Translations under genes and position numbers: made by a program
The notes under the pieces: generated by a model
What the model was told of the DNA's origin: nothing
What the model saw: only the letters and a program-made list of their open reading frames with translations
Databases searched by the model: none
Shown here: piece after piece, positions 1 through 32,000 of the stretch
How the letters are laid out: each line of letters begins with the position of its first letter
How positions within the stretch are numbered: the first letter of the stretch is position 1
Assembly (NCBI GenBank): GCA_964480435.1
Contig: CAYZSS010000001.1
Location: 4,047 to 36,046, forward strand
Direction: 5' to 3'
DNA: 32,000 nucleotides
Source: an uncultured archaeon
GTDB taxonomy: Archaea > Iainarchaeota > Iainarchaeia > Iainarchaeales > 0-14-0-20-30-16

Positions 1-233
1 GAAGGTATTGACATAATCCCATACTTCAAACTTGTTTTCTGATTCTCATCAACATTTACTTTTGCAAAGCTCAACTTATCTTTAAATTCTGCTGATACTT
101 TCTCAATGTTTGGGCCAAGCATTAAACAAGGCATACACCAAGGTGCCCAAAAATCAACCAAAACATAGTTAGTATTAGATTTTTCTATAACTTCTTCAGT
201 AAAATTAGCATCATTTGCTTCAAAATGTACCAT
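1..233 (-). CDS. trxA: Thioredoxin (C-terminal end cut by window edge)
   Basis: Not in ORF track because it runs off the window. Reverse translation from ATG at 233 gives MVHFEANDANFTEEVIEKSNTNYVLVDFWAPWCMPCLMLGPNIEKVSAEFKDKLSFAKVNVDENQKTSLKYGIMSIP. It has the WCxPC active site. SD-like GAGGTGAT lies 6 nt upstream of the ATG. Confidence 0.8.
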   Translation of the reverse strand, partial: MVHFEANDANFTEEVIEKSNTNYVLVDFWAPWCMPCLMLGPNIEKVSAEFKDKLSFAKVNVDENQKTSLKYGIMSIP

Positions 234-385
234 ATACCATCACCTCATCACTGTATGTGTATCTTATTTGCACAGAGCATTTAAAAAGATTGTTGCAAGA
301 GTGTGTGCTTGTGCGCCATTTCTGCACACTCCTTTTCAAAGCCGAATCACAATAGATATATAAAGGTAAAAGATATATTTTAAAT

Positions 386-1837
386 ATGTTTTTTAGAGTA
401 GGCAAAAATGACCTAAAAGTAATATTTAATTACATAGGCCTACTATTAATGTGGAGTTCTTTAGCTTTTATATTACCTTTAATAATTGTATTAATTTACA
501 ACGAACCAAAGCAAAACTTCTTAGCATATCTTTTTTGTTTTATTATTACAATTATTGTCGGCTATTTAATAAAAACCCAAATAAACCCAGAAAATAAACA
601 AATATCTTTTTCCGTAATACACGCAACCCTTGTAGCTGTAATTTTTTGGATACTGTTTAACATTCTTACATCCTTGCCTTTCATGCTTATAGAAAACATG
701 TCTTTTATTAATTCTTTTTTTGAATCCATTTCAGCAACAACCACAACAGGATTATCGGTAATACACAATTTTGCGCCAATTTCACACAGTATACTTATGT
801 GGCGATCCTTGCTGTCTTGGTTTGGTGGATTGGGCGTTGTTCTATTAGCATTATTAGGTGTTTTAACTACTGCAAAAAATTTTGGATTATTAGCAAAAGC
901 AGAGGGGCATGACTCTCTTGCAACACCGAACCTAAAAAAAACCGTTTTTCTTTTTTGGTACATATATATCAGCATTACTGCTTTAGGAGCGCTAGCATTA
1001 ACTTTTTTTGGAATGAAACTATTTTATGCAATAAATTACGCCATGTCAGCTATATCAACCACAGGAATGGAGTCATCAAATATCGGCTTAATGAGCAACG
1101 GCTTAGGGGTACAAATAATTATTGCTTTTTTAATGGTCTTTGGAGCCACTAGCTTTATTACTCATTATCTTGCAATGAAAAAAAAATCAATAAAAGAATA
1201 TTTCCGTGATTATGAATTTATCTTTTTAATAAGTTTAACTTTTTTTGGTTCAGTTTTACTTGCAATAAAATTAAATTTATTTGATATTTTAGGAATTATT
1301 TCATCAATAATAACTGCTGCTTCCGCCGCAACAGGAGGAGGTTTTCCCAGCGTACCACAAGCAACAATTGCTTTGTGGGGAGAGTTCTTACTAATTATTA
1401 CTATATTTTTAATGTTTATTGGAGGCTCCACAGCATCAACAGCAGGTGGAATAAAAATACACAGGTTTGTTTTATTTTTAAAAACAATAAGCTGGAAAAC
1501 CAAAGAATTATTTCTTCCAAAAAAAGCATATTTTTCCAAAAAATTTCACACAAGACTTGTTAATGATGAAGAAATAAAAAACAATTTATTTTTTATTGGA
1601 ATATATTTATTATTTGTAATTATTACTGCAACAATACTTACTCTTTATGGTTTCAGTTTTATTAAATCTTTATTTGAAACCATGTCCGCCCAAAGCAATG
1701 TAGGACTCTCAGTAGGGATTACAACAGCAACGTTACCGTTATTTCCAAAAATATTACTTATTTTTAACATGATAATTGGGAGATTAGAAATCATACCAAT
1801 ATTTGCATTATTTGGATTATTTTTAAAATTGAGGTGA
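386..1837 (+). CDS. trkH: TrkH/KtrB-family K+ transporter membrane subunit
   Basis: 483 aa polytopic protein with repeated pore-loop glycine motifs (TTTGLS, STTGM, ATGGGF, STAGGIK, QSNVGLS). Immediately followed by trkA. Confidence 0.9.
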   Translation: MFFRVGKNDLKVIFNYIGLLLMWSSLAFILPLIIVLIYNEPKQNFLAYLFCFIITIIVGYLIKTQINPENKQISFSVIHATLVAVIFWILFNILTSLPFMLIENMSFINSFFESISATTTTGLSVIHNFAPISHSILMWRSLLSWFGGLGVVLLALLGVLTTAKNFGLLAKAEGHDSLATPNLKKTVFLFWYIYISITALGALALTFFGMKLFYAINYAMSAISTTGMESSNIGLMSNGLGVQIIIAFLMVFGATSFITHYLAMKKKSIKEYFRDYEFIFLISLTFFGSVLLAIKLNLFDILGIISSIITAASAATGGGFPSVPQATIALWGEFLLIITIFLMFIGGSTASTAGGIKIHRFVLFLKTISWKTKELFLPKKAYFSKKFHTRLVNDEEIKNNLFFIGIYLLFVIITATILTLYGFSFIKSLFETMSAQSNVGLSVGITTATLPLFPKILLIFNMIIGRLEIIPIFALFGLFLKLR

Positions 1838-1843
1838 AAGCAC

Positions 1844-2500
1844 ATGTATTTTATTATAGTTGGTGGAAACAAATTAGCGCAGTTTTTAACAAAAATATTA
1901 TTAGAAGAAGATCATAAAGTAATAGTAATTGAAAAGGACGAAATACTTGCAAAAAAAATAGCTGATGAACAAGATGTAGTAGTCATTATAGATGACCCTA
2001 CAAATCCAAAAGTATTACAAGATGCAGATGTAGATAATGCGGATTGTGTAATTATTCTTACTGACTCAGACGATACAAATTTAGTTACTGCTTTACTGGC
2101 AAAAGAGAATGGTGCAAAAAAAGTAGCAGTAAAGCTTTCAAAAATCTATTACAATGATGAAATTGTTAAAAAATTGGGGGTTGATTTAATTTTACACCCA
2201 GAAGCAATGATGGCAAGTTACACAGCTGAAATGCTAACAAAACCTACTCTAATTGATCTCGCATTTTTTACTAAAGGAGATGCAGAAATTTTAGAATATC
2301 TTGCAAAAGGCAGCGGGCTAATAAATAAAAAAATTAAAGATATCCCTATGCCAAAAAATTCAGTTATATTTGCTTTGCATGACGAGAAAGGAAAATTAGT
2401 AATACCTACTCCAAGCACGATTATAAAAGAAAATTATAAAATATTAATTTTATCTGAAACAGAATCAGTAAAAAATTTGAAAAAAACTTTAGGGGGGTAA
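1844..2500 (+). CDS. trkA: TrkA-type RCK regulatory subunit (TrkA-N plus TrkA-C)
   Basis: 218 aa. N-terminal Rossmann-like segment (FIIVGGNKLAQFL...VIVIEKD) and a C-terminal RCK_C-like segment (EILEY...GKLVIPTPSTIIKENYKILILS). SD GAGGTGA upstream. Paired with trkH. Confidence 0.85.
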   Translation: MYFIIVGGNKLAQFLTKILLEEDHKVIVIEKDEILAKKIADEQDVVVIIDDPTNPKVLQDADVDNADCVIILTDSDDTNLVTALLAKENGAKKVAVKLSKIYYNDEIVKKLGVDLILHPEAMMASYTAEMLTKPTLIDLAFFTKGDAEILEYLAKGSGLINKKIKDIPMPKNSVIFALHDEKGKLVIPTPSTIIKENYKILILSETESVKNLKKTLGG

Positions 2501-2502
2501 CC

Positions 2503-3183
2503 CTATATTTTTTTCACATAGTTTTCTATTTCTTCGTACAAAACAGCACAGCCATTATCTTTTAGAGCATATAATAATGATTTTATTAGATGCGTATCTT
2601 TATTTGTACCATATTGTTTAAAATAATCTTTATTGAATGCATATGCAGTAAGATCAACAGACCTTATTACTTTTACACCCCCAATATATTCTTTAAATTT
2701 AGTTAATTTAGTTTCATCCATATACAAAGTAGTTTTATACCTTTTATCAAGTATGCTTTTAAGCCGTTTGGGGTCGTCAATTAGTTCTCTTGTTATTAAT
2801 TCATCTATGCAAAACAACTTTTTATCTGTTAGCCCAGCAAGAAAAATTATTGATTCTAATTCCCCTTTTTGTAAAATTTGTATTGGGCCATATTTTGTAG
2901 ATAAAATATTGTTTACTAAATCTTCAAAAAAAACATATTCTTTTTCCTGTGGCGGAGTTAATTTTTTTACTCCAAGCAGCCCAGAGTCAATAGAATTTTG
3001 TATTTGTTCTGAACTCCAACCAAACCGATAATTTTTTTCACCAGGGATTATTACTTCATCATAAACCCCCTGAGTAATTAAAAAATTAACTTTTTCTCTT
3101 TTTTTAAGTTCACTCAAAACAGATAATAAATTTATAGAAGTTAATGAAATTATACTGCTTGAATCAAATATTATATCTTTCAT
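2503..3183 (-). CDS. PIN-like domain protein (putative nuclease), function unknown
   Basis: Acidic residues in PIN-like order: IIFDSSSII, KGELESIIFLA, FCIDELITR, IRSVDL. The track start at 3192 is a GTG inside the SD-like GTGAT; ATG at 3183 is preferred. Confidence 0.4.
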   Translation of the reverse strand: MKDIIFDSSSIISLTSINLLSVLSELKKREKVNFLITQGVYDEVIIPGEKNYRFGWSSEQIQNSIDSGLLGVKKLTPPQEKEYVFFEDLVNNILSTKYGPIQILQKGELESIIFLAGLTDKKLFCIDELITRELIDDPKRLKSILDKRYKTTLYMDETKLTKFKEYIGGVKVIRSVDLTAYAFNKDYFKQYGTNKDTHLIKSLLYALKDNGCAVLYEEIENYVKKI

Positions 3184-3255
3184 AAATATCACTTTTTATG
3201 GATCTGTTTTATATTTGTGGAGTTACGAACACAAATTCAAACTTATTCATAAATA

Positions 3256-3807
3256 TCACATAAAAAACTCTTCAATTATTTTTACTTTTGAGTCTATAAC
3301 ATCTTTACCAATATCATAGTTTATTTTGCTGTTGCCTAAGTATCTTACCACTTCAACTCTTTCGGCACCGGTAAGTTCTACTGCTTTATTAATAGTTATT
3401 CCATGTTCATAACAATCTGATGCTTTTTTTACTTTTGATTTTTCTAAAATGTTTTTAAAATAATAATATAAATCTTTATTTTCTATCCTAAAAAGTGATA
3501 TAAAATAATTTATTTCTTTAGGATATTCATCAAGATTCCTTTTTTCTAAAGTATCAAAATAAGCAAGAATAGTTTTTTTATTTTTGTCCCACCTAGGGGA
3601 GTGTATTATGTGGGGTTGAGTCATAATTTTGTAAAGCATATAAGGAAAATACGAAAAATACATTAAGTCCCTATTATTTGACATTATTGCTTCTGAAGAA
3701 ATAGTATTAGATATTTTTTTTAAATTTAAATCATGAGAAACTAAAAAATATTGCTGTATTAAATCAATTGTCTTTTTTCTTTCTAACATAGACAGTAGTT
3801 TAACCAT
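3256..3807 (-). CDS. Hypothetical protein, possible C-terminal helix-turn-helix
   Basis: 183 aa ORF with no recognisable catalytic motif. The C-terminal segment ITINKAVELTGAERVEVVRYLG looks HTH-like. Confidence 0.45.
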   Translation of the reverse strand: MVKLLSMLERKKTIDLIQQYFLVSHDLNLKKISNTISSEAIMSNNRDLMYFSYFPYMLYKIMTQPHIIHSPRWDKNKKTILAYFDTLEKRNLDEYPKEINYFISLFRIENKDLYYYFKNILEKSKVKKASDCYEHGITINKAVELTGAERVEVVRYLGNSKINYDIGKDVIDSKVKIIEEFFM

Positions 3808-3888
3808 ATATAAAATAGGTGTTTAGTTTAAAAAACTTACACTAAAAAACAAAAGAAAACAAGGATATTAAGTTCAAAAATTTAATCC

Positions 3889-4578
3889 TTATATTCTATG
3901 TTGAGGTCTAAATCTTGTTCTATCTACAGAAGCTAATCTGCCAGTTTTAGGGCCTTTAAGTGTTTCATTATATCTTCTTGCACGGTCCCTTAGGACTAAT
4001 TCTTTTATAGGTCTTTGTTTCATCAGCCTAGATTGGATTTCTTTTACTTTCTCATTTACTCTTCTTTCTCTTTCTTGCCTGAACTCAAGCCAATCTTTCT
4101 TTTGAGCAGGATCAGTTAATTTTTGCTCAAAACTCTTGATCTTCCTAACAGCATTAATAATACTCTCAAGTTCAGAAGTATTTGCAGCATTAATTTTATT
4201 ATAAACAGGAACCCAATAATCAGGTAAAGTCTGTAGGTTTATTCTCCCCCTATACAAAGTCATATAAAGAACTATTTCTTTTGGTTCTATATTATATTTT
4301 GTAGAATATAAACCTATTCCTGAAGTAGGCACCCTTTTTCCAAAGATTTTTTTTAATTCTGCTATTTGTTCCTCGTACGCAGATCCTAGAGACTCCTTAG
4401 TTTTGTCTGAGAGCACATCTGGTCTCAAACTTATTTCTTTTTCCGACTCTACTAAGGAAGTCCCAACAAAACCACCAATAAGAGTCCACAGTATTACCGG
4501 CCAGATAGGAAATTTAAAAGAACGCCCCGCGGTTATTTTTGTTCCATAACGATTACGTTTATTATTTCCTAAAGCCAC
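3889..4578 (-). CDS. Hypothetical N-terminally membrane-anchored protein with basic C-terminal tail
   Basis: 229 aa. One hydrophobic helix (FPIWPVILWTLIGGFVGTSLV) and an R/K-rich C-terminus. GTG start is supported by GGTGAT 5 nt upstream. Confidence 0.55.
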   Translation of the reverse strand: MALGNNKRNRYGTKITAGRSFKFPIWPVILWTLIGGFVGTSLVESEKEISLRPDVLSDKTKESLGSAYEEQIAELKKIFGKRVPTSGIGLYSTKYNIEPKEIVLYMTLYRGRINLQTLPDYWVPVYNKINAANTSELESIINAVRKIKSFEQKLTDPAQKKDWLEFRQERERRVNEKVKEIQSRLMKQRPIKELVLRDRARRYNETLKGPKTGRLASVDRTRFRPQHRI

Positions 4579-4634
4579 AAAATATCACCAATAAATATAA
4601 TTTATTATGATATATAAAATTATCTGTAAGAATT

Positions 4635-4642
4635 AAAAAAAA
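4635..4642 (-). terminator. Oligo-T tract (T8 on minus strand) downstream of aCPSF1
   Basis: A8 on the plus strand at 4635-4642, 17 nt after the aCPSF1 stop. Archaeal termination commonly uses oligo-T. A TATA-like TTTTATATAT follows, for the next gene. Confidence 0.35.
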
Positions 4643-4658
4643 GGAAGAATAAGAAGAA

Positions 4659-6560
4659 TTATCTAATTCTTACACATTCTAGATTCTTTGGAGAGGAAGC
4701 ATTTATTCTATACTTTGAAGCAATAAACTTTGCAAAATCTATTGATCCTTCTCCTTCTCCGTGGTTTACTATTATTTTTTTAGGAGGATTAGACAAATTT
4801 CTAATATATGCCAGAAGCTGAGATCTATCACAGTGTCCTGAAAACCCTTCTACTGTATAAACTTCCATATTAATATCAATCTTCTTTAGTTTTGATTCAC
4901 TATCAATAATAGCAACACTTTTCATGCCATTTTGAAGTTTCCTGCCTAATGAACCTTCTCCCTGCCAACCAACAAAGACTATTGCTGATTTTTCATCAAA
5001 AGCCAGCCTATTAAAATACTCCACAGATGGCCCACCAGTCATCATTCCTGAAGTTGCTAATAAAATATTTCCTCTTTCATTAATTATTCTTTCTCTTTCT
5101 TCTCGAGACTCTACTTCCTTAAATAACTCTGAACTAAATGGAGAATTGTTTGTTAATATTCTTTTTTGCACCTGCTCTCTTAAATTTTCTGGATATGCAG
5201 AATGTATTGCATTTATTTCTCTAATAAGTCCATCAATATACACATTTTTTGCTTTTAATTGACCTAGCTTATAATAATTTTCAAGAACAAGCATTACTTC
5301 TTGGCTTCGTCCTACTGCAAAAACAGGGATTAGAACATTACCGCCACGCTCAACAACTTTATTTATTAAATCAATTAATTCGGTTTCTGCATCCTGTCTT
5401 TTTGGCATTGGTGCCTGCTCTTTACCATAAGTACTTTCAATTATAAGAGATTCAACTCTTGGATAATTAACTTCCGGAGGATTAAATAATCTAGTAAATC
5501 CAAATTTAATATCTCCAGAGTAAACAAGATTATGCGCTCCATCCCCTACATGCACATGAACTGAAGAAGATCCCAAAATATGTGCTGCATTATACAAAGT
5601 AATTCTTATATCCGGGCTTACATCTGTAACTTCCCCATATTCTCTTGTTATAACATGCCTAAGTGTTTCATTAATATCTTTTATAGAATAAGGGGGTGTC
5701 CTTCCATCCTTTAGTAAAACATCAATATAATCCTTCTGTAAAACATACATAAGGTCTCTTGTAGCCGCAGTACAATAAACTGGACCAGTATACCCTGCCT
5801 TATACAAATATGGCAGAAATCCGCAGTGATCTAGGTGTGCGTGTGATATTATTACAGCAGACAATTCAGAAATTGGGAAATTTATTGCATCAAGCATAGG
5901 AAATGCATCTTCATTATTTGCAGTATTAACTCCACAATCCAATAATATCTTTGAGTTTGCTGTTTCAAAAAGAGTACAACTTCTTCCTACTTCTCTATAG
6001 CCACCAAAAAAACACACTCTTATCCAATCTTTATTGCTACTTTTTTCTGAATAAATGTCTTTTGCAGTATCCTTAAGAAACTGTTTTCTATCTCTTCCGT
6101 CCCCATAATATTCTTTTCTTATTATCGGGAGTATTTTGCTTTTCATCATTGCCCCTCTAAGAATATTAGGGGTCCACTTTGTTCTTTCTATTATTGCTTT
6201 TGTTGTTGAACCGCCTTTTCCAATTACTAATCCTGGTTTTAGCGCCTCAATTATTACTTCTGAAAAATAAGCATCAAATATAATAGTGGATATTTGGGCG
6301 TCCTGAGGAATTAAAGATAATATTTCTTTTCTGGCTTCCCCAATTTCCATTAAAACAGACTTATCTGCTCTAATATTTACTCTTTTTTTCAAAAGACCAG
6401 CCATTTTTGAAACATATGTTTCCTGCTTGTAAAATTCCTCTGGCTTTTTGGTATATACAGTAATATCAGGCCCTAAAAATTCAACTTTTGTGATTTCCAC
6501 AGTACTGGGCAATGCTTCTCTAATAAGATCTAGAACTTTCTTTTCATCCACTGATAACAC
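4659..6560 (-). CDS. aCPSF1: aCPSF1/FttA-type beta-CASP ribonuclease with N-terminal KH domains
   Basis: 633 aa. KH-like segment LVIGKGGSTTKAI, metallo-beta-lactamase motif ISHAHLDHCG, then a beta-CASP region. Size and architecture are typical of archaeal CPSF1. Confidence 0.9.
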   Translation of the reverse strand: MLSVDEKKVLDLIREALPSTVEITKVEFLGPDITVYTKKPEEFYKQETYVSKMAGLLKKRVNIRADKSVLMEIGEARKEILSLIPQDAQISTIIFDAYFSEVIIEALKPGLVIGKGGSTTKAIIERTKWTPNILRGAMMKSKILPIIRKEYYGDGRDRKQFLKDTAKDIYSEKSSNKDWIRVCFFGGYREVGRSCTLFETANSKILLDCGVNTANNEDAFPMLDAINFPISELSAVIISHAHLDHCGFLPYLYKAGYTGPVYCTAATRDLMYVLQKDYIDVLLKDGRTPPYSIKDINETLRHVITREYGEVTDVSPDIRITLYNAAHILGSSSVHVHVGDGAHNLVYSGDIKFGFTRLFNPPEVNYPRVESLIIESTYGKEQAPMPKRQDAETELIDLINKVVERGGNVLIPVFAVGRSQEVMLVLENYYKLGQLKAKNVYIDGLIREINAIHSAYPENLREQVQKRILTNNSPFSSELFKEVESREERERIINERGNILLATSGMMTGGPSVEYFNRLAFDEKSAIVFVGWQGEGSLGRKLQNGMKSVAIIDSESKLKKIDINMEVYTVEGFSGHCDRSQLLAYIRNLSNPPKKIIVNHGEGEGSIDFAKFIASKYRINASSPKNLECVRIR

Positions 6561-6588
6561 CTAGTAATTAAAAAATTAGAATAAAATT

Positions 6589-7203
6589 TTAATCTAAACT
6601 TCCTTCTTCTAAATTGTTTTTTTCTATAATAATATAATCGATACCGTCTCCACCAGTATAAATATCTTTTTTCTTTGAAGAGTTTATTGCTTTTTCTATT
6701 TGTTCCAATGCTTGTTTTTTGTTAAATTTATCCGAATAGTGTTGCTCTAAATAACCTATTGCAAACATAGACCCTGAACCAAAAGCATTGTATCTGTCTA
6801 CGGACTCTGCACCACCAACCATATCAACATCATATAGTTCTGGTTTTTTGTCATAACCCCCAATTAAAAAGAACGCCATAAAAGGGTGATAACGTGCATA
6901 ATTAAGTAGATTTGAAACATAGCAAGAAATTGCGCTAGTACTCATATTTTTTTCTCTTTCTGTCTCATATAACCTTACCTGACCATCAAGCAATCTTACT
7001 ATTTTCTGGGCATCCCCTAATCCACCCGCAAAACTTATCACAAATTTGTCAGCAATTTTAAATACTTTCTTAGCATTAGTATTTCCTACTACGTTTCCAT
7101 ATGTACTCTGACGATCGGAAGCAAGAATAATAAAATCTTTTCCTTTCCAACCAACAATCGTTGTACCTGTTTTCCCAATAGAGTTTTTATCCATTATGTC
7201 CAC
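6589..7203 (-). CDS. psmB: Proteasome beta subunit
   Basis: 204 aa with propeptide then active-site Thr (GKTG|TTIVGWKG) and an Ntn-hydrolase fold pattern. Start could be GTG 7203 (SD GAGGTG) or ATG 7194. Confidence 0.9.
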   Translation of the reverse strand: MDIMDKNSIGKTGTTIVGWKGKDFIILASDRQSTYGNVVGNTNAKKVFKIADKFVISFAGGLGDAQKIVRLLDGQVRLYETEREKNMSTSAISCYVSNLLNYARYHPFMAFFLIGGYDKKPELYDVDMVGGAESVDRYNAFGSGSMFAIGYLEQHYSDKFNKKQALEQIEKAINSSKKKDIYTGGDGIDYIIIEKNNLEEGSLD

Positions 7204-7238
7204 TAGAACACCTCTAAGAATTTAATAAAAATAGTATA

Positions 7239-7272
7239 ATACCTTTGGGATACAAAAACTATATAAAGGTAT
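7239..7272 (-). terminator. Stem-loop between the RtcA-like gene and psmB
   Basis: ATACCTTT (7239-7246) pairs with AAAGGTAT (7265-7272) across an 18-nt loop. It lies just downstream of the 7281 stop and contains a TATA-like TTTATATAG. Confidence 0.3.
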
Positions 7273-7280
7273 GGCTGGAT

Positions 7281-8300
7281 TCAGTATATCCTTACTACTC
7301 TTGTATCTTTATCGAAATCTATTTTCTTATTAAATAACTTTTCACAAACTATCTTTGCGCAACTAAATTTATCGCTTATTTTATTTATTACAAACTCTGA
7401 TTCTTTTGTTATACAGAAAAAAGGTAAAAGGCTTGCTGCATTTTCAGAGTCAATACTAAAATCTTTAGATAAATAACCAACTATTTTATCCCCTGCTTCT
7501 TTTCCAATCAGGGGTACTGTTTTTTTAACACCGCTTGCACAACCGCACAAAGTAATATTATCATAATATGCCACTAAAGCCATACTTGCTCCTTTGTTTC
7601 TTGCCTGATTCTCAAGATATTTATTTTCTTCTAAAATGAATTTTATCTTTCTTCCGGTTTGAAGAAGTCTTTGCCTGGCATAAGAATAAATTTCATCATT
7701 AACATGTGTTTTATAGCCAGTAGTACAAATGTGCGCTTTTATTGCATCTAAATCCCCTGAGGTTTTTACTTTATAGTTTTTTGGCAGCGCAGTAGAATTA
7801 TTAGTCAATATTAAAGAGCCTTCTTCTTCAAAACCCTTGTTTATAATATCTAAATCATATTTTAAACCCATTTTTTCAAGATAGCTAAAAGTACTATATT
7901 TTATAAATTCAGGAGGTGTCAAGTTATCAAAATCAGTAGGCCCAATAAACCTAATTCTTGTTTTTTCTCCCAAACAAACCAAAGCGGCGGGCAAGATTAT
8001 TTCTGAAATAGAAATGGTATTTTTTACTTTTACAATTTTGTTTCCGCTAACTATTTCCTTAGGTGTTATTTCTAATTCAGTACTTTTTTTTTCAAAACCT
8101 TTAACATCCAAATTACCTATATTGGCAATTACACCACCATAGAGAATGTCTCGCCAACGCATTCCTTCAGGATCTTCATTTTTTCTAAAATTAATTATTT
8201 TAACGGGTACTTTTAAGTACGAAGAAATAGCCAACGTTTGCCTTAGGGCAAAACCTTGCTTTTTTATTTCAATAAAATCAATCTCTATTTGTTTGTTCAT
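7281..8300 (-). CDS. RNA 3'-terminal phosphate cyclase-fold protein (RtcA/Rcl1 family), divergent
   Basis: 339 aa, the RtcA size. Collinear with remembered RtcA blocks: ALRQTLAISSYLKVPVKIINFR, ILPAALVCLGEKTRIRFIGPTDFDNLTPPEFI, SLLPFFCITKESEFV. Expected catalytic motifs appear altered (see findings). Confidence 0.55.
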   Translation of the reverse strand: MNKQIEIDFIEIKKQGFALRQTLAISSYLKVPVKIINFRKNEDPEGMRWRDILYGGVIANIGNLDVKGFEKKSTELEITPKEIVSGNKIVKVKNTISISEIILPAALVCLGEKTRIRFIGPTDFDNLTPPEFIKYSTFSYLEKMGLKYDLDIINKGFEEEGSLILTNNSTALPKNYKVKTSGDLDAIKAHICTTGYKTHVNDEIYSYARQRLLQTGRKIKFILEENKYLENQARNKGASMALVAYYDNITLCGCASGVKKTVPLIGKEAGDKIVGYLSKDFSIDSENAASLLPFFCITKESEFVINKISDKFSCAKIVCEKLFNKKIDFDKDTRVVRIY

Positions 8301-8339
8301 GTAAGTCCCTGATTTTTATAGTTTTTGATACATTTTTTG

Positions 8340-8364
8340 AAAAAATCTATCGTATAAGATACGA
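8340..8364 (-). terminator. Weak hairpin plus T6 downstream of DNA ligase
   Basis: TCGTAT (8350-8355) and ATACGA (8359-8364) with a 3-nt loop. On the minus strand this is followed by TAGATTTTTT. Confidence 0.3.
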
Positions 8365-8378
8365 GGAGAGATCTCTTT

Positions 8379-10181
8379 TTAATATTTACCTAGTGTAAAT
8401 AAGTTTTTTACATCATTTGCTTTATCCGCTCTTTCAGGATTCTTATCCGGTCTAAATTTTATAAGTCTTGGAAATCTTAGAGCCAAACCGCCAATTTCTC
8501 TTTTGGCGCAAGTATGTATTGGACTCTTAGTAATCTCGTCATATAAAACTTCAACAACATATTTGGGGGAAACCCAAAAATCCGGTTCTAATTCAGAGTC
8601 ATAATCCATTGGCTTAGTTTTTTTACTTATTTTTTCAAGCACATCTTTAAATTCTTCAAGCCCTGCATCTGTTAATCCAGAACCTACTTTTGCAATTGTT
8701 TGATACTTTTCTTCATCATCATTGTAGCAACCCACCAATAGGGCCCCAATACCAAATTTTGATCTTTGGCCTTTTCCTAAAAAATAACCAAGAATAACTA
8801 AATCTAAACTATCAATAGTTTTTGAATTATAGGACTTCTTATATTTTACCCAAGCAAACTTTCGTGCCCCAGCAGTATAATTTGCTGCAGGATCTTTTAA
8901 CATAATTCCTTCATTTCCATCAGCAGTTACTAAATCAAAATAAGCCCTTATTTCTTTAGGGTCATCAGAAAATATGAACTTTGGAAATGCAAGGTTCTCA
9001 TTTTCAACCATTGTTTCTTTTAAAATCTTTCTTCTATCTACAAATGACAAATCTATTAAACTTTTTTTCAAATACATAATATCAAAAACAATCATCCTCA
9101 AAGGAATTTCTTTTGATACTTCTGAGATATCATATTTTCTTTTTCTTTTTATTGTTACTTGAAATGGATAATATTTTTTTTCTTTTTTATTATATCCTAT
9201 TGCCTCACATTCAAAAATAATTGGATATTTTTTCACATTCTCTTTTATTGTTTTTACCACGTCAGGAAAAATATCACTCATATCCTCTAAATTTCTTGTA
9301 AAAAGTTTTACATTTTCCCCATCATAATGGCATTGTAACCTGAACCCGTCGTATTTTGGTTCAACAACACATTTACCTAATTTTTCAACAATTTTTTCTA
9401 TTGTTGGAAGTCTTTCTGCAAGAGCAGGAAGAACAGGAACAAAAGGAGTTACATCAATTTCATCTAAACCTTTTACCCCATTTATAAAAAGTTTTTTTGC
9501 TATACTTCCCAAATCAGGATATATATTGTATTTTGATTCTATCCTGGTTTTTATATCATAACGAAAATACCTGTCTGCCTCAGCCCCGTATTTATCTACA
9601 AACACATGGTATTCTCTTTTATTTCCTGTTTTATAAGCCTCTAAAAAATACAGAGACAGGGCATCAATAATTGTAGAATTTGATAAACCAATGCGCATAT
9701 TTTTTTCTGCAATCCGCACAATATATTTTGCTTCAATTGGAGAAGAATTGTTGATTAAATTAATCAGATAATTCATTTTTTCATCTATTGCACCCTTCCC
9801 TTCTGCAACAGCCATTTTTTCAAATAAATTGTATACCTCAAACAAATCCTTTTTTTTTGAAAATAAGTTTCTTTGGTATTTTGAACCCATTACTTTTTCA
9901 GCAGTTAAACCTAAATCACCCAACTTTTTGTACTCGTCTTCAACCTGCTCTTTCTCTTTTCCAGTTGATTTGGATAGAGCAACAAGAATAGTTTTTTCTG
10001 CAATACCAAGATCAAGAGATTTATATTTTGCTCCAAATTGTCCAAGAAGAAGATAAATTATAGTGTCTATTTCATTACTATCCGTTTTTTTGAAAATGTT
10101 TTCAATTTGGCACATCATTTTTAATCTTGATGGTTCTTGCTCTAAATTAGACAAATCGTTCGCAAACTCAGAAAATAACAT
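8379..10181 (-). CDS. lig: ATP-dependent DNA ligase
   Basis: 600 aa. Adenylation motif I VEPKYDGFRLQCH, then EGIMLK, WVKYK and LRFPRLIKFRPDK motifs in canonical order. Confidence 0.92.
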   Translation of the reverse strand: MLFSEFANDLSNLEQEPSRLKMMCQIENIFKKTDSNEIDTIIYLLLGQFGAKYKSLDLGIAEKTILVALSKSTGKEKEQVEDEYKKLGDLGLTAEKVMGSKYQRNLFSKKKDLFEVYNLFEKMAVAEGKGAIDEKMNYLINLINNSSPIEAKYIVRIAEKNMRIGLSNSTIIDALSLYFLEAYKTGNKREYHVFVDKYGAEADRYFRYDIKTRIESKYNIYPDLGSIAKKLFINGVKGLDEIDVTPFVPVLPALAERLPTIEKIVEKLGKCVVEPKYDGFRLQCHYDGENVKLFTRNLEDMSDIFPDVVKTIKENVKKYPIIFECEAIGYNKKEKKYYPFQVTIKRKRKYDISEVSKEIPLRMIVFDIMYLKKSLIDLSFVDRRKILKETMVENENLAFPKFIFSDDPKEIRAYFDLVTADGNEGIMLKDPAANYTAGARKFAWVKYKKSYNSKTIDSLDLVILGYFLGKGQRSKFGIGALLVGCYNDDEEKYQTIAKVGSGLTDAGLEEFKDVLEKISKKTKPMDYDSELEPDFWVSPKYVVEVLYDEITKSPIHTCAKREIGGLALRFPRLIKFRPDKNPERADKANDVKNLFTLGKY

Positions 10182-10276
10182 AATATAATAAGGGTGAGAG
10201 AGATATAAATTAGTTACGAAATAATCAACAAGGCAAGTACTTAAAAAATTAATAATTTAAAAAGCCTCAAATAAAA

Positions 10277-10750
10277 TCAAGGCATTTCAAAATTTAACTC
10301 ATCAAAGGCAACTTCCTCACAATCACCCATTACTTTTGCCTCGGTCAACCAGTTAGATAATATAGTTGAAAAACCCCCTGCCTCGATTACTGAACTGCAT
10401 TGTGGAGCAACCCCGCTCAACTTATCCCAAGAACAAAAAAAATCTAAATCGATTCTCATTTTAGTCCAGCTTCCAGGAACAGACGCCTTCATTACTGCTA
10501 CATCTTTTGCAAAATAATATTCATATATTACTTCACCCAAAGTAGCATAACAATAAGTAGCTTGTGGATTTTCGCTCTGCTCAACTTCTAAACTATTATT
10601 TAATTCCAGCGGAGTTTGGTTTTCAAGACCAGAAGAATCTCCAAAAAGAGAATTGCTTGGATCAGTAGTATCTTTGTTTGAAACACACCCAGAAAAAACA
10701 AATAACAAAATTACAAACAAACCTAAAACTAATGAATTACTTTTATTCAT
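10277..10750 (-). CDS. Putative secreted lipoprotein, unknown function
   Basis: Signal peptide with lipobox-like LLFVFSGC. Four further Cys in the mature part. ATG at 10750 is preceded by GGTGAT. Confidence 0.55.
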   Translation of the reverse strand: MNKSNSLVLGLFVILLFVFSGCVSNKDTTDPSNSLFGDSSGLENQTPLELNNSLEVEQSENPQATYCYATLGEVIYEYYFAKDVAVMKASVPGSWTKMRIDLDFFCSWDKLSGVAPQCSSVIEAGGFSTILSNWLTEAKVMGDCEEVAFDELNFEMP

Positions 10751-10791
10751 GAAATCACCAACCAATTAAAAATACCTAAAAATACTAATTA

Positions 10792-11388
10792 TTACATTAT
10801 ATAAAATAAAGCAAATAACCCAATAAAAACTAACAACAATATAAGCCATACAGCTTTATTCCAAACTAAAACCTTATAACCATCTAAAGGCCCAATTGGA
10901 AGTAAATTAAATAATCCTAAAAATAAATTAACGGATATTACTGTGAAAACTATTGAAGTAATCAAAGGGTTATTATAAAATGAAAATAAAATAAATCCAA
11001 CAATAAAGAAAATAATTGCAATTACTAAATTAGATAGAGGGCCTGCAACAGAAATAATACCATTCTCTTTTCTGGAAAGGTCTTTACCCCAAATATATAC
11101 TGCTCCAGGAGCTGCAAAAACAAAACCCCCTCCTGTTGCAAGGGAAAGAACCACAGCAAATAATAACCCAGAAGGCCACATAACAAACCTTGCCTTTGCG
11201 TGATAATAAATTGCAACAAATTTATGTGCTAATTCATGAAATATAAAACCTGTGCCTGCTGCTAAAAGAACTACAGGCAAATTAAATATAAAAACTTGAT
11301 AATTAGAGAATCCTCTCCAAGCAAAAGCCAGACTAATAACTAGCCATGCAATAAAAATATGTAATAATTCTTGCTTTGTAATCTGCAT
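10792..11388 (-). CDS. M50-family (site-2 protease-like) membrane metalloprotease
   Basis: 198 aa polytopic protein with HELAHKF (HExxH) and the distal NLLPIGPLDG motif. Confidence 0.8.
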   Translation of the reverse strand: MQITKQELLHIFIAWLVISLAFAWRGFSNYQVFIFNLPVVLLAAGTGFIFHELAHKFVAIYYHAKARFVMWPSGLLFAVVLSLATGGGFVFAAPGAVYIWGKDLSRKENGIISVAGPLSNLVIAIIFFIVGFILFSFYNNPLITSIVFTVISVNLFLGLFNLLPIGPLDGYKVLVWNKAVWLILLLVFIGLFALFYIM

Positions 11389-11411
11389 AAATAATAAAGG
11401 GAAAAAATAGT

Positions 11412-12287
11412 TTATATATTGATTGTTTTACTTTGCTCAACCAAAGCAACTTTTTGTCCTTTCTGCCTAAGCCAAACAGTTACTCTAAAGACACCTTTTG
11501 AACGTAAATGTTTGTAAAGCGAGATTGTTTTTACTATTTTTTCTTTGGAATTTAATATTGTTTTTACAGGCAAATTATCCAATTCAATTCTACGGTTATT
11601 ATTTTCTATTACAATATCACAAACAACATTATGCAAAGGTTCTGCAATTATATTTTGAACATTAAAAGTTAGCTCTTCAATTTGGGCTACTTCAGGATAA
11701 CCAACATGTCTTGTTTTTATATTCTTTATATCAAAGTCAACAAGTTGAGAATAATCAAATTCAGGTTTTTGTAATAATTCGATTACTGCGTCTTTTTTTG
11801 CCAGGTCTAGCCTTGCTTCTTTTAGTTTCTGTTCAAGAACTATTAATTTGTCATTCAAATGAGCTGTTTCAGTATTTAAACCATATCCTAATTGGTGTCT
11901 TAGTTCTCTTAAAGTATCATCTTTTTGTAATAACAAGTGCTCTAAATCTTTTACCGCCAGTTGCTTTTCAGCAAGTTCAATTTCTATTTGCTTTTTTTTT
12001 GCACCCATGTGCATCATTTTTTTGTTTTTATCGCTTAACCTACGTTCAGTTTTGTGTATCAATTTTTTATGCTTAGAAATTTCTTTTTTGGTTGCTGCGT
12101 TAGAGTCCATATATTGTTGATTCTTTTCTGCAAGTCTTACCTTCAATTTATTCTGTTCTTTATTAGTTAAATCAGAATCTTGCTGTTCAAAAGTATTTAT
12201 TTTTGAAACTTCAGTCAACAATTTAGACTTTGCTTTTTGTATTTTTTCTAAGTTTTCTCTAGATTTTTCATCCCGCGGATTAATCAT
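11412..12287 (-). CDS. Coiled-coil protein with C-terminal beta-rich domain, unknown function
   Basis: About 190 aa of K/E/Q/L heptad-like sequence, then a non-repetitive roughly 100 aa C-terminus. Start chosen at ATG 12287, after GTGAT plus 4 nt; the track start at 12296 is a GTG inside that SD. Confidence 0.5.
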   Translation of the reverse strand: MINPRDEKSRENLEKIQKAKSKLLTEVSKINTFEQQDSDLTNKEQNKLKVRLAEKNQQYMDSNAATKKEISKHKKLIHKTERRLSDKNKKMMHMGAKKKQIEIELAEKQLAVKDLEHLLLQKDDTLRELRHQLGYGLNTETAHLNDKLIVLEQKLKEARLDLAKKDAVIELLQKPEFDYSQLVDFDIKNIKTRHVGYPEVAQIEELTFNVQNIIAEPLHNVVCDIVIENNNRRIELDNLPVKTILNSKEKIVKTISLYKHLRSKGVFRVTVWLRQKGQKVALVEQSKTINI

Positions 12288-12344
12288 AAACATCACTAAA
12301 GGTTATAAAATATATATAGTCTCTAAAATATATAAAGTTATGTA

Positions 12345-13712
12345 TTAAATATTAAGATTTTGATCTTGAATATAGCACAGACCCTTGCTAAGGGCTATTT
12401 CAGCATTTCGTAGTTCCCCACCCAAGTAAAAGGCATGAGCTAGCTGAGATACAGAGAAGTCAAGTACTAATTGATTATATACCTCTTTTGCAGACAAACC
12501 AGAATAGATTTTTATAGGCTGACCACTATTATCAAGATATTTTGCATAAATCTTGTCTTTTACTTCTATAAAAAAATAACCCCGCGGATCAGGGGTACAA
12601 TCTAATTCTAATCCTTTTTTTATTATTTCTTCCGCTGAATTTAAGTCATTATAATAAATGTGCGCAGAACTGCTTATTGTTGTTAAATTTCCAACGTTTA
12701 AGCCAACCTCTTTGGCAGCCCTTTCCAATATTTTTTGTAATCCAAAAGTATTCAAAAGATAACCTCCAAAAAGATCGTGGGATCTAAAATAAGCAGTTAA
12801 ATATAAAGAGTCATTTTGAACAAGAAATTGTGCAGAGGTAAGACAAGGAGGCAAAGAAGATTTTGAATCTTTTAATGGGTCCCAAAGAGTTAAAAAAATT
12901 CTTCTGCTCTCTTTAGATTTTTTTAATTCATTTATCGCCCACTCAATTTGATCAAATCCAAAATGATTACAAAGCCTTTGGCCATAAGTATATTCAACAG
13001 ATTTTATTTGTTTTCCTGTCCCAATCTGGGCCTCATAATCCTGAATTTGTTTTTTTGTTATTTTTAAATAAGCAGGAATATTTCTTTCTTCACTTTCTGT
13101 TGTAACTATCATTAAATTAACTATTTCTAAAGAGCCAATACCATACTGTGTTTTTTTCTCTACACCGTATTCTTTAATTAATTTTAATGCTTTTAGCCAA
13201 GCACTAGAAATATTTTTTTCATGAATTAAAAAGCCCGCATTTTCACTTGGCCTTTTTGCATTACAAGTCTCTTTTACTTTTATTTCCTTTGCATCCCCAT
13301 ACGATTCTTTTTTTTCAAGAGAATTAATTTTATTTTGAATTTCGTTTAAATCAGTAACACCAATTAGATCTATAATTTCCACATTAGAAATAATTTTATC
13401 CAACTCTCCAGAGGAAATATCATTTGCAATTAAATCATAATTTTTAGAAAAAATATTTTTTATTAGTTCCCCCGAACCAGACAAATCCACCCCACATAAA
13501 ATAAGACTTCTTATGTTGGTGTTTCCAGCTAAATTCCTCAAAATATATTTTACACCTTCCAAAGAATAGCAAGTACCAATTGTGTTGCAGTTAAGATTAG
13601 AGAACAAATCTTTTTTAGACCAAAGAGTAACCACCCCTACATTATGGACCGGATTTTTTACCAACAGTAAATCTTTAAAGTAAAGAGGCCAGTTTTCAAG
13701 AAGTGATAGCAT
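12345..13712 (-). CDS. thyA: Thymidylate synthase (ThyA-type core) flanked by MtrA-N-like and DUF4346-like modules
   Basis: Core motifs: SRRIFLTLWDP, LPPCLTSAQF (nucleophile Cys), YFRSHDLFGGYLLN, SSAHIYYND. N-terminus: WPLYF...NVGVVTLWS...NTNIRSLILCG...IIDLIGVTD. C-terminus: DPRGYFFIEV...AHAFYLGGELRNAEIAL...YIQDQ. Confidence 0.8.
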   Translation of the reverse strand: MLSLLENWPLYFKDLLLVKNPVHNVGVVTLWSKKDLFSNLNCNTIGTCYSLEGVKYILRNLAGNTNIRSLILCGVDLSGSGELIKNIFSKNYDLIANDISSGELDKIISNVEIIDLIGVTDLNEIQNKINSLEKKESYGDAKEIKVKETCNAKRPSENAGFLIHEKNISSAWLKALKLIKEYGVEKKTQYGIGSLEIVNLMIVTTESEERNIPAYLKITKKQIQDYEAQIGTGKQIKSVEYTYGQRLCNHFGFDQIEWAINELKKSKESRRIFLTLWDPLKDSKSSLPPCLTSAQFLVQNDSLYLTAYFRSHDLFGGYLLNTFGLQKILERAAKEVGLNVGNLTTISSSAHIYYNDLNSAEEIIKKGLELDCTPDPRGYFFIEVKDKIYAKYLDNSGQPIKIYSGLSAKEVYNQLVLDFSVSQLAHAFYLGGELRNAEIALSKGLCYIQDQNLNI

Positions 13713-13761
13713 ATAATAATAAGAGAAAAGGATTATTTATTCTTATTGGAGCAGATTTTGT

Positions 13762-14667
13762 TTACAGCATACCCGCAAGCATTATTTGGGTAATATACTT
13801 TGCTAAAAAGAATATAATAAATCCAACAAACACAAATATCGGAAAGTACAATAATCCTTTTGTGGCATCTTTGTCTCGCATATAAGCAATAATAAAACTG
13901 GAAATTACTGACTCAAAGAAAAGATAAAACAATAAAACATTGTAAATTATTTCTCCAGATGCAATAGCATCAGCTATCTCTTTTGCGGATTCTACTATTC
14001 CTGTACTTGTGGAAACACTAACTAAAAAAGATATTAAAGTATTTACTAGTCCAAAAATTGCAGGAGCAATCATTGACCCAGCAGCAACAATAAATAATAC
14101 CTGCATAGTTGTTTTTGCTTTTCTTTCCTGTTGCATTTTATACAAGTTTCTTGCATCTTCTGAAATTTCATCAAGAACCTCAGATAACCCAGCCCCTGCC
14201 CTTACTGAATCTATTATTATAGTTATTACTTTTCTTATTAAACTTGAATCAACATTCTCATTTATTGATAATAAAGCATCTTCAAAATTTGCACCATCTT
14301 CTAATCTTCTCAATACTTTCTGTAGTTCTTTTGTTAGTGGGCCATAATCGATCAAGGTAATTTCCCTCAAAGCATATTCGTAAGTTCCACCGCTTTTTAG
14401 AATATCACTCATTTCCCTCAGAGCAGAAGGAAAGTGTTTCTCTATTAATTCTGTTCTTTTGTTTTCACGATAAATTGGAGCACTAATTATTATATCTCCA
14501 ACAGCAATTACTGCCACAGCAGCAAAAACATAATTATCAAATAAAAGGGCAACTAAAACACCAGCAACCAAACCAAATAAAATAGCAGTAACAATCCAAG
14601 CAACTGGTGACAATCTTATGTTATTTCTTTCCAATATTTTTTCATACTTCAATAACATATTGCTCAT
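13762..14667 (-). CDS. Type IV filament platform protein, single T2SSF domain (TadC-like)
   Basis: 301 aa. N-terminal TM, cytoplasmic T2SSF-like helical domain (FPSALREMSDILKSGGTYEYALREI...RLEDGANFEDAL), then C-terminal TMs. AGGTG lies upstream of the ATG. Confidence 0.75.
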   Translation of the reverse strand: MSNMLLKYEKILERNNIRLSPVAWIVTAILFGLVAGVLVALLFDNYVFAAVAVIAVGDIIISAPIYRENKRTELIEKHFPSALREMSDILKSGGTYEYALREITLIDYGPLTKELQKVLRRLEDGANFEDALLSINENVDSSLIRKVITIIIDSVRAGAGLSEVLDEISEDARNLYKMQQERKAKTTMQVLFIVAAGSMIAPAIFGLVNTLISFLVSVSTSTGIVESAKEIADAIASGEIIYNVLLFYLFFESVISSFIIAYMRDKDATKGLLYFPIFVFVGFIIFFLAKYITQIMLAGML

Positions 14668-14676
14668 AATCTACAC

Positions 14677-15783
14677 CTAATATGTGGGTCTAATTTTTCT
14701 AATATATAATAACAATCCAATTAAACACAGAGGAAGTAAAACAACATATAAAAATATTATTACTGGTGGAGTCAAAGGTAAAGATGAAAATAGAGACACC
14801 CCCCCACCCATAGGAATATTTCTTATGGTTCCAAGTATTGCAAGCATAACAGGAATAACAATTCCAACAAAAATATATATTACCCCAATGAAATTCATTT
14901 TTCCTGCAAATGATTCCAAAGTCAGCCTTATTTCGAAAGAAACATCTTTTGCAGTAGTATTCAGAATATCGGAAAGATTACCACCGGATTTTAAAGCTCT
15001 TAAAATGTGATTTATTGTATTTCTTAAAGAAAATGATTTTGTTCTGTATGCTAAATTTTTCAAAGCATCTTTAGTATCTGCTCCTTGTTCAACTTCATTT
15101 ATTACTCTTGCCATCTCTTCTGATAAATAACCATATTCTCCAACGGCAATAGTTTGCAAAACCCTATACAACCCTATCCCCGCTCTTAGTTCAGTTGCCA
15201 TATGTCTTAATGCAAAAGGAAGTTCGGCATCTATTTTTTTTCCCCTATTGTTAGCAACCATTACAGGGTACTTCAGGACAATAACTCCAGAAAAAAATAA
15301 AACTGCAAAAAATACAGCTATTAAGAGATACATCGATATATTAAACCAAAAAAACAAAACGCCTGCAGAAGCAGTAATAAATATTGTTGCCAAAACTGTA
15401 ATTACAGATGATATCGCCAAGTATTGTGATGTGCTGTAATTTATATTAGCGCTGTTTAACTCTTGGCTTACTTCATTACGCCCAGGAAAAACAGCTAAAA
15501 CCTTTTTTGCAAAAAAAGAAAAGAATGATGAAAATAAATTATAAATTTTTCCTACCAATCTTACATTATTGTTATAATCGGCAGCAAGATCTCTTGGTTT
15601 TTGAACTTCTATTTGGGCTCTTTTTCCTTCAGAAATTATAGACCTTAATTCTTGCAATCTTAATGAGTCTATTTCCGAATTTAATCCTTTTTCTTCATAT
15701 TTGTGCTTGATATTTGCGACAATAGACTCCACTTGATCCAAGTTGACCTTCTGTTGCATCTTGTCGTTTAAATCAAAACTCAT
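14677..15783 (-). CDS. Type IV filament platform protein, single T2SSF domain (TadB-like)
   Basis: 368 aa. T2SSF-like segment LPFALRHMATELRAGIGLYRVLQTI...VEQGADTKDALKNLA flanked by TM helices. Adjacent to the ATPase. Confidence 0.75.
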   Translation of the reverse strand: MSFDLNDKMQQKVNLDQVESIVANIKHKYEEKGLNSEIDSLRLQELRSIISEGKRAQIEVQKPRDLAADYNNNVRLVGKIYNLFSSFFSFFAKKVLAVFPGRNEVSQELNSANINYSTSQYLAISSVITVLATIFITASAGVLFFWFNISMYLLIAVFFAVLFFSGVIVLKYPVMVANNRGKKIDAELPFALRHMATELRAGIGLYRVLQTIAVGEYGYLSEEMARVINEVEQGADTKDALKNLAYRTKSFSLRNTINHILRALKSGGNLSDILNTTAKDVSFEIRLTLESFAGKMNFIGVIYIFVGIVIPVMLAILGTIRNIPMGGGVSLFSSLPLTPPVIIFLYVVLLPLCLIGLLLYIRKIRPTY

Positions 15784-15823
15784 TAAATCACTTCATTTTC
15801 ATATACAAAATAAAACATACTTT

Positions 15824-17476
15824 TCATTCTTCTTGCATTTCATAATATTTTTGAAGTTCCAAAGAAACTTCTTTTTGTGTTTTCAAATTTGAATCCAATA
15901 ATGTTTTTAGGAATACAGCCCTATTAGAAACTTCCTTTGTAACTTGTAACAGTGTCTTTCCTGAAAAAGTTGCAATTTTTTTCAAATATCTTGACGGTAC
16001 GGAAGTATCTTGTAGTTTATCTTCTTTAGGATCCCATTCAAATATTTTTTGTATTTGTATTTTATTTTCTAAAACACCACTTACTTCTGCGATTTCAGTA
16101 ATTCTTCTTATGGTACCTTTTCTTTTATCGTGTATTCTTTGCTGAACAAGAACAATATCCAATCCAGAAAGCATTACCTGAGGCACATCCATCGGTGGAG
16201 AAGTAACTCTTATTATTGTTTCTTGTGCTGAATTTGCGTGTACAGTCCCCATACAACCATCGTGCCCAGTATTCATGGCAGTAAATAAAGCCAATGCTTC
16301 TTTGTGTCTTACTTCACCAACAATTATTCTATCAGGTCTCATCCTCAAAGCATTTTTTGTTAAAATATCCAAGTCTATTTCTCCTGTACCTTCAATTCCA
16401 GGGGGTCTTGCCTCCAATCTTATCCAATGTGTTAAAGGAAGATTTAACTCAGCAGTGTCTTCAATAGTAATTATTCTTTCTCTTTGCGGAATAAAACTAG
16501 ACAACACATTCAAAGTAGTTGTTTTTCCTGAACCAGTACCACCCGCAATCAAAATATTTGCTGGTTTAACATCAAGACCATCAACACAAAGCCACAAAAA
16601 TGCAGCTGTCTGAAGATCAGTTGTGCCGTTGTTTATTAAATCTAAAATTGTATATGGCTCCTTTCTAAATTTTCTTATTGTAAGGGTAGATCCTGATACA
16701 GATACAGGGGGTATGGTTGCATTAATTCTTGAACCATCGCTTAATCTTGCATCAAGTAAAGGCTGAGAATAATCTATTCTTCTTCCAGTATATCTTGCAA
16801 TTCTAGAAATTAAGTCAATTATATCTTTATCTTCATAAAAAACAATATTAGTAGTCATTATTTCATATTCTCTATGAAATACATATACTGGTTTTTTTGG
16901 ACCAATGATCATAATTTCTTCCAGTTTATCATCTCGTAATAGAGCATCGATTATTCCAAAGCCAACCATTTCAGTTACTACTGCATTAGCATAAAAACTT
17001 TGTTTTCCTTCTGCAATTTTTAATTCAGGGGAAGAAGTAATAATTTCTAGCACCTTTTGGAAATAAACATTTCTTCTTTGCTGTTCATCCCTTATCTTAT
17101 AAGGAGCAATATTAATCAGCCTTGTTGCAGCCTCTTTAATTGTATTTATTATTATTTGTTCCCCACTTGATGCTTTAGGTACAGGAACTTCATAATGAAG
17201 TATAGGGTGGTTTTCTACTTTGTATATTTTTACAGTATCATATGAGGCAATTAATTTTTTATTTGCAGTTTCTAAATCTTCAAATTTGATAGGGGGAAGA
17301 GCATCAGGAGAAGGTATTTTTGAAGGGTTTTCTTTGCTATTGCCGGTAAAAAGGTTATTTTCTTTTGTTTCTTCTTTTTCTTTGCCACTTTCTTTTTCTT
17401 CTTTATTTTCTTTATTTTCTTTAGCCTCTTTACTCTCTTTATCACCTTTATTGAAAAGATTATCTACAAATACCAT
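15824..17476 (-). CDS. Type IV filament/secretion ATPase (FlaI/TadA/VirB11-like)
   Basis: Walker A GGTGSGKTT, Asp box RIITIEDTAEL, Walker B RPDRIIVGEVR and His box GHDGCMGTVHANS. ATG 17476 is preferred over track GTG 17485. Confidence 0.9.
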   Translation of the reverse strand: MVFVDNLFNKGDKESKEAKENKENKEEKESGKEKEETKENNLFTGNSKENPSKIPSPDALPPIKFEDLETANKKLIASYDTVKIYKVENHPILHYEVPVPKASSGEQIIINTIKEAATRLINIAPYKIRDEQQRRNVYFQKVLEIITSSPELKIAEGKQSFYANAVVTEMVGFGIIDALLRDDKLEEIMIIGPKKPVYVFHREYEIMTTNIVFYEDKDIIDLISRIARYTGRRIDYSQPLLDARLSDGSRINATIPPVSVSGSTLTIRKFRKEPYTILDLINNGTTDLQTAAFLWLCVDGLDVKPANILIAGGTGSGKTTTLNVLSSFIPQRERIITIEDTAELNLPLTHWIRLEARPPGIEGTGEIDLDILTKNALRMRPDRIIVGEVRHKEALALFTAMNTGHDGCMGTVHANSAQETIIRVTSPPMDVPQVMLSGLDIVLVQQRIHDKRKGTIRRITEIAEVSGVLENKIQIQKIFEWDPKEDKLQDTSVPSRYLKKIATFSGKTLLQVTKEVSNRAVFLKTLLDSNLKTQKEVSLELQKYYEMQEE

Positions 17477-17584
17477 TTCGCCCACCCAATTATAATTAGA
17501 TACAACATAACTAAATCATTATAAATAACTTATATTAATATATAAATGTTATAGTTGTTGTATTAATATAACGGAGGTAATACT
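17477..17584. promoter_or_regulatory. Divergent promoter region (ATPase operon and 17585 gene)
   Basis: TATA-like TTATAAATAA and ATATATAAAT. Two copies of palindromic TATTAATATA (17533-17542 and 17561-17570). SD GGAGGT precedes 17585. Confidence 0.35.
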
Positions 17585-17968
17585 ATGGCGAAAAAAACAG
17601 AAAACGCAAAGTCAAATTATGGTAATAGGGTCGCAGTATCTATACTTGCTTATTTACTTATAGGGATAATATGGTATTTTGTTGATGAAGATGCAAAAAA
17701 AGACAGCATTACAAGATTCCATGTTAAACAAGGTTTGGTTCTGCTGATATTTTCAATCATTTATAGCATAGTGGTTTCGATCATTGTTACTATATTGGCC
17801 ACAATATTTATTTTCATACCAGGTGTTGGACTTGCACTAATAATGGTTTTCAACCTGCTTTACTTAATCCCATTGATATTAATGATCATAGGAATAGTAA
17901 ATGCTGCAGGAGAAAAAGAAACAGAGTTGCCAATAATTGGAAAATTTGGAAATAAATTAAATCTATAA
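17585..17968 (+). CDS. Small membrane protein, DUF4870-like
   Basis: 127 aa with three hydrophobic helices. RFHVKQGLVLL and C-terminal ELPIIG resemble the remembered DUF4870 pattern. Strong SD. Confidence 0.55.
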   Translation: MAKKTENAKSNYGNRVAVSILAYLLIGIIWYFVDEDAKKDSITRFHVKQGLVLLIFSIIYSIVVSIIVTILATIFIFIPGVGLALIMVFNLLYLIPLILMIIGIVNAAGEKETELPIIGKFGNKLNL

Positions 17969-17976
17969 AAAAAGCA

Positions 17977-17998
17977 GGGGTTCGAAAACCCCTTTTTT
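17977..17998. terminator. Bidirectional stem-loop terminator between convergent genes
   Basis: GGGGTT (17977-17982), loop CGAA, AACCCC (17987-17992), then T6 on the plus strand. An A-run precedes it, which reads as a T-run on the minus strand. It sits between the stops at 17968 and 18004. Confidence 0.65.
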
Positions 17999-18003
17999 AT
18001 TTT

Positions 18004-18180
18004 TTATTTTTTACCTTTTTTCTTAACAGCCTTCTTAGTTGCTTTCTTTACTACTTTCTTAACAGTTTTTTTTACTGCTTTCTTTACTGTTTTCTTTACT
18101 ACTTTTGGTTTAGCTACTTTCTTAACAGTTTTCTTTACTGTTTTTGGCTTAGCTACTTTTTTCTTTTTTACTGCTGGCAA
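18004..18180 (-). CDS. 58-aa lysine-rich tetrad-repeat protein (possible nucleic-acid-binding/histone H1-tail-like)
   Basis: Absent from the ORF track (under 60 aa). TTG start at 18180 with GGAGGGG 7 nt upstream. Translation: (M)PAVKKKKVAKPKTVKKTVKKVAKPKVVKKTVKKAVKKTVKKVVKKATKKAVKKKGKK. Ends at TAA 18004-18006, next to the terminator. Confidence 0.55.
   Translation of the reverse strand: MPAVKKKKVAKPKTVKKTVKKVAKPKVVKKTVKKAVKKTVKKVVKKATKKAVKKKGKK
18016..18165 (-). repeat. Imperfect 12-nt periodic repeat inside the lysine-rich ORF
   Basis: Recurring TTCTTAACAG(T/C) and TTTCTTTACT(G/A) units on the plus strand. These encode x-V-K-K tetrads. Confidence 0.6.
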
Positions 18181-18597
18181 AACTTTCCCCTCCTTTTCTT
18201 TTAAAAATTGTTTGTTTGCAAAATACCCGCAAACTTTTTTTACTAAAAAATTATACAGAAAATAAAAACAAATTATATATAAATGTTTGCAAGATTTTTG
18301 CTTTTTTTGCTCAGTTTTTTTTAGTTTTTATTTTTTTTATTTTATAGAATTAGTTTTTATAAATGATTTTTTAAAATTCATCGGCCAAATTAATTTTTAT
18401 TTTTGGAGCTCAAGTTTTATTTTGCTTACCCCTAATTTAGAAACAGTAAATAAAATTTATTTTTTGAAATCAAATAACAGTTTTAGTTCTTGCATCAACC
18501 TTTCTGTTATTTTTTGTTTATTATAATTAATAGTCTCACAAAAAATAACTACAACCATTAATAGACATGAAAACCAACAACACAAAAATAAAAATAA

Positions 18598-19560
18598 TTA
18601 TTTATTCAGATAAAAGTTAGCAAGCATTGCTTCTATTTGAATTCTTTCTGTTGCACCTTGTGTTATTCTAAAATTAGTTTCTCCAATTACCTTTATTAAT
18701 TCTATTTTGTGCTCTAGTTTTATTTTTGAGTCATCACACTTTATTAATTCAGTATATACTTGCCCAACAATATCTTCGCCAGACATGCCATAATCAAACA
18801 TAAGTTTGTAAAGCAGTTCTCTTGCTTTTTTAAAGTCACCAGAGTAAGACGCAAAAATTAATTCGCCTATCTCTTCTGGTCTCGCTCTTGCGCTTACTTT
18901 AAACACATCTTCGCTTTTTATTTTTGTTTCAAGTGATGCGGTTGATTGTAAAATATTTATTGCCTTTCTTAGATCACCTTGGGAAACATAAAACAAAGAG
19001 TCTAAAGAACCCTTTTCAAAGTCTAGTTCTTCTATTTTTCCAATTTCTTCAAGTTTACTTATTATTGTATCCTTCTCTAAAGGCTTAAATCTAAATACAA
19101 CACATCTGCTTTGTATTGGCTCAATAATTCTACTTGAATAATTACATGACAAAATAAAACGACTAGTTTTTACATATCTTTCCATTGTTCTTCTCAAAGC
19201 TTGTTGAGCATCAGCAGTAAGAGAGTCAGCTTCATCCAAAAAAATAAGTTTATAGTCTGAGTTAAAAGGTAGAGTTCTTGCAAACTCTTTTATTGTATTT
19301 CTTACTACATCAATACCTCTATCATCAGATGCATTCAATTCTAAAAAATTTCTATCGTAATGTTCTCCAAAAAGATCTTTTGCCAAAGCAATAGCTGAAC
19401 TTGTTTTCCCAATTCCAGCAGAACCAGTAAACAGCATATTTGGGACCCGGTTTAGCTTGACATAGCTTCTTAACCTGTCTATTATAGATACGTGCCCAAC
19501 CACATCAGCCAAAGAGTCAGGCCTATATTTTTCGATCCATGGCAAGTTTTCTTTATCCAT
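18598..19560 (-). CDS. rfcS: Replication factor C small subunit
   Basis: LPWIEKYRP, Walker A GSAGIGKTS, DEADSLT, SRC motif QSRCVVFRF. ATG 19560 (MDKENLPW) is preferred over track TTG 19578. Confidence 0.92.
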   Translation of the reverse strand: MDKENLPWIEKYRPDSLADVVGHVSIIDRLRSYVKLNRVPNMLFTGSAGIGKTSSAIALAKDLFGEHYDRNFLELNASDDRGIDVVRNTIKEFARTLPFNSDYKLIFLDEADSLTADAQQALRRTMERYVKTSRFILSCNYSSRIIEPIQSRCVVFRFKPLEKDTIISKLEEIGKIEELDFEKGSLDSLFYVSQGDLRKAINILQSTASLETKIKSEDVFKVSARARPEEIGELIFASYSGDFKKARELLYKLMFDYGMSGEDIVGQVYTELIKCDDSKIKLEHKIELIKVIGETNFRITQGATERIQIEAMLANFYLNK

Positions 19561-19690
19561 AATATGATAAAAACACAATATTATTAAAAAGAAAATGCTC
19601 TTTGTTTTATATTACCAAAAAAGTGCCTAAAGGTATTTTAGGATTTCAAAATTAGGGATCAAATTTTAAAATAAAAAAAGAGGGAAAAAT

Positions 19691-20101
19691 ATGTATTTAT
19701 ATGCTATATTCGGAATAATTGTTGCTTATGTTGTGTCAGCAGTACTAAGTATTACTAATATTACTAGTAAAATGGGCAGTGTTTTGTACTATACTATGCC
19801 TTTGATTGGTTTTCTATTGATATATGTTATATTTATATTTATAGAGAAAGCAGTTGACTTTAATTTCAAAGAGCCCTACATCGGTTTAATCCTAATTGTT
19901 TTTTTATTTTTAGGATTCTACCTAGCATTCTTAATATATTATGGGCAAAGCGCAATATTTTCAAGCGTTACCTTTGCACAAGTATTTAGTCAAATTAAGA
20001 TAAACTGGATCAAATATATGACAGCAACCCCCTATATTTATTTCATTATAGGATCTTTCTTTGGTTGGGCAGCATATGCAATAGATAAAAACAAAAATTA
20101 A
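19691..20101 (+). CDS. Hypothetical polytopic membrane protein
   Basis: 136 aa with about four hydrophobic helices. GAGGG lies upstream. No recognisable motif. Confidence 0.55.
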   Translation: MYLYAIFGIIVAYVVSAVLSITNITSKMGSVLYYTMPLIGFLLIYVIFIFIEKAVDFNFKEPYIGLILIVFLFLGFYLAFLIYYGQSAIFSSVTFAQVFSQIKINWIKYMTATPYIYFIIGSFFGWAAYAIDKNKN

Positions 20102-20121
20102 ATAAAAAAGGCAGTGATAAA

Positions 20122-22296
20122 ATGGAATATGCAAGAGTAGATGAAATTATTATTAAAGTAAAAGAAGCCGACCCAAGTTTATTAGGCAGAAACATTATCA
20201 CCTTAGATGGTTCAAGCAAAGAAAGATTAAGATTATCTGCAGGGGATTTTGTTTCTATAAAAGGACAGAAAGAAACCGTTGCACAAGTATGGCCAACTCG
20301 TTCCATTGATGAACCCGAGGCATTTATTAGAATGGATAGCCTGATAAGACAAAATGCAAAAGTAGGCATTGGAGATACTGTACTAATTAAAAAAGCAGTT
20401 GTAAAAGAAGGACACAAAATAATTCTAGCACCAACACAAATTATAAAATTACCTCCCAATAATAACTTTGCAAGAATTGCAAAAAAACAATACTTAGGAC
20501 GAGCTTTAAGCGCAGGGGACAGAATACATTTGTCTTTATTTGGAAACCCAATGCAATATTTTGTTACAAAAACTAACCCCCCTGGGTTTGTATCAGTAAG
20601 TGATTCTACTATTTTTGAACTTCTTGAAACACCCATTACTCTGGAAAATGCCGAAATTTCAAAAATAGGATATAACAGAATAGGAGGTTTAGGAAAACAA
20701 TTAAATAAAGTAAGAGAAATGATTGAACTTCCGTTAAAGCACCCAGAAATATTTGAAAAAATGGGGGTTAGCCCGCCAAAAGGAATTTTATTTTTTGGAC
20801 CACCTGGAACAGGAAAAACTTTATTAGCCAGGGCAATTGCTAATGAAACAAATGCAAATTTTACTATAATAAACGGACCAGAAATTATGAGTAAATATGT
20901 TGGTGGTGCTGAAGAAAAACTAAGAACAATTTTTAAAGAAGCAGAGGAAAATGCCCCCGCAATTATTTTTATTGATGAGATAGATGCAATTGCAACAAAT
21001 AGAGACAATTCAGAAAGTGAAACAGGCCGAAGAGTTGTTGGACAATTACTTAGTTTAATGGATGGATTGCAAGCAAGAGGAGATATAATTGTTATTGCTG
21101 CAACAAATAGAGCTAACTCTATAGATCCCGCATTAAGAAGACCAGGAAGGTTTGATAGAGAACTACATATTAATGCACCAGACAAAGATGGTAGAAGAGA
21201 AATATTTGATATCCATACAGCTGGGGTTCCTCTTGCAAAGGATGTTAATTTAGATACTTTGGCAAAAAAAACTCACGGATTTGTTGGAGCAGATATTGCT
21301 GCCCTAATTAAAGAATCTGCAATGCAAGCTATTAGGCGAATACTTCCAAAAATCGATATGGAAGAAGAAACAATACCAAAAGAAATTTTAGACAGCTTAG
21401 AAATAATCATGCAAGATTGTGATAATGCTCTGCTTGAAGTACACCCTTCCGCATTAAGAGAAGTAATGATTGAAGTGCCAAATGTATCTTGGGAAGATAT
21501 TGGTGGCTTAGAAGAAGTCAAAGAACAATTAAAAAAAGGTGTTGAATGGCCTTTACAACATTCAGAATCATTCAGCAAAATGGGTATTAGCCCAATAAAA
21601 GGGATATTATTATATGGCCCTCCTGGAACGGGAAAAACAATGCTAGCAAAAGCAGTTGCAAGAAAAAGCGAAGCAAATTTTATTAGCGTAAGAGGTCCAG
21701 AATTATTTAGTAAATGGGTTGGAGATAGTGAAAAAGCACTAAGAGAAATATTTACAAAAGCAAGACAAACAAGCCCTTGTGTGATATTTTTTGATGAAAT
21801 AGATGCCTTAGCCCCAAGAAGAGACCAAATAGCGGATGGTGGGGTAAGTGCAAGACTAGTTAACCAACTTCTTGTTGAGTTAGATGGTCTGTCCGAGCTT
21901 AAAGGAGTTGTACTAATTGCTGCAACAAATAGACCGGATATTATTGATCCTGCTTTATTAAGACCAGGAAGATTTGATAATATTATTTTTGTTCCACCAC
22001 CTGATTTAGAATCAAGAAGAGAAATAATAAAAAAGGTTTCAAAAGATATGCCTTTATCAAAAGAAGCTGAAGAATTTTTAGATACTCTTGCAGAAAAAAT
22101 AGACACCTATTCAGGGGCAGACATAAATTCATTACTAAGAGAATCCGCGCTAATTTCTTTGGACAGATCAAAGATGAAAGACACCAAGGTCGGAGTAGAA
22201 GACATTAAAGCAGGGCTAAAAAAAATACGGCCTAGTCTTACAAAAGAAGTAGTAAATGAATATAAAAAATTTGAGAAAAATATAAATCTCAATTAA
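20122..22296 (+). CDS. cdc48: CDC48/VCP-like AAA+ ATPase (N domain plus D1 plus D2)
   Basis: 724 aa. Two AAA modules with GPPGTGKTLLARAIA / IIFIDEIDA and GPPGTGKTMLAKAVA / VIFFDEIDA. Each is followed by ATNRxxxIDPALxRPGRFD. Confidence 0.95.
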   Translation: MEYARVDEIIIKVKEADPSLLGRNIITLDGSSKERLRLSAGDFVSIKGQKETVAQVWPTRSIDEPEAFIRMDSLIRQNAKVGIGDTVLIKKAVVKEGHKIILAPTQIIKLPPNNNFARIAKKQYLGRALSAGDRIHLSLFGNPMQYFVTKTNPPGFVSVSDSTIFELLETPITLENAEISKIGYNRIGGLGKQLNKVREMIELPLKHPEIFEKMGVSPPKGILFFGPPGTGKTLLARAIANETNANFTIINGPEIMSKYVGGAEEKLRTIFKEAEENAPAIIFIDEIDAIATNRDNSESETGRRVVGQLLSLMDGLQARGDIIVIAATNRANSIDPALRRPGRFDRELHINAPDKDGRREIFDIHTAGVPLAKDVNLDTLAKKTHGFVGADIAALIKESAMQAIRRILPKIDMEEETIPKEILDSLEIIMQDCDNALLEVHPSALREVMIEVPNVSWEDIGGLEEVKEQLKKGVEWPLQHSESFSKMGISPIKGILLYGPPGTGKTMLAKAVARKSEANFISVRGPELFSKWVGDSEKALREIFTKARQTSPCVIFFDEIDALAPRRDQIADGGVSARLVNQLLVELDGLSELKGVVLIAATNRPDIIDPALLRPGRFDNIIFVPPPDLESRREIIKKVSKDMPLSKEAEEFLDTLAEKIDTYSGADINSLLRESALISLDRSKMKDTKVGVEDIKAGLKKIRPSLTKEVVNEYKKFEKNINLN

Positions 22297-22660
22297 AGAA
22301 AAGAGCAACATCTTTTCCTATTTTTTCTTTTATTCTGTCTTGCATTTCTTGGATTTGCGATTCAGTAAAGTCTTTCTCTGCAGATAATTTTAGACTTATA
22401 CTTAAAACAGCGTCCTGAACCTCCAAGTCTATATCTTGTATAGTTAATAAAATATTATTTTGAACAAAGTAAGTTTCGACTTCTGTTTTTATAATGCCTA
22501 TATCAGAAATATCTTTGGTACTTCCAAAAGTAAAATAATAAAGGGTGCCAGCAAGCAAGATAATAATTATTGTCACAAAAAGAATTTCAAAACTTGATTG
22601 CCCTTTTTGATTTTTTTTATTATTTGCTTTATTCAATAACTTCTGCATATGTTTTCCCAT
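22289..22660 (-). CDS. Class-III-signal (type IV pilin-like) protein, 123 aa
   Basis: N-terminus ...NKKNQKG|QSSFEILFVTIIIILLAGTLYYF: basic leader, G at -1, Q at +1, E at +5, then a hydrophobic helix. Start is ambiguous (22660 or 22648). Its 3' end overlaps the cdc48 stop by 8 nt. Confidence 0.6.
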   Translation of the reverse strand: MGKHMQKLLNKANNKKNQKGQSSFEILFVTIIIILLAGTLYYFTFGSTKDISDIGIIKTEVETYFVQNNILLTIQDIDLEVQDAVLSISLKLSAEKDFTESQIQEMQDRIKEKIGKDVALFFN

Positions 22661-23081
22661 CTTGTTCTTTAAATATACTCACCAGATATTCTTTTTTTCC
22701 TAATAAAGTCATACCATCCGTATTTGCTAGCCCTGACAAATCAAAAGATTTTATGCAAAGCCCATCAGCAGAACAGTATGCATTTTGTGGAGGATCTTTT
22801 AATGTTATTTTGTAAGTTAATGAATCTTGTAAAATGGTGATATTTGCATCTTCAGGGATAAATACAATTATTTGGGTTTTTGCAATAGACTCACTCAAAG
22901 AAACATATTCTATTGCTTCTTTTAAATTTTTTGCAGAGCCATCAATATATGCCAAACTAGAAATATCGCTTATAGAATCTTTTGCAGAATCAGAGAACGG
23001 GATTACTATTGTTTGCAATAAAATAAGAATTACCACAACAATCAAAATAAACTCAATGCTTAACTGACCTTTATTTCTCAT
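22629..23081 (-). CDS. Class-III-signal (type IV pilin-like) protein, 150 aa
   Basis: MRNKG|QLSIEFILIVVVILILL. ATGA overlap with the peptidase stop. GGTGGG SD. One Cys pair (CSADGLC). Confidence 0.7.
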   Translation of the reverse strand: MRNKGQLSIEFILIVVVILILLQTIVIPFSDSAKDSISDISSLAYIDGSAKNLKEAIEYVSLSESIAKTQIIVFIPEDANITILQDSLTYKITLKDPPQNAYCSADGLCIKSFDLSGLANTDGMTLLGKKEYLVSIFKEQDGKTYAEVIE

Positions 23082-24157
23082 ATTAACCCACCAACTAATA
23101 ACAATAAAACATAACTTAAAAACAAAGCAGGAGTTAAAGGGACACTTTGTTTAACATAAATCTCATTTGGAATTATTTTTTCCTTATGCAATTTCTTAAG
23201 CAAAGTAATATCTTCAGGATATAATCCACCCGGCCTTGCAAGAATTACATAATCGTAATTTTTGTCCTTCATTAAATCTAACTTCGATTGCAATATATCT
23301 TTATTTTTGAAATATTTAAAGATATCTTTTATTTTTGGCTTGTAAACTTGCTTGTTATCTTTAATATAAATCGATTCATAAAGTATTTCTCCCTCTATCA
23401 GACCCGATATCTTTTTTGCATTGGCAAAACCCCTTGATCTAACAAAACTAAACAATTTGACAAAAGAAAAGAAAATAACAGAAATTAGAACATAAACAAT
23501 AGCAGTAAAGATGTTTAGAGGATTAAGATACAAGGTAATTGCAAAAACTATTAGAGATATTGGCAACAAAATCTTCCAAGTTATTTTAAAAAGCAAAAAA
23601 GATAATAATGCGAATATTGTTGGAATCCCCAATAAACCAAATATAAAATATAAACCCACCAAAGTTATTGCAACAAAAAAGTAGCTTGGTAGCTTTTTTA
23701 CTAACTCCTGAAAAATTATTTTATAGTACTGATTAGCAATAATTCGTTTTATTGCTAAAAAGAAACCAAGTGGAAAAATAATAAATACTGATAGAATGAA
23801 GAAAGCCAGAATAAAATAGTAATTTATTCCTGATGAAAAAAATACTGAAAAATCTTGGAGAGGTATAGAAAAAGCCACCCCTGAAATTATTTTTGCATCC
23901 CCTCCTGCAAAAACAGAAAAATACCATAAGAGGTAACAAACAAAAAAAGTGCCAAATCCAATAATAAAAGGCCAGAATAAAAATTTGCCAACATAAATGC
24001 TTTTTGCTATCCAAAATAATATTCCAAACCCCATTAATCCAAAAGAAAGATAATTAGATATCTCCCTAGTCTTTAGATCAGTGTATGCCCCTATTGCCAG
24101 GGCAACAAAAACAACCACATAGTTAAGATAAGAAAAAATAAACTCTAAAAAATACAT
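23078..24157 (-). CDS. A24-family aspartyl prepilin/preflagellin peptidase with C-terminal extension
   Basis: Two catalytic Asp contexts about 60 aa apart: AYTDLKTREISN and VFAGGDAKIISG. Polytopic. An extra roughly 110-aa soluble segment plus a terminal TM at the C-terminus. Confidence 0.85.
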   Translation of the reverse strand: MYFLEFIFSYLNYVVVFVALAIGAYTDLKTREISNYLSFGLMGFGILFWIAKSIYVGKFLFWPFIIGFGTFFVCYLLWYFSVFAGGDAKIISGVAFSIPLQDFSVFFSSGINYYFILAFFILSVFIIFPLGFFLAIKRIIANQYYKIIFQELVKKLPSYFFVAITLVGLYFIFGLLGIPTIFALLSFLLFKITWKILLPISLIVFAITLYLNPLNIFTAIVYVLISVIFFSFVKLFSFVRSRGFANAKKISGLIEGEILYESIYIKDNKQVYKPKIKDIFKYFKNKDILQSKLDLMKDKNYDYVILARPGGLYPEDITLLKKLHKEKIIPNEIYVKQSVPLTPALFLSYVLLLLVGGLI

Positions 24158-24187
24158 AATATAAAAAAAGGAGGAGAGAATAAAAAA
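24158..24187 (-). terminator. Two oligo-T tracts between the last small pilin and the peptidase gene
   Basis: Minus strand reads TAG-TTTTTT-ATTCTCTCCTCC-TTTTTTT-ATATT-ATG. These are A6 at 24182-24187 and A7 at 24163-24169 on the plus strand. Possible partial terminator. Confidence 0.35.
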
Positions 24188-24379
24188 CTATTCGAAAGTC
24201 TTCTTAAAAAACTCAAGTTTATAATTTTCTATCCTTGTTTGGGCAACTTGCCCAATTTTTCTTAATTGCATCACAAAAAGAGTAACAGCAATAACAAGCA
24301 AAACAGAGAAAACGATAGTGAGAAGGTACTCAAATGAGATTTGCCCTCTTTTATCTTTTACTGCTTTACTTACTAACAT
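24188..24379 (-). CDS. Small class-III-signal pilin, 63 aa
   Basis: MLVSKAVKDKRG|QISFEYLLTIVFSVLLVIAVTLFV. SD AGTGATC upstream. Confidence 0.75.
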   Translation of the reverse strand: MLVSKAVKDKRGQISFEYLLTIVFSVLLVIAVTLFVMQLRKIGQVAQTRIENYKLEFFKKTFE

Positions 24380-24389
24380 AAGATCACTT

Positions 24390-24665
24390 TTATTCTACAA
24401 CACTGCCATCTAGATTAAAGTCTTTTGTTGCTTTATTTATTTGGTCATCATATACTTGCTGAGTATCGTTAATATCATCTTTTGCTGCTGAAGATGTTTT
24501 TATTAATACCCCTATTACAACTGCGGCAATAAGAATTGCTGCACCAATGATTAAAAGATATTCAAGGGCACCTTGTCCTTTTTTTTCTTTTAAAAAAATG
24601 GACCCTGTTGGGGTTTTGTTTGAAAACCCACAACTTGGTGCCTTAGTTTCTTTTAAGAAAGACAT
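24390..24665 (-). CDS. Small class-III-signal pilin with long (31 aa) leader, 91 aa
   Basis: ...SIFLKEKKG|QGALEYLLIIGAAILIAAVVIGVLI. ATG 24665 is supported by GAGTGATA 4 nt upstream. Confidence 0.7.
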   Translation of the reverse strand: MSFLKETKAPSCGFSNKTPTGSIFLKEKKGQGALEYLLIIGAAILIAAVVIGVLIKTSSAAKDDINDTQQVYDDQINKATKDFNLDGSVVE

Positions 24666-24671
24666 ATCTTA

Positions 24672-24869
24672 TCACTCTGCTATAACGTGATTTAAGTCAT
24701 CTAGTTGATTTGATGCTGTATTCATGGATTCGTTTACATCAGTCTTTGCTGACCTTGCTGAGCTTATTAGAACTGCAATTACAATTGCTGCAATTAGTAC
24801 TGCTGCTCCTATAATCAAAATATACTCTAAAGCACCCTGTGCTTTCTTATCTTTCACAAATTTGAACAT
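24672..24869 (-). CDS. Small class-III-signal pilin (candidate major pilin), 65 aa
   Basis: MFKFVKDKKA|QGALEYILIIGAAVLIAAIVIAVLI. ATG 24869 has GGAGGT 7 nt upstream. The upstream extension in the track (to 24893) lacks an SD. Confidence 0.85.
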   Translation of the reverse strand: MFKFVKDKKAQGALEYILIIGAAVLIAAIVIAVLISSARSAKTDVNESMNTASNQLDDLNHVIAE

Positions 24870-24870
24870 C

Positions 24871-25047
24871 TTAATTACCTCCAACCTGTTCACTTACTTG
24901 ATCTATTAAATCTGCGCCTTGTTGCTGTGGTTTAGCAAGGCTTCTTTTTAAATATACTCCTACTAGCGTTGCAATAACAATAACTATGACTACTCCAATA
25001 AGGAGTTCTATGCTTGCTTGTCCTTTTTTCTCTTTTATGAAGGTCAT
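24871..25047 (-). CDS. Small class-III-signal pilin, 58 aa
   Basis: MTFIKEKKG|QASIELLIGVVIVIVIATLVGVYL. This is the C-terminal part of the 161-aa track ORF. AGGGTG lies upstream of ATG 25047. Confidence 0.8.
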   Translation of the reverse strand: MTFIKEKKGQASIELLIGVVIVIVIATLVGVYLKRSLAKPQQQGADLIDQVSEQVGGN

Positions 25048-25135
25048 TACAACACCCTTTATGATATATACATTATACTTATTTTTATACGTTTCTATCT
25101 TGAATATAATAATAAATACTGGTTTGGGTGACATT
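25048..25135. promoter_or_regulatory. Divergent promoter region (pilin operon and 25136 gene)
   Basis: AT-rich with several TATA-like boxes: TTTATGATATATAC, TTATTTTTATAC, GAATATAATAATAAAT. Sits between divergent starts. Confidence 0.35.
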
Positions 25136-25951
25136 TTGGGTGCAAAACTTCTTGATCTCATTAAACGAAATAGAACTACACAAATCACATTGAGATTGCC
25201 TGATTTTAGAGTTAAATCAGTGAGAAAAGGGAAAGGACTTGATATTAAAATAGAGAAAATATTTGGAAGAATACACGAAATTAACTTAGAAAAAGCCAAT
25301 TTGACTAGTTTTTCAGAAGTACTTACAAAAATCCTTGATAGAATTGAGACAAACATTCAACATGTAAATAACTTAGAGCAAGTTGCCAGAGTATTAGCAG
25401 ATGTTTTCGTAAAGCTAGAGCCGCTAGAAACAAAAGGGCTAGAAGCGCGAAGAAGAATCTTTAACTTCCTTATTGTTGCCGGGTTTTCTAAAGAAAGAAA
25501 AGACGAATTTTCCAGAAAATTTGTGAAATTAAACTGGGTTAGCGGATTAGCCTCAGAGCAGAATGAAAAGCTTGCTGCCCCTGAGCTAATTATGGTGGCT
25601 TTATCAAGAGAAACTAGTGACATAAAAATCGACCAAAAAATATTTAGTGCAGGAGTTAAAAATTTACCAGAAGTGGCCAGAAAATGGGCAAAAGACGTAA
25701 ACTCAATAACTAATTTGGGGGCGGTAGTGGCAGGAGCAATTAGATTTTACAAATCCGAAATCAGTAAAGATAAGATAGAAAATAGAGCTGCTGTTGCGGG
25801 AATATATAATTTTTTATTTGCTGTTGCTGGTTCTTCAGAAGATGACGCAATAAGGCAAACAGCAAGGTCTTTTTTGAAGAAAAACTGGCTGCCAAAATTA
25901 GTTGATCCAGATATTTTCAGAAAACATATTGGGAAAATAGCACAAGGTTAA
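25136..25951 (+). CDS. Hypothetical soluble protein with internal duplication
   Basis: Two related roughly 90-aa halves: RRRIFNFLIVAGFSKERKDEFSRKFVKLNWVSGL and VAGIYNFLFAVAGSSEDDAIRQTARSFLKKNWLPKL. TTG 25136 was chosen because GGGTGA lies 4 nt upstream. The start is uncertain. Confidence 0.45.
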   Translation: MGAKLLDLIKRNRTTQITLRLPDFRVKSVRKGKGLDIKIEKIFGRIHEINLEKANLTSFSEVLTKILDRIETNIQHVNNLEQVARVLADVFVKLEPLETKGLEARRRIFNFLIVAGFSKERKDEFSRKFVKLNWVSGLASEQNEKLAAPELIMVALSRETSDIKIDQKIFSAGVKNLPEVARKWAKDVNSITNLGAVVAGAIRFYKSEISKDKIENRAAVAGIYNFLFAVAGSSEDDAIRQTARSFLKKNWLPKLVDPDIFRKHIGKIAQG

Positions 25952-26019
25952 AAACAATAAGATATTTAAATATCTGTTTTTATTCTTATATAGTTATTTA
26001 TATTTATGGAGGCTTAAAA

Positions 26020-26289
26020 ATGGACTTAGATTTTGGTAAGGTAGTTGGCGTTGAAAAAGTAAGTAGAGAAATAGTTGCCTATAACATTGTAAAATTATAT
26101 TTCGAGCAAATTGCTAGATTAGGGTACAAGAGAAAACTTGATTTAGATGCTATAATTACAGCATATTTCTACGTTCTAGGAAAACTTGAAGCCAAGCATA
26201 TAGAGACAGAAATAAATAAACAACCAGCTTTTGTAGAAGAAACTGCAAAAGAAATGGAAAAAGAGTATGAAAGAGAAAGAGTAAATTAA
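26020..26289 (+). CDS. Hypothetical small protein, 89 aa
   Basis: ORF with GGAGG SD 7 nt upstream. Helical, with a charged C-terminus. No recognisable motif. Confidence 0.5.
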   Translation: MDLDFGKVVGVEKVSREIVAYNIVKLYFEQIARLGYKRKLDLDAIITAYFYVLGKLEAKHIETEINKQPAFVEETAKEMEKEYERERVN

Positions 26290-26359
26290 ATGCCCAAAAA
26301 GCATCTTATTTTATTACAGAAGATTTAGGGGCATTTAAATCAAAAAAAGAGTGGTTTAG

Positions 26360-27682
26360 ATGTTCTTAGATAAGTATGAGCCAAATAGTTTTGATAATTT
26401 TGTAGGGAACAGAGGGGCTAAAGAAGAAATGGCTTCTTGGGCAAATAATTTTGACAATGAAAAAAAGCCCCTGCTAATTGTTGGTCCAACTGGAACAGGA
26501 AAGAGTACCGCAGCAAGAATATTAGCAAACGTAAATAATTGGCAAACCAATGAAATAAGTGCTGATGAACAAAGAGATAAAGAATCACTAGAAAGACGGA
26601 TGGAGCTTTTTGTTCAATCAATTTCTTTTTTTAATAAACGAAACTTATTCATATTTGAAGACCTTGATTTTTTATCTTCAAAAGACAAGGGAGCAATCAC
26701 AAAAATTTCAGAAATAGTAAAGATTGCAAAAAATCCGATAATATTTACTGCCACAGATATTTATTCAAATCAAAAAATTAAAGAAATATCTGCCCAATGC
26801 AGAGTAGTAAATTTTAAAAGATTAACCTATTTAGAGATATCAAAAAAATTGATGCAAATTGCCCAAGAAGAAGATATTTATTCAAATAAAGAAGCATTAG
26901 ATATAATTGCAAAAAATGCAAAGGGCGACCTAAGAGCAGCAATATTAGATTTAGAAGCATTGGCTGATATAGGAGTTACAGAAAAAACCTTGTCTACCCT
27001 TGGAGAAAGAGAGAGAGAGGACAGCATTTTTACAACGCTTATGAATATACAGATGTCAAAAAACCTTTCTGAAGCAAAGAAAATACAGGACTCCTGCAAT
27101 ATTGACTATGACATGCAATTTGCATGGGTGAATGAAAATGTTTCTGCAATTTATAATCAGCCTGAATTAACAAAAGCCTATGATTTAATCTCATATGCTG
27201 ATTTAATGAGAAACAACATTTACAAAAGACAAAACTGGGTTTTTTTAAAATATTACTTAATGACTGGAATTGTTCTTCCACTTATGCTTCCAAATAAAAA
27301 ATTTGTAAAATATTCTTTCCCAACTTTTATTTCAAAAATGTCAAAAGAGAAAAGTACTTTTGCCAAAAACAAGGTACTTGCTAAACTTGTTCAAAAAATT
27401 GTAAGAGGCGGATCAAAAAAGATTGTTTCTGAGATATATTTTTACAACAACTATTTTGAGACTGCGCCAGAAGGAGTAATAGAATCAAGCTATACTACAG
27501 CAGAAATAGAACAAATCGAAAAGCTTTTAAAAATAAAAATTAAAAGAATGAAAAAAGAAATACCTTTGGGCGATGAGAACAAGACAACAACAAAAAATAA
27601 ACCAGAACCCAAAGAAAAAGAATTAACCACTACAAAGATCAAAGAACCTAAAAACAAAATAAAACAAACCACTTTATTTTAA
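26360..27682 (+). CDS. rfcL: Replication factor C large subunit
   Basis: FLDKYEPNSFDNFVGN, Walker A VGPTGTGKST and an AAA+ clamp-loader layout. K/E-rich C-terminal linker ending in the PIP-like KQTTLF. Confidence 0.85.
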   Translation: MFLDKYEPNSFDNFVGNRGAKEEMASWANNFDNEKKPLLIVGPTGTGKSTAARILANVNNWQTNEISADEQRDKESLERRMELFVQSISFFNKRNLFIFEDLDFLSSKDKGAITKISEIVKIAKNPIIFTATDIYSNQKIKEISAQCRVVNFKRLTYLEISKKLMQIAQEEDIYSNKEALDIIAKNAKGDLRAAILDLEALADIGVTEKTLSTLGEREREDSIFTTLMNIQMSKNLSEAKKIQDSCNIDYDMQFAWVNENVSAIYNQPELTKAYDLISYADLMRNNIYKRQNWVFLKYYLMTGIVLPLMLPNKKFVKYSFPTFISKMSKEKSTFAKNKVLAKLVQKIVRGGSKKIVSEIYFYNNYFETAPEGVIESSYTTAEIEQIEKLLKIKIKRMKKEIPLGDENKTTTKNKPEPKEKELTTTKIKEPKNKIKQTTLF

Positions 27683-27697
27683 TAAAAAGTCTCTTTT

Positions 27698-28225
27698 TTA
27701 TTTTTGCCCTTCTTTTTCAGAAATTTGAGAGTCAACATCTGTTATAACATAATCACAAACATCTGTGCCGTCAGGTGGCGGAGAAGTAGCCAGATTTGAA
27801 TTAATTATTTTTTTAAAAGTAAACGCAGAATAATAGGAAAAATCAAGATCTCCTTTTTTGTAATTATTATTTATATCCAAAACAACACTTACTGTTTTCA
27901 CAGGGTCTATTGCTAATGTTATGTTGTTTATTTTTACATCACATAAAAAAGAAGAATCATTAAAGTCATCACAAAAACTACTTTGTTTTGATTCAAAATC
28001 TATTTTAAAAGCATTAAAATCAAAATCGCAGGATTCATAAGATTCAAAGGATTCCGCAATATACCTCGTAACAATATTATTCAAATACAAATATTGCATC
28101 TCATTTTTTGATATAAATTCAGGATAGTAATTAGGGGTTTGCGCGTTATGGGCCACATTAAATAAAAGAAGAGAAATTCCCACCAATACAATAATTACAC
28201 TAAAAAAACCACTTTTACTTTTCAT
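27698..28225 (-). CDS. Pilin-like protein (weak class-III-signal), 175 aa
   Basis: MKSKSG|FFSVIIVLVGISLLLF, with no acidic residue near +5. Four Cys. Last gene of a four-gene run that is overlapping or closely spaced. Track start 28234 is a GTG; ATG 28225 is preferred. Confidence 0.5.
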   Translation of the reverse strand: MKSKSGFFSVIIVLVGISLLLFNVAHNAQTPNYYPEFISKNEMQYLYLNNIVTRYIAESFESYESCDFDFNAFKIDFESKQSSFCDDFNDSSFLCDVKINNITLAIDPVKTVSVVLDINNNYKKGDLDFSYYSAFTFKKIINSNLATSPPPDGTDVCDYVITDVDSQISEKEGQK

Positions 28226-28481
28226 AATAACCACTATAACAAAATTCCTTAATTACTGCACCGGAATTTATTGTTTCTTTAATTGTATTATAACACAAAT
28301 AACTATTGGAGTCTACACCCTTACTAGGTTTATTTAAATAATATGACACAGTTTTATCAGATGAAAAATAAGATAAATCAAAATTTGGTTTTTTTAATTC
28401 ATTAACAGGTACAGAAAAAATTGTTATTAGCAGACCAGCAATAAAAATTAAATCAAATGTAAAAATAAAACCCTTATTCAT
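28215..28481 (-). CDS. Class-III-signal pilin-like protein, 88 aa
   Basis: MNKG|FIFTFDLIFIAGLLITIFSV. Two Cys. 4-nt overlap with the upstream gene. Confidence 0.6.
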   Translation of the reverse strand: MNKGFIFTFDLIFIAGLLITIFSVPVNELKKPNFDLSYFSSDKTVSYYLNKPSKGVDSNSYLCYNTIKETINSGAVIKEFCYSGYYEK

Positions 28482-28975
28482 TTGTATCCAGCCCCAATTA
28501 TTATTTCTTTTTCTTCTAAATCACAACTAGCTAAACCCATAACACAGTCATAGTAATTAGCTTTTTTTACTGGCCCTGAGTGAGCAATAATTTTTAATTT
28601 CTTTTCTGCCCCTTTTACGACTAAGTCAGATTCAAAGGTTATTCCTGAAATAGATACTGCTATATTTTCAGGCAGCCCTAGTTTTGATTTGTTAAATTTA
28701 GTCAAGTCAATACAGTAGGCAATATACTTAATAAAATTTCCATCTTCGTTTACAAGTTCGCAAGAGAAGTTTTCATTTAGTGCAATTTTATTTTCTATTA
28801 AATCAATATAACTTGTTAGTTCAATATTTGATTTATTTATATTATACTGATGTAAAGAATACGCAAAACCCTGATATAAAATCCCAAGAAGAAAGACAAA
28901 AAGAATTGTTGCAAAAACCAGATCAAGGGAGAATATTATCCCTTTTTGATTCTTCTTTCCGTTCTTAACCTGCAT
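28478..28975 (-). CDS. Class-III-signal pilin-like protein, 165 aa
   Basis: MQVKNGKKNQKG|IIFSLDLVFATILFVFLLGIL. Four Cys. ATG 28975 follows GTGAT plus 4 nt; the track start 28984 is a GTG inside that SD. Confidence 0.6.
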   Translation of the reverse strand: MQVKNGKKNQKGIIFSLDLVFATILFVFLLGILYQGFAYSLHQYNINKSNIELTSYIDLIENKIALNENFSCELVNEDGNFIKYIAYCIDLTKFNKSKLGLPENIAVSISGITFESDLVVKGAEKKLKIIAHSGPVKKANYYDCVMGLASCDLEEKEIIIGAGYK

Positions 28976-28980
28976 AAACA

Positions 28981-29325
28981 TCACTTGTTAAAATATACTG
29001 CTGCATTACAAAAATAATTGTCTAATTCACCCACTGCAACTAATTTACTTTGCTTATTTTCCAAGTCCGACACAAAATAATTTCCATCCTGATAGTAAAA
29101 ACTTTTCTCCTCGCACTCTAAATTATATTTTAAATCATAGCCTGCGGGAAGATCCAAAGCAGCAAACAGGGGGCGCATATTGCTGGCTGAACCTGACAAA
29201 TCCGAATCCAACCTTAAAATATCTGTTTTCTCAAGGATAGTATCTCCAAAAACAAAGAACACAGAGAAAAGGATGGCGAATATAATTATTGCCAATAAAA
29301 AATCCAGTGATATCTGCCCTTTCAT
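28981..29325 (-). CDS. Class-III-signal pilin-like protein, 114 aa
   Basis: MKG|QISLDFLLAIIIFAILFSVFFVF, with Q at +1 and D at +5. Two Cys. First gene of the block. Confidence 0.7.
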   Translation of the reverse strand: MKGQISLDFLLAIIIFAILFSVFFVFGDTILEKTDILRLDSDLSGSASNMRPLFAALDLPAGYDLKYNLECEEKSFYYQDGNYFVSDLENKQSKLVAVGELDNYFCNAAVYFNK

Positions 29326-29395
29326 ATTATCGCCTTAATTACATATAAATAACAGGGCTTTAATTAAAAAACTTTGTTATTTTCTTATTTATAAC
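29326..29395. promoter_or_regulatory. Divergent promoter region (pilin-like operon and archaeosortase-like gene)
   Basis: 70-bp AT-rich spacer with TATA-like ACATATAAATAA and TTTAATTAAAAAA. No SD precedes 29396, so that transcript may be leaderless. Confidence 0.3.
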
Positions 29396-29875
29396 ATGGA
29401 CAAAAGAATAATCCTATTTATTTTTATTGGTTTATTAGTAAACCTTACTTTCTTTTTTGTAATTGACTCGATTTATACCCCGTTCCCCCAATTAGTAGGA
29501 AAAAGCATATCTTTAATTACCAATTTTAATTTTGATTATAACCCAAACCCCGCTTATTACACCCCTGATTACGATTTAGAAATAAACAACCTTTGCACTG
29601 GTTTTGCAACTTTCTTCTTATTAGCAAGCATTATAATAATACAAAAATCATTAAGACTTACAAAAAATAGTTGGAAAAACATAGCCATTTTTTTGCCTTT
29701 GTCATTTATACTGCTTTATTTAATAAATATCCTGCGATTATTAGTAATTTTATATTTTGGAAATTCGCAAACCATCACAGAAACCTTGCATATTATTGGT
29801 TGGATGATGATGGGTGTAACAGTATTTTTGCTGTGGATGTTTTTTGAAAAAAAGAATAAAAATATCTCTTGTTAG
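29396..29875 (+). CDS. Miniature exosortase/archaeosortase-family protein (putative)
   Basis: 159 aa polytopic protein. Family-like order and spacing of candidate catalytic residues: NNLCTGFATFFLL (Cys), 47 aa later LINILRLLVILY (Arg), 18 aa later TLHIIGWMMMG (His). Confidence 0.6.
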   Translation: MDKRIILFIFIGLLVNLTFFFVIDSIYTPFPQLVGKSISLITNFNFDYNPNPAYYTPDYDLEINNLCTGFATFFLLASIIIIQKSLRLTKNSWKNIAIFLPLSFILLYLINILRLLVILYFGNSQTITETLHIIGWMMMGVTVFLLWMFFEKKNKNISC

Positions 29876-29925
29876 GGAGATATTATTTTATGACCCAACA
29901 ATAATCCCCGTTGCCAGGTGATTAT

Positions 29926-31527
29926 TTACTTGGCCATAATATATTTTGCTATTTCTGAATATGCCGGTCTTGTGACTATTATTCCAATTAGAACACCAGT
30001 AATAATAGTTAAAGCAAACCCTGTTAGTTTACCAAAACCAAAACCAAATATTAAGATTGGTATCATTGCTGCGATTGTTGTTGCCGCTGCCGCAAAAATC
30101 ATAAAGAATGCATTTTTAATTTTTGCAAGTAAACTATGTTCTTCTTTTTCTTCTTGGTTCTTTGACAGTTCATCTGTGATAATTACCACATCATCAACAC
30201 CAGTTCCAATTGCTGCAATTAATCCAACTAAAGCTGCTAAATCCAGTCTCCAACCTATTAAAGAAGCACAAACTATTATTAAAAATACTTCAGAAAGTGT
30301 AGAAAACATTATTGCTGCAATTAATGAAGGATGCTTATACCTTATGTAAACTGCAAGACCAACAATAAATACTGCTATCAGCCCAATAATAAGAATAGTG
30401 GTTAGGAAACCCTCCCCCAATAAAGGAGATATTGTTTCTTTTGAAATATTAGCTACTCCAACAGGCAAAGAACCTGAAGAAAGCAATATTTGAAGATTAT
30501 CTGATTTTGCTATTGCATCATCCTTTGTTTGTGCACTCCCTCTAATCAATAACTGATAATATACTTTAAAATTTGTAGAATCAATATTTGGTGCGCTTAA
30601 ATTAGTAATATCTTCATTTACCCAAATTATTGATTTTAATCCTGTTGCAGTCCATATCCATGGTTCTTTATTATTTTTTGCAACTTCTACTACAGGTAAA
30701 TTTGCATCTGTAAATTTAGACAGATCATAAACACTTTTTGGAACAATTATTTTTTCTATACCATTATTCACATCTAACTTAAGAGTTGCTAATAAATTTG
30801 CATCAATATCATCAACGAGCATATATTCTATTGAGGCATTTTCCATTATTTCAGAAAAATCAATCATTGATGCTTGAGTATTTGCAGGATCCACAGGAAC
30901 AATTTGTTCCTCATCGTATAATTCCTGAGTAATAATAAAAATTGCATTTAGTGGTCTATCAATAAAAAAGAATGTTTTTGGGCAATCATACCCTGAGCCT
31001 GTACCTGATGGAACACAAGTATGGAATACTTTTTCAGCAAAAATCTTAGCTGATTTTGTTTTTAAAGTAAAAGGCATTGTCCAACTATAGTATCCTTGGC
31101 CAGTATCTGCTATGCTGTAACCTTGTGATGGATTTTTATCCACGGATAAAATATCTTCACCAGTAAATAAAATTTGAGAATCCATTATATTTTCAAAACG
31201 GCCTTGTTTGTAAAGCACTGACTCAATAGCATCAATTTCCTTCTGGTCCGTTGTTCCAACTTGTGCAACAACATATTTATTGCCCCAAGCATTTACTGTT
31301 GTATCCTTAAGCCCTGACCAATCTAATCTTTGACTTATTGTGTTTGTAACAAGAGTCATTGTATTTGGGTCATTAACTGCTTTATCTAGCTCAATTGTAA
31401 ATTGTGTTCCCCCGCTAAAATCCAGTCCATATTTTAGCCCATTAAAAGCAAGGACAATTACACCCAAAATAAGTAAAGCTAACAATATTGCTACTCTTGG
31501 TTTTTTTAATAAATCACTAAACGCCAT
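29926..31527 (-). CDS. secD: Protein-export membrane protein SecD
   Basis: N-terminal TM, a large roughly 330-aa extracytoplasmic domain, then six C-terminal TMs with IGTGVDDVVIITDEL. ATG 31527 follows AAGGAGTGAT; the track GTG 31536 lies inside that SD. Confidence 0.85.
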   Translation of the reverse strand: MAFSDLLKKPRVAILLALLILGVIVLAFNGLKYGLDFSGGTQFTIELDKAVNDPNTMTLVTNTISQRLDWSGLKDTTVNAWGNKYVVAQVGTTDQKEIDAIESVLYKQGRFENIMDSQILFTGEDILSVDKNPSQGYSIADTGQGYYSWTMPFTLKTKSAKIFAEKVFHTCVPSGTGSGYDCPKTFFFIDRPLNAIFIITQELYDEEQIVPVDPANTQASMIDFSEIMENASIEYMLVDDIDANLLATLKLDVNNGIEKIIVPKSVYDLSKFTDANLPVVEVAKNNKEPWIWTATGLKSIIWVNEDITNLSAPNIDSTNFKVYYQLLIRGSAQTKDDAIAKSDNLQILLSSGSLPVGVANISKETISPLLGEGFLTTILIIGLIAVFIVGLAVYIRYKHPSLIAAIMFSTLSEVFLIIVCASLIGWRLDLAALVGLIAAIGTGVDDVVIITDELSKNQEEKEEHSLLAKIKNAFFMIFAAAATTIAAMIPILIFGFGFGKLTGFALTIITGVLIGIIVTRPAYSEIAKYIMAK

Positions 31528-31604
31528 AAATATCACTCCTTATATTTGGGGCCTGTTGCAATTTTGATTTTTATCATAAATTGGCAACTTGCCATAAATA
31601 TCCC

Positions 31605-32000
31605 TCATTTTTTATTAACATGCTCAACATACCAAACCAGTATTGGAGCATTCATAAGCCACGTTGAACTCACATCAACAATTAATCCTGATACTAACAC
31701 AACTGACATTTGGTATAGTACGGTTATATTAGTAAAATATGAAATAATTAACATTACAAGTAAGGCTGCAACTGTTGTTGCTGTCATTGTAATTCCTGTC
31801 TTTAATGCTGATCGTGTTTTTTCTTTTACACTACCGCCTTTTTGCTTCATTAGTTTTGCAGTAAGCATAACATCTGTGTCAATAGAATATCCAACTAACA
31901 TTAACAAAGCTGGAATTGTTACTAAAGACAAAGGTATACCAAAAATTGCCATACCCAGCAATCCACCAAAAACATCAAATATTCCTGATGCAATTATTGC
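31605..32000 (-). CDS. secF: Protein-export membrane protein SecF (N-terminus outside window)
   Basis: The frame stays open to the window edge (AIIASGIFDVFGGLLGMAIFGIPLSLVTIPALLMLVGYSIDTDVMLTAKL...). It shows the SecDF C-terminal TM bundle pattern and lies directly upstream of secD. Confidence 0.8.
   Translation of the reverse strand, partial: AIIASGIFDVFGGLLGMAIFGIPLSLVTIPALLMLVGYSIDTDVMLTAKLMKQKGGSVKEKTRSALKTGITMTATTVAALLVMLIISYFTNITVLYQMSVVLVSGLIVDVSSTWLMNAPILVWYVEHVNKK

Follow-up and report, generated by a model that had tools for sequence, protein, structure and literature searches.

The window (the whole 32,000-nucleotide stretch of DNA analysed here) very probably, at roughly 85%, encodes a complete type IV pilus machine of the archaeal clade 1, "System 1" or Epd-like kind. 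One functional machine of an already known kind is predicted just as strongly. The host of the pilus genes is an Iainarchaeum-like DPANN archaeon, and System 1 has already been reported in DPANN (bioRxiv 10.64898/2026.04.22.720090); for this lineage the system is known from sequence, no pilus having been seen. Among archaeal systems the Epd-like pilus is the one closest to the bacterial Tad pilus, its sister, and the Epd-like/Tad clade is defined by short pilins and two single-T2SSF platform genes (PMC6668835). A preliminary description had placed 14 pilus genes and a mini archaeosortase-like gene in this DNA, and each was found where it had put it.

Assembly machinery

The pilus assembly ATPase (15824..17476, minus strand; 550 aa) belongs to the T2SSE family (Pfam T2SSE, 166.8 bits) and is CpaF/TadA-like. 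Database protein P0001 is identical to it, which supports this start, as does a GGGTGGG Shine-Dalgarno-like site. Walker A (GGTGSGKTT at residue 312), Walker B, the Asp box and the His box are all there, with the motifs IEDTAEL, RPDRIIVGE, GHDG and HANS. Among solved structures it matches afGspE (264 bits), CpaF (246) and FlaI (209); over the core it is 44.0% identical to CpaF, 40.7% to afGspE and 39.9% to FlaI. Its relatives, which NCBI names "CpaF family", are about 65% identical across DPANN and about 50% in Thermococcus. A neighbour-joining tree, built without support values, from a set with a single archaellum reference and lacking Methanococcus EpdL, puts the window inside a DPANN clade next to which CpaF branches. 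CpaF itself is described as powering extension and retraction alike (PMC11300603).

Two platform genes follow, each encoding a single T2SSF domain: platform protein 1 (14677..15783, minus strand; 368 aa, 74.7 bits), with four hydrophobic segments, and platform protein 2 (13762..14667, minus strand; 301 aa, 62.5 bits). The first aligns to residues 7-189 of the 555 of ArlJ and to 22-245 of UpsF, the second to 274-554 of ArlJ and 263-446 of UpsF. By alignment they correspond to the N-terminal and C-terminal halves, respectively, of the two-domain ArlJ/UpsF protein. The class III signal (prepilin) peptidase (23078..24157, minus strand; 359 aa) is EppA-like, with Peptidase_A24 (35.6 bits) and Arc_PepC (36.9 bits) domains; it keeps the catalytic residues D27 and D87 (the latter in AGGD) and is found in 24 related loci. 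HMM searches thus matched T2SSE, two single-domain T2SSF proteins and Peptidase_A24, the core named in the preliminary description. The peptidase, the ATPase and the archaeosortase-like protein each score below NCBIfam equivalog cut-offs: the peptidase matches EppA best, with 52 bits along the entire length (cut-off 450), and the ATPase reaches 314 bits with FlaI (cut-off 550) and 243 bits with TadA (TIGR03819; cut-off 373).

Could the filament be a reduced archaellum, serving motility? FlaI does give the highest raw NCBIfam score of the ATPase, ArlJ models match both platform proteins, and Arch_flagellin weakly matches the 91-aa pilin. However, these scores lie far below the cut-offs (314 vs 550, 81 vs 400 and 25 vs 29.5 bits). 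The platform is divided between two genes, the pilins, at 58-91 aa, lack a globular domain, and the ATPase core is nearer CpaF than FlaI. Pfam and NCBIfam profile searches of the window found no archaellum accessory genes, as had been claimed, and ArlH, ArlF/G, ArlC/D/E and ArlX are missing from the window and from the relatives' clusters alike. With sub-cut-off scores, a split platform and no arl accessory genes, the archaellum reading is effectively refuted. The system is instead taken as Epd-like because its core parts, motifs, pilin sizes and platform split agree. The earlier assignment to a Tad/Epd-like filament is upheld by the split platform, the short DUF361 pilins, the EppA-like peptidase and the CpaF-like ATPase. 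The same Pfam and NCBIfam searches found no second ATPase of the MinD/TadZ/FlaH-like type in the window.

Pilins and the probable minor-pilin module

Ten class-III-signal proteins had been proposed, and all ten N-termini fit the class III rule: a charged stretch, [K/R/S][G/A] at -2/-1, then 23-35 hydrophobic residues without a second charge. The Pfam model Class_IIIsignal exceeds its gathering score in two of the ten (the 91- and 65-aa proteins only), is sub-threshold for the 150-, 63- and 58-aa proteins, and gives no match for the 123-aa protein or for any block 3 protein. The weaker calls were accepted because gene order and sequence are conserved in relatives. The short pilins (58-91 aa) carry Gln at +1 and Glu at +5, which is the DUF361 motif (QxSxE, with Q at +1, where EppA cleaves; PMC2910488). 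Pilins of M. maripaludis, 67-76 aa long, have the same two residues (PMC3875500).

Block 2 lies entirely on the minus strand. Its first gene, behind an AAGGGTG ribosome-binding site and an AT-rich promoter region, encodes a 58-aa pilin (24871..25047; KKG/QASIELL, the slash marking the cleavage site; Class_IIIsignal E=0.0011) and opens the pilin/peptidase operon; positional orthologues stand directly after the platform genes in 10 relatives. The candidate major pilin is the Flp-like 65-aa protein (24672..24869; KKA/QGALEYILIIGAAVLIAA), which scores 34.3 bits with Class_IIIsignal (cut-off 23.7) and has Q at +1, E at +5 and Y at +6. No family is better conserved than this QGALEYLL one, of which relatives carry several copies. 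Its 91-aa paralogue (24390..24665; KKG/QGALEYLLIIGAAILIAA) scores 33.5 bits, again above the cut-off, and 25 bits with Arch_flagellin, below 29.5; in BLASTP it is at most 82% identical to pilins in loci L009 and L006. The 63-aa pilin (24188..24379; KRG/QISFEYLL; E=0.00074) always immediately precedes the peptidase gene, with a positional orthologue in 16 relatives. Two larger pilin-like proteins are minor pilin candidates. The 150-aa protein (22629..23081; NKG/QLSIEF; E=0.0003) comes after the peptidase in 17 relatives. At least 10 relatives have, behind the 150-aa gene, a positional homologue (phmmer E=1e-5 to 0.006) of the 123-aa protein (22289..22660; QKG/QSSFEIL; 119 aa in public gene calls). 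This 123-aa protein has no Pfam match, and its N-terminus fits the class III rule.

Block 3, also on the minus strand, appears from sequence comparison to be a conserved four-gene minor-pilin module. Gene 1 (28981..29325; 114 aa, MKG/QISLDFLL) and gene 3 (28215..28481; 88 aa, NKG/FIFTFDLIF) have N-termini that fit the rule, and they are 52-53% and 63-66% identical, respectively, in L082 and L083; their counterparts in L009 lie at 18911-19333 and 19826-20104 (the latter with KKG/FIFSTEA). Gene 2 (28478..28981; 167 aa) belongs to a "Q-x-F-S-L-D" family of minor pilins with 71 cluster representatives at E<=1e-3, all of 145-265 aa, and with D at +6 in 67 of 73 members. Gene 4 (27698..28225; 175 aa, KSG/FFSVIIV) is pilin-like and 49-53% identical in L082 and L083, both of which have the canonical site [KR]KG/FFSVII; its position in L009 is taken by a 355-aa class III protein with a Laminin_G_3 domain. 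The block is kept in five relatives (including L082, L083, L090 and L091) at 49-69% identity, and their gene 4 proteins show the canonical [KR]KG site.

Divergent from block 3 is a mini exosortase/archaeosortase-family gene (29396..29875, plus strand; 159 aa; PF09721, 35.2 bits). The protein scores 38.4 bits with TIGR04178 (cut-off 23) and stays below the cut-offs for XrtK (36.7 bits) and ArtE (23.7 bits against 95); the alignment shows no variation at Cys67, Arg114 and His132. A connection with the pilus is a candidate one, not proven.

Block 3, the archaeosortase-like gene or both might have nothing to do with the pilus, being small membrane proteins and a sortase for other C-terminally anchored surface proteins. 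Pfam and NCBIfam do not recognise the block 3 proteins, a Foldseek search with the gene 2 model returned no similar solved pilin, and none of the window's proteins was seen to carry a C-terminal sorting signal. Beyond the clade of the window, 2 of 80 loci (L019 and L059, the latter with ArtC) have an archaeosortase-like gene close to the ATPase, not clearly above chance. On the other hand, all four families keep their [KR]G sites in relatives, and L009 has an analogous four-gene block in the same order, joined to its main pilus locus. The gene 2 family HMM matches ORFs beside the pilus genes of a further 8 loci; matches lie a short way past the cluster in L015 and L035, and within pilus loci of both DPANN and Hadarchaeota. 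The AF2 model of gene 2 (pLDDT 77.8), with a 50-residue N-terminal helix and a five-strand sheet, has a fold predicted to be pilin-like. As for the archaeosortase-like gene, its divergent pairing with block 3 is kept in L082, L083, L090 and L091 at 49-69% protein identity, and pilus-dependent transformation in M. maripaludis requires ArtE. That these genes are unrelated to the pilus is improbable.

Gene order and function

About 20 DPANN relatives carry these genes as one same-strand cluster, often beginning directly behind rfcS, in a shared order: ATPase, platform, platform, then the 58-aa, 65/91-aa and 63-aa pilins, the A24 peptidase and the 150- and 123-aa proteins. By this comparison of synteny, which reproduced the order of block 2 in these relatives, the contiguous cluster is the ancestral layout and the three blocks of the window are a derived, lineage-specific break-up. 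The dispersed layout described earlier is real in the window but is not a feature of the system, contiguous as it is in most relatives; the type system of M. maripaludis is itself spread over at least four loci (PMC3875500). Profile searches confirmed rfcS, cdc48 and rfcL between the blocks. The interleaving with replication genes likewise holds for the window but is partly inherited synteny: among 71 relatives, rfcS sits directly upstream of the ATPase gene in 10 and no more than 10 kb from it in 8 others.

How would such a machine work? The first steps are established for the families, and the later ones are extrapolated. The ten prepilin-like proteins would enter the membrane by their hydrophobic N-terminal helix, and the EppA-like A24 aspartyl peptidase would cleave behind [K/R/S][G/A], freeing them of their short basic leader and leaving Gln (or Phe/Ile) at +1 and Glu/Asp at +5 or +6. 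The CpaF-like ATPase, presumably hexameric, would dock on a heterodimeric platform of the two half-size T2SSF proteins, and together they would lift the short Flp-like pilins from the membrane into a thin filament. The mature short pilins would be 49-61 aa long, with the multi-copy QGALEY type as the likely major subunit. The two larger pilins by the peptidase and the block 3 module may serve as minor pilins in priming or capping the filament.

Attachment, and thus an attachment pilus as the output, is the safe functional call; the partner may be another cell or a host. Here the earlier reading as an adhesion-type pilus stands, but adhesion alone appears too narrow given an OB/TctA link conserved in relatives. 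In 15 of 19 DPANN loci, and in none of 21 others, a TctA gene lies downstream of the pilin module on the same strand. Just upstream of it, in 13 loci, is a protein with a transmembrane segment and an OB fold (PF01336), and the start and stop codons of the OB and TctA genes overlap in the DPANN loci. The linked loci fall in four ATPase subclades, with ATPases 51-70% identical to that of the window. A pilus cluster running on into a membrane-anchored OB-fold and TctA-like pair is new here; as Methanococcus needs a pair of that architecture for DNA uptake, surface attachment may not be the only task of the pilus.

A pilus for adhesion only, to a surface or a host cell, with an unrelated transporter kept alongside by gene-order inertia, has nearly an even chance. 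The Epd pilus of M. maripaludis was first characterised for attachment, transformation being added later (PMC3875500; PMC6668835), and relatives encode modular class III proteins with adhesin-type domains (Laminin_G_3 in L009, Big_7/Invasin in L019, four CHB_HEX_C repeats in L013). In this genome TctA stands alone beyond the window, 5.5 kb further on than the archaeosortase-like gene, and does not share the orientation of the pilus genes; neither the OB-fold partner nor DUF2101 was detected in the available sequence. Gene-order inertia, however, fits poorly with a same-strand arrangement and codon overlap repeated across four subclades. Moreover, natural transformation of M. maripaludis needs the Epd pilus, the ArtE archaeosortase and an OB/TctA pair of the same architecture (PMC10133366), and because of this the pilus here is tentatively a candidate for the first stage of DNA uptake, a plausible extension of the attachment role. 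The DPANN pair is likened to MMJJ_13030/13020 by architecture, not by orthology, and TctA as a DNA channel is the hypothesis of one paper. The pilus genes, the small archaeosortase-like gene and TctA of this genome lie within about 23 kb.

Comparison with known systems

The M. maripaludis Epd pilus represents clade 1 (Makarova 2016) or "System 1" (Sivabalasarma & Albers 2026). The window shares with it two separate platform genes adjoining the ATPase, a dedicated long A24 peptidase, DUF361 pilins with G at -1, Q at +1 and E at +5, very short major-type pilins beside minor pilins about twice as long, and genes in several loci. Unlike Epd, three window pilins carry E5-Y6, a Flp-type motif said to be absent from M. 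maripaludis pilins; there is a four-gene "QxFSLD"-type minor-pilin module, and no FlaH/MinD-like second ATPase lies nearby in the window. The relatives' cluster is joined to DUF2101, TM-OB, TctA and JAB genes, which in M. maripaludis are unlinked to epd.

With the bacterial Tad/Flp system (type IVc; TadA/CpaF, TadB, TadC, TadV, Flp, TadE/F) the window shares the order ATPase-platform-platform, half-size platform proteins, tiny pilins with G/xxxxEY, larger pseudopilin-like proteins and an ATPase core 44% identical to CpaF, including the stretches RLExRPPxxEGxGE and MNTGHDGxMGTxHANS. Unlike Tad, it lacks a secretin (RcpA), TadD and TadZ, which is what a cell with no outer membrane would lead one to expect; TIGR03819 stays at 243 of 373 bits, Flp_Fap matches only at E=0.03, and the peptidase has the archaeal Arc_PepC domain.

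The M. maripaludis transformation set (Fonseca et al. 2023, PMC10133366) combines an Epd-type pilus with a single-TM OB-fold protein, a TctA-like protein and a small archaeosortase. The available sequence of this genome differs in having no thermonuclease, MinD/ParA pair or OB-fold partner, and its archaeosortase-like protein stays at 23.7 bits against the ArtE cut-off of 95. In a DPANN archaeon the function of such a set would be a putative one. In the DPANN relatives, on the other hand, the pilus, OB-fold and TctA members of the transformation set form one gene cluster.

The pilus machine and its kind

Three groups of pilus genes lie on the minus strand within 13762-29875, exactly as the preliminary description had laid them out, and a profile search of the window also found rfcS, cdc48 and rfcL between them, as it had claimed. 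Block 1 encodes a T2SSE ATPase of 550 aa (15824-17476, minus strand; PF00437, 166.8 bits), in which the Walker A, Asp box, Walker B and His box motifs were all located, and two adjacent platform proteins of 368 and 301 aa on the same strand, each with a single T2SSF domain (PF00482, 74.7 and 62.5 bits). (A 553-aa version of the ATPase with a GTG start was discarded: its database look-up was empty, and the public gene call is the 550-aa ATG start.) In a profile alignment, the 368-aa protein matches the N-terminal half and the 301-aa protein the C-terminal half of the two-domain ArlJ/UpsF, and the pair resembles a single platform gene cut into halves. The genes of block 2 are packed tightly as an operon, overlapping or no more than 30 nt apart, and encode in order pilins of 58, 65, 91 and 63 aa, an A24 peptidase of 359 aa and then two larger products (150 and 123 aa). 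[quoted passage not shown] As far as sequence can tell, the assembly machine of a type IV pilus is complete in its parts, with their motifs intact. A tRNA scan found no tRNA genes in the window, and a sigma-70 promoter scan gave as many matches as expected from shuffled sequence, the sigma-70 consensus being meaningless for an archaeon.

In type IV filaments, prepilins are inserted via their N-terminal helix, an A24 peptidase cuts the leader on the cytoplasmic side, and the ATPase on the platform drives the subunits into a helical filament. The ten proteins proposed earlier as class III subunits all fit a rule of our own, used together with the DUF361 definition taken from reviews: a short basic leader ending in K, R or S followed by G or A, and then 23-35 residues without a second charge (10/10). 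The Pfam model for this signal (PF04021, Class_IIIsignal) places two of the ten above its cut-off (the 91- and 65-aa pilins) and three below it, and leaves five unrecognized, namely the 123-aa protein and all four block 3 proteins; this gap is filled by the relatives, in which the gene order and processing sites are conserved. In block 2, each of the six proteins carries a Gln at +1 and a Glu at +5, in four of them as QxSxE and in the 65- and 91-aa pilins as QxAxE, with Ala at +3; the first gene of block 3 has QxSxD. A DUF361 site of this type (Q at +1, QxSxE, E at +5) is cleaved specifically by EppA in Methanococcus maripaludis (PMC2910488; PMC3875500). The four short pilins (58-91 aa, or 49-61 aa after predicted processing) lack a globular domain, and three carry Glu5-Tyr6, the Flp-type motif. 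The peptidase (minus strand; PF01478, 35.6 bits) has both catalytic aspartates, D27 and D87 (the latter in AGGD), and the archaeal Arc_PepC domain. Its best NCBIfam match is EppA, over the full length and with 52 bits against a cut-off of 450, and a crude hydropathy count gives 7 segments, where EppA-type peptidases have 9 TM.

The multi-copy QGALEY pilins would presumably make up the major subunit, and the larger pilins together with block 3 the minor pilins. By analogy with CpaF, which carries out both pilus extension and retraction (PMC11300603), the single CpaF-like ATPase may power both movements. The pilus probably serves for attachment, as suggested by the modular adhesin-type proteins of relatives, where, in or beside the pilus cluster, a class III signal is joined to Laminin_G_3 (locus L009, 20101-21168), to four CHB_HEX_C/Fn3_assoc repeats (locus L013, 947-2431) or to Big_7/Invasin (locus L019, 6844-8154).

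What kind of pilus is this? The Epd-like clade, to which the EppA-dependent (Epd) pilus of M. maripaludis belongs, is defined by very short pilins and by a platform encoded in two contiguous genes of one T2SSF domain each, and the bacterial Tad pilus is thought to be derived from it (PMC6668835). A 2026 census of archaeal type IV filaments names this kind "System 1" and counts DPANN among its carriers (bioRxiv 10.64898/2026.04.22.720090). The contiguous platform gene pair, the short pilins and the DUF361-type site are each present in the window, and the Tad/Epd-like reading offered at the outset gains support from the split platform genes and the 58-91-aa pilins. The ATPase/platform set likely falls in clade 1, the same kind as System 1. 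Against solved structures, the ATPase scores 264 bits with afGspE, 246 with CpaF and 209 with FlaI, and identity over the conserved core is 44.0% with CpaF, 40.7% with afGspE and 39.9% with FlaI. A rough neighbor-joining tree, without support values or any Methanococcus reference, puts it in a DPANN clade with CpaF adjoining and FlaI and afGspE outside. It is about 51% identical to copies at Thermococcus loci, and Thermococcales are said to carry System 1 (bioRxiv 10.64898/2026.04.22.720090). A second ATPase (FlaH-like arCOG04148 or MinD/FleN-like) was found neither in the window nor, in L009, among the ORFs that separate rfcS from the ATPase; in clade 1 it is usually a stand-alone gene and may sit elsewhere in the genome. 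Considered purely as a pilus locus, this one is ordinary: catalogues of System 1 or Epd-like pili already include DPANN archaea.

An archaellum was considered and rejected. FlaI is the top NCBIfam model for the ATPase, but with 314 bits against a cut-off of 550; the ArlJ models reach at most 81 bits against at least 400, spread over two genes, and Arch_flagellin scores 25 against 29.5. Profile searches of the window found none of the accessory genes (ArlH/F/G, ArlC/D/E, ArlX), in agreement with the earlier statement that archaellum-specific parts are lacking. Membership in the bacterial Tad pilus (T4cP) was rejected as well: TIGR03819 gives 243 bits against a cut-off of 373, Flp_Fap falls below its cut-off with E=0.03, and neither the secretin RcpA nor TadZ, both part of the bacterial system, is in the window. 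The system works like a Tad pilus without belonging to it. Glu5-Tyr6 in three of the pilins is a small Tad-like feature; the M. maripaludis pilins are reported to be without it (PMC3875500).

Gene order in relatives and neighboring genes

Why are the pilus genes dispersed? In relatives, the ATPase, two platform genes, pilins, peptidase and two larger pilins form a single same-strand cluster (for example in L009, L013, L016, L022, L024 and L026), and about 20 related genomes share the order pil58 - pil65/91 - pil63 - peptidase - pil150 - pil123 (block 2 proteins named by length). In the window, by contrast, cdc48 and rfcS stand between block 1 and the pilin/peptidase module. In several relatives, cdc48 is found on the strand opposite to rfcS and a few kb upstream of it, and one transposition of the pilin module would therefore explain the positions of blocks 1 and 2. 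The dispersal noted in the preliminary description holds for the window itself, with its three separate blocks, but judged by the contiguous cluster of relatives the split layout is a secondary, local rearrangement. The M. maripaludis Epd system is likewise spread over at least four loci (PMC3875500), so that a split layout is not unusual for this kind.

In eight DPANN-clade relatives, and also at the locus of the homologous protein P0007, rfcS ends 1-14 bp before the ATPase gene on the same strand, and in two other archaeal MAGs the two ORFs overlap. The genes abut or overlap in 10 of 71 related loci (L012, L013, L016, L017, L018, L021, L022, L024, L064, L066), two of them labelled Hydrothermarchaeota/Methanobacteriota, and lie within 10 kb of each other in 8 more. 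By this recurrence, rfcS is a real inherited neighbor of the pilus ATPase; in the window (rfcS at 18598-19578), two small genes have been inserted between them. The apparent matches of rfcL as a conserved ATPase neighbor turned out to be cross-matches to rfcS. Linkage of rfcL to block 3 and block 2 is found only inside the window's own clade, where the closest named block 3 relative, the Candidatus Iainarchaeum MAG GCA_028710695.1, has the same block 3 - rfcL - block 2 layout. Many DPANN MAGs (Iainarchaeota/"Diapherotrites", Micrarchaeota and unclassified) encode an ATPase with about 65% identity to this one; for the Thermococcus, Hadarchaeota and Hydrothermarchaeota copies the figure is about 50%. 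An intein (Intein_splicing and LAGLIDADG) sits within the pilus ATPase gene of L030 (9524-12853) and another, of the same composition, within rfcS of L039 (609-3494). Many ATPase homologues of 830-950 aa may owe their length to inteins; among the matches listed, P0114 alone has an intein annotation.

Some other genes in the window deserve mention. A 58-aa ORF (18004-18180, minus strand) is built of little else than repeats of Lys, Val, Ala and Thr (KKTVKKVAKPK...), much like a basic peptide that binds nucleic acid, of the histone-H1-like or another sort; of the other fetched loci only L001, the overlapping public contig, matches it, and there it is a called gene. At 12345-13712 (minus strand), a 455-aa fusion joins an MtrA-like N-terminus, thymidylate synthase and a C-terminal pterin-binding DUF4346 in an unusual architecture. 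Between the pilin operon and rfcL are ORFs of 296 and 89 aa (25062-25951 and 26020-26289, both plus strand), neither of which gave a family match. Three loci (L090, L091, L092) have a gene of about 90 aa beside rfcL, at the position that the 89-aa ORF takes in the window.

Block 3 (minus strand) encodes proteins of 114, 167, 88 and 175 aa, identified by the class III rule and by conservation, and recurs in five relatives at 49-69% identity, with a canonical KG site in their version of the fourth protein. The family of the 167-aa protein (28478-28981) has 71 cluster representatives of 145-265 aa and the N-terminus [KRN][GA]|Q-[IL]-F-S-L-D; 67 of 73 members have the Asp at +6. An AlphaFold model of this protein (pLDDT 77.8) has a 50-residue N-terminal helix on a five-strand sheet, a generic pilin shape for which Foldseek returned no specific solved relative. 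In L009, four analogous class III genes (140, 167, 92 and 355 aa, the last with a Laminin_G_3 domain) follow the main cluster. An HMM of the 167-aa family matches ORFs close behind the pilus cluster in L015 and L035, and within the pilus loci of L007, L025 and three Hadarchaeota MAGs. Such recurrence argues that block 3 belongs to the pilus system and, by analogy with the minor-pilin sets of other type IV filaments, it may be a minor-pilin module that primes or caps the filament.

Divergent from block 3 is a 159-aa protein of the exosortase/archaeosortase family (29396-29875, plus strand; TIGR04178, 38.4 bits against a cut-off of 23), in which Cys67, Arg114 and His132 are invariant in the alignment. 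It does not reach the ArtE model (TIGR04124, 23.7 bits against 95), though the alignment spans 3-152 of 153 positions. A metagenome scan with the archaeosortase alignment returned only three loci, near-identical or close, and is therefore uninformative on a wider link with pili. Around pilus ATPases, there was no enrichment of archaeosortases above chance (2 matches in about 1.1 Mb from 80 loci, in L019 and L059). In L059, a Hydrothermarchaeaceae MAG, archaeosortase C (TIGR03762, 231 bits) is directly downstream of a pilus-type ATPase (2383-4756); in L019, an unclassified 141-aa (mini) archaeosortase-like gene precedes a 436-aa class III protein with Ig-like domains. A possible archaeosortase-pilus link draws on synteny conserved within one clade and on the ArtE phenotype in Methanococcus.

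A possible route for DNA uptake

Archaea are not known to have ComEC, and the sole candidates for their DNA-uptake route come from one Methanococcus transposon screen. In that screen, natural transformation of M. maripaludis needed the Epd pilus genes, ArtE, the single-TM OB-fold protein MMJJ_13020 and the TctA-like MMJJ_13030, which adjoins MMJJ_13020 and was proposed as a DNA channel; the roles of ArtE, MMJJ_13020 and MMJJ_13030 were confirmed by in-frame deletion and complementation (PMC10133366). Among the DPANN loci with enough downstream sequence, 15 of 19 have a TctA gene (PF01970, 99.7 bits in L009) that closely follows the pilin module in the same orientation; it is never upstream, and none of 21 non-DPANN loci has it behind the pilus genes. 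Immediately before TctA, 13 of these loci encode a protein of 110-130 aa that combines an OB fold (PF01336, 50-53 bits) with a single transmembrane helix at its N-terminus, the stop and start codons often overlapping. A DUF2101 membrane protein usually precedes the OB-fold gene, and a Prok-JAB protein usually follows TctA (for example L009 16965-18836; L024 17964-21203; L004 15694-17756; L039 17674-19707). Loci arranged in this way are spread over four subclades of the ATPase tree, with ATPases 51-70% identical to the window's, and mere inheritance of gene order is therefore unlikely as a full explanation.

We put at roughly one in three the chance that the Epd-like pilus of DPANN archaea forms the surface component of a competence apparatus for taking up DNA. 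In most DPANN relatives, a single operon-like cluster runs from the ATPase, two platform proteins, Flp-like pilins, EppA-like peptidase and minor pilins to DUF2101, OB-fold, TctA and JAB, and DNA might be handed from the pilus to the OB-fold/TctA route, with the OB-fold protein as a membrane-anchored DNA binder and the TctA-like protein as the channel. In the window's lineage a small archaeosortase would join the set, and a tie to DNA metabolism might likewise lie behind the recurrent rfcS-ATPase operon junction. The literature searched, of incomplete coverage, makes no mention of a pilus-OB-TctA linkage. On the public contig of the window's genome (99.94% identical over window 20960-32000), TctA is 5.5 kb further on than the archaeosortase-like gene, which puts it 3.3 kb outside the window; neither its OB-fold partner nor DUF2101 was detected on that contig. 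Peptidase M50 (window 10792-11388), a single-insertion match in the Methanococcus screen (PMC10133366) and a neighbor of rfcS in one relative, was dropped as a linked gene after phmmer with the window copy gave no match in the other fetched loci.

If this tentative reading is true, the cluster offers physical-linkage support, independent of genetics, for the Methanococcus transformation genes, and turns a screen match into a machine model through which archaeal DNA uptake becomes testable. It would also suggest that these nucleotide-poor, host-dependent archaea import DNA, in the manner of the ultrasmall Saccharibacteria, which are naturally competent. DPANN archaea with reduced genomes are often unable to make nucleotides, and the cluster would bear on the way they draw nutrients from hosts or surroundings. 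In M. maripaludis the transformation genes are scattered, whereas in the DPANN relatives the pilus, OB-fold and TctA genes form one conserved cluster, whose OB+TctA architecture matches the MMJJ_13020/13030 pair essential for transformation.

Follow-up and report, generated by a model that had tools for sequence, protein, structure and literature searches.

On the minus strand of the window, by which we mean the whole 32,000-nucleotide stretch analysed here, from the genome of an uncultured archaeon of the Iainarchaeota (Diapherotrites, DPANN), positions 25047-22289 encode six type IV pilin precursors, four of them very small and two larger, which surround an A24 aspartyl peptidase (Table 1). 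The genes of the small precursors, P1 to P4, are tightly packed, with gaps of 1 to 10 nt, and the start codon of P6 overlaps the stop codon of the peptidase gene (ATGA). Independent gene calls on three public contigs gave an identical set of products, of 58, 65, 91, 63, 359, 150 and 119 aa, the last being the shorter of two forms of P7; the length of P3, whose 30-aa leader is unusually long and originates from an in-frame duplication of ~63 nt (an insertion relative to the relatives L001 and L006), is the same in all three. When the genes are compared with their orthologues in two relatives, synonymous codon differences equal or outnumber amino-acid replacements in P1 (18-23 synonymous differences at 75-78% identity), P3, P4 (25 synonymous differences, 8 replacements) and the peptidase. 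Replacements are the more frequent in P2, P6 and P7, which nonetheless show numerous synonymous differences and whose open reading frames are kept in both relatives. Given these differences and the recurrence of the same products on the public contigs, we regard the genes of the block as real.

Table 1. Features of the window, with their positions, strand and main properties
Feature	Position	Strand	Properties
Platform protein 2	13762..14667	-	one T2SSF domain; FlaJ C-terminal half, TadC-like
Platform protein 1	14677..15783	-	one T2SSF domain; FlaJ N-terminal half, TadB-like
Assembly ATPase, T2SSE family, 553 aa	15824..17485	-	T2SSE 166.8 bits
P7, minor-pilin-like	22660 (123 aa) or 22648 (119 aa) to 22289	-	NQKG/QSSFE; mature 103 aa
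P6, minor-pilin-like, 150 aa	23081-22629	-	leader MRNKG, QLSIE; mature 145 aa
A24 GxGD aspartyl prepilin peptidase, long-form EppA-like, 359 aa	24157-23078	-	between P4 and P6
Intergenic gap, 30 nt	24158..24187	-	largest gap of the block; T6 and T7 tracts
P4, small prepilin, 63 aa	24379-24188	-	leader MLVSKAVKDKRG, cleavage KDKRG/QISFE; mature 51 aa, QISFEY
P3, prepilin, P2 paralogue, 91 aa	24665-24390	-	KEKKG/QGALE; mature 61 aa, QGALEY
P2, small prepilin, 65 aa	24869-24672	-	leader MFKFVKDKKA (Ala at -1); mature 55 aa, QGALEY
P1, small prepilin, 58 aa	25047-24871	-	leader MTFIKEKKG; mature 49 aa from QASIE
BRE/TATA-like element, AGAAAC-TATAAAAATAAGTAT	25075..25095	-	~39 nt upstream of the P1 start codon
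Second cluster, four class III-like genes	27698..29325	-	no Pfam matches

All six precursors share an N-terminus composed of a basic leader, glycine or alanine at position -1, glutamine at +1, glutamate at +5 and about 20 hydrophobic residues. The earlier note on this DNA had listed six such N-termini, of the type K-[GA]/Q with an acidic residue at +5; each was found as quoted, and the hydrophobic stretch is present in every gene. Their number lies far above chance, since the pattern [KR][GA]Q...[ED] with 16 uncharged and for the most part hydrophobic residues after it, sought in all six frames, had seven matches in the window, six of them the genes of the block and the seventh a further gene at 29325-28981, versus none in each of 200 shuffles. 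The note had also expected four products to mature to a Flp-like length of about 49-60 aa, and the computed lengths of 49, 55, 61 and 51 aa agree with this. The comparison with the Class_IIIsignal family (PF04021; gathering cut-off 23.7 bits) that it proposed gave matches for five of the six N-termini: P2 (34.3 bits) and P3 (33.5 bits) exceed the cut-off and P1 (19.3 bits, E 0.0011), P4 (19.8 bits) and P6 (21.1 bits) fall just below it, while P7 matched neither this nor any other Pfam family. Pfam matches to Flp_Fap, Flp1_like and TadF were weak (E 0.02-0.2), with scores far below their cut-offs. Across related loci, glutamine occupies +1 in more than 200 neighbours of the peptidase; alanine stands at -1 in 81 of 135 upstream pilins, and tyrosine at +6, as in P2-P4, in 115 of 135 family members.

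Both catalytic aspartate contexts claimed for the peptidase are present: D27 and D87, the latter within a GGD motif, fall on the two catalytic Asp contexts of FlaK when aligned with its crystal structure (3s0x), and both are invariant in the family alignment, contrary to the loss of conserved Asp that the note had said would refute its reading. Two Pfam families match above their cut-offs: Peptidase_A24, with 35.6 bits where 26.5 are required, and Arc_PepC, with 36.9 bits where 23.4 are required, the latter a predicted cytoplasmic domain at residues ~240-337. Hydropathy and a moderately confident AF2 model (pLDDT 67), whose top PDB fold match is FlaK, a weak one, indicate about nine transmembrane helices together with a soluble domain. 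Such a long form, combined with Arc_PepC, is characteristic of the EppA of Methanococcus. On the question of EppA or FlaK affinity, which the note had raised, the NCBIfam EppA model covers the protein from one end to the other (residues 11-355 on model positions 4-331 of 334), whereas the FlaK model aligns with the N-terminal 137 residues only (32.6 bits), and we therefore describe the enzyme as EppA-like in architecture. We stress that its EppA score of 52 bits is far below the NCBI equivalog cut-off of 450 bits; homologues from Methanobacteriaceae score equally low (40-57 bits). Profile searches found no second A24 peptidase in the 32-kb window. The suggestion that Q at +1 fits EppA-type substrates accords with the literature, where these have glycine at -1, glutamine at +1 and glutamate at +5 (PMC3875500, PMC4187195, PMC4390842).

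An AF2 model of P6 (pLDDT 81.8) places a long N-terminal helix (residues 9-62) before a seven-stranded sheet; the predicted topology is pilin-like, and the model had no significant match in the PDB. Four further class III-like genes form a second cluster, with the N-termini MKG/QISLD, NQKG/IIFSLD, MNKG/FIFTFD and KSKSG/FFSVII, of which only the first fits the Q+1 rule. The same cluster is carried by L001, and in many loci a protein with Q-I-S-[LF]-D is again encoded 2-5 kb away from the peptidase. These genes are possibly further minor pilins and may be linked to the same pilus. The three proteins that do not have Q at +1 imply either that the peptidase is less Q-specific than EppA or that another peptidase is encoded elsewhere in the genome.

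An assembly ATPase and two platform proteins are encoded ~4.8 kb from the pilin module, with housekeeping genes between. The best NCBIfam match of the ATPase is FlaI-like (314 bits, cut-off 550), with TadA-like at 243 bits; profile searches of the window revealed no additional ATPase of the types FleN/MinD/TadZ or FlaH. In the complete AR10 genome, CP010424, the ATPase, two T2SSF genes, three pilins, the peptidase and two minor pilins form one run. From such synteny in other genomes we pair the ATPase and platform genes with the pilin module, and infer that the ATPase is the motor for its pilins. Among the 62 related loci with enough upstream sequence, 33 have at least two small Q+1 pilins directly upstream of the peptidase, and the common order is small Q+1 pilins, peptidase and two larger Q+1 proteins. 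P4, the last pilin before the peptidase, is conserved family-wide, and its counterparts mature to 51 aa in 24 loci and 52 aa in 14. A Q+1 protein of ~146 aa follows the peptidase in most related loci, and a second one downstream, with a median mature length of 112 aa, is likewise conserved.

Of the known systems compared, the closest is the EppA-dependent (Epd) pilus of Methanococcus maripaludis, that is, archaeal T4P clade 1 or TFF system 1. In both, the substrates combine a short basic leader with Q at +1 and E at +5 (PMC3875500, PMC4187195); the small mature pilins measure 54-63 aa in M. maripaludis and 49-61 aa here, and the minor pilins ~130-156 aa there, as against precursors of 150 and 119-123 aa here. 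Both have a dedicated long-form A24 peptidase with extra transmembrane helices, and both keep the ATPase and the two one-T2SSF platform genes apart from the pilin and peptidase locus (PMC4858521). Two single-domain platform genes and short pilins are in fact what defines Epd-like and Tad systems (PMC6668835, PMC4858521). There are also differences: besides the low EppA score, the small pilin genes here lie directly upstream of the peptidase gene, whereas in M. maripaludis they are elsewhere in the genome; Ala often occupies -1; P2-P4 have the Tyr at +6 that the M. maripaludis pilins do not have (PMC3875500); no Methanococcus-specific accessory genes (mmp0234, mmp0239-0241 type) were recognised; and the host belongs to DPANN instead of being a methanogen. 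Long-form A24 peptidases of Methanobacteriales (annotated as "A24 family peptidase C-terminal domain-containing protein") are full-length homologues with 24-29% identity and the same Pfam architecture, each followed by a Q+1 protein of ~140 aa; unlike the peptidase here, they are ~386 aa long, mostly also contain Arc_PepC_II, and have no small pilin genes upstream.

Bacterial tad/cpa loci have small pilin genes followed directly by the prepilin peptidase gene, the order found here, and the Tad processing motif, G/xxxxEY, resembles that of our pilins. Mature pilins of ~50-60 aa that have no globular domain, two larger pseudopilin-like proteins (TadE and TadF in Tad) and a split TadB/TadC-like platform are further points in common. 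Here, however, there is no secretin, TadZ, TadD or TadG, the host is a single-membrane archaeon, and the peptidase carries Arc_PepC, an archaeal domain according to Pfam, which the Tad peptidases TadV and CpaA are not known to have. Flp pilins are typified by Tyr at +6 and the Flp motif (PMC3875500), and an Epd-like archaeal system is the inferred ancestor of Tad (PMC6668835). Taken together, we hold that the block very probably supplies the pilins and the peptidase of a type IV pilus that is Epd-like (TFF "system 1", Tad-related). This kind of pilus has already been described in methanogens, and system 1 has been reported in DPANN (bioRxiv 10.64898/2026.04.22.720090), so that the block is a well-preserved example, not a new kind.

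That we are dealing with ordinary Sec signal peptides or with membrane anchors at these hydrophobic N-termini, adjacent to a peptidase by coincidence, strikes us as barely credible. A Sec predictor might flag the small residues SSARSA after the hydrophobic segment of P2, but the conserved motif precedes that segment rather than following it, which, with the Class_IIIsignal matches and the result of the shuffles, argues against a cleavage site of the Sec kind, the outcome that the earlier note had named as fatal to its reading; the order pilin, peptidase, pilin moreover holds in dozens of genomes, and in AR10 it runs on without a break from the ATPase and platform genes. We give just as little credence to an archaellum, in which the block would serve motility and the peptidase would be FlaK. 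FlaI is the best match of the ATPase, P2 and P3 match Arch_flagellin weakly (20-25 bits), and some JGI records name the homologues FlaK; however, the FlaI score is below its cut-off, the archaellin matches cover the N-terminal helix only and do not reach 29.5 bits, the small pilins have no archaellin globular domain, the platform is split over two genes as in Epd and Tad, and FlaF, FlaG, FlaH and FlaX genes were not found in the window. The short-form peptidases FlaK and PibD share the GxGD aspartyl protease core, and the C-terminal soluble domain and last helix of FlaK are alignable to the peptidase here, which nevertheless has about four extra transmembrane helices between the catalytic core and that domain and is covered by the FlaK model over its N-terminal third only. 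The substrates of FlaK, furthermore, do not have the Q at +1 and E at +5 seen beside the peptidase (PMC4187195).

A different question is whether this enzyme serves the cell as its one general class III signal peptidase, in a PibD-like role that would extend to all class III substrates, those without Q at +1 included, rather than as a Q+1-specific enzyme of the EppA type. DPANN archaea with small genomes often have one copy of such enzymes, no second one lies in the window, in three of the four proteins of the second cluster (28984-27698) Gly is followed by I or F, and the frequency of Ala at -1 hints at relaxed specificity; yet glutamine stands at +1 in six of six adjacent substrates and in the neighbours across related loci, and the enzyme is built like the long EppA rather than like the short PibD and FlaK, so that we consider a general role unlikely. 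As to the function of the Epd-like pilus, adhesion to surfaces or to other cells would be the most likely one, given that the sole characterised Epd system mediates surface attachment (PMC6668835). A non-adhesive filament, serving DNA uptake, secretion as a pseudopilus, or host attachment or bridging by an episymbiont, appears distinctly improbable. In its favour, the type IV filament superfamily has changed function repeatedly (PMC6668835), host dependence is common among DPANN archaea, and in L001 large DUF4215/CARDB-type proteins, candidate adhesins or effectors, directly follow the minor pilins; such proteins are absent from the window, however, and profile searches found no DNA-processing or secretion-substrate genes in the block.

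We hypothesize that the six precursors enter the membrane in such a way that their basic leaders stay on the cytoplasmic side, where the peptidase would cut between G or A at -1 and Q at +1 by means of D27 and D87. The new N-terminal Gln would probably become pyroglutamate, by analogy with M. maripaludis, in which this residue has been reported at the pilin N-terminus (PMC4471445). The ATPase and the split platform would then draw mature subunits out of the membrane and polymerise these into a fibre whose shaft would be a helix-only subunit of 49-61 aa, the multi-copy QGALEY type of P2 and P3 being the best candidate, with P6 and P7 as minor pilins that may prime or tip the fibre.

The BRE/TATA-like element is unchanged from the window to two relatives with peptidases of 68-71% identity, whereas its flanks have diverged; it is likely the promoter of the pilin block and would drive transcription of P1-P4. 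Expression of the peptidase would follow from read-through of the T-rich gap, and P6 and P7, whose start and stop codons overlap, are probably linked to it by translational coupling. The two oligo-T tracts that the earlier note saw between the small pilins and the peptidase gene are present as described (TTTTTTATTCTCTCCTCCTTTTTTTATATT), and the gap is a candidate partial terminator of the archaeal oligo-T type, the reading as an attenuator being a weak one. T6 and T5 tracts are retained in both close relatives, L001 and L006, whereas the wider family does not keep them, many of its loci having gaps of 0-16 nt that contain no T runs; on the minus strand of the window, two runs of at least T6 within 30 nt occur at 0.23% of positions.

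Seven closely packed genes lie on the minus strand between positions 25047 and 22289. Six of them encode proteins with the shared N-terminal processing motif that the earlier note had described, and all six N-termini are present: K or R lies within three residues of the predicted cleavage site, the residue at position -1 is G in five proteins and A in the small prepilin P2, and Q at +1, an acidic residue at +5 and about 20 subsequent hydrophobic residues are found in all six. When all six frames were scanned for [KR][GA]Q...[ED] with an uncharged hydrophobic stretch behind it, the window gave seven matches and 200 shuffles gave none; the seventh match is a further gene at 29325-28981. The leaders of P1, P2, P3, P4, P6 and P7 measure 9, 10, 30, 12, 5 and 16-20 aa, and the predicted mature proteins 49, 55, 61, 51, 145 and 103 aa, respectively. 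Gaps of 1, 6 and 10 nt separate P1-P4 and one of 30 nt precedes the peptidase gene, the stop codon of which overlaps the start codon of P6 (ATGA); P6 and P7 also overlap.

Features of the pilus locus and its surroundings, in window positions (a slash marks the predicted cleavage site)
Feature	Positions	Strand	Size	Description
P1, small prepilin	25047-24871	-	58 aa	MTFIKEKKG/QASIE
P2, small prepilin	24869-24672	-	65 aa	MFKFVKDKKA/QGALEY
P3, small prepilin	24665-24390	-	91 aa	...IFLKEKKG/QGALEY
P4, small prepilin	24379-24188	-	63 aa	MLVSKAVKDKRG/QISFEY
Peptidase	24157-23078	-	359 aa	membrane protein
P6, minor-pilin-like	23081-22629	-	150 aa	MRNKG/QLSIEF
P7, minor-pilin-like	22660 or 22648 to 22289	-	123 or 119 aa	NQKG/QSSFEI
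T2SSE ATPase	17485-15824	-
Platform protein 1	15783-14677	-		single T2SSF; matches N-terminal half of FlaJ
Platform protein 2	14667-13762	-		single T2SSF; matches C-terminal half of FlaJ
BRE/TATA-like element	25095-25075	-	21 nt	AGAAAC-TATAAAAATAAGTAT, about 39 nt upstream of P1 ATG
Second class III-like cluster	27698-29325	-	four genes
Small exosortase/archaeosortase-family gene	29396-29875	+		TIGR04178, 38 bits; divergent from second cluster

Alignment to the Pfam Class_IIIsignal family (PF04021, DUF361; gathering score 23.7 bits), which the earlier note had proposed as a check, gave a mixed picture: P2 (34.3 bits) and P3 (33.5 bits) exceed the gathering score, P1 (19.3 bits), P4 (19.8 bits) and P6 (21.1 bits) match just beneath it, and P7 had no match to the family in the Pfam scan. 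From the sequences, we predict that a prepilin peptidase cleaves these precursors ahead of their hydrophobic segment. The genes called on three independent public contigs encode an identical product set, and all seven genes are kept as open reading frames in two relatives, with many synonymous codon differences. Among these orthologues, synonymous differences equal or exceed amino-acid replacements in P1, P3, P4 and the peptidase (25 versus 8 in P4, 18 versus 8 in P3), whereas replacements outnumber synonymous differences in P2, P6 and P7.

Mature P1-P4, at 49-61 aa, consist of a hydrophobic helix and a polar tail of 25-35 aa with no globular domain, and are indeed Flp-like in size, as had been proposed. 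An AF2 model of P6 (pLDDT 81.8) places a long helix at the N-terminus and a seven-strand sheet after it, a pilin-like topology. A pilin fold for P6 is predicted from this topology only, since a fold search of the PDB gave no significant match (best E 0.034, an OB fold; a bacterial pilin came at rank 14 with E 0.26). A sequence search of the PDB with P2 returned archaellin N-terminal matches only, all sub-threshold (E at least 0.16). The atypically long leader of P3 is due to an in-frame insertion of about 63 nt (24575-24665, minus strand) that duplicates the leader (MSFLKETKA..., then IFLKEKKG/Q); it contains the hairpin GGGTTTT-CAAAC-AAAACCC (96-nt RNA fold z-score -2.8), is absent from the loci of two close relatives (L001 and L006) and is found on all three identical public contigs.

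The peptidase matches Peptidase_A24 (35.6 bits, cut-off 26.5) and Arc_PepC (36.9 bits, cut-off 23.4), and its sole real match among solved structures is FlaK (3s0x, E 1.2e-5). The D27 context YTDLKTREI aligns with QDFRSREI of FlaK and the D87 context AGGDAK with GGGDGK, and D27, G85, G86, D87 and K89 are invariant in the peptidase family alignment, which includes a homologue of 28% identity. Both catalytic contexts known from GxGD proteases are present, and the note's reading of both aspartates holds. By hydropathy and in an AF2 model (pLDDT 67), the protein has about nine transmembrane helices, together with a soluble domain spanning roughly 240-337 and then a final helix; a fold search with the model ranked FlaK first at an E value of only 0.14, because the model is mediocre. 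EppA has been described as FlaK plus four extra transmembrane segments, nine in all (PMC4187195, PMC4858521), and the architecture of the peptidase is the one described for EppA.

The question of which family the peptidase joins, EppA, PibD or FlaK, was approached with the NCBIfam models. The EppA model aligns over its full length (residues 11-355 to positions 4-331 of 334), while the FlaK model covers residues 11-137 only; the score on the EppA equivalog model NF053826, however, is 52.1 bits against a required 450. Homologues from Methanobacteriaceae and from the complete Iainarchaeota genome AR10 also score only 34-58 bits. Even the Methanobacteriaceae proteins come nowhere near the cut-off; NF053826 is effectively specific to Methanococcales and cannot settle membership outside that order. 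We therefore class the peptidase as EppA-like in architecture and context, and not as an EppA orthologue. In a profile search of the protein database with the family alignment, most matches were Methanobacterium-type sequences; neither a protein named EppA nor any Methanococcus protein was among them, so the search gave no direct link to the characterised enzyme.

The window has a GC content of about 30% and carries housekeeping genes for CDC48, both RFC subunits, DNA ligase, a proteasome subunit, FttA and SecDF; its peptidase shares 71% identity with a protein from a metagenome-assembled genome labelled Candidatus (I)ainarchaeum sp. These features assign the window to an Iainarchaeota (Diapherotrites, DPANN) genome. 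Scanning species-representative genomes for relatives of the peptidase yielded 80 loci. Many Iainarchaeota assemblies, AR10 among them, contain full-length relatives, as do Micrarchaeota and, with 24-29% identity, Methanobacteriaceae; in Woese-, Pace- and Nanoarchaeota the matches were confined to the N-terminus. Upstream sequence was sufficient in 62 loci, and in 33 of these two or more small Q+1 pilins immediately precede the peptidase; in most loci two Q+1 proteins follow it (median mature lengths 146 and 112 aa). In Methanobacteriaceae the peptidase is followed by one Q+1 protein and has no pilins upstream. Three conserved types recur among the small pilins: a first with QxSxE and about 40-50 aa, a middle type with QGALEYLLLIGGAV, often multi-copy and with a variable tail, and a last with QVSFEYLLT, the mature form of which measures 51-52 aa in 38 loci. 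Among 135 small upstream pilins, Ala at -1 is commoner than Gly (81 versus 53) and Tyr occupies +6 in 115, whereas in the 101 larger downstream proteins Ala at -1 (10) and Tyr at +6 (20) are rare. This difference suggests that across the family (L007-L062) one peptidase serves two substrate classes.

A putative assembly machine is also encoded in the window. The ATPase is accompanied by two adjacent single-T2SSF platform genes, and P1-P4 are short candidate major pilins without a globular domain; two single-domain platform genes together with short pilins define the Epd-like clade, named after the EppA-dependent pilus of Methanococcus maripaludis, from which Tad pili are inferred to derive (PMC6668835). 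In AR10 the ATPase, two T2SSF proteins, pilins of 59, 115 and 60 aa, the peptidase and minor pilins of 160 and 132 aa form one contiguous run, and this pair of T2SSF membrane proteins also stands ahead of the pilins in many other loci. In the window, the ATPase/platform and pilin halves are separated by RFC-S, CDC48 and two small open reading frames. Taken with the order in AR10 and these other loci, the window represents a split version of one ancestral cluster. No secondary ATPase (FleN/MinD/TadZ- or FlaH-like) was detected among the Pfam-scanned window open reading frames of at least 90 aa; this component is frequent and not obligatory (PMC4858521). In the survey by Makarova et al. (PMC4858521), the nine-transmembrane EppA accompanied only "clade 1" systems, those of class I methanogens and Thermococci, and a 2026 preprint already lists DPANN among "system 1" carriers (10.64898/2026.04.22.720090). 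The locus is thus a known pilus type in a lineage where it had been noted but not dissected, and both the observation and the interpretation of the earlier note were, as a whole, essentially right. The AR10 pilus ATPase (locus L015 from CP010424, 14-2095) contains an intein bearing LAGLIDADG and HTH domains; the window orthologue is without an intein.

In bacteria, flp/pilA lies directly upstream of tadV/cpaA. The locus resembles bacterial Tad/Flp systems in pilin size, EY motif, gene order and split platform, and the resemblance is limited to these features: a Pfam scan of the window open reading frames detected no RcpA secretin, TadZ, TadD or short TadV, and, unlike TadV, which is short and not known to have the archaeal C-terminal domain, the peptidase carries Arc_PepC. 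In M. maripaludis, the leaders of EppA substrates are 5-13 aa long with Gly as their last residue, Glu occupies +5, Gln at +1 appears essential for cleavage, the small pilins are 67-76 aa long (54-63 mature) and the minor pilins EpdA-C 130-156 aa, and the genes for the ATPase and the two platform proteins are located at a distance from eppA (PMC3875500, PMC4187195, PMC4390842); the Q at +1 in our proteins agrees with these substrates, as had been proposed. The locus differs from Epd in having small pilin genes directly upstream of the peptidase, in its frequent Ala at -1 and in the E5-Y6 pair, a hallmark of Flp pilins that the M. maripaludis pilins do not have (PMC3875500).

Based on these comparisons, we hypothesize that the precursors insert into the membrane with their basic leaders in the cytoplasm, where the GxGD protease would cut between G/A and Q using D27 and D87, residues that are present here and whose chemistry is taken from FlaK and EppA. 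The exposed Gln may then cyclise to pyroglutamate, by analogy with the major pilin of M. maripaludis, whose N-terminal Gln undergoes this modification (Ng et al. 2011, as cited in PMC4471445). The ATPase and split platform would polymerise the helix-only subunits. Because it is multi-copy and most canonical, the P2/P3 type would be the best candidate for the shaft, and P6 and P7 would be minor pilins, judging from their size, motif, position and model topology. By analogy with Epd and Tad pili the filament would serve adhesion; a non-adhesive function is less likely.

Other readings of the processing signals were considered. Ordinary Sec signal peptides and an archaellum are both effectively excluded, the former because the conserved motif precedes the hydrophobic segment instead of following it, the latter because Arch_flagellin matches do not exceed 25 bits (cut-off 29.5) and are confined to the N-terminal helix; a Pfam scan of the window found none of the archaellum accessory genes FlaF/G/H/X. 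The peptidase might instead be a general PibD-like class III enzyme. The proteins of the second cluster begin MKG/QISLD (114 aa), NQKG/IIFSLD (168 aa), MNKG/FIFTFD (88 aa) and KSKSG/FFSVII (178 aa), and in favour of such an enzyme the three encoded at 28984-27698 have I or F after the Gly; only the MKG/QISLD protein has Q at +1. The peptidase is co-located with Q+1/E+5 substrates in the window and in about 45 related loci, and we regard a general PibD-like activity as unlikely, though it deserves consideration, and retain the EppA-like assignment.

The block provides a compact, well-conserved pilus gene set, holding candidate shaft pilins, minor pilins and a processing enzyme, for Iainarchaeota, an uncultured DPANN lineage; in small-genome archaea of this kind, pili may plausibly serve attachment to a surface or a partner cell. 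The known EppA-type substrate rule is extended by the family-wide features Ala or Gly at -1, Q at +1, E at +5 and Tyr at +6. They bring archaeal small pilins nearer to their bacterial Flp counterparts, a point of relevance to the proposal that Tad pili arose in archaea. The current understanding is unchanged: a known system is filled in for a new lineage. A bolder reading is that, of the arrangements surviving in archaea, the Iainarchaeota Epd-like version may stand nearest to the forerunner of the bacterial Tad pilus. The grounds for it are the Flp-sized pilins with [GA]/QxxxEY directly upstream of the peptidase, the two pseudopilin-like genes and the single AR10 cluster of ATPase, TadB-like, TadC-like, pilins and peptidase. 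We consider it improbable; if true, DPANN-like archaea, not methanogens, would be the donor lineage of the archaea-to-bacteria transfer. A related speculative idea is that Arc_PepC would itself be the enzyme cyclising the N-terminal Gln.

Upstream of P1, AGAAAC-TATAAAAATAAGTAT is invariant in the window, L001 and L006, whereas the surrounding intergenic DNA has diverged, and a conserved GGTG Shine-Dalgarno-like motif follows it ahead of P1; the element fits a putative archaeal BRE/TATA promoter. The public contig calls place a 296-aa open reading frame (25061-25951, plus strand) between this promoter and an 89-aa gene. It has no Pfam match and is absent at this position in L001, and its true start is probably further downstream, since the called start overlaps the conserved P1 promoter element.

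Oligo-T tracts act as archaeal termination signals, and the two that had been reported between the small pilins and the peptidase gene are in the sequence, as T6 and T7 within the gap at 24158-24187; two such runs within 30 nt occur at 0.23% of positions on the minus strand. The tracts recur as T6 plus T5 in L001 and L006, and in many family loci the gap is 0-16 nt long and free of T runs. We do not count this conservation as evidence for attenuation, because it extends to close relatives only and because automatic start-codon choice placed coding sequence into several "intergenic" stretches (for example in L009 and in the AR10 locus, L015). Oligo-T attenuation is a plausible, unproven candidate in this sub-lineage and not a family trait. 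No usable promoter-like element was found in the gap, the sole TATA-like string abutting the ATG, and the next Met after the annotated start lies beyond D27; from this we infer that the peptidase, P6 and P7 must be expressed by read-through. The 3' ends of the convergent P7 (minus strand) and CDC48 (plus strand) genes overlap by 8 nt (22289-22296), and the P7 stop codon is followed by T5 and T6 tracts on the minus strand.

The arrangement of the second cluster with the exosortase-family gene is also found in L001, and many loci encode a Q-I-S-[LF]-D protein close to the peptidase. Pfam gave no matches for the second cluster or the other unassigned open reading frames, and tRNA and Rfam scans of the window gave none. 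L001 carries three extra genes (11906-17999; 172, 795 and 1038 aa) between the second minor pilin and CDC48, whereas in the window these are absent and P7 abuts CDC48; the 1038-aa protein has DUF4215 and faint CARDB matches, and the three are candidate adhesins or tip proteins. Adjoining the platform genes of the window, a 455-aa protein (12345-13712, minus strand) presents an unusual fusion of an MtrA-like N-terminal region, a thymidylate synthase domain and a C-terminal PterinBD-DUF4346.

Follow-up and report, generated by a model that had tools for sequence, protein, structure and literature searches.

The genes at positions 27698-29325 of the 32,000-nucleotide stretch of archaeal DNA analyzed here (hereafter, the window) encode four type IV pilin-like proteins, g1 to g4. 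We favor, at a little better than an even chance, the reading that these proteins are made at a constant ratio from a single, translationally coupled operon and form a low-copy complex that primes or caps the pilus, with g4 as the apical subunit. The pilin-like nature of g1-g4 is well supported; we infer that their leaders are cleaved, that they form a complex, and that this complex has a tip or initiation role.

The operon, its signals and the accompanying pilus machinery

The window derives from a low-GC DPANN archaeon that is closely related to 'Candidatus ainarchaeum'. Besides g1-g4, it encodes the parts of an Epd/Tad-like type IV pilus, namely four Flp-sized pilins, the A24 prepilin peptidase, the ATPase, and two platform proteins. 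The relevant features are as follows, with a slash marking the predicted cleavage position:

13762..17485, minus strand: pilus assembly core, with the T2SSE-family ATPase at 15824-17485 (PF00437, 7e-49)
14677-15783 and 13762-14667, minus strand: the two T2SSF-family platform proteins of this core (PF00482, 8e-21 and 5e-17)
22289..23081, minus strand: two further pilin-like genes directly downstream of the peptidase gene (150 aa, NKG/QLSIEF; 123 aa, QKG/QSSFEI)
23078..24157, minus strand: A24 prepilin (class III signal) peptidase (PF01478, 1.3e-8; PF06819, 4.6e-9; Asp motifs YTDLK and GGDAK)
24188..25047, minus strand: four tandem Flp-sized pilin genes, ~58-65 aa each (K[GA]/Q-x-[SA]-x-E; PF04021, 3.5e-8, 3.7e-8, and 7e-4; motif scan)
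27698..28225, minus strand: g4, position-4 pilin-like protein, 175 aa from ATG; leader ending KSKSG, mature FFSVIIV; Cys 66/85/95/157
28215..28481, minus strand: g3, position-3 small pilin-like protein, 88 aa; leader MNKG, mature FIFTFDL; Cys 63/81, near the C-terminus
28478..28975, minus strand: g2, position-2 pilin-like protein, 165 aa from ATG; leader ending QKG, mature IIFSLDLVF; Cys 72/88/144/151
28981..29325, minus strand: g1, position-1 pilin-like protein, 114 aa; leader MKG, mature QISLDFLL; Cys 71/106
29326..29395, no strand: divergent intergenic region, 70 nt, with an A/T-rich TATA-like element, TTATTTATAT, at ~29343-29352, ~22 nt upstream of the g1 ATG

The open reading frames, all on the minus strand, confirm the arrangement described in an earlier, sequence-only reading: the four products have 114, 165, 88, and 175 aa; g1 and g2 are 5 nt apart, g2 and g3 overlap by 4 nt (ATGA), and g3 and g4 by 11 nt. 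Alternative starts are available for g2 (ATG 28981, which yields the 167-aa product of the public gene call P0001, or GTG 28984) and for g4 (GTG 28234), and stretches conserved in the orthologs ('M[IM]FM' and 'VVIM') are compatible with these. Judging from the TATA-like element, the 70-nt region is probably the promoter of a nearly leaderless g1-g4 transcript. The secretion ATPase, the platform proteins, and the A24 peptidase are all encoded in the same window as g1-g4; the peptidase is presumed to process g1-g4, and the four Flp-sized pilins, which have orthologs in two related loci (L001 and L002), are presumed to be the major pilins. The two pilin-like genes that follow the peptidase gene are conserved in that place in L001, L002, L004, and L012.

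The class-III-type N-termini originally proposed for three of the products (MKG/QISLDF, NQKG/IIFSLDL, and MNKG/FIFTFDL) and the one described as weaker for the fourth (KSKSG/FFSVIIV) are indeed present. A short basic leader ending in [KR]-[GA] and followed by ~20 uncharged hydrophobic residues is common to g1-g4 and all of their orthologs, except that g4 of the window carries S at position -2, where its orthologs have K or R (KG or RG leaders). When all six frames of the window were scanned for [KRS][GA] followed by a hydrophobic residue or Q and a 22-residue uncharged hydrophobic stretch, only 9 of the 485 start-to-stop candidates with 50 aa or more matched: g1-g4, the four pilin genes near the peptidase, and one false match inside the peptidase itself. 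Pilins dependent on EppA (DUF361-type) have leaders of 5-13 aa ending in Gly, with Gln at +1 and Glu at +5 (PMC3875500). The g1 protein has Q at +1, D at +5, and a leader of 3 aa (4-5 in its orthologs, in which [KR]KG/QISLD and both Cys are conserved). The g2-g4 proteins depart from the +1 Gln/+5 Glu pattern, the acidic residue being at +6 or missing; the mature g3 and g4 start with F, no acidic residue is conserved in either of them, and there are none at all in the hydrophobic segment of g4.

The products contain 2, 4, 2, and 4 Cys, as reported in the sequence-only reading, every one of them outside the N-terminal hydrophobic segment, and Cys makes up 2.2% of g1-g4 vs. 0.68% of the 30 other gene products of the window (binomial p = 4e-4). 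The expectation that the Cys pairs would be conserved was borne out as well: every Cys is retained in orthologs that are only 43-68% identical. Among the same relatives, the neighboring housekeeping proteins are 65-85% identical; thus, g1-g4 evolve faster than these neighbors, which fits surface proteins.

Conservation of the cassette and predicted structures

The four-gene cassette recurs at more than 9 loci, which represent at least 3 divergent clades, with the gene order, similar protein sizes, and the g2/g3 and g3/g4 overlaps all preserved. This recurrence with the same order in distant lineages strengthens the original proposal of a functional four-gene set. The archaeal housekeeping genes in the distant cassette loci, together with a GC content of 26-28%, suggest that these loci also belong to DPANN archaea. 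In the distant cassettes, the position-1 equivalents carry K[GA]/Q-x-S-[IL]-[ED]. In all nine cassettes that were compared, the position-3 protein is 85-101 aa long, has KG/[FY]I[FIL], and contains exactly 2 Cys. The position-3 proteins of clade B also lack an acidic residue at +5/+6, and the position-4 proteins lack one in every cassette, with D at +3 in L010 and L015. Cross-clade profile comparison (hhalign) gave probabilities of 94-97% for g2, 92% and 89% for g3, and a weak 23-26% for g4. In cross-clade phmmer searches with the head domains alone, compositional noise dominated for all members except g2. The hhalign results support orthology of g2 and g3 across the clades; because the phmmer comparisons were noisy and the g4 hhalign match was weak, positions 1 and 4 are taken to be orthologous on the basis of their place in the cassette, size, motif, and Cys pattern and of a plausible MAFFT alignment. 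In one lineage (L010), the position-4 equivalent is a 674-aa protein with GLUG repeats (1e-15), that is, with an adhesin-like extension of ~500 aa.

The g2 protein belongs to a family of 93 clusters at E<=1e-3. At a mean identity of 26%, the motif [KR]-G/Q-x-F-S-L-D and four Cys are nearly invariant in this family. Among the aligned members, position -2 is K/R in 65/73 and position -1 is G/A in 73/73, position +4 is nearly invariant, and +6 is D in 74/75; Q occupies +1 in 51/75 (Ile in g2 of the window). Cys72, Cys88, Cys144, and Cys151 are present in 75, 73, 70, and 70 of the 75 aligned proteins, respectively, all of which have short leaders of 3-12 residues. A third homolog search with the 75-sequence profile yielded 19 proteins only. 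A scan of the GTDB species representatives with the g2 profile recovered a single 'Ca. ainarchaeum' metagenome-assembled genome, and a metagenome scan with g4 recovered close relatives only; in both cases, back-translated patterns reach near relatives only.

The g2 protein was modeled by AlphaFold2 with high confidence (pLDDT 91.9) as a helix spanning residues 10-65 (predicted mature residues 1-53), followed by a head with a five-stranded beta-sheet. The g4 model, built on a 5-sequence alignment, is less confident (pLDDT 80.8) and consists of helices 7-24 and 35-62 and a five-stranded sheet; the N-terminal helix is interrupted by a low-confidence, Pro-containing loop, and the first, hydrophobic helix is short (18 residues). 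Only the N-terminal 40-60 residues of g1 and g3 align to the g2 helix (hhalign, 66-88%), the first 50 residues of g3 doing so with 88% probability. The N-terminal helix and globular head anticipated for these proteins are thus recovered in the g2 model, with its 53-residue helix and beta-sheet head, and in a similar form, albeit with a split helix, in that of g4. According to these models, the predicted architecture of g2 is that of a pilin, and that of g4 is so less cleanly.

The genomic neighborhoods qualify the expected co-conservation of the cassette with the ATPase and peptidase genes. In L012, as in the close relatives, the cassette is located near the peptidase, whereas most of the distant lineages have no pilus gene within 10 kb of it (none in any clade-B locus). 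There, the cassette mostly lies beside housekeeping genes (RFC, ABCE1), with aEF-1beta or a JAB protein as the upstream neighbor. The physical independence of the cassette from the Flp-like pilin cluster in most lineages would also be expected if the four proteins were subunits of a separate short fiber or pseudopilus that uses the same ATPase and platform for a non-adhesive purpose, such as DNA or substrate uptake, as in the case of ComGC-GG of monoderm bacteria. In such a fiber, g2, the best-conserved member, with its canonical head-plus-helix architecture, would be the most likely polymerizing subunit, and Makarova et al. argue that several sets of pilins can share an ATPase/TadC pair in archaea (PMC4858521). 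We nevertheless deem such a fiber unlikely: a single copy of each gene, the fixed order, and translational coupling imply equimolar output rather than a major-to-minor ratio, the role of major subunits falls more obviously to the four Flp-sized pilins encoded beside the peptidase, and no DNA-uptake genes were seen nearby.

Family and fold searches

The pilin-like character of g1-g4 holds on the grounds given above, but the remote homology to minor pilins or GspH-K-like proteins that might have accompanied it was not detected in Pfam, NCBIfam, Foldseek, or PDB profile searches, either in sequence or in fold. Searches of Pfam and NCBIfam with g1-g4 gave no match at E<=1 to PF04021 (Class_IIIsignal), PF01917, or the NCBIfam pilin and archaellin models, and against all families of both collections produced sub-threshold noise only (for instance, the N-terminus of DUF7287, E = 0.17). 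Likewise, none of 75 g2-family members matched PF04021 at E<=0.01, and a scan of these proteins against Pfam as a whole came back empty. The small pilins near the peptidase, unlike g1-g4, do match PF04021. No TadE-like (PF07811) or TadF (PF16964) match in Pfam was obtained for g1-g4; the separate 150-aa pilin encoded after the peptidase has a sub-threshold match to TadF (E = 0.11). Foldseek searches of the PDB with the g2 and g4 models retrieved no solved pilin or other structure at E<=1e-3, the best pilin match being 7o5y (E = 0.42); the top matches (NTF2/cystatin-like proteins and an adenovirus fiber head) did not reach this threshold either and were judged not to be meaningful. Profile searches of the PDB sequences with the cassette proteins returned nothing.

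The lack of a class III signal or pilin family match and of a pilin fold match could also be explained if g1-g4 were not fiber subunits but uncleaved N-in signal-anchor proteins with extracellular domains, joined in a fixed envelope complex with an anchoring, alignment, or stator-like function (compare ArlF/ArlG and PilN/PilO). The residues +1 to +3 of g2-g4, which are atypical of EppA-type pilins, and the short 18-residue hydrophobic helix, loop, and separate helix of g4 can be accommodated by such an arrangement, and a housekeeping neighborhood suits a constitutive envelope component. However, an uncleaved anchor leaves unexplained the invariant Gly/Ala at -1 and the near-invariant K/R at -2 and Asp at +6 among 75 proteins with 26% identity, as well as the uniformly short leaders of 3-12 residues. 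Moreover, the identical KG/ motif occurs in the bona fide pilins beside the peptidase, and the length of the g2 helix is that of the canonical pilin alpha-1. An envelope complex of this kind therefore appears quite improbable to us.

A gene of the exosortase/archaeosortase family (TIGR04178; its score of 38.4 bits is above the cut-off) is transcribed divergently from g1 and shares the 70-nt promoter region with it. A partnership of this gene with the cassette in surface protein sorting, with g1-g4 as its substrates or cofactors, is very improbable. It was rejected because the pairing, kept in L001, L002, L006, and L007, is confined to close relatives, in which the shared order may reflect simple inheritance, and is missing from all distant cassettes (aEF-1beta or a JAB protein being upstream instead). 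In addition, the C-termini of the four proteins (...VYFNK, ...GAGYK, ...GYYEK, and ...EKEGQK) are hydrophilic, with no tripartite or hydrophobic sorting signal.

Relation to known pilus systems and proposed role

The machinery of the window is of the same type as that of the Epd pilus of Methanococcus maripaludis (archaeal TFF 'system 1'): a single ATPase, a pair of platform genes, an A24 peptidase of its own, and major pilins that are very small, Flp-like, and devoid of a globular head (for the composition of Epd-type machinery and the headless major pilins, see bioRxiv 10.64898/2026.04.22.720090). In the Epd system, EpdA, EpdB, EpdC, and an additional minor pilin are larger, low-abundance class III signal peptide proteins that are essential (PMC3875500; PMC4858521). 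In g1, as in the Epd pilins, the leader ends in Gly and +1 is Gln; g2-g4 lack the +1 Gln/+5 Glu signature. In a comparison made through family models only, g1-g4 share no Pfam or NCBIfam family with EpdA-C, and they further differ from the Epd minor pilins in their conserved Cys pairs and in being encoded by a fixed set of four genes that stands apart and is mostly found at a distance from the machinery genes.

Among bacterial systems, an analogy may be drawn with GspH-I-J-K of the T2SS and PilH-I-J-K/FimU-PilV-W-X of T4aP, which are likewise four co-transcribed pilin-like genes in invariant order. One bacterial member, the apical subunit, lacks the conserved acidic residue; position 4 of the cassette may correspond to it, although in clade B the residue is missing from position 3 as well. 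In bacteria, a large adhesin, PilC/PilY1, can be attached to the apical subunit, and its possible counterpart in the cassette is the fused GLUG domain of L010. However, no sequence or structural similarity between g1-g4 and these proteins was found in our searches, the sizes differ (GspK has ~330 aa and g3 only 88), g2 has its acidic residue at +6 while that of g3 varies, and the host is an archaeon without an outer membrane. Flp-sized major pilins also occur together with the Tad (T4c) proteins TadE/TadF/TadG (CpaJ/CpaK/CpaL), whose system is considered a descendant of the archaeal Epd-like one, and the apical CpaL (~600 aa) can be set beside the 674-aa position-4 protein of L010; the Tad minor pilins are encoded by two or three genes rather than four. 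The four genes for the minor pilins ComGD-ComGG of monoderm competence pili are contiguous, like the cassette, and belong to organisms with a single membrane, but their products show no homology to g1-g4, and the cassette lies outside the ATPase/platform operon. Finally, ArlF and ArlG, stator-like components of the archaellum with an archaellin-like N-terminus, resemble g1-g4 in being small, in combining an N-terminal hydrophobic helix with a beta-rich extracellular domain, and in being encoded in pairs or sets. In contrast to these two proteins, which are not known to be processed, g1-g4 have a strict [KR]-G cleavage-type motif, and they do not match the NCBIfam ArlG/ArlF models.

Under the tip-complex reading that we favor, each of the four proteins would be inserted into the membrane through its N-terminal hydrophobic helix, the A24 peptidase of the same locus would cleave behind the conserved Gly and so remove the short basic leader, and the globular heads would each be locked by one or two disulfides, with Cys72-Cys88 and Cys144-Cys151 as the pairs to be expected in g2. 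The helices would then assemble on the ATPase/platform machine into a low-copy heteromeric complex that would start the polymerization of the small Flp-like major pilins and end up at the distal end of the fiber. As the most apical subunit, g4, the helix of which lacks the conserved acidic residue and which is represented by an adhesin-like fusion in one lineage, would present a binding surface. Syntenic minor-pilin sets of bacteria form tip initiation complexes, the apical member of which lacks the +5 Glu (bioRxiv 10.64898/2026.02.14.705861), and piliation in the archaeal Epd system requires its minor pilins (PMC3875500; PMC4858521).

The cassette is a compact, conserved candidate for such a complex in archaea, with one confident pilin-type model and another member found fused to an adhesin-like domain. 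In bacteria, initiation or tip complexes of minor pilins have been established for T4P, T2SS, and Com filaments and, more recently, for those of the Tad type; in the case of archaeal pili, we know only of lists of 'predicted minor pilins', with no tip or initiation complex defined. Since the bacterial Tad pili are considered to descend from the archaeal system in which the cassette sits, the cassette could serve as a direct test of whether templated minor-pilin initiation predates the split between bacteria and archaea. In addition, g1-g4 represent four unannotated protein families without Pfam coverage that can be used in annotating DPANN genomes.

More tentatively, and with the odds against it, one may conjecture that the cassette encodes an archaeal tip initiation complex of minor pilins that either diverged beyond recognition or evolved independently, and that licenses Epd/Tad-like pili across many DPANN lineages, with g4 as an apical adaptor for host-binding adhesin modules. 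If so, a four-subunit initiation complex would be either ancestral to all type IV filaments or a product of convergence in archaea. The pili of DPANN archaea are prime suspects for host attachment, and the cassette would then be the part of the organelle by which these ultrasmall archaea seize their hosts.

Operon layout and pilus machinery

The window (GC ~31%) carries archaeal housekeeping genes (RFC, Cdc48, DNA ligase, proteasome, aCPSF, SecDF), and its nearest named relative is a MAG of the DPANN archaeon 'Candidatus ainarchaeum sp.' Together with the four pilin-like genes g1-g4, hereafter the cassette, it encodes a full set of type IV pilus components and an archaeosortase-like protein.

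Cassette, pilus machinery and neighboring archaeosortase-like gene
28981-29325, minus strand: g1, ORF of 114 aa
28478-28975, minus strand: g2, ORF of 165 aa
28215-28481, minus strand: g3, ORF of 88 aa
27698-28225, minus strand: g4, ORF of 175 aa
15824-17485: T2SSE ATPase
14677-15783 and 13762-14667: two T2SSF platform proteins
23078-24157: A24 (prepilin) peptidase with archaeal C-terminal domain
24188-25047, minus strand: four tandem Flp-sized pilins (~58-65 aa; PF04021 down to 3.5e-8), upstream of the A24 peptidase
22289-23081, minus strand: two larger pilin-like genes (150 and 123 aa), downstream of the A24 peptidase
29396-29875, plus strand: exosortase/archaeosortase-family protein (159 aa), divergent from g1 across 70 nt

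With its single ATPase, pair of platform genes, dedicated peptidase and small pilins that lack a head, the machinery corresponds to the Epd-like 'system 1' of archaeal TFF, reported from methanogens, Thermococcales and DPANN (bioRxiv 10.64898/2026.04.22.720090).

At the level of the operon itself, the sequence-only reading was borne out: the ORF coordinates give a 5-nt spacer between g1 and g2, a 4-nt ATGA overlap between g2 and g3 and an 11-nt overlap between g3 and g4; the N-termini read MKG|QISLDF (g1), ..NQKG|IIFSLDL (g2), MNKG|FIFTFDL (g3) and KSKSG|FFSVIIV (g4), the bar marking the predicted class III cleavage point; and the products contain 2, 4, 2 and 4 cysteines, every one outside the hydrophobic N-terminus. 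The starts of g2 (ATG 28981 or GTG 28984 also possible; 167 aa in the public gene call) and g4 (GTG 28234 also possible) are ambiguous. The 70 nt upstream of g1 are A/T-rich and include a TATA-like element; 15 nt beyond g4 is the end of the convergent RFC gene. A motif scan covered all 485 start-to-stop candidates (at least 50 aa, six frames) of the window; the motif was [KRS][GA], then Q or any hydrophobic residue, then an uncharged hydrophobic stretch of 22 residues. Nine candidates matched, namely g1-g4, the four pilin genes close to the peptidase and a false match within the polytopic peptidase itself. Cysteine accounts for 2.2% of residues in the cassette proteins versus 0.68% in 30 other window genes (p = 4e-4).

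Several further features of the surroundings were observed. ORF 24390-24665 encodes 91 aa from its first ATG, and its orthologues point to a later start (~64 aa). The 150-aa pilin-like protein resembles the position-1 proteins of clade B, a distant-lineage group of cassettes, across its N-terminal 60 residues (hhalign 83%). A ~300-aa ORF without Pfam match (~25061-25951, plus strand, inside ORF 24986-25951), which repeats internally (..IFNFLIVAGFSKERKDEFSRKFVKLNW.. and ..IYNFLFAVAGSSEDDAIRQTARSFLKKNW..), spans ~0.85 kb missing in the related loci L001 and L002 between the pilin cluster and an 89/90-aa gene, and may be a lineage-specific insertion. In L001 (the 'Ca. ainarchaeum' MAG), proteins of 795 and >1038 aa (DUF4215, faint CARDB) come after the pilin-peptidase cluster, at 16405-20453; they are not in the window, where Cdc48 comes next instead. 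L001 also encodes, at 4449-4943 upstream of SecF, a PilA-like protein of 164 aa whose C-terminal domain is Cys-rich.

Conservation in close and distant relatives

None of the four proteins matched a Pfam or NCBIfam model, and word-indexed searches reached no further than close relatives, eight of g2 and five of g4, with 45-68% identity. Six related loci (L001/L003, L002, L004-L007) share an identical local order, in which an archaeosortase-like gene is followed by the divergent g1-g2-g3-g4 and the convergent RFC large subunit. All cysteines are kept across these loci. Identity among the loci is 43-68% for the cassette proteins and 65-85% for SecD, RFC and the peptidase, a quicker divergence of the kind that would be expected of surface proteins.

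An exhaustive search with a g2-profile HMM yielded 93 clusters (counted at the 50% identity level) at E<=1e-3, of which 17 also passed E<=1e-10; almost all comprise 145-210 aa, and the majority matched full-length. In an alignment of 75 family members with a mean column identity of only 26%, the residues around the predicted cleavage point (+1 being the first mature residue) are K/R at -2 (65/73), G/A at -1 (73/73), Q at +1 (51/75), S at +4 (66/75) and D at +6 (74/75); Cys72, Cys88, Cys144 and Cys151 are present in 75, 73, 70 and 70 of the 75 proteins, respectively, and the number of cysteines is even in 72. The cleavage-type N-terminus thus appears strongly constrained, together with the paired cysteines.

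Distant g2 relatives occur on contigs of 26-28% GC, which we infer to derive from DPANN-type archaea, and in L008/L009, L010/L011, L012/L013, L014, L015 and L016 they are the second of four small genes in a like layout.

Proteins at positions 1-4 of the distant cassettes
Position 1: 125-152 aa; K[GA]|Q-x-S-[IL]-[ED]
Position 2: 160-171 aa; 4 Cys
Position 3: 85-101 aa; KG|[FY]-I-[FIL]-[ST]; 2 Cys near the C-terminus in every case
Position 4: 133-168 aa; [KR]G|[FL]F; 4-5 Cys; no acidic residue at +5/+6

The g2 and g3 counterparts overlap by 4 nt in every distant locus but L010 (8-nt overlap) and L016 (4-nt gap), and those of g3 and g4 overlap by 8-23 nt throughout. Cross-clade profile-profile comparisons support orthology of g2 (94-97%) and g3 (89-92%); g1 reached 91% over its N-terminal half only, and orthology of g4 is weakly supported (23-26%), with three cysteines and a C-terminal C-x-[YV]-x-I-[TK]-D motif lining up in a MAFFT alignment. 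In L010 (9347-11371) and L011 (2890-4914), the position-4 protein has 674 aa, of which the first ~200 align with other position-4 proteins; given its GLUG motifs (PF07581, 1e-15) and near-threshold Fn3-associated/CHB_HEX_C_1 matches, the remainder is an adhesin-like extracellular module, here fused to a pilin-like N-terminus.

The co-conservation with ATPase and peptidase blocks on which the sequence-only reading depended holds in part. A pilin-peptidase cluster lies 2.6 kb from the cassette in L001, L002 and L004, and in L012/L013, where a JAB protein and TctA are neighbors, an A24 peptidase and two pilins lie 2.2 kb upstream and a T2SSE ATPase 7 kb downstream, but in L008, L010, L014 and L015 the cassette is flanked by aEF-1beta, ABCE1/RLI, RFC large subunit and PCNA genes. 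The cassette is without a physical tie to the pilus machinery. It is therefore a core-genome module, mobile-free and vertically kept, and is older than the window's own lineage. In the window, the RFC large subunit (26360-27682) directly adjoins it; with housekeeping flanks across divergent lineages, the neighborhood is unusually stable for surface-protein genes. The AMP phosphorylase at 9363-10892 of L015, an archaeal-type contig, is at least 90% identical to an NCBI protein labelled 'Candidatus Cloacimonadota bacterium', a label that probably stems from a mis-binned contig in that MAG.

Predicted structures

The AlphaFold2 model of g2, built from the 75-sequence alignment (pLDDT 91.9, pTM 0.75), contains a single helix (10-65), equivalent to residues 1-53 of the predicted mature protein and of the same length as the canonical alpha-1 of type IV pilins, followed by five strands and two short helices, with Cys72/88 in the first hairpin and Cys144/151 in the C-terminal helix-strand region. 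The proposed pilin-like helix and head are thus recovered in this model; for g4, modeled from 5 sequences only (pLDDT 80.8), the sheet head is seen (five strands, long), but the helix is interrupted, with a low-confidence Pro-containing loop (25-34) between helices 7-24 and 35-62, the latter followed by helix 70-79. The initial 40-60 residues of g1 and g3 align to the g2 helix (hhalign 66-88%). Neither Foldseek comparison of the g2 and g4 models with the PDB (E<=1e-3) nor profile searches of PDB sequences returned a match. The modeled architecture is pilin-like, with heads not recognizable as those of any solved pilin.

A candidate initiation or tip complex

In the cassette, four different proteins are encoded as one operon, and all of them have a class III-type cleavage motif that is conserved, a hydrophobic helix and a head with paired conserved cysteines. 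The genome also encodes a peptidase, an ATPase, platform proteins and small pilins to match, and gene order and translational coupling are preserved across large evolutionary distances. We consider the four probably to be processed pilin-like proteins and, by analogy, lean slightly toward an initiation or tip complex. A separate pseudopilus polymerized from g2 is unlikely, as single-copy, coupled genes in fixed order favor a complex and the Flp-type pilins are the obvious major pilins. Marginally less probable still is an uncleaved, signal-anchored envelope complex resembling ArlF/G or PilN/O, which would fit the lack of family and fold matches and the broken g4 helix, but sits poorly with the invariant Gly/Ala at -1, the Lys/Arg at -2 and the Asp at +6 of the g2 family. 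Partnership with the archaeosortase-like protein (TIGR04178, 38.4 bits, cut-off 23; PF09721, 35.2, cut-off 25.7; weak ArtE/XrtK similarity) was rejected, given that the pairing with g1, present in L001, L002, L006 and L007 and absent from distant cassettes, is peculiar to the window's clade and that g1-g4 have no C-terminal sorting signals.

Functionally, the set looks like one of minor pilins, and it shares a conserved order with the bacterial minor (pseudo)pilins to which it was likened, but not family identity: tests for membership of GspH-K/PilH-K, TadE-G and PF04021 were each run and all were negative, so the cassette is not assignable to any of them. Predicted minor-pilin sets in archaeal loci are already known in general terms; the literature searched gave no description of a conserved four-gene cassette of DPANN-type archaea that is independent of the machinery, of its four unannotated families, of a pilin-type model with an unmatched head or of an adhesin-fused fourth subunit.

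As an initiation or tip complex, g1-g4 would have their leaders cut off by the A24 peptidase and would assemble on the platform, helix to helix, as an equimolar complex, which would prime polymerization of the Flp-like pilins and remain at the distal end. The g4 protein would be the apical subunit, as suggested by the absence of an acidic residue in its helix and the fusion to an adhesin-like domain in one lineage. The proposal follows a scheme established for the bacterial PilI-J-K(-H)/GspH-K and Tad CpaJ-K-L complexes, whose genes keep an invariant order and whose apical subunit has no Glu5 and bears a large adhesin (bioRxiv 10.64898/2026.02.14.705861). A priming and tip role would also be consistent with the Epd pilus of M. 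maripaludis, in which minor pilins are essential (PMC3875500) and 'at least 5 minor pilins' are predicted (PMC4858521).

Follow-up and report, generated by a model that had tools for sequence, protein, structure and literature searches.

A predicted four-helix exosortase/archaeosortase-family protein between a pilin-like operon and SecDF in Iainarchaeota

Does a small membrane protein that is encoded next to a pilin-like operon in an archaeal genome belong to the exosortase/archaeosortase family and, if so, does it serve the filament or some other process of the cell envelope? We addressed this question for a gene, here called art, in a DNA stretch of 32,000 nucleotides (hereafter, the window) and in 19 related loci (L001 to L019). 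The window has 31% G+C and carries archaeal housekeeping genes (FttA/aCPSF1-like, proteasome subunit, DNA ligase, RFC, CDC48 and TrkAH); the closest genome locus is that of a Candidatus Iainarchaeum sp. MAG (phylum Iainarchaeota, kingdom Nanobdellati, DPANN), and more distant art homologues are annotated as Candidatus Diapherotrites. An earlier note, made from the same DNA, had claimed here an open reading frame with candidate catalytic Cys, Arg and His residues in the order typical of the family; the reading frame is present as claimed, and the order and spacing of the three residues are exact on direct reading of the sequence (Table 1). Two further genes of the window drew our attention. One encodes a protein of 162 amino acid residues without a family match, whose N-terminus (MNKSNSLVLGLFVILLFVFSGC) resembles a lipobox signal peptide, making it a candidate N-terminally lipidated archaeal lipoprotein; the other encodes a protein of 455 amino acid residues with an unusual architecture, in which an MtrA-like region at the N-terminus is combined with a partial thymidylate-synthase domain and, at the C-terminus, a PterinBD-DUF4346 domain.

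Table 1. Coordinates of art, of its neighbours and of other features discussed in the text (positions are those of the window).
Feature	Coordinates	Strand	Description
Candidate lipoprotein	10277-10765	-	162 aa
MtrA-like/PterinBD-DUF4346 protein	12345-13712	-	455 aa
T2SSF platform protein	14677-15783		C-terminal tail ...PLTPPVIIFLYVVLLPLCLIGLLLYIRKIRPTY
Pilin-like operon	27698..29325	-	Four genes (114, 168, 88 and 178 aa), divergent from art
Divergent intergenic region	29326..29395		70 nt, two A/T-rich TATA-like boxes
Conserved intergenic core	~29340-29388		~47 nt, ATATATAAATAACAAATGAGTTATTAAAAAGCTTTATTRTTTTCTATC in relatives
Conserved motif	29364-29385		TTAAAAARCTTTRTTRTTTTCT
art (archaeosortase-family gene)	29396..29875	+	ATG start, 159 aa, four predicted TM helices
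Cys67	29594-29596		Codon TGC, in NNLCTGF
Arg114	29735-29737		Codon CGA, in NILRLL, 47 residues after Cys67
His132	29789-29791		Codon CAT, in LHIIGW, 18 residues after Arg114
Antisense ORF within SecD	29918-30349	+	143 aa
SecD	29926..31536	-	Convergent with art, stop codons 50 nt apart; NCBIfam SecD models (E=9e-95), Pfam Sec_GG and SecD_SecF_C
SecF	31605..32000	-	Runs past the window end, 347 aa in L001; PF02355

The art protein matches two general profiles of the family, PF09721 (Exosortase_EpsH; E=1.1e-8, 35.2 bits against a gathering score of 25.7) and TIGR04178 (exo_archaeo; E=1.1e-9, 38.4 bits against a cut-off of 23). A search of this kind had been set beforehand as a refutation test for the assignment, and both scores lie above the curated thresholds. 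TIGR04178 is also matched by 22 of the 22 relatives, which public pipelines name 'exosortase/archaeosortase family protein'. The profiles of the named subfamilies gave a different picture, with scores below their cut-offs for exosortase K (XrtK, TIGR04287; 36.7 bits against 55), ArtE (TIGR04124; 23.7 against 95, relatives reaching at most 34.9), ArtH (NF041736; 19.7 against 200) and XrtA (25 against 208). The window protein has no match at E<=10 to ArtA (TIGR04125, cut-off 75; relatives at most 26.6 bits), nor did it match the pacearchaeosortase (NF033505, cut-off 80; best relative 37.7) and ArtD (TIGR04175, cut-off 125; best relative 49.1) profiles. The seven relatives that were tested individually behaved alike, passing the generic signature and reaching no subfamily cut-off.

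A second refutation test concerned the conservation of the three candidate catalytic residues. In alignments of 14 and of 22 homologues (19-62% identity), Cys67, Arg114 and His132 do not vary, whether in orthologues or in distant homologues, and the same holds for Gly69, Asn111 and Trp136; the CxG, NxxR and HxxxW motifs are kept without exception across the relatives. Orthologues with the same length and start form a close group (60-62% identity) and a further group (41%), and their dN/dS values of 0.046-0.087 indicate purifying selection; for the six contigs carrying an identical protein, selection analysis is uninformative, since they represent the same strain, with zero nucleotide differences in art. 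When the window is compared with L011, no protein of the neighbourhood has diverged as far as that of art (41% identity, with the catalytic residues still invariant); identities are 46-65% for the pilin-like proteins and 70-79% for the prepilin peptidase, RFC, SecD and SecF. Given that curated cut-offs are passed, that Cys67, Arg114 and His132 are invariant and that dN/dS is 0.05-0.09, we consider that the 159-residue protein is, judging from its sequence, a genuine exosortase/archaeosortase-family member belonging to no named subfamily.

The clade formed by art and its relatives is unnamed and has few members. An exhaustive HMMER search of 1.84 billion representatives gave only 15 clusters at E<=1e-3, so the clade appears sparsely sampled, and a metagenome scan returned only contigs of up to 4.5 kb. 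Three large matches of the profile search (P0006, P0011 and P0012) were set aside as N/Q/Y-rich repeat proteins with a compositional match to the loop region, being neither relatives nor substrates.

The AF2 model of the protein, obtained with a 14-sequence alignment (pLDDT 89.9, pTM 0.81), contains helices at residues 3-23, 30-42, 70-85, 93-121 and 125-157, four of which are long, and a small hairpin at residues 53-62. In this model, Cys67, Arg114 and His132 lie at, or close to, helix termini (helices 70-85, 93-121 and 125-157). No solved structure with a meaningful resemblance to the protein was found, whether the PDB was searched by sequence or, with Foldseek, by the AF2 model. Lysine and arginine residues cluster at residues 3-4, 84-94 (a loop) and 152-155, and the loops 25-65 and 122-131 are acidic or neutral; following the positive-inside rule, loop 25-65 and the three candidate catalytic residues are predicted to face outward. 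The protein would then be composed of one N-terminal TM helix, an outward loop of ~40 residues and the three-helix core common to exosortases and archaeosortases, with Cys67, Arg114 and His132 towards the outer ends of TM2, TM3 and TM4.

The protein had been described as miniature and as far shorter than ArtA and EpsH. The comparison with these two enzymes is correct: the match to PF09721 is limited to positions 154-251 of the 254-position model, and the protein therefore corresponds to the catalytic core plus one extra N-terminal helix. The term miniature is less apt, as the size is ordinary for several archaeosortase subfamilies. Profile lengths are 156 for ArtB (TIGR04144), 150 for ArtD, 153 for ArtE, 167 for pacearchaeosortase, 163 for XrtK, 158 for XrtH, 150 for XrtM and 202 for ArtH, and the window protein aligns near end to end with such profiles, over residues 3-152 with ArtE and 36-145 with XrtK.

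Having established what the protein resembles, we looked at the genes that accompany it. SecD and SecF follow art in the window, L008, L009, L010, L012, L014, L017, L018 and L019, and also in L011 and L016, there with one inserted ORF. Convergent SecD and SecF genes adjoin art in four subclades whose other flank differs, and SecDF is the most widely conserved neighbour of the art clade. Since art and SecD are convergent and not co-transcribed, this persistence could reflect inherited gene order.

The ORFs inserted at the convergent art/SecD junction are single and unannotated (L011 10465-11706 (-), 413 aa; L016 8598-9911 (+), 435-437 aa); the two lineages are unrelated and no similarity was noted between the ORFs, which suggests a recurrent insertion site. 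The antisense ORF within SecD listed in Table 1, with an equivalent in L011 (11775-12272), is most likely a spurious shadow ORF of the hydrophobic SecD coding sequence. In L001, ~3.8-5 kb past the window end and just downstream of SecF, a gene at 11824-13005 (-) encodes a protein of 393 amino acid residues with a class III (pilin-type) signal peptide and leucine-rich repeats, possibly a pilin-like adhesin.

The other flank of art divides the clade. In the window clade (window, L001-L008 and L011), art has the pilin-like operon on one side and convergent SecD, then SecF, on the other. Three other subclades, namely P0010 (L018/L019), P0017 (L017, a 522-kb contig) and a group of proteins with 171-173 amino acid residues (L009, L010, L014 and L016), have art proteins only 19-26% identical to that of the window and share the order DUF92, S49 peptidase (opposite strand), CarS, art, convergent SecD and SecF, NOG1. 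CarS is CDP-archaeol synthase (PF01864) and its gene lies directly upstream of art, on the same strand, in L009, L010, L014, L015 (partial), L016, L017 and L018/L019. Of the six distinct arrangements in which the junction can be measured, five have a gap of 4-5 nt or an overlap of 4 nt (L017) between the two genes, which indicates an operon; in L010 the gap is ~290 nt. CarS is absent from all window-clade loci, so that for this clade a link to lipid synthesis is drawn from its sister clades. A fifth clade, with proteins of 151-155 amino acid residues, has neither SecDF nor CarS nor the pilin-like operon nearby.

These arrangements recall what has been described for the archaeosortase ArtA, which cleaves a C-terminal tripartite signal after Sec transport, the new C-terminus becoming lipid-anchored (PMC6098224); according to the same review, its conserved active-site residues were confirmed by mutagenesis (PMC6098224). 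The artA-pssA-pssD synteny in Methanosarcina was the starting point of the work of Abdul-Halim et al. 2020 (PMC7157517), in which PssA and PssD, acting downstream of CDP-archaeol, were found to be required for ArtA-dependent cleavage and lipidation, and the amine of ethanolamine was proposed to resolve a thioacyl enzyme intermediate (PMC7157517). The operon formed by CarS and art, and the position of art next to SecDF, fit this model of cleavage and lipidation.

We consider it probable that art encodes a functional minimal archaeosortase and is a vertically inherited housekeeping gene of membrane biogenesis, not a pilus component, with its substrates encoded elsewhere. The homology with Haloferax ArtA suggests a mechanism in three steps as the most likely one, with topology, chemistry, lipid acceptor and substrate class as we infer them here. 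A surface protein exported by Sec would be held in the membrane by its C-terminal TM helix. Cys67, helped by Arg114 and His132, would attack, close to the outer face of the membrane, the peptide bond at a signature motif, releasing the tail formed by the TM helix and the basic residues and forming a thioacyl intermediate. An amine-bearing archaeal lipid derived from CDP-archaeol would then resolve the intermediate, leaving the protein with a C-terminal lipid anchor. The gene neighbourhood would accordingly be one of membrane biogenesis, represented by SecDF and, ancestrally, by CarS, an SppA-like S49 peptidase and DUF92.

Such a mechanism requires substrates, and the earlier note had seen none in the window, placing them elsewhere or supposing them to be non-canonical. 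Every ORF of the window and of L001 to L019 was scanned, at strict and then at relaxed thresholds, for a hydrophobic helix near the C-terminus with a short tail behind it, and the ends of unannotated neighbours and of a reprolysin/fn3 protein of 978 amino acid residues were inspected by eye. No C-terminal tail of the motif-TM-basic type is present in the 32-kb window, in the L001 extension or in ~190 kb of related loci, in agreement with both statements. The scan of the window yielded only polytopic membrane proteins (TrkH, M50 peptidase, T2SSF and prepilin peptidase), and that of the related loci gave further polytopic proteins, spurious ORFs and a single cytoplasmic protein with a tail anchor, encoded next to SepF. 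The only promising tail, PLTPPVIIFLYVVLLPLCLIGLLLYIRKIRPTY, belongs to the T2SSF platform protein (Table 1) and was rejected. Beside SepF in L018, a gene at 19502-20230 (-) encodes a protein of 242 amino acid residues with no signal peptide and with a C-terminal TM helix at its very end, a candidate tail-anchored division protein and no archaeosortase substrate. Substrates are normally scattered through the genome and only ~40 kb of this genome were read, so the negative result carries little weight.

The lack of tripartite-tail proteins in any locus read might nevertheless be taken to mean that the enzyme is not a protein-sorting transpeptidase and that its Cys/Arg/His site acts on a lipid or another non-protein substrate in membrane-lipid metabolism; the position of art immediately downstream of CarS, or overlapping it, in the sister clades, and the presence in the same cluster of DUF92, an integral membrane family, point in the same direction. 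We find this reading unlikely, because every family member that has been characterised or computationally paired is tied to C-terminal protein sorting signals (PMC6098224) and because the lipid anchoring of proteins already accounts for an archaeosortase linked to lipid genes (PMC7157517); moreover, the absence of substrates from less than 10% of a genome proves little when they are normally dispersed.

A further reading, marked as speculative in the earlier note, connects art with the filament: the enzyme would serve the pilin-like operon, processing or anchoring a pilin-like protein or tethering the filament, under co-regulation through a shared divergent promoter. A complete set of type IV pilus-like genes is indeed present in the window (T2SSE, two genes for T2SSF, a prepilin peptidase and class III pilins), and the four pilin-like proteins have class-III-signal-like N-termini (KGQISLDFLLAIIIF, QKGIIFSLDLVF, NKGFIFTFDLIF and KSGFFSVIIVLVG) and match no family of Pfam or NCBIfam. 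The divergent arrangement with art is retained in all readable loci of the window clade, namely the window, L006, L007, L008 and L011. An apparent loss of two pilin-like genes (pl114 and pl168) in L012 was discarded, as a masked run of 100 N at 9535-9634 mimics a deletion and makes this locus uninformative.

The intergenic region itself also speaks for a shared control. Its two TATA-like boxes point in opposite directions, ATATAAATAA facing the pilin-like operon and TTAATTAAAAAAC lying ~26-32 nt before the art ATG, a distance that suggests a leaderless art transcript if, as we suppose from the sequence, the box acts as a promoter. Each of the nine matching loci has a single copy of the conserved motif of Table 1, in every case immediately upstream of art. 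In a six-locus alignment, the ~47-nt core is almost identical in L006, L007, L008, L011 and L012, and it is near-invariant despite saturated synonymous sites in art. An inverted repeat, AATAAC-N6-GTTATT, is found inside this element in the relatives and is degenerate in the window. Co-regulation of art and the pilin-like operon in the window clade is possible, although a conserved intergenic element is expected for any promoter pair.

The distribution and the geometry of the pilin-like proteins speak against a functional link. The operon is not beside art in L009, L010, L013, L014 and L016-L019, which represent four other subclades, three of them with CarS upstream and SecDF downstream; the sole adjacency that the window clade has in common with the others is art-SecDF, and the pilin-like operon is a neighbour specific to one clade. 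The four pilin-like proteins end in neither a TM helix nor a basic tail, and their sole hydrophobic helix is N-terminal and of opposite orientation (N-in before prepilin cleavage), which misfits the known substrate geometry (PMC6098224). The proposed link therefore finds no support beyond local synteny in the window's own clade, and we regard service to the filament as rather improbable, more so than a non-protein substrate. Two further readings, in which the ORF is hydrophobic by chance in DNA rich in A and T or is what remains of a longer, degenerating archaeosortase gene, could draw on the G+C content of the window, at which spurious long ORFs often arise (several are present), and on a Pfam match limited to the C-terminal 40% of the model; both are refuted by same-length, same-start orthologues at 41-62% identity, by the low dN/dS with invariant catalytic residues, by the end-to-end alignment of subfamily profiles of 150-170 positions and by the confident AF2 model.

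Returning to the archaeosortase with dispersed substrates that we favour, a broader scenario can be drawn around it. In Iainarchaeota, a compact ancestral cluster (DUF92, SppA-like S49 peptidase, CarS co-transcribed with the minimal archaeosortase, and SecD-SecF) would couple Sec export, C-terminal cleavage and lipidation with a CDP-archaeol-derived lipid, both physically and genetically; in the window lineage the CarS side would have been replaced by the pilin-like operon, with a shared, strongly conserved bidirectional promoter region, and anchoring and filament would perhaps be co-regulated. We put this forward tentatively, as a possibility that we would not yet bet on. If true, it would extend the ArtA/PssA/PssD paradigm beyond Euryarchaeota and provide a minimal enzyme with four TM helices for studies of mechanism and structure.

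Archaeosortase biology rests almost wholly on one enzyme, Haloferax ArtA, and archaeosortases have been described as present in a subset of Euryarchaeota (PMC6098224); our literature search found no papers on DPANN archaeosortases. The co-transcription with CarS in sister lineages and the SecDF adjacency would provide independent genomic support for the model in which proteins are cleaved and lipid-anchored after Sec transport, and the predicted four-TM enzyme would be a small target for structure determination in a family for which we found no solved structure. For the window, the outcome is mainly a sound annotation, which corrects the idea that art belongs with the pilus.

Compared with known systems, the window protein shares with the core of the exosortase/archaeosortase superfamily the order Cys...Arg...His, with the residues at the ends of three successive TM helices, whereas EpsH/XrtA and ArtA have ~8 TM helices against its predicted four. 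The small named subfamilies (XrtK, ArtE, ArtD, ArtB, pacearchaeosortase and ArtH) have the same size and four-TM architecture, the window protein falling below every cut-off where it matches, and DPANN-specific archaeosortases are already catalogued, as pacearchaeosortase in NCBIfam. ArtA of Haloferax volcanii belongs to the same catalytic-core family and is about twice as long as the window protein; its substrates are PGF-CTERM proteins, whereas no PGF-CTERM-like substrate was seen for the window protein in the loci read. The lipid gene linked to art is CarS, which is missing from the window clade, in contrast to PssA/PssD for ArtA; nevertheless, the linkage of ArtA to phospholipid synthesis (artA-pssA-pssD, Methanosarcina) is paralleled by the CarS-art operon of the sister clades.
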